From assembly GCA_964247135.1 (NCBI GenBank), contig CAXTTL010000020.1, forward strand, positions 1 to 34,595: a DNA stretch of 34,595 bases, in the 5' to 3' direction. The position numbers were made by a program, and so were the translations under genes. The notes under the pieces are model-generated. The model did no database searches. It worked only from the letters and a program-made list of their open reading frames with translations, and was not told the origin of the DNA. Source of the DNA: an uncultured Deinococcales bacterium. Its GTDB lineage: Bacteria > Deinococcota > Deinococci > Deinococcales > JAAFIG01. Numbering within the stretch: the first letter of the stretch is position 1; each line of letters opens with the position of its first letter. Of the stretch, positions 1-34,595 are shown piece after piece.

Positions 1-775
1 GTGGCTACTGCGCACTTTTGCCGGCCGCTCCCGGCTGCAAGAACAATGCCGCAAGCTCGGGCGGCGGTGGGCCAAATGCGATACCCGTGCTGATGGTGGT
101 GACGTTCGGAATCACGACGCTGCCGAAACTCGAGTTGATCTCGTGAATGTTGAGGGTGTGAAAGGTCATGAAGAGCAAGAACATGCCCAGCATCAAAAAC
201 GCATCGCCAATACGGTTGACGATGAAGGCTTTACGCGCCGCGTCCGAATTATTGCGGTCGGTGTACCAAAAACCAATCAGCAGGTACGAGGCGACACCGA
301 CGCCCTCCCAACCGATAAACAAAACAGGATACGAATCGGCAAGCACCAAAATCAGCATCATGCCAATAAAAAAATTGAGGTACGCGAAAAACCTCGAGAA
401 TCCCTTGTCAGCGTGCATGTAACCAATGGCAAAGACATGAATCAAAAATCCAATGCCCGTGATAATCAGGGTCATGATGCTCGAGAGGTGATCGAGCGCG
501 AAACCGAATTGCAAGGGCTTGCTGACGAGTTGCCCTTTCTCGAGCACCCAGATTGGCAAGAAATCCCAACGCAAGGTGTCAAGCAAAGGTTCTTTCATTG
601 GTGAAACTTGCACAAAACCAATGACCGCCAGCACGAACGACAAGAACACCAAGCTCGAGGCAATAATCCCTGGCATGGATTCTTTCATGTTCTTGCCCCA
701 GACGATCAGCACAAACCAGCCCAGCAATGGCAGCACGGGCATGAAAGCGAAAAGATTATGATTTAAGAAGTCCAC
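1..775 (-). CDS. nuoL: NADH-quinone oxidoreductase subunit L (5' part; runs to window edge)
   Basis: Hydrophobic ND5-like protein with GYMHADKGFSRFFAYLNFF, GWEGVG, AFIVNRIGD and GKSAQ motifs; follows nuoK. The TAG at 5-7 is probably a sequence error (see findings). Confidence 0.95.
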
Positions 776-777
776 AA

Positions 778-1080
778 TTATCCTTTAAGGCTCGAGAGCA
801 CATCCACGTTGGTGGTTGGACGCTTCTTGAAGATCGCCACGATGATTCCCAAACCAATCGCAACCTCAGCGGCGGCAAGGGTCAAAATAATAAACACGGC
901 ACTTTGCGCGACCAGATCACCCCAAGCTCGAGAGAACGCGACCAGCGCGAGGTTCGCGGCGTTCAGCATCAACTCGACACACAAGAACATCTGAATCGCA
1001 GAGCGGCGCGTGAGAAAACCAACCGCGCCAATTGAAAATAAAATCGCGGCGAGCGCAATGTAATACTGCGTTTCGACCAT
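778..1080 (-). CDS. nuoK: NADH-quinone oxidoreductase subunit K
   Basis: ELMLNAANL and AAAEVAIGL motifs. Start moved to ATG at 1080 (MVETQ), just after the nuoJ stop, giving 100 aa. Confidence 0.95.
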   Translation of the reverse strand: MVETQYYIALAAILFSIGAVGFLTRRSAIQMFLCVELMLNAANLALVAFSRAWGDLVAQSAVFIILTLAAAEVAIGLGIIVAIFKKRPTTNVDVLSSLKG

Positions 1081-1081
1081 G

Positions 1082-1672
1082 TTAAGCCACCACCTTTGCA
1101 GGATTGACACTCGAGATTTCGTCGGCATAAGCATTGTCGGTGGCGTGTTCGGTTGGTGTCTCGAGTTCTTCATTGTGCGCGGGTTGACGATGCACCAATG
1201 ACACCGCCCCGATTGCCGCAATCAAGAGCAGAATACTAACGACTTCAAACGGCAGCAAGAACTTGGTGAACAAAACCTCACCAATTGCGCCAGGTGTGCC
1301 ACCCTGAAGGGCTGCGGTTGCCGTCTCGAGGTTCTTCGGGGCTTTAAATTGAAACGCCGTGAACGCGAGTGCGCCTGCCAACACCAGACCGCCCGCAATC
1401 GCCACGGGTTGAACCCAAGGCAATGGGTCAGCGTCCGACATTTGCGATTCGTTGAGAAGCATAATCACAAACAAGAACAACACCATGATCGCACCCGCGT
1501 AGACCATCACCTGCACCGACGCGAGAAACTGCGCGTGCAAAGTCACGTACATCATCGCCAGCGTCAACAGCGTACCGACCAACGACAACGCCGAGTAAAT
1601 GCCGCTCTTGAACGTGATCGTGCCAATCGCGCCAGCAATCGCCAGCACTGCCAAAATCACAAAAATCACCAT
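1082..1672 (-). CDS. nuoJ: NADH-quinone oxidoreductase subunit J
   Basis: QVMVYAGAIMVLFLFVIMLL and LLPFEVVSILLL motifs; operon position. Confidence 0.95.
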   Translation of the reverse strand: MVIFVILAVLAIAGAIGTITFKSGIYSALSLVGTLLTLAMMYVTLHAQFLASVQVMVYAGAIMVLFLFVIMLLNESQMSDADPLPWVQPVAIAGGLVLAGALAFTAFQFKAPKNLETATAALQGGTPGAIGEVLFTKFLLPFEVVSILLLIAAIGAVSLVHRQPAHNEELETPTEHATDNAYADEISSVNPAKVVA

Positions 1673-2289
1673 CAGCGTTTCACCTCATTTAAAGGCTCGA
1701 GGTTTGGCTTCACGCCCACACCAGACCCAGGAATGGTGGATACGCTGCTCGAGCGATTCTTGTTCGCATTGATGGCTTCCTCGACCTCACGGCGCGGTGT
1801 GACCACAAAACCGCGTTTGACAGGCTTGGTTTTCTTGGCGGCTTCGCGGCGTTGCGGTTTGCTGCCCTCGACCCCCACGATCATGTCCTCTTTGCCGTAC
1901 ACCATGTCCCTGGTCTTGTAATCCGCCATTTCAAACTCGTTGCCCAAAATGACCGCACCCGTCGGGCAAGCCTCTTCGCACATGCCGCAAAAAATGCAGC
2001 GCAACATGTTGATCTCGTAGACGCTCGCGTGACGTTCACCCGCGCTGACCGTGTTGGTGGGCGTGTTTTCCGCCGCCTCAACGTAAATCGCGTAAGCGGG
2101 ACACGCCGCCGCACAAAGCGAACAACCAATGCACTTCTCGAGTCCGTTCGCATGACGCGTGAGGATGTGCCGACCACGGTAACGCGGTTGCAATCGGGCT
2201 GGCGTTTCGGGGTAGGACACCGTGACAGGCTTGGTGAAAAGCTTGCCCAGTGTGACCCCCATTCCTTTGGCTATCTCGAGAACACCCAT
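1672..2289 (-). CDS. nuoI: NADH-quinone oxidoreductase subunit I
   Basis: Two CxxCxxCxxxCP ferredoxin motifs ([24 protein letters not shown]); RYRGRH. Confidence 0.97.
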
Positions 2290-2385
2290 TATGAAGAACC
2301 TCCAGTGGTTAGAACGTTGCGAAAAAAATAATTAAACATCTCATTTATCCTTCTACATTTGCCGATAATTGCTTTCTGTCACATC

Positions 2386-2781
2386 TTAAGCAGCATTCGA
2401 TTTTGTAATTGACAACACGCGATTACGCGTCGAAAAACACACGTCAAAATTCTTCAAAAAGTCATCGTGTCCTAAAATAACTCGAGCACGATCATGAACA
2501 AGCCAACAAAATTCCATCTCAAGTGGATCAAATTCACGAATCTTCAACAGTAATTTTACTTTTTTTGAAGCTCCAGCAACACTACCGCCAATTTCTGGAC
2601 CATCCAATGCTGAGTCCCAATCCAAACCAAGTTGTAAACCAATCGAATGAGGTAAAACATTCACTGAAGCGCCAGAATCAACCAATGCCAAAAGTTCGTG
2701 TTTTAGCCCTAAACGCACCCAAACCATCGGCATATACGAATCGTCACTCATTTGACGGTAGGGGGCAACAAAGGTTTTCAC
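2386..2781 (-). CDS. Retropepsin-like (clan AA) aspartyl protease
   Basis: LVDSGAS catalytic motif and ILGxDFL-like C-terminal motif (VILGHDDFL); GTG start overlaps the upstream stop (GTGA). Confidence 0.8.
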   Translation of the reverse strand: MKTFVAPYRQMSDDSYMPMVWVRLGLKHELLALVDSGASVNVLPHSIGLQLGLDWDSALDGPEIGGSVAGASKKVKLLLKIREFDPLEMEFCWLVHDRARVILGHDDFLKNFDVCFSTRNRVLSITKSNAA

Positions 2782-2972
2782 GGACGCAAAGCTTCCTCTT
2801 CTTCTGGCGTTAACATCACTGGTTCTGGCAAATCTTCACGCAAATCCATATAAATCACGCGATTTGGTTGCAGATGCCGAATGGCTTCTTGCTCGAGAAG
2901 CGCTTCTTTCAAAAGCAAAAACTCGTTATCAGGAAGTTGTTGAACCGTTTCAATCAATTGCGCGACACTCAT
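2778..2972 (-). CDS. Small hypothetical protein, antitoxin/addiction-module-like N-terminus
   Basis: GGAGG RBS; 64 aa acidic helical protein (QLIETVQQLPDNEFLLLKEALL); coupled to the protease gene. Function is inferred. Confidence 0.65.
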   Translation of the reverse strand: MSVAQLIETVQQLPDNEFLLLKEALLEQEAIRHLQPNRVIYMDLREDLPEPVMLTPEEEEALRP

Positions 2973-2990
2973 AACGCACCTCCAAACCCT

Positions 2991-2996
2991 ATTCTA
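2991..2996 (-). promoter_or_regulatory. Putative internal -10 box (TAGAAT) for the 64 aa/protease pair
   Basis: TAGAAT immediately after the nuoH stop and upstream of a GGAGG RBS. Confidence 0.4.
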
Positions 2997-2997
2997 C

Positions 2998-4119
2998 TCA
3001 ATCCCCAGCCACCGCTCGAGTTTTCACATCGACCTTCTGCCAATCTCGAGAACCCGAAAACACCACCATTGCAATCACGACAACCACGCTAAAAAGACCC
3101 AAGTACCAGAGACTCGAGTTTGGAAGAAAAGCTTTGTACGCGGCGGTTGCCAGTGTGTTCACGAGCGCAACAGGGAACAAGAATTTCCAACCGAATTGCT
3201 GCAACTTGTCGTACCTCATGCGGGGCAGCGTGGCGCGAACCCAGATAAAAATAAATAACCACAAGGCAATTTTGGCGAACAACCAGATAAACGGAATGTT
3301 CGCAATGGTTTCACCCAAGAACGCAGGTCCTTTGAAACCACCCATGAACAAGGTGCTAATGACCGCGCTGGCGGTAATCATGTTCACGTACTCCGCCATT
3401 TGAAACAACGCCCATTTGATGCTCGAGTATTCGGTCAAGTACCCTGCGACCAATTCTTGTTCGGCTTCGGGAAGATCAAACGGTGTGCGGTTGGTTTCGG
3501 CGAAGCTCGAGATGACAAAAGTCACGAATGCCACGCCTTGAAACAAAATCAGGATGCCGTGATCGGCTTGCCAGTTGACAATGCCGACAAGGTTCATTGT
3601 GCCTGTCAGCATCAAAAGCCCAAGCACGCTAAGTCCCTGCCCAAGTTCGTAAGAAATGATTTGAGCGCTCGAGCGTAAACCACCAAAAAGCGGGTATTTG
3701 CTGCCCGAAGACCAACCCGCCAGGAAAATCCCGTAAACGCCCATGCTGGTGGTTGCCAGAATGAACAGCAAACCAATGTCGAGGTTAAAAACCCAAGGGT
3801 CTTGCCCGAAAAATGATCCTTTTGGTCCGGCTGGAATTGCGCCGAATGCCGAAAGTGCCATTGTTATGGCGATAAACGGCGCAAGCCAGAAGATGATTTT
3901 ATCGGCGGCGGTGACGACCAAATCTTCTTTGAAAATGGATTTGATGGCGTCGGCAATGGGTTGTGCCAAACCGAGTGGACCCACTCGGTTTGGACCAGAA
4001 CGAATCTGGAATCGTGCCAACAAACGACGTTCGATTAAGGTCATGTAAGCGAACGTGGTCAGTAAACCCAGCACAACCAGGACGGCTTTTAATAAGGTAT
4101 AAAGTATCTCAGGAAGCAT
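2998..4119 (-). CDS. nuoH: NADH-quinone oxidoreductase subunit H
   Basis: [39 protein letters not shown] and [10 protein letters not shown] motifs. Confidence 0.97.
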
Positions 4120-4142
4120 TTATTTTTCTCCTTTATGACCAT

Positions 4143-4763
4143 TCATAATTTGGATTGCATCAATGCAGAATACATTTGTTGCGTCACTTTGTAACGTTCT
4201 TCGCCGGTTCTTCGGTTCACAATAATGGTAAATGAGGCAACGCGATCAAGTTGTGCTTCTCGAGCGAATGACGTGTGCTCAAAATCAAAACGTACACCTG
4301 GCAGTACACTTTCGACAATCGGAGCTTTGATAACTGCAAGACTCATACCTGCTTCATCCTCGAGATTGATCGAAAGACTGGCAGTTTTGATATCAATATC
4401 ACTTCCATTGACCACTACAAAAACATGGGCTTCATCGCGTGATTTTGTATAAACAGAAGTGTTAAAAAATGATTCCCGATTTCCATTTGCAACAAGTCCT
4501 CCAAAAATACCGCAAAAAATAGCAGCTTGTCCTGGCGCAGATTGAAATCGAATTGAGTGCCCATTTGAGGAAAGTGGAATTCCTCCAACCGTTGTACCCA
4601 AATCGGATTGTGCAAACAAATCCATCTTGGTATTACAAGCACTTTTTATTGTCGCATTTGATGGCGCAAAAATAGCTCTAGCCCAACTTTCACCCGTACC
4701 AGCACCAGGGGCACAAGCAGCTAACGATAAAAGCAGAACACCCATTCCAATGAAGTTCTTCAT
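4143..4763 (-). CDS. Hypothetical lipoprotein (paralog of 4763-5467)
   Basis: Signal peptide with LAAC lipobox; ATG overlaps the upstream stop (TGATG). Confidence 0.75.
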   Translation of the reverse strand: MKNFIGMGVLLLSLAACAPGAGTGESWARAIFAPSNATIKSACNTKMDLFAQSDLGTTVGGIPLSSNGHSIRFQSAPGQAAIFCGIFGGLVANGNRESFFNTSVYTKSRDEAHVFVVVNGSDIDIKTASLSINLEDEAGMSLAVIKAPIVESVLPGVRFDFEHTSFAREAQLDRVASFTIIVNRRTGEERYKVTQQMYSALMQSKL

Positions 4764-5467
4764 CACTGCTCACTCCCAACAGCCGAATTCAGAACCGCAC
4801 CCTCTCGAGTTATCAAACCATGCTCGAGTTGAACCAGATTTTTTTGAGGGTTCTTGCTGGTGAGGGTTAAATCCGAAGTGTCTCGAGGGTTGGTTGTTAA
4901 AGCTGGGTATAAATCTTGGGTGACCTTATATTTTTCTTCAACACCTTTGCGGGTCAAAACAATGGTGAAGGACATGGTTTTATCGAGGTTGACTTTGTCA
5001 GCATCACTCACGGTATCAAACTGAAACCAAACTTTGTTGGCTTCGGATTCGACATCTGAGGCTTGCATTTGCGCGAACTCGAGTCCTTTTTCATCCTCGA
5101 GCGAAAGCAGCAGTTTGACATCGGCTGGCACAAGTCCTTCGTTCGTCACCAAAATTTGCGTTGAAAAAATTGGGAATGTATCTGGTCGTCGTTGCACCAG
5201 AAGTCCTATCGAATTGCAAAAAAAGTAGGTTTTGCCAAGGCTTGACCACAAACTTAATTCGCCAGTTGGTGGTTGAAAATGAACATCCACTTTTTCGTTG
5301 AGACCCCGCTGTGAAATGCCGTAATACGCGCCGCTCGTGCAAGCTTTTTCGTGGGCGGCTTTGTCGGGGGCAAACATGACACGCGCCCAAGATTGAGCGC
5401 CAGGTAGCGTTGACGCACAACTCGAGAAGAGTGTTGCCAGGGCAAGGATTGGAACCAGTTTTTTCAT
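4763..5467 (-). CDS. Hypothetical lipoprotein (paralog of 4143-4763)
   Basis: MKKLVPILALATLFSSC lipoprotein signal; ATG overlaps the nuoG stop (TGATG). Confidence 0.75.
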   Translation of the reverse strand: MKKLVPILALATLFSSCASTLPGAQSWARVMFAPDKAAHEKACTSGAYYGISQRGLNEKVDVHFQPPTGELSLWSSLGKTYFFCNSIGLLVQRRPDTFPIFSTQILVTNEGLVPADVKLLLSLEDEKGLEFAQMQASDVESEANKVWFQFDTVSDADKVNLDKTMSFTIVLTRKGVEEKYKVTQDLYPALTTNPRDTSDLTLTSKNPQKNLVQLEHGLITREGAVLNSAVGSEQ

Positions 5468-7842
5468 CAATCGTCACCGCTTGCTGCCATCGCCACTTTC
5501 AGCACGGCACTCGAGCCAACCACATCCCCCTCGAGCGCGGGAAGGTTTGGGATACTGGCAGTTGCGGAGACTCGAGCGATCACAATGCGGTTTCGTCCGT
5601 TGACATTCACCTCGAGTTTTTCATTGTCGCGCACGCCAAATTTGCTGGCATCGTTGCTCGAGAGCATCAGGTTATCAAGCCCGATGGATTCCCGAACCCT
5701 GGCGCTGCCCATCAGCATTTTTTCTTGCCACATGCGCGGGGTCAGCAGCACATCTCCTCCACCGAGGCGCAAGGTTGCGGCAGCTTTGACAGCGGGTTTC
5801 TTGCTTGGGAAAACACCCTCGAGTGGAATGTTTTCAAAATCCAGTCCAAATCGGGTGTTCAGTTCGCGTTGGGCGCTGCGCGTTCCACGAATCTCGAGTT
5901 TAACATCGAGCGCATCTGCCAGTGCTGAAATTGCTCCGATCAAATCCATACTTTCGCCACCGTTGACGGCAGCCTGTTGCACTGGCAGGAAACGTCCCTC
6001 GAGATTGACCGTTGTACCACGTTTTTCAAAGTTGCTGGATTGTGGCAGCACGACATCGGCTTTCAGGGCTGCGCCCGTAAGTTGCGTGGTATGAACCACC
6101 AGAAACTCGAGGTCTTTAGGACGTTCTGCTGCAAAACCTGAGATGAAGGCGGTTTTCAAACCTTCAAATTGCCCATACGTCCGTCCGTTTTGCCCCGGAG
6201 TTAAATTCAAAAACTCGAGTCCCGCGCCGTTTGCCGCCGCCGGAATCGGTAGGATTTTCGCGCCAAGTTTTGCCGCCGCAGCCAGAACGCTTGCCGCGTC
6301 GCTCGAGAGGGCGAACGAACCGAGCACAATCACAGGGTTTTTCGCGCCAGCCAAAAGTTTTGCGGCGCTCGAGATGGCGGGAGTGGTTTCAGTGTTCGAG
6401 TTTGACTTGCTTGCCAGCAGTTGCTTTAGAAGCTCGAGTTCACCACCGACAGCGTACACGTCGCTGATGCCAGCATGTTCCATTTGCTTCACGCGAATTG
6501 GGGCGAACACCGCCAGCTTGTTGCGCTTGCGGTCCATGCGTTCTTTCAAACGCAAATCTGCCAGTGCCGTGCCGTGGTTGTACTTCAGGTCGCTGACGAC
6601 ACCCTTCAGCATTTCCTCGATTCGCAAGTACGTCGTGCCAGATTCCTCGTACAAATCCGCACCGATCACAATCACCGCATCGGCTCGCGCCACCTCGTCC
6701 AAGGTTGGGCGGTTAAAGCTCGAGAGTGCCGCGTTCAAACGCGGGAAGTGATCGACATTGATTGTGCCGAGTGCCGCTGCGAATTTCTCGAGTGCCACAC
6801 CTTCCTCGAGCGTGATGTCCGCGTTCGAGTACACCCCAAGTTTTGACTTGTCGGTGCTGCTAAGTCCAGCTTTGATCGCCGCGACTGCCTCATCCCAGCT
6901 TGCAGGCTCGAGCTTGCCATTCTTGCGAACGAGCGGTGTTTTCAGTCTCGAGTCGGCATCCACCCACTCGTGACCATAACGCGTTGCATCGTTGATCCAG
7001 ATTTCGTTGACGCTCGAGTTGTTGCCTGCCCGAATCCGTTCGATGCGTCCCGTTCTTGCGTCCACCCAGATACTCGCGCCGTCGGCATTGTTCATGGCGG
7101 TGGTTTGCGTGCGGTCGTATTCCCAGTTGCGACCCTTGAAACGCGCCACGTTGTCCAGGAGCGCACCCACAGGGCAGATATCGCCAATGTTGCCGCTAAA
7201 ATTGCCAAGGTTGCGACCCGCCAAATCCTCGGATTCCATGCTGTCAATGTACGTGTGACCACCGCGTTCGATGAAATCCAGTTTTTCCTCGCCAGGAATT
7301 TCCTCGAAATACCGCACGCAACGCTTGCAATGAATGCAGCGTTCCTTGTCGAGCACAATAAAATCTGATAAGGCATGGTGCTTGTCGGCATGACGACGGG
7401 TGAACTCGAAACGCGCCTCGCCGTAACCGTACTCGTAAGCGCGGTCTTGCAACTCGCACGCACCGCCCTTGTCGCAAGTGGGGCAATCGAGCGGATGGTT
7501 GATGAGCGTAAACTCCATCATGCCCGCCTGGGCTTTGACCGCCGGCGCGGAAGTGGTCTTGATGACCATGCCCTCAGAAATTGCCAAGGTGCAACTGGCA
7601 ACCGTGCCAGGGAAGAAGAACAACTTCGGTTGACCCGTCGCGTCATCCATGATCCACGAGCCATCAGGGTTCTTGCGAGGGCTGCCCGCCTCGACCAAGC
7701 ACATGCGACACGCGCCGACGGGTGACAGGTACTCGTTTGAGCAGAAGTACGGGACATCAAAACCCGCATGGAAGAGCGCATCCAAAGCGGATGTGCCGTT
7801 GGCGACTTCGATTTCACGATCATTGACGATTACTTTAGGCAT
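5467..7842 (-). CDS. nuoG: NADH-quinone oxidoreductase subunit G
   Basis: N1b (C..GACRMC..C), N5 (HPLDCPTCDKGGAC) and N4 (CIHCKRC..CPVGAL) ligands; GGAG RBS before ATG 7842; insertion after CRMC like that of Thermus Nqo3. Confidence 0.97.
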   Translation of the reverse strand: MPKVIVNDREIEVANGTSALDALFHAGFDVPYFCSNEYLSPVGACRMCLVEAGSPRKNPDGSWIMDDATGQPKLFFFPGTVASCTLAISEGMVIKTTSAPAVKAQAGMMEFTLINHPLDCPTCDKGGACELQDRAYEYGYGEARFEFTRRHADKHHALSDFIVLDKERCIHCKRCVRYFEEIPGEEKLDFIERGGHTYIDSMESEDLAGRNLGNFSGNIGDICPVGALLDNVARFKGRNWEYDRTQTTAMNNADGASIWVDARTGRIERIRAGNNSSVNEIWINDATRYGHEWVDADSRLKTPLVRKNGKLEPASWDEAVAAIKAGLSSTDKSKLGVYSNADITLEEGVALEKFAAALGTINVDHFPRLNAALSSFNRPTLDEVARADAVIVIGADLYEESGTTYLRIEEMLKGVVSDLKYNHGTALADLRLKERMDRKRNKLAVFAPIRVKQMEHAGISDVYAVGGELELLKQLLASKSNSNTETTPAISSAAKLLAGAKNPVIVLGSFALSSDAASVLAAAAKLGAKILPIPAAANGAGLEFLNLTPGQNGRTYGQFEGLKTAFISGFAAERPKDLEFLVVHTTQLTGAALKADVVLPQSSNFEKRGTTVNLEGRFLPVQQAAVNGGESMDLIGAISALADALDVKLEIRGTRSAQRELNTRFGLDFENIPLEGVFPSKKPAVKAAATLRLGGGDVLLTPRMWQEKMLMGSARVRESIGLDNLMLSSNDASKFGVRDNEKLEVNVNGRNRIVIARVSATASIPNLPALEGDVVGSSAVLKVAMAASGDD

Positions 7843-7857
7843 AAACACTCCAATTTA

Positions 7858-8451
7858 TTATAGTGTGAGTAGAAATTTAACTAGGCTATCAAATGATGGG
7901 CATCGTGTTCTACATTTATCAAGATCAAGAATTTTTGCGTATATTTCATTATCATTTGTATCATATAAAGGTTTTTTACCCTTATCTCGAGAGAGCTTAA
8001 TCAGTTTTTCTTTGGGTTTTATAATTAATTCAGGGGTTAAATGAGCTTTTCCCTTTCCTTTGCTAATCTTATGGATAATATTATCATCCGACCAAAACCA
8101 TGCTTCCATTTCTTCAATTGGGATACATATAAAATTACTACAATTAGATGGAAATTTTATTTTAGCCAGTTCTAATTTTAGTTGATTAATATCTCTTAAA
8201 GCATTTGTTATCTTTAGTCTATCCAAATCATGAACTACAATAATATTACTATACCCTTTATCAAATAGTTCTCTCGCCCAAGCTGTTGCTTTAGTAACTA
8301 TTTTTCCACATCCACCATCTTGTCTTCCTTTTATTACTGCGCGATATTTTTTATTAGATTTTTCAATAAATACTCTTTGAATGATTTCCCTGAAAGCATT
8401 AATATCAGTTTCATCTTCAGCTATAATACCTATTTTTACATCTTTTTTCAT
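7858..8451 (-). CDS. DUF4276/RloB-like TOPRIM-fold protein
   Basis: IAEDETD, VVHDLD, IEEMEAWF and C-terminal CPSF motifs; AT-rich; ATGA-coupled to the ATPase. Confidence 0.7.
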   Translation of the reverse strand: MKKDVKIGIIAEDETDINAFREIIQRVFIEKSNKKYRAVIKGRQDGGCGKIVTKATAWARELFDKGYSNIIVVHDLDRLKITNALRDINQLKLELAKIKFPSNCSNFICIPIEEMEAWFWSDDNIIHKISKGKGKAHLTPELIIKPKEKLIKLSRDKGKKPLYDTNDNEIYAKILDLDKCRTRCPSFDSLVKFLLTL

Positions 8452-9575
8452 AATAAATGTCCATTATAGATAAAATCGCTAAGTGAAAGATTATCATCTA
8501 AGTATTTTTGTAAATTTATAATATGTTTTTTACCAAGTTTTACAGAATTTATTTTGTTATTTTCATTTTCAATAAATCTAATTGACTTGATTTCTGACCA
8601 ATCTACTACTTGTTTAGAATGAGTAGAAAGAATAATTTGACGTTGAAAAGAATAAGAATAAATGGTTGAAAGTATTTTTGATAACATTCCTGGGTGAATT
8701 GCAGTTTCAGGCTCTTCAATAAGCAATAAACCAGACTCATTTCGGATTAAATATATAATTATTTCAATTATTCGCAGTGTTCCATCTGAAATACTTCCTA
8801 TATTAACGCCATCAATAATTATAAAAATTAGATCATCGTTTTTTAGACCTTCTGTAGCTTCTTTGATTTGAATTTTATTATTATTTCTTGAAATAATCTG
8901 AAATTCGAGATTTGAAATTACTTTATTTTTCTTTAATAAATCTTTCAATTCCTTGAATTTAATTGAATTATTAATAGACCAGTCAATTAAAGTTTTTTTG
9001 ACATAGTGAAATCTATCATTTTTATCTTCAAGAAACTCTAAGCCTGTTATTACTTCATCTTTTCTTTGTTCATTTCTTGGTATTCCCGCTTTAACCAAAT
9101 GAAAATTAAGAAAAAAATCTCTAATCTCAACTATAACTTTAGAAAGTTTGGCTATACTAGATGTGTCAATACTCAATAAGCTCTTATTCGATGGAATTCT
9201 TAGTATTTCCAAGCCATAAGATGTCACTACCCCATCATTAATACTCCAAATCTCACTACCATCTGCAAAGAAACAAGATTCAGTTAAATTAAAATCATTA
9301 TTGCGTGAAAAAACTTCATCTTTTAGAGTAATTTCATATTTATAGATAATTTCTTTATGTTTCTTTAGTTTAATTTTACATTCAAATTGAATAGGTGAAT
9401 TCAATATATTGAATTCACCAAAAATAGTCTTTGCCCCTGAAAATATAGATTCAAGTATCACTGATTTTCCAGCGCTATTTTTACCAACTAAAACAATAAT
9501 TGAATTATTTAAATCTATATTGATTTCTTCTTGAGAAAATTTGAATCGATATCGGAATTTTACATTTTTAAGCAT
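8448..9575 (-). CDS. AAA_21/ABC-type ATPase
   Basis: Walker A GKNSAGKS, signature ISDGTLR, Walker B/D-loop LLLIEEPETAIHP, H-loop STHS; GAGGA RBS; AT-rich. Confidence 0.88.
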   Translation of the reverse strand: MLKNVKFRYRFKFSQEEINIDLNNSIIVLVGKNSAGKSVILESIFSGAKTIFGEFNILNSPIQFECKIKLKKHKEIIYKYEITLKDEVFSRNNDFNLTESCFFADGSEIWSINDGVVTSYGLEILRIPSNKSLLSIDTSSIAKLSKVIVEIRDFFLNFHLVKAGIPRNEQRKDEVITGLEFLEDKNDRFHYVKKTLIDWSINNSIKFKELKDLLKKNKVISNLEFQIISRNNNKIQIKEATEGLKNDDLIFIIIDGVNIGSISDGTLRIIEIIIYLIRNESGLLLIEEPETAIHPGMLSKILSTIYSYSFQRQIILSTHSKQVVDWSEIKSIRFIENENNKINSVKLGKKHIINLQKYLDDNLSLSDFIYNGHLL

Positions 9576-9738
9576 ATTGTCCTCGGAGCTGGATTTCAGA
9601 GAATTATATCTAATTTTTCAATATTCTTTATTTATATATATATTTCAGACAACGTTAACTCCATAAACCGACACTCGAGATACACCCTACTCGCCAATCT
9701 CGAGGGTTTCGGGAAGGGTGGTTGGTTGCTCGAGATGT

Positions 9739-10032
9739 TCATACTTGTTCCTTTTGCTTCTCAGGTTTGTTCATGCCAAACATAAAATCTTTAAAATGTG
9801 CTGGGTGCATATACATTCCATCTTCTTCAGCACTAAAAAGCGGATCAATATCCGCGTTCAAAATTTCCCATTCACCGTTTCGTATCTTCATGACCATATC
9901 GTTACTGAAAGCCATCTCGAGATTCGGAATTTGCGAGGTCAACTGATTTCCTAAAAATTCGACCAGTTGCAATTGTTCAGTGATTTTGAGTTGCCGAATT
10001 TCGTTTTGAATTTCTTCGAGTTTTAATGGCAT
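9739..10032 (-). CDS. Hypothetical protein, addiction-module antitoxin-like N-terminus
   Basis: LEEIQNEIRQLKITEQLQLVEFL helix pattern. The ORF is open from 10110, but ATG 10032 lies 6 nt after a TATTCT -10 box, so that start is preferred. Confidence 0.6.
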   Translation of the reverse strand: MPLKLEEIQNEIRQLKITEQLQLVEFLGNQLTSQIPNLEMAFSNDMVMKIRNGEWEILNADIDPLFSAEEDGMYMHPAHFKDFMFGMNKPEKQKEQV

Positions 10033-10106
10033 AGCTCGAGAATAGTATGCACGTTCAGGATCAAAGTCACTTGCAAAATTTGAGTTTGAAAACATGGTTT
10101 CGAGGT

Positions 10107-10388
10107 TCATGCTTCTTCCTCTAACTCGAGCCGAATCGTTTCATTCATTTCCCGTGAATGCGCCTCGAGATGCGCCAAAGAACCGTACAAGGCTGTCTCG
10201 AGAATGTCACGGTCTGGGTGATTGGCTGGCAATTGCTTTAAGGCTTTGATTAACTCGAGGTAATGCGCGGCTTCTTCGGCTAGTTCGTCCCACAAAGTAT
10301 TCTGACCTTCAAAGTGATGAGGCATGACCGCTTGTTCTATCGTTTGCGTTTCAGGCGTTCCTCGAGTCGAATTATTTCGTGTTGCCAT
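10107..10388 (-). CDS. Hypothetical acidic helical protein
   Basis: 93 aa ORF with GGAGG RBS, overlapping the 3' end of the 64 aa gene; co-oriented with the operon. Confidence 0.6.
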   Translation of the reverse strand: MATRNNSTRGTPETQTIEQAVMPHHFEGQNTLWDELAEEAAHYLELIKALKQLPANHPDRDILETALYGSLAHLEAHSREMNETIRLELEEEA

Positions 10389-10531
10389 GCCGTAGCCTCC
10401 TTTTCCCAGTGCATTATTAAACCGGTGTTGGGTTGTGGTTTGCTTCGTTCGAGCGCGATTTTCTCGAGGTGTTCTTGAAGTGGAATGCTCAGTCCTTTAA
10501 TGCGATTGCGAAGGTGTTTGTTTTCACCCAT
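10337..10531 (-). CDS. Small basic hypothetical protein
   Basis: 64 aa starting 3 nt after the Uma2 stop; EHLEKI...HWEKE helical hairpin with a basic tail. Confidence 0.6.
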   Translation of the reverse strand: MGENKHLRNRIKGLSIPLQEHLEKIALERSKPQPNTGLIMHWEKEATAWQHEIIRLEERLKRKR

Positions 10532-10534
10532 TGC

Positions 10535-11104
10535 TTAAATCCACCATCGAATGGGAACATCTTCAAACTTAAGCATCGTGGCGGTTTTTCCCTTGTCCAA
10601 AGTTTGTTTGCTGCGGTATTCATTGCCTTCTGGTTCGCGGTACATCTCGAGTTTTTCGGCTTTGGCATCCACCACCCAGTATTCTTTGATGCCTGCTTGG
10701 GCGTAACGTTGCAATTTAATGCCTTTGTCCGTCTCGAGCGTAGAATCACTGATTTCTATAACCAAGGCTGCTTCGGTTGGGTCTGGTACATTCCCAGAGT
10801 AACGCTCGAGTGGAATGATCGTGAAATCTGGTAGGGGTTTGGTGTTGCTGATCTCGAGTTTGATTGGTGTTTGTTGACTGACCCGCGCTTTGCCGTGTAA
10901 TGCCAAGAAAAGAACGTCATGTAGTTCCAAAAGCCATTTGTAATGCAAATCGTTCATTGGAGCAACCTCGAGAATCAAGCCATCAATCAATTCAACCCGT
11001 TGATCGGCAAAAATTCCTTCTTCGCACAATCGGTCAAAAGCGGCAATACTGAAGCGAAACAAGGCTGGCTCGAGTGCTTCATTGTGCTGGACGATTTGCG
11101 TCAT
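10535..11104 (-). CDS. Uma2 family (DUF820) PD-(D/E)XK endonuclease
   Basis: RVELIDG, PLPDF, VIEISDSTLETDKGIKLQRYAQAGIKEYWVVD; start MTQ at 11104 by ATGA overlap. Confidence 0.92.
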   Translation of the reverse strand: MTQIVQHNEALEPALFRFSIAAFDRLCEEGIFADQRVELIDGLILEVAPMNDLHYKWLLELHDVLFLALHGKARVSQQTPIKLEISNTKPLPDFTIIPLERYSGNVPDPTEAALVIEISDSTLETDKGIKLQRYAQAGIKEYWVVDAKAEKLEMYREPEGNEYRSKQTLDKGKTATMLKFEDVPIRWWI

Positions 11105-11676
11105 GTCCACCATTCCAAACTTACTTCAGGAAACTCGAGCGGCGTGATGGGTTGTCCTTTTGAAAGCGTAAATTTGGTGTTGTACGTGTCATTTTCTCTG
11201 TCGCGGTACACCTCGAGTTGTCCTGCTTGAACGTTCAAAATCCAATACTCGAGCACTCCATTTCGGGCGTACAGTTTTTGTTTGTAGCTTCGGTCATCCG
11301 ATAGCGTGCTGTCGCTGATTTCAATGGCAATGCTGATCTCGTCTGAACGAACCACCCGTGGTTGGTAACGCTCGAGCGGTGTGATTGTAAAATCTGGGAC
11401 GGGCATGTAAAAATCTTCGATCAAGCGCATGGTTTGTTGTGGGATCACCCTGGCTTTGCCATGAAAGGCGAGCACAAGGCGCTCTGTCAGCGAACCCGTC
11501 CAAGTGCTGTGTCCGTCGCCGTCCGCGTTCATGTCGATGATCTCCCCATCCAGCAATTCCACTTTGCGTCCGTACAACACACTTGTTTTGCCCATTTGCT
11601 CAAATTCTTGCACGGTGAACCGATGCCGCCGCTCGAGCGGGGCTTGTGTTTGGTTTTGGTTGACCAGTTGCGTCAT
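11101..11676 (-). CDS. Uma2 family (DUF820) PD-(D/E)XK endonuclease
   Basis: KVELLDGEI, PVPDF, IEISDSTLSDDRSYKQKLYARNGVLEYWILN; GAGGTG RBS. Confidence 0.92.
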   Translation of the reverse strand: MTQLVNQNQTQAPLERRHRFTVQEFEQMGKTSVLYGRKVELLDGEIIDMNADGDGHSTWTGSLTERLVLAFHGKARVIPQQTMRLIEDFYMPVPDFTITPLERYQPRVVRSDEISIAIEISDSTLSDDRSYKQKLYARNGVLEYWILNVQAGQLEVYRDRENDTYNTKFTLSKGQPITPLEFPEVSLEWWT

Positions 11677-11699
11677 GGGTTCACCTCAAATCTCGAGTT

Positions 11700-13058
11700 T
11701 TATTCGTCGTTCCAACGGTTGGCGTAGCCCGTGTACATGGGTTTGCCATTTTGCGCCATGTATTCAAATTCTTCTTTGAATAGGTTGTAGGCACTCTGCA
11801 CGGGCATGATGCACGAATCTGCCAGCAAGCAGAACGCTTTGCCTTTGATGTTCCCGAACAAATCCTCGAGAATTTTGACATCGTTTGGGTCGCCCCGTCC
11901 CGAAATCAGTTTTTGCATCAATCGCACCATCCACGTGCCGATTCCTTCGCGGCACGGGGTGCATTTGCCGCAAGATTCGTGGGCGTAAAAGCGCACGTAG
12001 TTGTACATCATGTTAACGATATCGCAATTTTTTGGGATCAAAATAATCCCGCCTGTCCCAAGGAAAGTTCCTTTTGCAGCGCAGTTCTCGTAATCGGCTT
12101 GCATGTCAAGAATCTCGTCGGTGAACGGCAGCATTGGGGTGCTCGAGCCGCCTGGGTTGAAGGCTTTGATTTCTTCGGTTGGTCCGCCGCCCCAGGTGTA
12201 AATGATTTCGCGGTAGGTCGTGCCGAGCGGCAGCTCAAACACGCCTGGGCGTTTGACAGGTCCTGAAATGTGGAATAGAAAATTGCCTTTGGATTTTTCA
12301 GTTCCCATGCTGGCAAACCAGTCTGCACCGTGTCGCATAATCAAGGCACCCGAGGCGATACTGACCACGTTGTTGACCGTGGTTGGCATTCCAAAAATTC
12401 CGGCTTGCGCTGGAAATGGCGGTTTCAAACGCGGGTTGGCGCGAAGTCCCTCGAGCGAGTTCATGAGGGCGGTTTCTTCGCCGCAAATGTACGCGCCCGC
12501 ACCACGGTGAACGAAGACTTGCATGGGCTTCCCAAAACTCAATGCGTTCTCGCCCAGAATTCCTGCGGCTCGAGCTTCGGTAATCGCACTCTCGAGGCGC
12601 TCGGCTGCCAGAATGTACTCACCGCGAATGTAGATGTAACCAACGTTGGCGCGGATGGCGTGCATTCCGACCAGCATTCCCTCAACGAGTTGATGCGGGT
12701 CGTGTTCCATCAGGTAACGGTCTTTGTAGGTGCCTGGTTCTGACTCGTCGGCGTTGCAGACCAAGTAATGCGGTTTGCCGTCCTCTTTGGGCATGAACGA
12801 CCATTTGACACCCGTTGGAAATCCTGCGCCGCCGCGACCTCGCAAACCAGATTTTTTGGTTTCGTCTTGCACTTGCTCGGGTGTGAGTGCCAAAGCTTTT
12901 TTCGCGCCTTCGTAAGCCCCATTTTTCAGGGCGTACTCGAGCGTCCACGAATTGGGAACGCCAACGTGTTCGTAAAGACGCGGTTTAAATCGTGGGTCAA
13001 GTCCGCTCGTGATGCTCTTGGGTTTTTCTGGCGCGGTGTTCTCGAGAATGGCGGTCAT
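11700..13058 (-). CDS. nuoF: NADH-quinone oxidoreductase subunit F
   Basis: [35 protein letters not shown] and [12 protein letters not shown] motifs. Confidence 0.98.
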
Positions 13059-13648
13059 GCGTTCCCCCCTACAACTTGTTCATCTGCTGTAACCTGCACC
13101 ACACGACCTTCGAGGTATTTCACAAAAACTGGGCTTAGGATGTCGTTCGCTGGAATACTGCCATCGCCGCGCCGTTTCAGTTCCTCGAGCAGCGCGTCGG
13201 TGCGTTTTTTGGTCAGGCATTCGGCATAGCCAGCGTCGGAAATTTGCATTAACGGGGCTGTGCCACACGAACCCAAGCATTCGACGCGTTGCAAGCTGAA
13301 CAAACCGTCAGGTGTGACTTCGCCTTGGGCAATCTCGAGTTTGTCTTGCAAGTAATCCCAGAGTTGGTCGCTGCCCGCCAGAGCGCACGATAAGGTCATG
13401 CAGACTTGCAAGTGGTATTTGCCTGTGGGGATGCTCGAGTAGGTACTGTAAAAACTCATGACGCTAGCAACTTCGGTGGCGGTGCTTTCGATGATGCCTG
13501 CGATTTCTGCAATGCGTTCGTCGGAAACATAACCTTCCGCGTTTTGCACTTCACGAAGTAGCGGCATGACCGCGCTGCGTTTGCGGTCGGTGGGGTATCT
13601 CGAGAGGATATCAGAAACCAGATTTTGTTTATTGGCGAAAAAGTTCAC
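13055..13648 (-). CDS. nuoE: NADH-quinone oxidoreductase subunit E
   Basis: CMTLSC and ECLGSC [2Fe-2S] ligands; GGAGG RBS with GTG start. Confidence 0.96.
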
Positions 13649-13742
13649 GGATTAACCTCCAAAGAATTGATAAACCTGGAATACTGTCGAATAGACTGTC
13701 AAGAATAGTGCTTGGGTCTGCTTGCATTTCGAAACCTCTTTT

Positions 13743-14189
13743 CTAAATTTGTAAACTCGAGAGAGCATTTTTATGATCGTGTATTTTCATGTTTTGATCT
13801 CCTCGAGCCAGCAAGTAAATACTGCGAATAGTAAAAATACTGATTAAAAAGGTGATTGTAAAGTACAAAATATAAGGTGTTTCAAAGTTTCCAAGTTGGG
13901 TATCTAAAAGCAAACCTGCTACGAAATACAAGTTTTCAGTCAAAATACCTAAAAGCATAAATATATAAATTGTTTTGTAGCGAATTTGATGTTGATTCCA
14001 GATTGAGGACATCAGTGCATATGCGCCAAAAATGCCTAGAACAACCATAGAACTCATAAATACACTAAATTGTTTATTGAGCGCAGATACAGAAAAATCC
14101 CAGATCAGCCAAAGGGAATAAACCAGTGCTGGTAAAACGCCAAAAATTATCTCGAGCCAACGCACTGGAGTGAAGGAATTGGTTGGCAT
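13743..14189 (-). CDS. Hypothetical 4-TM membrane protein
   Basis: Four hydrophobic stretches; AT-rich; start uncertain (GTG 14213 or ATG 14189). Confidence 0.65.
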   Translation of the reverse strand: MPTNSFTPVRWLEIIFGVLPALVYSLWLIWDFSVSALNKQFSVFMSSMVVLGIFGAYALMSSIWNQHQIRYKTIYIFMLLGILTENLYFVAGLLLDTQLGNFETPYILYFTITFLISIFTIRSIYLLARGDQNMKIHDHKNALSSLQI

Positions 14190-14203
14190 TGCTCGAGATA
14201 TGT

Positions 14204-14767
14204 TCACCACCACCTAATCTGAGCATCTGGAAACTCGAGTGGTGCAACTTTCTGCCCTTGGCTGTACTTGTGAATCAGGGTGTACTCGTTTCCAACAGGT
14301 TGTTGATACACTTCGAGGCTGTAAAGTTCATTGGTGGCGTTGATAATCCAGACCTCTTGAATGCCGCTTTGGGCGTATTTTGGTAATTTCACGTGTCGGT
14401 CATGGTCAAGCGTAGATTTGCTGACTTCGATAAAGAGCAAGGCGTCTTCTAGAGTACCTTTGCGTTTATGATAGTAATCTTCGCGGTACTCGAGGATGAT
14501 AAAATCGGGTTCGGGTTCGGTGGTGTCGCTGAGTTCAACGGGAACTTGACTGATGGGAACAGCTTTTTCGTAAAGCTTGACACTGAATTCGGTGGTCAGT
14601 CTGGCAAGAATTCCGTAATGTTCGGGTCCCATCGGCGGCATAATGTAGACCTTTCCGTCAATCAATTCAGTCCGAACTTCTTCTGGAAATACGCCAGCTT
14701 GAATCATTTTGTGATAGTCATTCACGCTGTACAGCGCGACTTGCGGCTCTTCTACGATTTGAGTCAT
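14204..14767 (-). CDS. Uma2 family (DUF820) PD-(D/E)XK endonuclease
   Basis: RTELIDG, PMGPEH, EPEPDF, IEVSKSTLDHDRHVKLPKYAQSGIQEVWIIN. Confidence 0.93.
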   Translation of the reverse strand: MTQIVEEPQVALYSVNDYHKMIQAGVFPEEVRTELIDGKVYIMPPMGPEHYGILARLTTEFSVKLYEKAVPISQVPVELSDTTEPEPDFIILEYREDYYHKRKGTLEDALLFIEVSKSTLDHDRHVKLPKYAQSGIQEVWIINATNELYSLEVYQQPVGNEYTLIHKYSQGQKVAPLEFPDAQIRWW

Positions 14768-14800
14768 GGCATTTCACCTCAGCGTTCGGTATCTTGGGTT

Positions 14801-16090
14801 TTACCTGTCCACGTCGCCCATCACAGGGTCAAGGCTGGCAATCACGGTGATCAAATCGGCGAACAACCCACCAATCCCGAGTCTCGAGAGCACTTGAAGG
14901 TTAACAAAGCTCGGGCTGCGGAAGTGAATGCGGTACGGCATACTGCCACCATCTGAGATGATGAAGCAGCCCAGTTCACCTCGAGCGCTTTCGGTTGGCA
15001 CGTAAGCTTCACCTTTGGCGGGGTGATAACCTTCGGTGACGAGTTTGAAGTGGTGAATCACGGCTTCCATGCTGGTCTCGAGTTCGGATCGTGGCGGCAG
15101 GCTGATCTTGCGGTTTGGGTCTTGAATCGGTCCTGGTTTGAGTTTGGTCAGCGCTTGACGGCAGATTTTGGCGCTTTCGCGCATTTCTTCGACGCGAACC
15201 ACGAAACGGTCAAAGCAATCGCCGTTGGTGCGGATTGGCACGTTAAAGTCGTATTGGTCGTAACCCGCGTATGGCGTGGTTTTGCGGTGATCGAGTTTGA
15301 CCCCGCTGGCGCGAAGATTCGGTCCAGTCACGCCGAGGTCAATTGCCATTTCTTGAGTCAGAACACCAACGTTTTTGCTGCGCTCGAGGAAGATCGGGTT
15401 GCCTTGGAAGAGGTTTTGGTATTCGTCCACTTTGGCGTCAAAGCCGTCAAGGAATGTTTTGCAAGCCGCCTCAAAGCCGTCTGGCAGGTCGCGGTCCACG
15501 CCTCCAACACGGAAGTAACTTTGGTGCAGGCGTTGTCCACCAACCATCTCGAGCAGGTCAAGAATTGCTTCGCGTTCGTGAAAGGTGTAAAAAAATGGGG
15601 TTAACGCGCCCAAATCAAGCATTCCCGTTCCCAAGAAAACCAGGTGGCTCGAGATTCGGTTGAGTTCGACCATCAGGATGCGAATGTGCATGGCGCGTTC
15701 GGGAACGACGGCTTCGGTCAGTTGTTCGACGGGCAGCGCGTAAGCCAGTTCGTAAGCAAGTCCGTGCAAATAATCCATGCGCGGCGCGAAAGTAAAATTC
15801 TGGCTGTACGTGCGATTTTCCATCGTTTTTTCAAAACCGGTGTGCAAGTAACCAATGTGCGGTACAACCTTCTTGACGTTTTCGCCTTCCATGTCCACAA
15901 CCACGCGCAGCACGCCGTGGGTGCTGGGGTGTTGCGGTCCAACGTTTAAACTCATGGTTTCGGTGTGCAGCAAACCACTGCCGCCCACCAAGCTCGAGCG
16001 TTCTTGTGGGACAATCACTTCGGCTCGGGTCTCGAGTTTGACTGGGGGCGCGGCTTTGGTTTTCTTGGATTTTGTGTTCGGCTGCGTCAT
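14801..16090 (-). CDS. nuoD: NADH-quinone oxidoreductase subunit D
   Basis: [31 protein letters not shown] and DPVMGDVDR motifs. Confidence 0.98.
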
Positions 16091-16713
16091 TTCTGACCTC
16101 CCAATCCCCTGGATTCTTTGTTGGCTTCGGTCGGCAGTTTTGGCACGAGGCTCGAGTCGATGCGCGCGCCACCGCGATAGCCGGACAAGCCTGAGTCTTT
16201 GCCGCTTAAACCTGCGCGGAAGGCGGCAGGGTCAATGAAGCGTCCCTCACGAAAAAGGGTCGGGGTTTCACCGAGCGGGAAGTCTTTGCGCAGCGGGTGT
16301 CCGTCCAAATCTTCTGGGGTCAGGATTTTGCGCAGGTCTGGGTGTCCTTCAAACTCGAGTCCGAACAAATCAAAAGTTTCGCGTTCGTGCCAGTCGGCGG
16401 TGCCCCACAAGTCGGTCACGGATGGCACTTTTTCGCCGTCGGGAACGAACATGCGCACCAGCAAGCGTTCACCCGTGACAGGCTCGAGCAGGTTGTAAAT
16501 GACCGCAAAACGTTCGGGCATGAAGGTGGTGAACTCGAGGTAATCGACGCCCGTCAAATCGGCGAGCATTTTGAAACCGGCGGCTTTGCATTCAAACAAA
16601 AAGGCTTTGAAGGTGTCCCTGGCGGCGTTCACGGTTTTGAAGGGCGTGTGGGCGCTCGAGATGACCTCGTAACCGCGTTCGGTGGCAAGTTCTAAGGCTT
16701 TGGTCAGGCTCAT
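16087..16713 (-). CDS. nuoC: NADH-quinone oxidoreductase subunit C
   Basis: [38 protein letters not shown] overlap with the nuoB stop. Confidence 0.96.
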
Positions 16714-17249
16714 CGTGTCCACGCTTCCACCATTGGGAGTGCAATGCCCTCGTCGCCGAAGGCTTCGCCACGGATTTTCTTTTGCAGTTGCATCACACCG
16801 TAAATCAAGCCTTCAGGGCGCGGTGGGCAACCTGGCACGAAAATGTCCACTGGCACAACGCTGTCCACGTTTTGGACAATCGCGTAATTGTTGAACATCC
16901 CGCCGCTCGAGGCGCAGGCGCCCATGCTGATGACCCATTTCGGGTCTGGCATTTGGTCGTAGACGCGGCGCATGACTGGAGCCATTTTTTTGCTCAACCG
17001 TCCCGCCACAATCAAAACGTCGGCTTGGCGTGGGCTGGCGCGGAAGACCTCAGAGCCGAACCTGGCGAGGTCATTGCGGGCGTCGGTACTCGCCATCATT
17101 TCGATGGCGCAACAGGCAAGCCCGAAGGTCATGGGCCACACCGAGTTGCTGCGTCCCCATGCCACGAGTTTCTCGAGGCTGGAAAAAAGAATGCCTTCGT
17201 TTTCGAGTTCTTGAACGTCTTTTTCAAATAGGTCTGCGAGGCTTGGCAT
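16710..17249 (-). CDS. nuoB: NADH-quinone oxidoreductase subunit B
   Basis: [26 protein letters not shown] and PGCPPRPE motifs. Confidence 0.98.
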
Positions 17250-17268
17250 GATGATTTCTCCTAATTCT

Positions 17269-17622
17269 TTACTTCCACTCGAGGACGCCTTTTTTCAGGA
17301 TGTAAAAGTAACCGACGGCGACCAGCACGACAAATGCCAGGGCTTCCCAGAAGGCAAACGAGCCGAGTTTGTTAAAACTGACCGCCAATGGGTAAAAGAA
17401 CGCGGTTTCGATGTCGAAGATGATGAACAGCATGGCGACCAAATAAAAGTGAACGGGGAAGCGCTCTCTGGCGGTGCCGATGGGGTCGTTGCCGCTTTCG
17501 TATGCCATTAACTTGGTGCGGCTGGGTTTTTTAGGTCCAAGAACTGCGCCGACAATCAGGGCGAGCACGCCGATACCGCCGGCGACGAGGAACATGATAA
17601 AAACGTGGAGAAATTCGTTCAT
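17269..17622 (-). CDS. nuoA: NADH-quinone oxidoreductase subunit A
   Basis: [19 protein letters not shown] and KKGVLEW motifs. Confidence 0.97.
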
Positions 17623-17656
17623 GGTTTCCTTCCATGCTCGAGGGTCAAACTCGAGC

Positions 17657-17683
17657 TAGTGCGAACTTTCACGAGAGAGTTTA
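17657..17683 (-). promoter_or_regulatory. Putative nuo promoter -10 (TAAACT, 17678-17683) with adjacent Rex-like operator (17657-17674)
   Basis: Minus strand TCGTGAA-AGTT-CGCACTA matches 10/14 positions of TTGTGAA-N4-TTCACAA and lies over the expected transcription start. Confidence 0.5.
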
Positions 17684-17777
17684 CAACAAAAGGCTGCATA
17701 CCAACAAATTTAACACTTTCGAGTGGGGGTTTTACAGTCCCTCGAGCTACAAAAAGACCACTCCCGACGGTCATGCC

Positions 17778-18161
17778 CTAAATCCAGGGATGGGGCAGCA
17801 ATTCATGCAAGGGTTTGACCAAATCTTTGCCCAAAATAACCAGCGCATCGCGGTTGGCGGCGTTCAGTTGCCACATCATTTCGCGGCAACGACCACAGGG
17901 TGGTATGACTTCGCCGTTCCACAAGACCGCCACCACGTACAAAATCCGCGATTCGTGATGCTTGAGCATGTCCGCCACCGCCGCATGTTCGGCACAAAAC
18001 CCCATGCTGCAAGCAAAATCCACGCAAACGCCCGTATAATGCTTGCCCGAATCGGATACGATCAAGGCTGCAACCCCACCCGCCTCGCAATGTTCACTGG
18101 TTTTGATCGGGCGGGCAAACTGGGCAGCTTGGGCGATCAACTCAGCAATATTTTGATTCAT
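17778..18161 (-). CDS. Cytidine deaminase family protein
   Basis: FCAEHAA and PPCGRCRE zinc motifs. Confidence 0.88.
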   Translation of the reverse strand: MNQNIAELIAQAAQFARPIKTSEHCEAGGVAALIVSDSGKHYTGVCVDFACSMGFCAEHAAVADMLKHHESRILYVVAVLWNGEVIPPCGRCREMMWQLNAANRDALVILGKDLVKPLHELLPHPWI

Positions 18162-18216
18162 ACCTCGAGTTTACCGCTCGATTCACGAGGGTCAATCCGC
18201 AAAATGGCTGAATTTT

Positions 18217-18885
18217 CTAGCCTTCAATGCTCGAGCGCAACGGTTCGATGCCTGGGATTAATCCTTCACGCCAAACCTCTAAGAGCGCATCGACCACGCG
18301 CGGATCAAAATGGCGTCCGCGCTCCGCAATCAAAGCGTTGGCAATCTCGAGTGACGTTTTACGTTTGCTGTACACCCGTCCTTGGGTCATGACATCAAAA
18401 GCGTCAGCCAGCGCCACAATGCGTGCGGAAAGGGCAATATCTTGATCGCGCAAACCATCGGGATAACCCTTGCCATCCCAGCGCTCATGGTGCGAACGGG
18501 CGACCTGTGCGTAACGCTCCAAACCTGGCACGGAGAGCAAAAACTCTTGTCCAAGTTCGGTGTGGTTGCGCACCGTTGCCATTTCGTGATGCTCGAGTTT
18601 CTTGGGTTTGGACAAAATTGCCAGGTTGACCGCAATCTTTCCGATGTCGTGCAGCAATCCCGCCAACCGCAAACGCTCGAGTTCTTCTTGCAGCAAACCC
18701 AAAGCCCGTCCGATCACCAGCGCGTATTTGGCAACCCGTTCGGAGTGCTGATAAGTTTCGAGGTCTTTCTGGTGCAGGTTGCGGAGCACAAAACCTGCCA
18801 CGGCAGAATCCATGACAGAATCGGACAACTCCGTACCGTTGACATTCCAGATTGCGTTGGTGTTATCGGCGCTCAAGGTTTGCAT
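18217..18885 (-). CDS. Stand-alone HD-GYP domain protein (cyclic dinucleotide phosphodiesterase family)
   Basis: HSERVA, LLHDIGK, HHERWDGKGYPDGL and ADAFD motifs. Confidence 0.92.
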   Translation of the reverse strand: MQTLSADNTNAIWNVNGTELSDSVMDSAVAGFVLRNLHQKDLETYQHSERVAKYALVIGRALGLLQEELERLRLAGLLHDIGKIAVNLAILSKPKKLEHHEMATVRNHTELGQEFLLSVPGLERYAQVARSHHERWDGKGYPDGLRDQDIALSARIVALADAFDVMTQGRVYSKRKTSLEIANALIAERGRHFDPRVVDALLEVWREGLIPGIEPLRSSIEG

Positions 18886-19031
18886 TCTAACTGTATTTTT
18901 ACCTCAAAAAGTCTCACGCAATTCTTACAGTTATAAAAATGAAGGAAGGTTAAGAAAAGTCAGAAGATTGAAATCCAGCGTACAAACTTCAGAAAATCCT
19001 CGATCAAGCCAAATCGGGTACGATGCTGCCC

Positions 19032-20201
19032 GTGCCAAGCCTGACCCTCAAAGCCAACCGCGAACGCCGCCTCGAGAATTTCCACCCTTGGGTCTTTAAA
19101 GACGATGTGCAAAGTGTGGACGGCAATTTTGAGCCAGGCGAGGTGCTCGAGATCAAAGCCGCCAACGGCGCATTCATTGCGTTGGGTTACGTCAACGCCC
19201 GCAGTTCGATTCCGGCAAGGATTCTGAGTTTTAAACGCGAAGCCATCAACCTCGAGTTTTACCGCCAAAAAATTCGGATTGCCATCGCCAAACGCGGCAA
19301 ACTGACGAACACCAACGCGCTGCGGATTGTCAACGCCGAATCGGACGGGCTGCCTGGCGTGATTGCCGATTTGTTCGGCGATGTTTTAAGCATTCAGTTG
19401 CGCAACGCAGGCAGCGAGCGCCACAAGGATTTGATTTTTGAAGCCTTCAAACTCGAGACCAAAGTCAGCAGCGCCTTCGAGCGCTCAGACACCAGTGAAC
19501 GTCAAAAAGAGGGACTCGAGAATCGGACGGGCATTCTGTGGGGCGAGGTTCCAGAAACGGTCAGCTTTCTCGAGGATGGGATCAACTTTGGTTTTTCACC
19601 CGTAGGCGGACAGAAAACTGGTTTTTACCTCGACCAGCGCGACAACCGCCGTTTGATGGCGAGCCTGGTGGATGCCTCGAGCAAACTGCTTGACGTTTAC
19701 TCTTACACTGGCGGTTTTAGCCTTCATGCCGCCGCCAAAGGCGCAACCGCCTTCGCCGTGGACAAAGACCCAATCGCCCTCCAAGCCCTCGAGAAGGTCG
19801 CTCGAGCCAATAATTTTGACAAGAAAATCAGCTCGAGGCTTGGTGATGCGCTCGAGGTGCTCGATCAATTGTTGAAAGAAAACCGCAGATTCACCCACGC
19901 GATCATTGACCCGCCAACGCTCGCCAAACGCAAAGACGAGGTGGTCGCCGCCAAAAGAATTTTCACGATTGCCACCAAAAACGTGCTCAGGATGCTCGAG
20001 CCGAACGGCATTGTAATGGTTTCGACCTGCGCGTATCACATTAAAGTGGACGATCTGATCGAAGCCTGCCGTTTTGCCGCCGGCGATGCCAAACGCAGGC
20101 TCGAGGTGCTGGACGTGACTTATCAACCGCTCGATCACCCGTGGATGCTGCAAGTGCCTGAAAGTTTGTACTTAAAAACGCTGGTTTTACGGGCGGAATG
20201 A
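19032..20201 (+). CDS. RlmI-family SAM-dependent rRNA methyltransferase (PUA + MTase)
   Basis: HPWVF, ESDGLPG, GQKTGFYLDQRDNR, YSYTGGF, DPP and YLK motifs. GTG 19032 lies 7 nt after TACGAT; the ORF track start is 19023. Confidence 0.9.
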   Translation: MPSLTLKANRERRLENFHPWVFKDDVQSVDGNFEPGEVLEIKAANGAFIALGYVNARSSIPARILSFKREAINLEFYRQKIRIAIAKRGKLTNTNALRIVNAESDGLPGVIADLFGDVLSIQLRNAGSERHKDLIFEAFKLETKVSSAFERSDTSERQKEGLENRTGILWGEVPETVSFLEDGINFGFSPVGGQKTGFYLDQRDNRRLMASLVDASSKLLDVYSYTGGFSLHAAAKGATAFAVDKDPIALQALEKVARANNFDKKISSRLGDALEVLDQLLKENRRFTHAIIDPPTLAKRKDEVVAAKRIFTIATKNVLRMLEPNGIVMVSTCAYHIKVDDLIEACRFAAGDAKRRLEVLDVTYQPLDHPWMLQVPESLYLKTLVLRAE

Positions 20202-20725
20202 TGACCACTTTTTACTTGATTCGGCACGGCAAGGCAGACTGGGACGATTGTTACGCCAGGGGCTTGACTGGTTTCCGCACCGATTTCACCAAACTGACCA
20301 CGCTGGGGGCAGATCAACTCGAGAACACCGCCAAAGACGAGCGCCTGACCAAAGCCAGCATCATCCTCTCGAGTCCGTACACCAGGGCATTACAGAGCGC
20401 CGCAATCTTAAGTCGAAACTTGCAAACCAAAATTGAGGTCGAATACGATCTGCACGAGTGGATGCCCGATTCCACAGGCGTTTACAGTTCGCAACTCGAG
20501 ATTTTTGGTTTGGCAGACGATTTTGAACGCAATCACGGCATTTACCCATTGGGCGAAACGCGGCGTTGGGAAACGCTCGAACAACTCAAAACCCGAGTTT
20601 CAAAGGTCTTGGAGCGCTATAAAAACCTTGACTTTGTGATCGTGGTCTGTCACGAGATGGCGATTTGGAGCGTGACCGGCACCCGAGACGTGGCGAACGG
20701 TCAGATCATCGAACTCAAGTTATGA
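20198..20725 (+). CDS. Histidine phosphatase (phosphoglycerate mutase) family protein
   Basis: LIRHG, SSPYTRALQSA, LHEW and VVCH motifs. Confidence 0.9.
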   Translation: MMTTFYLIRHGKADWDDCYARGLTGFRTDFTKLTTLGADQLENTAKDERLTKASIILSSPYTRALQSAAILSRNLQTKIEVEYDLHEWMPDSTGVYSSQLEIFGLADDFERNHGIYPLGETRRWETLEQLKTRVSKVLERYKNLDFVIVVCHEMAIWSVTGTRDVANGQIIELKL

Positions 20726-21307
20726 GCGTTGTGACTTCATGGCTCGAGCCTCGGGTTTGTACGGGTAAGCCCGTCGGTAACCCGCCAGTTTGGCGATTGG
20801 GGCGAGCAGGGCAAACATGGTTTTTTGCAGCTTGATGGATGGTTTGTCCAAGTAAAAATGATCTTTGAACTGATGCAGACCCGCCGCCATCGCCAGGATC
20901 GGTGGCGTTCCGTCGCGTTTGGTCAGCCCGTCTCGAGCCATCGCAAAAATGCTCTCGAACAATGTCGCCCACTCGAGTCCAGGCGATAGCTCGAAGGTAA
21001 AACGCAATTGCTTGGTCTTGCTGGCATTGCCCCACAGGTGCGGCACGCCAGGTTCGATCACCATCGTCTCCCCCACCGTCAAGATTCGTTCGACGCCGTT
21101 CACAATGGTCTTCAACTCGCCCTCGAGCACCCAGAAGGTTTCGGTTTGAATCGGGTGAACGTGCATTAAGGGCGCCGCCAAACGCCCGCCAGGTTTGACG
21201 ATGCACTCGGCACGCAATATTGCCCCTGGACGATCAAGACCCGTCGTTAAAAAAACGATGGTTTCACCAGAAATGGGGTTGCTGATGCTGTCGCCCGCTC
21301 GAACCAT
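20720..21307 (-). CDS. Cupin domain protein
   Basis: HVHPIQTETFWVLEG and IEPGVPH cupin motifs; GGAGG RBS. Confidence 0.88.
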   Translation of the reverse strand: MVRAGDSISNPISGETIVFLTTGLDRPGAILRAECIVKPGGRLAAPLMHVHPIQTETFWVLEGELKTIVNGVERILTVGETMVIEPGVPHLWGNASKTKQLRFTFELSPGLEWATLFESIFAMARDGLTKRDGTPPILAMAAGLHQFKDHFYLDKPSIKLQKTMFALLAPIAKLAGYRRAYPYKPEARAMKSQRS

Positions 21308-21407
21308 GATCTTAGCCTCCTATTGTTGGTATACGCAAGCCAGACCAATTTTGGATGAAGCTCGAGACTGACCTTCGAGGACAAGATTCGGGGGTTAGAC
21401 TGGCACG

Positions 21408-21695
21408 ATGTCCGCAAAGCGCAGCACTTTGATTTACGCCCTGCTGATCGTGTTCAGCCTCGCGCCACTTATTTTGATGTTACTCAGTTTGGGCATTGCA
21501 CAGTTAAACGGTTGTTCGGTCAGCGCCAACCAAATAGAGCCGTGTCTGGTGTTTGGGCAAGACATTGGATCGTTGTTGCTGCTAGGCGCGTTTCTGGGCG
21601 CATTCACCGCGTTTACCTTGCCCACGGGTTTGCTGGCAATGCTCGGACTTAAAATCTACAGCGTGTTCAAAAGTAAATCAGCAACCCTCAAATAA
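21408..21695 (+). CDS. Small membrane protein
   Basis: Two hydrophobic segments flanking a GC...PC loop; TAGACT 6 nt upstream of the ATG. Confidence 0.7.
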   Translation: MSAKRSTLIYALLIVFSLAPLILMLLSLGIAQLNGCSVSANQIEPCLVFGQDIGSLLLLGAFLGAFTAFTLPTGLLAMLGLKIYSVFKSKSATLK

Positions 21696-21696
21696 T

Positions 21697-22695
21697 TTAG
21701 GAAACCAAAGTGCTGAGCACTCGAGCATCATCAAACTCGAGTTCGACCAATCCAGCGCGTTTTTCAAAATGCAGTTCGCCGGCATGATCGCCGATGTAAC
21801 TGCCCGTGGTCGGCGGCACGTCGGAGTAATCGCGCCCAACGGCGACCACCGTGTACCCCAAATTGGGACGGCGGGCATTGGTCGGGTCAAAGCCGATTGC
21901 CTCGAGCTTGCCGTTTTGGTTTGGAATCATCACCTCGAGCCAGGCGTGAGAGCCGCCCTCACCGAGCATGTGACCGCTGACGTAACGGGCTGGCAGTCCC
22001 GCAGCCCGCAGCAATGCCAGAGCGATATGCGCGTAATCCTGGCACAGACCAACCCCAAGCTCGAGCGCCTGACTGGCGGTGGTCGCCACGCCGGTCACAC
22101 CAGCTTTGTAGGTCATGGCAGCCGACACCCAATCGCAAATTCGCTCACCAAGCTCGAGCGGGGTTTTGGCACGCAACCTTAAAGCGCTGGCAACCTCGAG
22201 CATTTTGGGATTCGCCCGCGTGAAAATCGTGGCTTGGGTTAACACTCGAGCTTCAGTGTCGGTTACGGTTGGCGCGGGCAGGTCGGCGCAACGTTCGACG
22301 CAAAAGATCACCTCAAAGGTCGTCCAATGGTTGATGTGCGCCACCTCGAGTTCGATCACCACATTGCCGAAAGCATCCGTGACCAGGCGTTTCTCGAGCG
22401 GGATGGGTTCGATGCCAAGTTTGAAATCCAAGAGTTTTTGATTGCCATACATTTGCCTGGGTTTGACAATCAGGCGCTGCGAAAGGTCGGTCACCAAACT
22501 CGGGTAGACGTAAGCAAACTGTTGAAACGAAAACACCTGCGCTCGAGTCACCGAAGCCCAATCGATGCCCCTGTACTCGAGAAATTGAACTTGATTGGCA
22601 ATCTGGCGCTCGAAGCTGCCGCTGGGTCCCAGCACCACATCGAGCGGTTCGGAATGCACATTGGCAACTCGAGCCTCCAAGGTTGGCACGCTCAC
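21697..22695 (-). CDS. Transglutaminase-like protein
   Basis: GLCQDYAH, ARYVSG, SHAWLE, FDPTN and GRDYSDVPP motifs. Confidence 0.92.
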   Translation of the reverse strand: MSVPTLEARVANVHSEPLDVVLGPSGSFERQIANQVQFLEYRGIDWASVTRAQVFSFQQFAYVYPSLVTDLSQRLIVKPRQMYGNQKLLDFKLGIEPIPLEKRLVTDAFGNVVIELEVAHINHWTTFEVIFCVERCADLPAPTVTDTEARVLTQATIFTRANPKMLEVASALRLRAKTPLELGERICDWVSAAMTYKAGVTGVATTASQALELGVGLCQDYAHIALALLRAAGLPARYVSGHMLGEGGSHAWLEVMIPNQNGKLEAIGFDPTNARRPNLGYTVVAVGRDYSDVPPTTGSYIGDHAGELHFEKRAGLVELEFDDARVLSTLVS

Positions 22696-23570
22696 CGCAG
22701 TTCACGCCCGATCTGGTCGGGCAGGCGCTCGGTGGAGGTCGCCTCGTCCGCCCAAACGCGAATGTTTGCCAATTGGGTCGCGCCGTAGGTGGTGCTGAAG
22801 GCGACATCGGCGGCGTCGCGCCCCGTGGCAACCACCACCCGACCCGTGCGCGGCGTGTTGTGACGCGCGTCAAAGGTTCGCCACGCACCATCCAAATAAG
22901 CCTCGAACCAGGCGTGAAAATCCATCGGCGGCGTCAGCGGCACGCCGATGTCGGGCAAGTAACCGCTGACGTACCGCGCCGGAATGTTCAGCGCCCGACA
23001 AAAACTGACGCCCATGTGCGCAAAGTCCCGACACACCGCCCGCTGTGAACGGTACGCCTCGAGCGCCGTGGTGCTGGCGGTGCTGCCCGCAGCATACGCC
23101 ACGCGCATGTATAACAAATCGCAGACCGCCTGAACTTGCGCCCAACCGCCGAGGATGTTGCCGAACAAATCCCAAGCCTCGGCGATAAACAAATCCGATG
23201 GACAGTAACGGCTGGGCAGTGTGTACTCGATCACCGAATCGGGCAAATCGTGAATCTGGGTTTTGGGAAGCTCGAGCAGCACGGGATCAAGTCCGGCTGG
23301 AACCTCGAGCATCACGTCGTAAGTTATTTTAAGCTCACCCTGCGGCGCGAGCAGCCGCCAGACCAAATTGTTGTGCCGATCCTCGTAACGCCGAAACGCC
23401 CCAGCCTCAAGCGTCGGGCTGATGAATTGTTTGGACTCGAGAATTCGCTGCACGCCACGGTTTTGCACCTCGAGCACAAACATGAGGGGCGCACTGACGG
23501 GCAGTTCATAAGTCAGTTCGCAACCCACACGAACGCGCCGCAAATCAATTTTAGGGTTCAAAGTGTCCAT
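22692..23570 (-). CDS. Transglutaminase-like protein
   Basis: PSRYC, VCRDFAH, PARYVSGY, DFHAWFE and GRDAADV motifs. Confidence 0.92.
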   Translation of the reverse strand: MDTLNPKIDLRRVRVGCELTYELPVSAPLMFVLEVQNRGVQRILESKQFISPTLEAGAFRRYEDRHNNLVWRLLAPQGELKITYDVMLEVPAGLDPVLLELPKTQIHDLPDSVIEYTLPSRYCPSDLFIAEAWDLFGNILGGWAQVQAVCDLLYMRVAYAAGSTASTTALEAYRSQRAVCRDFAHMGVSFCRALNIPARYVSGYLPDIGVPLTPPMDFHAWFEAYLDGAWRTFDARHNTPRTGRVVVATGRDAADVAFSTTYGATQLANIRVWADEATSTERLPDQIGRELR

Positions 23571-23647
23571 GTTAAATCTTTCCTGACGCCGAGAAGAACT
23601 TCAGGCAGTTTACGTGAAACAGCTTGGAAACGCGAAATGACCTAAGC

Positions 23648-24724
23648 TCATTGAACCAGCCCTCGGGTTTCAATCTTCCAGGCTGGCTCGAGCAGACCAT
23701 TTCGATGCGGCTGATACCAGTCGTGAAGGTTGACGGTGGTGTCGATGTGACTCGGGATCAGCTCGAGCACGTCACCAATTTTAAGGCAAACAGCGTCAGG
23801 ATCGGCTTTCTCGAGCAAACCGTGTTCGTCGCCTGCGGGTGAATATTTCCAACCCTTGAGATGTTGGGGCGTGGCAAAACCAGAATCGGTGGAAAGTGAT
23901 TTGAACCCCGCATCGACAATCGCTCGAGATTCGGTCACACTAATTACTGTTGAGAGCACCGTTAACGCCGATTGAAACGGCACACCAGGCGTTGCCAAAT
24001 AATCCGAATCCATGAAAATAAACGAACCAGGCTGAACCTCGGTCACTCGAGGATGCTCGGCGCAAAACGGGTACGTTCCCGTGCCGCCCGTGGTCACGAT
24101 TCGCATTTCAAAACCGCTGTTCTCGAGTTCAAACGCCACCTTACCCAGTTTTTCCATGGCTGCCAAACACGAATTTCGGCGGTTTTCAAAGCTGCGGTCA
24201 TGCTGCAAATGCCCCTCGTAACCTTGCACACCAATCAAACGCAAATGCTCGAGTTTAGATAGCTCGAGCGCGAGTTCCAGGGCATTTTCGGGAAGGATAC
24301 CGCAACGGTTTTGACCGACGTTCACGTCCAGCAAAACATCCACCTGCAAACCAGCTTGCTCGAGTTTGGCATTTAATGCCGTTGCCGCCTCGAGACTGTC
24401 CACCACCAACTTGATGCTCGAGTGATCTTTCAGCAGTTTGACCAGTCGCTCGAGTTTAGGCGCTCCGACCAGTTCGGTGGTGATCAAAATATCCTCGATC
24501 CCAGCCGCCGCCATGACCTCAGCCTCACCAAGTTTCGCCACGCAAATCCCAACCGCCCCAGCTTTGAGCAATTTATGCGCAACGATTGAACTTTTACCCG
24601 TTTTCAAATGCGGACGGATTGAAACGTTTTTACCCTCGAGCGCGGCAAAACACGCCCTGATGTTTTGTTCAAACACATCCAAATCGACCAGCAATGCGGG
24701 GGTATCCACGGACTCAAGGCTCAT
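23648..24724 (-). CDS. DSD1/D-threonine aldolase-like PLP-dependent enzyme (fold type III)
   Basis: TPALLVD, RPHLKT, GYEGH, GGTGT, EVQPGSFIFMD, DEHG and PSHID motifs. Confidence 0.88.
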   Translation of the reverse strand: MSLESVDTPALLVDLDVFEQNIRACFAALEGKNVSIRPHLKTGKSSIVAHKLLKAGAVGICVAKLGEAEVMAAAGIEDILITTELVGAPKLERLVKLLKDHSSIKLVVDSLEAATALNAKLEQAGLQVDVLLDVNVGQNRCGILPENALELALELSKLEHLRLIGVQGYEGHLQHDRSFENRRNSCLAAMEKLGKVAFELENSGFEMRIVTTGGTGTYPFCAEHPRVTEVQPGSFIFMDSDYLATPGVPFQSALTVLSTVISVTESRAIVDAGFKSLSTDSGFATPQHLKGWKYSPAGDEHGLLEKADPDAVCLKIGDVLELIPSHIDTTVNLHDWYQPHRNGLLEPAWKIETRGLVQ

Positions 24725-24776
24725 GGGTTATTGTACGCGACAAATTTGGAATCTCGAGGGGCGAATGGTGACGCCA

Positions 24777-24815
24777 CCCTCATCCCCAACCCTTCTCCCG
24801 CCAGCGGGAGAAGGG
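24777..24815. repeat. REP-like hairpin element CCCTCATCCCCAA-CCCTTCTCCCGC-CA-GCGGGAGAAGGG
   Basis: Perfect 12-bp inverted repeat (24790-24801 / 24804-24815) with a C-rich leader, intergenic between two minus-strand genes. Confidence 0.7.
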
Positions 24816-24844
24816 AGTTCAATTGATTCCTCGAGAAATCGAAT

Positions 24845-26811
<1,967 letters not shown>

Positions 26812-26841
26812 CTAACAAGATGCCCTAGTGAAGCTCGAAGT

Positions 26842-27543
26842 TTAAATTAGTAACTCGAGCAAATTTGTTGTAACAAGATTGTCCAAAACCCACTCTCGAG
26901 CGCCGTTTTTACCGTCTCTGACCAAAATTCCTGGAATGCCAAATTGTGCCGCGCCTTCAATGTCGTGATCTGGATTGTCGCCAATCATGATGATCTGATT
27001 TTCCGCGCCAATCCGCTCGAGGGCATACTCAAAAAAGCGTGGATTGGGTTTTTCAAAACCAACAATCCCAGACGTGAAAACATGCTCGAAGAAATGCCGA
27101 ATCTCGAGTTTTTCAATCACGCTTTCGAGTTCGGGGTAATGGTTTGAAAGAATGACATGCTTCCAACCGAGCGCAGTTAACTTCTCGAGCATTGGAATCA
27201 CACCCTGGTACAAGGTCCAATGTCTTGGCTCGAGACATTCTTGCCGTGTGGCTTGAATCAAATTCTCAAATTCGGATTCAGTAATCTCAAGCGCTTCAAA
27301 CACCCGAATAAAAACGGGTTTCATCAACTCGAGCCACCAAGCGTCGGTGGTTTTGATGTGATCGTGCCCGATATCTGGGGTATGCCACGGAAAACCTTTG
27401 GTGATGAGCGATTTGATGATTTCACCAGAAAGATTTTTCTCGGAATGCGCCCTATTGATGGCTCCAGCAAGCGAATTCGACCAAACCCAACCATGATTCG
27501 AGAGTGTGCGACCAAAATCCCACATCAAATATTTTTCAGCCAT
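26842..27543 (-). CDS. HAD-superfamily hydrolase
   Basis: WDFGRTL (motif I variant), ILSN, EKPNP and IGDNPDHDIEGA; start moved to ATG 27543. Confidence 0.87.
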   Translation of the reverse strand: MAEKYLMWDFGRTLSNHGWVWSNSLAGAINRAHSEKNLSGEIIKSLITKGFPWHTPDIGHDHIKTTDAWWLELMKPVFIRVFEALEITESEFENLIQATRQECLEPRHWTLYQGVIPMLEKLTALGWKHVILSNHYPELESVIEKLEIRHFFEHVFTSGIVGFEKPNPRFFEYALERIGAENQIIMIGDNPDHDIEGAAQFGIPGILVRDGKNGAREWVLDNLVTTNLLELLI

Positions 27544-28051
27544 AAACCCTTTCAAGCAACTCGAGCAAGTCGTCTTTGGCAGCATCGCCGCTCGAGATTC
27601 TGGTTTTTAACTCGAGCGGCGTCAGCCAAAAGAATTCACTGAAATCATCAGTATTAAAGTTCGGGGTTTCCTCGAGTTCGATTTCAAAGACTTTCATGAA
27701 CGCGCTTAAACTTGTGCTGACAGGCGAAAAATACACAACTTCACGCCAAACCACAGCATCAACATCAAGGTTCAATTCCTCGAGCGTTTCGCGTTTAAAG
27801 GCTTGCAAATAACTCTCGCCAGCTTGCACCAAACCGCCAACACTCATGTCCAACGCATCTGGGAAAACGCGCTTGACTGAGCTTCGACGCGGGATAAACA
27901 ACTGCCCTTTTGAATTTATTACAAAGGCATTGATGACCCGAACATAACCACCTCGAGAAGCCTTGTCCCAAGAATCATCGCGCGGAATTTGTCCAATCAC
28001 TTCATCATTTTCGTTCACGAGATCAAGAATTTCTGGAAGCTCGAGCGTCAT
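27536..28051 (-). CDS. NUDIX hydrolase (IDI-like)
   Basis: LDLVNENDEVIG and GGLVQAGESYLQAFKRETLEELNL Nudix box. Confidence 0.9.
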   Translation of the reverse strand: MTLELPEILDLVNENDEVIGQIPRDDSWDKASRGGYVRVINAFVINSKGQLFIPRRSSVKRVFPDALDMSVGGLVQAGESYLQAFKRETLEELNLDVDAVVWREVVYFSPVSTSLSAFMKVFEIELEETPNFNTDDFSEFFWLTPLELKTRISSGDAAKDDLLELLERVYG

Positions 28052-28122
28052 AAAAAGATTCTACCCAAAAAGTGCTTTTCAGAATTGTGAGAAACGCTTA
28101 AACTGAGCCAACAGAGGTGAAG

Positions 28123-28563
28123 ATGAATCAGTGGGAACATGTATTTTACGGGGAATACACCAAGCGCACGAAAATCCTCTCGGACCTTACGCTCGAGCAA
28201 GTGAACGCTGTCCCATCAAATCAAACCCATTCCATTTTTGCAGAGTTGTGGCACACGGTGCTTTGGCAAAAAATAATGGTCACACGGGACGAAACCCTCT
28301 ACGACCAAACTTGGCAAAAAGGCGAGCGTTACCCAAAACACGCGCCAGAAAAACTTGAAGAATGGACGGCTTTGGTCGAAGAGTTTCTTTCGGGCATAGA
28401 ACAGGCACTCGAGTGGACAAAATCGCCAGAAAAATTGAACCTCGAGGTGAATCCAGGCGAGACGATGCGCGATATCTTGCACAGCTTGGCGGTTCACAAC
28501 GCGTATCACATGGGAAAAATCGTGGCGTTGCGGCAAGTCATGGGGATTTGGACAACCGAATAA
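28123..28563 (+). CDS. DinB family protein
   Basis: HSIFAELWH and HNAYHMGKI motifs; GAGGTG RBS before ATG 28123. Confidence 0.85.
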   Translation: MNQWEHVFYGEYTKRTKILSDLTLEQVNAVPSNQTHSIFAELWHTVLWQKIMVTRDETLYDQTWQKGERYPKHAPEKLEEWTALVEEFLSGIEQALEWTKSPEKLNLEVNPGETMRDILHSLAVHNAYHMGKIVALRQVMGIWTTE

Positions 28564-28596
28564 GCGATGCCATCCAAAATGTCGTAAACTCGAGCC

Positions 28597-29568
28597 ATGA
28601 CAAAAATGCGTTTTGGTATTCTGGGCGCGGCTCGTATTGCCGCTCGAGCACTCGTTCCTGGCATTCAAAACTCGAGCAATGCCGAACTGGTCGCGGTGGC
28701 GGCACGTGACGGCGCTCGGGCAGAAGCTTTTGCCAAGGAACACAACATTCCGGTGGCGCTCGAGGGTTACGAGGCGCTACTCGAGCGGGATGACATTGAT
28801 GCGATTTACAACCCATTGCCAAACGATGGGCATTCGCCTTGGAGCATCAAGGCGCTGGAGGCGGGCAAGCATGTGCTCTGCGAAAAACCCGTCGGCATGA
28901 ACGCGCTCGAGGCGGCAAACATGCTCGAGGTCTCCAAACGCACGGGCAAAACCTTGATGGAAGCCTTCATGTGGCGTTTTCACCCGCAGGTGGCTCGAGC
29001 CAAAGCAATTGTGGACAGCGGTGTGCTGGGCGATATCAAACTGATTCGCACCGGATTTTCATTCTTTCTGGGCGACGCTGGCGATATTCGCTGGGTGAAG
29101 AGCATGGGTGGCGGTGGACTGCTCGATTTGGGGTGTTACAACGTCAACGCCACGCGTTTATTCGCAGGGCGCGAACCGACCAGCGTCTACGGTACAGCCG
29201 ATTACTCTGGGACGGACGTGGATTTGCACTTTGCGGGCATTCTCGAGTTTGGTGACGGTCTTCGCGGCGTGATGGAATGCTCGTTCGGGCAGCCAGGGCG
29301 TCAACACCTCGAGATTGTCGGCACAAAAGGCATCCTCGAGATTGATAAGTTCGTGCTGCCCGAAAATCACATTGGAGAAATTCGGGTCAATGGTGTGACT
29401 GAAAAAACCGTTGCCGCCGACAAGTATCAACTGATGGTCGAACAATTCGTTCGCGCCGCCAGAGGGGAAGAAGCCTTGGCTTACGACATGAACAATTCAA
29501 TTGGCAACATGAAAGTGCTTGATGCGCTCGAGAAATCTGCACGGTCAGGATTGAAAGTTACGCTTTAA
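28597..29568 (+). CDS. Gfo/Idh/MocA family oxidoreductase
   Basis: GILGAARIA, AGKHVLCEKP and GGGGLLDLGCY motifs. Confidence 0.93.
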   Translation: MTKMRFGILGAARIAARALVPGIQNSSNAELVAVAARDGARAEAFAKEHNIPVALEGYEALLERDDIDAIYNPLPNDGHSPWSIKALEAGKHVLCEKPVGMNALEAANMLEVSKRTGKTLMEAFMWRFHPQVARAKAIVDSGVLGDIKLIRTGFSFFLGDAGDIRWVKSMGGGGLLDLGCYNVNATRLFAGREPTSVYGTADYSGTDVDLHFAGILEFGDGLRGVMECSFGQPGRQHLEIVGTKGILEIDKFVLPENHIGEIRVNGVTEKTVAADKYQLMVEQFVRAARGEEALAYDMNNSIGNMKVLDALEKSARSGLKVTL

Positions 29569-29611
29569 AATGTTCACGAGATGCCTCAAAGTTTTTATTT
29601 GACTCGCTCTT

Positions 29612-30001
29612 TTATTTTTGAATGCTGTGCCCTGCATTCTCGAGGGTCACAATGGCGCGTTCGAGGTACTCGAGTTTGACCAGCACGTAATCGGTGTCAA
29701 ACGTGGAAATGGCGAAAATCCCAATCTCTGCATCACGCAATGGATTCAGGACACTCGAGAGAATACCAGTTAAATCAAACGCGAATGGTCCAAGCAGTTT
29801 CAGGCAAGCCCAACCGCTTTCTTGCCTCACATCTTCCGTATCTGTGATGACGCTTTCGCAGACAATCGAAAGCTCGTCATTGGTGCGGGTGATGCTCGAG
29901 AAACCTGTTGCGGTCAACGCCCAATCTGGAATGCTGGAGTTTGGCGCAAGTCGGTGAATGGCGTAATCGCCTGTTAACACCTTGAGTGTCAAGGTTTTCA
30001 T
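29612..30001 (-). CDS. ACT domain protein (ACT_7/CASTOR-like)
   Basis: [24 protein letters not shown] and [16 protein letters not shown]-coupled to the prenyltransferase. Confidence 0.88.
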
Positions 30002-30870
30002 TGTATCCACACATCGATAATCACGCCAGCCAACATGGTCAGAGCAAGCCAGGAATTGGCATTAAAAAAGGCTTCGTTGACCCTTGCCAGATCGCCTGGT
30101 TTGACAAGCCGATGCTCGTAAAACAGAATCCCGCCCATGATCGCCACGGCGATGTAATACGGGTAGGTGGCATTCACGGCGAATCCCACAGCAATCAGCA
30201 GCAGCCACATGATGGCGTGACAGATTTTGGCAATCTCGAGCGAGGCTGGAATGCCGAAGCGTTGCGGGATGCTAAAAACATGGTTTTGTTGGTCGAAATC
30301 AAAGTCTTGGGTGGCGTAAATCACGTCCAGACCGATCATCCAAAAAATCACGACCAACCACAGCAACCAGGCGGCGGGGGAAAAACTGTTTGTGACCGCA
30401 ATCCAACCACCAACCGCAGCCGCGCCGTCGGTAATGCCAAGCCAAAGGTGACACAGCCAGGTGAAACGTTTGGTGTACGGGTACAAGACCAAAAAAACCA
30501 CGGCAATCGGCAACAGCGTTAACGGCAACGAACCCAAACGTGCCGCTGCAAAAGTCAGAATGACCAAGGATACAATTGCCAACAACACACCCTCGAGCGG
30601 CTTGACGACCCCTCTGGGAACGTGACGCATGGCAGTCCTGGGGTTTCTGGCATCAATCGCGGCATCGATCACACGGTTGAGTGCCATCGCGCTGGTGCGG
30701 GCGCTCGCCATTGCCACGGTAATCAGCAAAAACTTCTCCCAACCAGGGAAACCATTGGCGGCAAACAACATGCCCGCGTAAGCGAAAGGCAGCGCAAAAA
30801 TGGTGTGCTCAAACTTCACGAACTCGAGGTAGGTTTTGAGTTTCCCAAGCGGTGTGGTCACGGTGCTCAC
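29998..30870 (-). CDS. mqnP: UbiA-family prenyltransferase, MqnP-like (futalosine menaquinone pathway)
   Basis: [34 protein letters not shown] and DVIYATQD motifs. Confidence 0.82.
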
Positions 30871-30984
30871 GTCAAAAGATTACACCCAATCCAGGCGGAC
30901 AAAAGGCACTCGAGGTGATACGCTGGCGCAAAACTTGAAACTTCTGTTAGAGTTTGTAAAGTAAAACCCTAGGAGGCTACCTTC

Positions 30985-31200
30985 GTGCCAAACATTGAAT
31001 TGACCGCCGTTTTTTACCTCAACATTCCCGACGATATCGACGCCGATGACGTGACGCTCGAGGTTGGTGAAGATGGTTTGATCACGTTTTTTGCCGACGG
31101 TGAAGAAATTGCCGATCACACCGCACTGGAAGGCTTTGAAACCGAAAGCGTTTTTGTTGACGATGACGCCGCCGATGCCAATGACGAGGACGAAGATTAG
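30985..31200 (+). CDS. Small highly acidic hypothetical protein
   Basis: Perfect AGGAGG RBS with GTG start; 71 aa with 25 D/E and no K/R. Confidence 0.75.
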   Translation: MPNIELTAVFYLNIPDDIDADDVTLEVGEDGLITFFADGEEIADHTALEGFETESVFVDDDAADANDEDED

Positions 31201-31245
31201 GTCATCATGGACATTTCACGCTCGAGCATTGGTTAAACTATCCCC

Positions 31246-32409
31246 ATGCTCGAGCGAGTCCTTTTTACAAGTGACGTGGTTTACAACGGGGTGGGTTTAC
31301 CACTCGAGAACGCTGGTGTCCTGGTCGCCAAAGATTCCAGCATCGACCCTGGAAGTGTGGTCGTGTTCGGCAAGCTCGAGGATTTAAAAACCCAGTACCC
31401 CGACGCTCGGGTGCAGCACCTGGGTCGCGCAATTCTGCCGGCACCAGTCAACGCCCACACGCATTTGGATTTAAGCCTCGTGCCGTTCAAAGCCGCACCG
31501 TACACGCCTTGGATTGGTTACGTGATCTCGCAGCGCGAACTGCGTGGGCTGGCGGCAGCCGAACACGGTCTGGAGCTTCTTCGCACGGCAAACACCAGCA
31601 TCTTCGGTGACATTGTCGCCCGAGCCGAGGTGATGCCGTTTTTGCTGGCGCAGGAAGGCTTTTCTGGCGTGGCGTACTGGGAAGTTCTGGGCGCAAACCC
31701 CGACCAAGCCGAAGAGATTTTTAATGACACTGTTGAAAAAATCCGTGAATGGCGCAAACTCGAGCGTCCAAACGGCGTGCGCGTCGGTTTATCGCCGCAC
31801 ACCGCGCATACCGTCTCGAGCGTGTTGATGAAAAAATTGGTGGCGTTCGCCAAACTCGAGGGCATTCCGTTGCAAATTCACATTGCCGAAAGCCCAAGTG
31901 AACTCGAGATGTTCCAAACCGGCACGGGCGCGTTAGCCCAAAGCATTACCCGCGCGTTCAACCTGCCACTCGAGCGCATTTTTGGACGCGAACCAGGTTT
32001 TGACCTGACCTGCGTCAGTCAGCTCGAGCAACTGGGTGTTCTGGATGCCAAACCCACCCTGATTCACGGCGTTAACGTCGTTGAAACGGACGTGCAAGCC
32101 ATTGCCCGGGCAGGCTGTACAGTCGTGACCTGTCCACGCAGCAACAAAAACCTCGAGTGTGGAAATCTGCCCTGGCAGTTGTACGCCAAGTACGGCGTCG
32201 AAGTTGCCCTTGGCACGGATTCTGTCGCGTCGGGCGAGAGTTTAAATATTTATGACGAAGCGCTGGCGGCACTCGAAATTCACGGCTCGGGTTTGGGATG
32301 GCGCAACATTGTGCGTTACGCCTCGCGGGGCGGGTACAAAGCTTTGGGCATGAAAACCCCGACGGTGCATCGCGGGGATAGCTTCTCGAGTTTGAATGTT
32401 TGGAAGTGA
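31246..32409 (+). CDS. Amidohydrolase, probably aminodeoxyfutalosine deaminase
   Basis: NAHTHLD, SPHT, QIHIAES, CPRSN and LGTDS motifs; recalled resemblance to D. radiodurans Dr0824; next to an mqnP-like gene. Confidence 0.8.
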   Translation: MLERVLFTSDVVYNGVGLPLENAGVLVAKDSSIDPGSVVVFGKLEDLKTQYPDARVQHLGRAILPAPVNAHTHLDLSLVPFKAAPYTPWIGYVISQRELRGLAAAEHGLELLRTANTSIFGDIVARAEVMPFLLAQEGFSGVAYWEVLGANPDQAEEIFNDTVEKIREWRKLERPNGVRVGLSPHTAHTVSSVLMKKLVAFAKLEGIPLQIHIAESPSELEMFQTGTGALAQSITRAFNLPLERIFGREPGFDLTCVSQLEQLGVLDAKPTLIHGVNVVETDVQAIARAGCTVVTCPRSNKNLECGNLPWQLYAKYGVEVALGTDSVASGESLNIYDEALAALEIHGSGLGWRNIVRYASRGGYKALGMKTPTVHRGDSFSSLNVWK

Positions 32410-32428
32410 TGCTCGAGATTTGGGATTG

Positions 32429-32662
32429 TTAATTTGCTACAACAGCCACAGATTCGAGCAAATCTTGCAAATCACGACCGCTCAATGGTTGGTTTTGGGC
32501 AGTATCCAAACGGCTACGAAAATCAACACGTTCAGCTTCAGGAAAATCAATCTCGAGTTTGCCGCGCACATGACCTTGAACACTTTCAATCAGCAACTGA
32601 GCCAATTCAAGCCGATCATGAGGCTTGAGCTGCAGTACGGCTTTGGTCAACGTGGTGTTCAT
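32429..32662 (-). CDS. Orphan addiction-module antitoxin-like protein
   Basis: AVLQLKPHDRLELAQLLIESV pattern; extended -10 TGCTAAAAT 7 nt before ATG 32662. Confidence 0.6.
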   Translation of the reverse strand: MNTTLTKAVLQLKPHDRLELAQLLIESVQGHVRGKLEIDFPEAERVDFRSRLDTAQNQPLSGRDLQDLLESVAVVAN

Positions 32663-32775
32663 GCTCGAGATTTTAGCACAATGAACAGAAAGGTAAAATT
32701 TATTCCCACCCAAAAAGTATCTCGAGTGTCATTTTGACCCTGAACTTTTTCACCCAAAAGCCGTAACATCAAGCA

Positions 32776-33588
32776 ATGCCACAAGTTTCACCAGCCCTCA
32801 AAACCTCAACATCTCGAGCCTTGCAGATCACGCTGGCGTTTTTGTTGTTCTCGAGCGCGAATGCCCAGACCACCACGGCTGGCAGCAACGTCAGTATTTT
32901 GGCGGCTTTTCTGGCGGGTTTAATCTCGTTTCTCAGCCCTTGCGTCTTGCCGCTCGTACCAAGTTACCTGGCGGTTTTGGGTGGCGCAACGGGCAAAAAA
33001 CCAGTGCAAGGTGCGTTGCTGTTCATTCTGGGTTTTAGCCTGGTGTTTATTTCGCTCGGTGCTGGCGCTAGCGCTTTGGGGTCAATCTTGCGCGAGAACA
33101 AAAATTTGCTTGGACAAATCGGCGGTGCGCTCATTCTGGTCTTCGGCGTTGTGCTCTTGATCAAAGACCGCGTGCCATTTCTGGCTCGAGAGTACCGCAC
33201 CGACCTCGGCACAGCCTCACAGTTCGGTCTGGTCGCGTTGGGTGCAGCCTTCGCCGCCGGTTGGACGCCTTGTCTTGGTCCAATCCTCGGACTCATCCTG
33301 ACCGTTGCCGCCTCGAGCGCCGAAGTTGGGCGCGGCGTGGGCTTGCTGACCATGTACTCGCTCGGGCTTGCCGTGCCGTTCCTGCTGGCGGCATTGGCAT
33401 GGCGTCAAGTCTCGAGCGTCATGCGTAAAGTTGGGCGTTACGTCAACATTGTCGAAAAAATTTCTGGTGTGCTGTTGATCGTTGCAGGCATTTTGCTGGT
33501 CACAGGCACATACTCGAGCCTCGGGAATTACTTGCAGGGTTTAACGCCCGAATGGATGAAAAGTTTTGAGAACGGTTTGAAGAATTAA
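32776..33588 (+). CDS. ccdA: Cytochrome c biogenesis protein CcdA
   Basis: SFLSPCVLPLVP, GWTPCLGPIL and YSLGLAVPF motifs. Confidence 0.92.
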   Translation: MPQVSPALKTSTSRALQITLAFLLFSSANAQTTTAGSNVSILAAFLAGLISFLSPCVLPLVPSYLAVLGGATGKKPVQGALLFILGFSLVFISLGAGASALGSILRENKNLLGQIGGALILVFGVVLLIKDRVPFLAREYRTDLGTASQFGLVALGAAFAAGWTPCLGPILGLILTVAASSAEVGRGVGLLTMYSLGLAVPFLLAALAWRQVSSVMRKVGRYVNIVEKISGVLLIVAGILLVTGTYSSLGNYLQGLTPEWMKSFENGLKN

Positions 33589-33626
33589 GAAATGCTCGAG
33601 CGCCAGAATTCGTTAGAATCAGCATC

Positions 33627-34595
33627 ATGAATTTCCCAACCCAAGCTCGAGTCGTGATTATCGGCGGCGGTATTGTTGGCGCGAGTGTCGCCTATCACTT
33701 GACCAAATTGGGTTGGTCTGACGTGCTGCTGCTCGAGCAAAACGCGCTCGGTGGCGGCACGACCTGGCACGCGGCAGGACTGGTCGGGCAACTTCGCACC
33801 AGCAACAGCATGACCAAAATCAACAAATACAGCGTGGAATTGTACGCTAAGCTCGAGGCAGAAACGGGCGTGAATGCTGGTTGGAAAACGGTTGGCAGTT
33901 TGATCGTCGCCACCAGCGCAGACCGCATGATTCAACTGAAACGCACGATGGCGATGGCGGAATTGTTTGGCGTCAAAGCCGAGATGATTTCCGCAGAATC
34001 TGCGCTCGAGAAATTCCCGCTCATGCGTGTTGATGACGTGCTTGGCGCGGCATGGTTGCCCGACGATGGCAAAACGCTTCCCAAAGAAACCGCCCTCGCG
34101 CTGGCAAAAGGCGCGGAGTTGGGCGGCGCAAGAATTCTCGAGCATGTGCAAGTGCTGGATGTGCTGCGCGAGAACGAGCGCGTGTCTGGCGTTCGGACAC
34201 TCGAGGGGGATATTGCTGCGGAATTTGTGGTCTTGTGTGGCGGCATGTGGACTCGAGAATTGGGTTTGAAAATTGGCGTCAACATTCCGCTCTTTCCTGT
34301 CGAGCATCATTACGTGGTGTCCGAACCGCTCGAGGGGGCATACGATGAACTTCCCGTTGGGCGCGACCCGAACCGCTGCATTTATTACCGTGGCGAGGGC
34401 AATAAGATCATGCTGGGCGCGTTTCAAGCCTACACCAAACCTTGGGATGCCAAACCGATACCGGCAGACTTCTCAAACGCGTTGCTCGAGCCTGATTGGG
34501 ACAAATACGCTGACCCTCTGGCGGCTGGGAAGTGGCGCATTCCAAAACTCGAGACTGCCAAGTTTGAAAAGTTCGTCAACGGTCCCGAGTCATTC
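33627..34595 (+). CDS. FAD-dependent oxidoreductase, GcvT/dimethylglycine dehydrogenase family (runs off window)
   Basis: Missing from the ORF track because there is no stop in the window. Manual translation: MNFPTQARVVIIGGGIVGASVAYHLTKLGWSDVLLLEQ...GTTWHAAGLVG...VNGPES. Confidence 0.9.
   Translation, partial: MNFPTQARVVIIGGGIVGASVAYHLTKLGWSDVLLLEQNALGGGTTWHAAGLVGQLRTSNSMTKINKYSVELYAKLEAETGVNAGWKTVGSLIVATSADRMIQLKRTMAMAELFGVKAEMISAESALEKFPLMRVDDVLGAAWLPDDGKTLPKETALALAKGAELGGARILEHVQVLDVLRENERVSGVRTLEGDIAAEFVVLCGGMWTRELGLKIGVNIPLFPVEHHYVVSEPLEGAYDELPVGRDPNRCIYYRGEGNKIMLGAFQAYTKPWDAKPIPADFSNALLEPDWDKYADPLAAGKWRIPKLETAKFEKFVNGPESF

Follow-up and report, generated by a model that had tools for sequence, protein, structure and literature searches.

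Why does one six-base palindrome, CTCGAG, recur throughout a 34,595-nucleotide stretch of DNA (the window) from an uncultured Deinococcales bacterium, and what keeps it there? The initial annotation had estimated about 255 copies in 34.6 kb, a strong enrichment, and had likened the word to the cyanobacterial palindrome HIP1 (GCGATCGC). The exact count bears the estimate out: the window holds 256 copies (7.4 per kb), where 100 dinucleotide-preserving shuffles gave a mean of 5.65 (sd 2.27, largest 12).

129–34553, no strand: the set of 256 CTCGAG sites, as exact matches

We describe as HIP class a palindrome whose genome-wide enrichment is about 15-fold or more and makes it an outlier in its class, that occurs in all coding frames and in non-coding DNA beyond what codon usage gives, that is clade-wide and scarce in foreign DNA, and that is conserved in place between related genomes. 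CTCGAG has each of these properties.

Abundance and distribution of the word

Restriction to a single contig, named earlier as an outcome that would tell against the proposal, is not what we found. The 5.09-Mb assembly contains 33,925 copies (6.7 per kb, about one per 150 bases), 24.75 times what composition predicts, and no other hexamer is as common. Of the 64 palindromic hexamers none comes near it, the runner-up TTTAAA reaching 3.7-fold; GAGCTC has 0 copies. Words containing TCGA are generally common in this genome.

The gaps between successive sites have a coefficient of variation of 0.96 in the genome and 0.89 in a closed relative. Such spacing is near random, and so does not strongly indicate that the sites need to cover the chromosome. 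Density in the closed relative is very uniform: over the 400 kb covered by its spacing figures (contigs of the MAGs reach at most 116 kb), 5-kb windows hold 10–36 sites with a variance/mean of 0.9–1.0, and the largest CTCGAG-free gap is no more than 1,746 bases.

The nearest NuoD loci are from MAGs labelled "Deinococcales bacterium", in agreement with the original assignment to Deinococcota. Of the same uncultured Deinococcales family 18 further genomes were sampled, and all 18 carry 4.3–6.8 CTCGAG per kb, the density differing among genera within that range. The effect is graded in Trueperaceae-labelled loci, where some lineages are intermediate. Thermaceae-labelled loci have an observed-to-shuffled ratio of 1.2, and these Meiothermus- and Thermus-like relatives show no effect beyond codon usage; Deinococcus loci avoid the word (O/E 0.09).

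Foreign DNA interrupts the nuo operon in the window, and a pair of sites lies just beyond it.

7858–9575, minus strand: two-gene insert in the nuo operon, encoding a DUF4276 protein and an AAA_21 ATPase (by domains)
9674–9704, no strand: intergenic CTCGAG pair (9674 and 9699, 25 bases apart) downstream of the foreign island

The insert has 27% G+C and a single CTCGAG in its 1.7 kb. It is absent from the same place in congener G004, with which window positions 7851–9683 align over only 662 bases, and the 1,688-base gap between sites here ranks with the genome's 16 longest. Accessory DNA lacking a counterpart in congeners has 5.25 CTCGAG per kb, 70% of core density, and no GAGCTC.

Coding frames and non-coding DNA

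Genes were delimited by our own crude caller, from open reading frames and a codon score rather than curated annotation; on these calls, 11 of the 11 sites described earlier as non-coding (9674, 9699, 11692, 17637, 17650, 17741, 21361, 24753, 30909, 31221 and 32721) fall outside genes. Within the window's genes all three frames are used, as had been noted: 150 sites read CTC GAG, 29 xCT CGA Gxx and 49 xxC TCG AGx. Two features illustrate the two settings.

17637–17746, no strand: intergenic CTCGAG trio (17637, 17650 and 17741) between the nuo operon and the next gene
19023–20201, plus strand: RlmI-like methyltransferase gene with 13 CTCGAG (PUA_3 and Methyltrans_SAM domains)

The codon list of the RlmI-like gene confirms that its Leu-Glu dipeptides are coded CTC GAG in 10 of 10 cases. 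Disappearance of the enrichment under codon-preserving shuffles, the other outcome held to speak against the proposal, did not occur: coding DNA of the window has 228 sites, against a mean of 32.5 (largest 47) in 200 synonymous-codon shuffles that keep each protein and the per-gene codon counts. Genome-wide, such shuffles retain 3,957 (14%) of the 27,942 coding sites and remove 86%. In the 399 kb of strictly non-coding DNA there are 3,018 sites where 85 are expected (about 35-fold), a density of 7.56 per kb as against 6.55 in genes.

The proteome carries the imprint. Leu-Glu is the most over-represented of all dipeptides (22,750, with 9,677 expected), and CTC GAG codes 77% of the instances, with 11% expected; Glu-Leu shows no such excess (9,809, at expectation), and GAG CTC never encodes it. 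At positions where CGA completes CTCGAG it accounts for 83% of Arg codons, and TCG likewise for 88% of Ser codons; neither does so elsewhere. Synonymous positions inside the word are kept, the ratio of CTC GAG to CTC GAA being 14.8 to 1 where 0.48 is expected. About 13,000 Leu-Glu dipeptides have been added to the proteome by CTCGAG.

That selection acts on codons, on codon pairs or on Leu-Glu as a dipeptide could be argued from the 63% of coding sites that lie in the CTC GAG frame, but this is refuted, with next to no probability left to it, by the non-coding enrichment, by the other two frames being pushed equally hard, by the shuffles and by the Glu-Leu and GAGCTC control. The excess in non-coding DNA and the use of every frame uphold the earlier claim of a DNA-level, trans-acting cause.

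Specificity, conservation and turnover

In non-coding DNA CTCGAG is favoured 15–60-fold over every one-base variant, at all six positions and with transversions included. The idea that one-mismatch variants would be depleted did not hold: none is drained (O/E 0.5–2.7), and the transition neighbours are at 1.3–1.9 (TTCGAG, CTCGAA) and 1.2–1.7 (CTTGAG, CTCAAG). Nor is there drift toward the word relative to 150 control words, single steps toward it making up 9.6% against 10.0% from two mismatches and 13.9% against 16.0% from three. Over 2,435 non-coding and 30,544 coding sites the flanks show a weak two-fold-symmetric preference, A-n-G-CTCGAG-C-n-T, alike in genes and intergenic DNA, with mild enrichment of G before and C after the word (34–39%). 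We rejected a dispersed repeat or mobile element (REP or MITE) because sequence beyond the core is not conserved, flank information nowhere exceeding 0.12 bit per position.

Sites are conserved in place. In a congener at 87% identity 105 of 127 (83%) are kept, as against 46% of same-frame hexamers; between genera at 76–78% DNA identity the figures are 72 of 106 (68%) and 22–26%, and five genera retain the word at that distance. Per-lineage change is 7.4% for CTCGAG against 15%. Lineage-specific losses outnumber gains, by 106 to 11 with strict ancestors and 92 to 47 with relaxed ancestors, and do so in all six congeners; perhaps CTCGAG is being maintained and no longer built up. Both kinds of event are found in the window.

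17179, 18277, 18987, 20714, 24713, 29934, 29981 and 32272: losses in this genome, from the loss-event list
18757–18762, no strand: a further loss, TTCGAG here and CTCGAG in congeners
19801–19806, no strand: genome-specific one-step gain; three congeners have CTCGGG, the other two CTAGGG and CCCGGG
22576–22581, no strand: genome-specific CTCGAG; five congeners have ATTTAA, ATTCAG or ATTTAG

The site at 22576 differs from its congeners at three or more positions, in otherwise ordinary flanks. New sites come mostly by clustered changes: 34 of 39 lineage-specific arrivals need two to four bases inside the hexamer. The share of arrivals with at least three changes is 54%, first of 401 words (median 10%). 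Gains by a single step (5 of 48 changes) do not clearly exceed the neutral rate. Gains adjoin losses of their own lineage (8 lie within 75 bases, 1.8 expected), and the median distance to the nearest shared site is 54 bases for gains and 57 for random positions. Multi-base arrivals, near-ordinary flanks, neutral-rate one-step arrivals and gains beside same-lineage losses hint at a dedicated short-patch process that would write the whole hexamer at once, by templated conversion or editing, in place of point mutations. We consider this improbable; if true, an active motif-writing system exists in the family, and none of that kind has been described in bacteria.

What keeps CTCGAG in place

The reading that we prefer, at a probability of roughly 0.45, is that CTCGAG is a HIP-class word kept family-wide by a DNA-level force on the whole hexamer, probably because it marks DNA as coming from kin when DNA is exchanged or repaired. 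The word would be read all-or-none, by a protein of two-fold symmetry that is as stringent as a restriction or modification enzyme. Presence of a site would bring a small advantage, about 3–4 scaled selection or conversion units, most likely in DNA transactions between kin: accepting incoming DNA, recombining it, or repairing by recombination. Recent experiments suggest such a role for methylated HIP1, which is reported to raise transformation in Synechococcus PCC 7002 (10.1101/2024.09.10.611283). A kin watermark for uptake has been proposed as the role of HIP1 (PMC13756078), and selection has been described as conserving its sites (PMC5861425).

The analogy with HIP1 drawn in the initial annotation is sustained: CTCGAG is a clade-wide palindrome found in all frames and in non-coding DNA and conserved in place, as HIP1 sites were found to be by Xu et al. 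(2018). HIP1 and the alternate cyanobacterial HIPs GGCGCC, GCsGC and rCCGGy are likewise described as short palindromes enriched tens-fold across a clade (Elhai, 2015; PMC4390886). Shared too are its presence in genes and intergenic regions of a genome that purges most other palindromes, and foreign DNA without the word. CTCGAG differs in phylum, in sequence, in having six bases not eight, in its density (about 6,700 per Mb, against 300–2,700 for HIP1 in Table 2 of Elhai, PMC4390886) and in having visibly reshaped dipeptide content. It also differs in that HIP1 has the near-universal orphan methylases DmtA and DmtC, whereas no near-universal cognate methylase was found for CTCGAG, which counts against our preferred reading.

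Across the family genomes examined, no Pfam methylase family was present throughout and no conserved ortholog turned up; PF01555 is missing from one closed genome and PF00145 from another. Several different methylases with one specificity, or a new class, may be involved. Neither the Vsr endonuclease nor an XhoI-family nuclease was found in any of 19 family genomes (for Vsr, G000 included and one closed). With these absences the suggested orphan methylase with biased repair lost its support, also because a bias is needed at all six positions, more than single-mismatch repair can give, and because one-base variants are not drained. The two other mechanisms put forward, a binding protein or a recombination or uptake bias, may be at work. 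A relative from another family (G021) has an XhoI-type pair and 1.7 CTCGAG per kb. The responsible gene had been placed outside the window, and no plausible reader is among the window's genes. ComEC and DprA occur in 5 of 5 family genomes searched and also in the control, Deinococcus radiodurans; since the control carries both while Deinococcus loci avoid CTCGAG, they do not discriminate.

Restriction normally drives avoidance of its site. XhoI/PaeR7I-type systems share with our case the site itself and the stringency and two-fold symmetry of the inferred reader, but here the word is enriched, unlike in Deinococcus, and no such nuclease was found in the 19 family genomes. The uptake sequences of Pasteurellaceae (USS) and Neisseriaceae (DUS) are similar in being clade-specific, coding and non-coding, peptide-altering, stable in place and marks of kin DNA, and the presence of ComEC and DprA adds to the likeness. 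They are described as asymmetric, of 9–12 bases, at about 1 per kb and with graded over-representation of mismatched forms (Bakkali, 2007), none of which was seen for CTCGAG: it is palindromic and 6–7 times denser, and one mismatch ends the excess, with no drift at distance 2 or 3. Further evidence against kin exchange is the surplus of losses over gains, one-step gains near the neutral rate and spacing near random, and 6.7 sites per kb is far above the need of an uptake tag or repair signal.

That density, one site per 150 bases, fits a nucleoid protein better than a signal. Xu, Lawrence and Durand reportedly put forward chromosome architecture as the function of HIP1, and in our case CTCGAG would be the site of an abundant dimeric nucleoid protein that, bound densely and evenly, compacts or organises the chromosome. 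The uniform density in the closed relative, the symmetric flanks and the in-place conservation agree with this, as does the coupling of gains to nearby losses, a prediction of stabilising selection on local density. We nevertheless think it unlikely: nucleoid proteins usually bind degenerate sites, whereas one mismatch abolishes the preference here; there is no candidate protein; and gains do not fall in longer-than-usual gaps.

GATC occurs in E. coli at roughly 4 per kb, and for a six-base site to match the chance density of this four-base one it must be enriched about 25-fold. This suits a signal for strand choice or repair of the kind in Elhai's HIP model, in which a methylase marks CTCGAG, mismatch repair uses the mark, and sites are selected and ratcheted in. 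The G-before, C-after preference recalls the GmC requirement that the model carries (PMC4390886), and CTCGAG is reported as methylated in some hot-spring lineages (10.64898/2026.06.24.734251). A ratchet predicts fast one-step gains at outer positions and surplus outer variants, but gains are mostly multi-base, the bias is similar throughout and sites do not turn over; with neither a common methylase in the family genomes examined nor Vsr in 19 of them found, the signal is distinctly improbable.

Very improbable, in our judgement, is a relic of a past burst in the family ancestor, now decaying slowly and partly protected by sites fixed in proteins. The excess of losses in all six congeners, the differing density among genera and the neutral rate of one-step gains would fit. 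Against it, non-coding density is no lower than coding, its ratios to one-base variants imply a present 15–60-fold bias, synonymous positions are kept, accessory DNA has 70% of core density, and the word persists across five genera.

Very-short-patch repair is a known cause of the CCWGG excess in E. coli, and its neutral counterpart here, in which repair of deaminated methyl-cytosine turns a near-cognate word into CTCGAG, could also draw on the commonness of TCGA-containing words. Dam GATC/MutH and Dcm CCWGG/Vsr likewise involve short palindromes with frequencies tied to methylation-linked repair, with effects of about 1–2-fold at one position, as against 25-fold at six. Single-position repair merges two words at most (about 2-fold), TTCGAG and CTTGAG are not depleted (O/E 1.2–1.9) and no Vsr was found in the 19 family genomes, so this explanation is close to refuted.

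To our knowledge, HIP1 was previously the only well-known clade-wide hyper-abundant palindrome, its purpose debated for thirty years within one phylum. CTCGAG is a denser counterpart and an independent case in another phylum, which lets ideas of methylase, repair, uptake and chromosome structure be compared beyond cyanobacteria. The sister genus Deinococcus, which avoids the word, and the intermediate Trueperaceae-labelled lineages form a natural gradient along which the responsible gene can be sought. The added Leu-Glu dipeptides show how strongly non-coding pressure can shape proteins, and the word itself is a sensitive marker of kin versus foreign DNA, in genomes of the family and for the binning of metagenomic contigs.

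Abundance and maintenance of CTCGAG

The window contains 256 copies of CTCGAG, bearing out the high count claimed in the initial annotation; dinucleotide-preserving shuffles give 5.65 on average and 12 at most. The enrichment is wider than one contig. G000, the assembly to which the window belongs (5.09 Mb in 386 contigs, 52.7% G+C), has 33,925 copies, which is 6.66 per kb and 24.75 times the composition expectation. CTCGAG is its commonest hexamer, and 62% of its TCGA tetramers sit within this word.

Codon bias alone does not explain the word, as the annotation had also argued. A purpose-made crude gene caller yielded 4,552 genes in G000, whose coding DNA holds 27,942 sites (6.55 per kb): 17,525 read as CTC GAG, 4,116 as xCT CGA Gxx and 6,301 as xxC TCG AGx. 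Only 3,957 of these coding sites remain in ten synonymous shuffles that fix the proteins and per-gene codon counts, and 1,630 in five whole-codon permutations. Strict non-coding DNA (399 kb outside all called genes and all ORFs of at least 100 codons; 47% G+C) has 3,018 sites where 85 are expected, or 7.56 per kb. All 11 sites previously named non-coding in the window are intergenic under our gene calls, and the RlmI-like gene does write each of its 10 Leu-Glu dipeptides as CTC GAG.

Leu-Glu occurs 22,750 times in the G000 proteome against 9,677 expected, the top ratio of any dipeptide; the count for Glu-Leu is 9,809. CTC GAG encodes 77% of Leu-Glu, against 11% predicted by codon frequencies. 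The Arg codon CGA is used in 83% of cases where it completes CTCGAG versus 11–13% elsewhere, and the Ser codon TCG in 88% versus 15–23%.

Sites are also positionally conserved. The congener G004 (87% identity) shares 105 of 127 window sites, compared with 7,445 of 16,093 (46%) other same-frame hexamers; against three loci of other genera (76–78% identity) the figures are 72 of 106 sites and 22–26%. In an alignment of about 65 kb with five congeners (86–89% identity between pairs, star tree assumed), ancestral CTCGAG changed in 106 of 1,434 lineage-sites (7.4%), versus 15% for other hexamers.

The nearest NuoD loci are from MAGs labelled "Deinococcales bacterium" (80–95% identity), followed by Deinococcus. 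All 18 other genomes sampled from the family, representing five genera, have 4.3–6.8 CTCGAG per kb, and other families of the order 0.03–2.9, these densities being based on rounded genome sizes. For loci around nuoD (2–21 kb each, crude ORFs), observed sites stand at 7.9 times the synonymous-shuffle level in the family; in Trueperaceae-labelled loci the factor is 6.8, 3.0 and 1.5 at low, middle and high G+C; it is 1.2 in Thermaceae-labelled loci and 0.1 in 23 loci from Deinococcus. These ratios show a graded trait and avoidance of CTCGAG in Deinococcus, which has 15 copies in 515 kb (loci L006–L028, L033 and L064; observed/expected, O/E, 0.09). In these Deinococcus loci 41 of the 64 hexamer palindromes have O/E below 0.5, and the most enriched is TGATCA (O/E 4.3).

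Type of force and origin of new sites

In non-coding DNA, CTCGAG exceeds its one-base variants by 15–60 times the composition ratio at all six positions, for transitions and transversions alike; the sole higher ratio, 153, is for the variant containing CTAG. A repair bias acting at a single position thus cannot account for the word. The variants have O/E of 0.5–2.7, the transitions being highest, which matches the decay expected of an abundant word. Stepwise selection on partial matches was rejected: among six congeners, single steps toward CTCGAG from words with two or three mismatches to it were no commoner than for 150 random control words.

Flanking bases show a symmetric preference (A at -3, G at -1, C at +1, T at +3), alike in non-coding DNA (2,435 sites) and in genes (30,544 sites). 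From these sequence patterns we infer that CTCGAG would be recognized, all or none, by a protein with two-fold symmetry. Under an equilibrium model, the bias equates to a scaled advantage of about 3–4, which would make gains about 3-fold faster and losses 6- to 13-fold slower.

Small numbers of events underlie the gain analysis, in which 39 lineage-specific arrivals at CTCGAG required one change in 5 cases, two in 13, three in 18 and four in 3. The share needing three or more changes (54%) ranks first among the 401 words that have 20 or more arrivals (median 10%, runner-up 33%). With strict ancestors, arrivals by one, two and three or more changes number 5, 2 and 4, where the baseline shares are 85%, 12% and 2% (Fisher p = 1.2e-4). 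In our reading of the event list, the multi-base pattern is visible in all six lineages. Gains adjoin losses of the same lineage, with 8 within 75 bases versus 1.8 expected. Losses outnumber gains (106 to 11 with strict ancestors, 92 to 47 with relaxed), an excess that may in part be a product of event detection.

Long imported recombination tracts are not supported as the source of multi-base gains by the flanks, which are nearly ordinary at gained sites: lineage-unique changes at 30–60 bases amount to 9–10% near gains, 7–8% near losses and 10% near control clusters. Over a small coverage, a single-lineage site matches a site of another genus in 2 of 6 comparisons, versus 24 of 9,074 background positions; both coincidences are on the G000 branch. 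The test with genus g3 aligned about 5 kb of a 20-kb query, too little for a firm result. The gains may reflect writing in one event, short imported patches or rapid stepwise change at chosen places.

Methylases, restriction genes and palindrome avoidance

The annotation had suggested, as one of several options, an orphan methylase combined with biased repair. This was not borne out, given the bias at every position of the word, the failure to find Vsr in any of 19 family genomes (G000 included), and the lack of PF01555 matches in the closed genome G011 and in G015 and of PF00145 matches in G008. XhoI-family nuclease was likewise found in none of the 19. Apart from the closed one, the searched family genomes are MAGs 57–94% complete, so that missing genes are to be read as not found rather than absent. 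Eco57I and N6_Mtase matches vary in size between family genomes. Nine methylases of G000 have only generic NCBIfam names, and orthologs of the m5C methylase on contig C14 were found at 70% identity or more in only 3 other family genomes. No candidate for CTCGAG emerged from these methylase searches (Pfam in G000 and relatives, NCBIfam, orthologs), and the G000 methylases resemble components of standard restriction systems. One of them, on contig C36, adjoins a PvuII-family nuclease and is 26% identical to the methylase of an XhoI-type pair in G021, which represents a different family of the order.

G000:C36:19235-21059 (locus L085 603-2427): PvuII-family endonuclease and N4/N6 methylase
G021:C1:74896-76793 (locus L313 1198-3095): XhoI-family endonuclease and N4/N6 methylase, convergent and overlapping

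The PvuII-family pair fits with CAGCTG being almost missing from G000 (15 copies). Despite its XhoI-type pair, G021 has 1.7 CTCGAG per kb.

Palindromes are generally purged from G000, where 36 of the 64 hexamers have O/E below 0.2. GAGCTC has no copy in 5.09 Mb, GGGCCC has 1, CGGCCG 3 and GGATCC 7. GGCC has 380 copies (O/E 0.02); its avoidance is not family-wide, O/E being 0.83 at locus L005 and 400 kb of G011 having 1,484 copies. A protein of about 370–390 aa, present in five of six genomes of the genus, weakly matches the SacI endonuclease family over the C-terminal part of the latter, and G006 has a stronger match. This SacI-like protein may be relevant to the lack of GAGCTC.

G000:C320:1304-1735, and in congeners: weak SacI-family match

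Accessory DNA, viruses and known iterated palindromes

G000 DNA without a match in five congeners has 5.25 CTCGAG per kb, versus 7.35 in shared DNA, and no GAGCTC. Long stretches of the largest contigs lack a DNA-level match in those congeners (G000:C1:10001-24618, C1:68503-80000 and C3:32276-40000). The accessory genome of the genus appears to be large and retains the family word signature. The closed G011 has 4.60 sites per kb over its first 400 kb, with 10–36 in every 5-kb window and a longest gap of 1,746 bases; with this even density, the absence of word-free islands is not merely a binning artefact. Spacing is close to random, and a coverage requirement is unsupported by the spacing data.

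The nuo operon of the window is broken more than once by other genes:

7858-9575, - strand: DUF4276 protein (197 aa) and AAA_21 ATPase (375 aa), 27% G+C
13743-14767, - strand: 156-aa ORF (no Pfam match) and Uma2-family putative endonuclease (187 aa), between nuoE and nuoD

The first cassette follows nuoG, is missing there in G004 and holds one CTCGAG; it looks like a recently acquired defence-type module. A 45–75-base repeat at about 24772-24846 of the window occurs in all six genomes of the genus, in dozens of copies (83–100% identity), and is probably a REP-type element.

HK97-type capsid and TerL ATPase gave no match in five family genomes (G000, G005, G007, G009 and the closed G011), where prophages with these hallmarks seem rare or absent. 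At least 120 stretches of viral contigs have three clustered CTCGAG. Among the matches listed, the densest are 58–71% G+C (most 64–70%), and in the majority GAGCTC is abundant too, a codon effect; none has family-like composition, so they are uninformative on phages of these hosts. Also among the matches listed, the GC-rich viral contigs L212, L113, L123, L152 and L188 have 4–7 CTCGAG per kb (O/E 12–20). L212 (9.7 kb, 64% G+C) has 57 CTCGAG and no GAGCTC; its ORFs hold 24 of these versus 7.1 by synonymous shuffle, with 33 more outside long ORFs. One DNA sequencing run contains 0.08 of sampled words, as contigs.

We found no report of CTCGAG enrichment in Deinococcota or of a word like the highly iterated palindromes (HIPs) outside cyanobacteria, in a literature search whose reach excluded subscription journals and supplements. 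In its accessible text, one study treats HIPs in cyanobacteria only and proposes a methyl-directed repair ratchet (Elhai, 2015; PMC4390886). Other sources argue for selection from conservation of HIP1 sites (Xu, Lawrence and Durand, 2018; PMC5861425), describe transformation raised by methylated HIP1 (Kamoku and Nielsen; 10.1101/2024.09.10.611283), put HIP1 forward as a watermark of kin DNA for uptake (Rodriguez-Cruz et al., 2026; PMC13756078), and describe a graded drive for uptake sequences (Bakkali, 2007). CTCGAG is among the methylated motifs of some hot-spring lineages in a 2026 preprint, the accessible part of which makes no tie to Deinococcota (10.64898/2026.06.24.734251).

By its features the CTCGAG word belongs with the HIPs; its phylum, sequence, length and density set it apart from them, and no cognate methylase was found in the family genomes examined. 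The mechanism behind it is constrained, not solved. CTCGAG is a real, strong word of the whole family, maintained at the DNA level.
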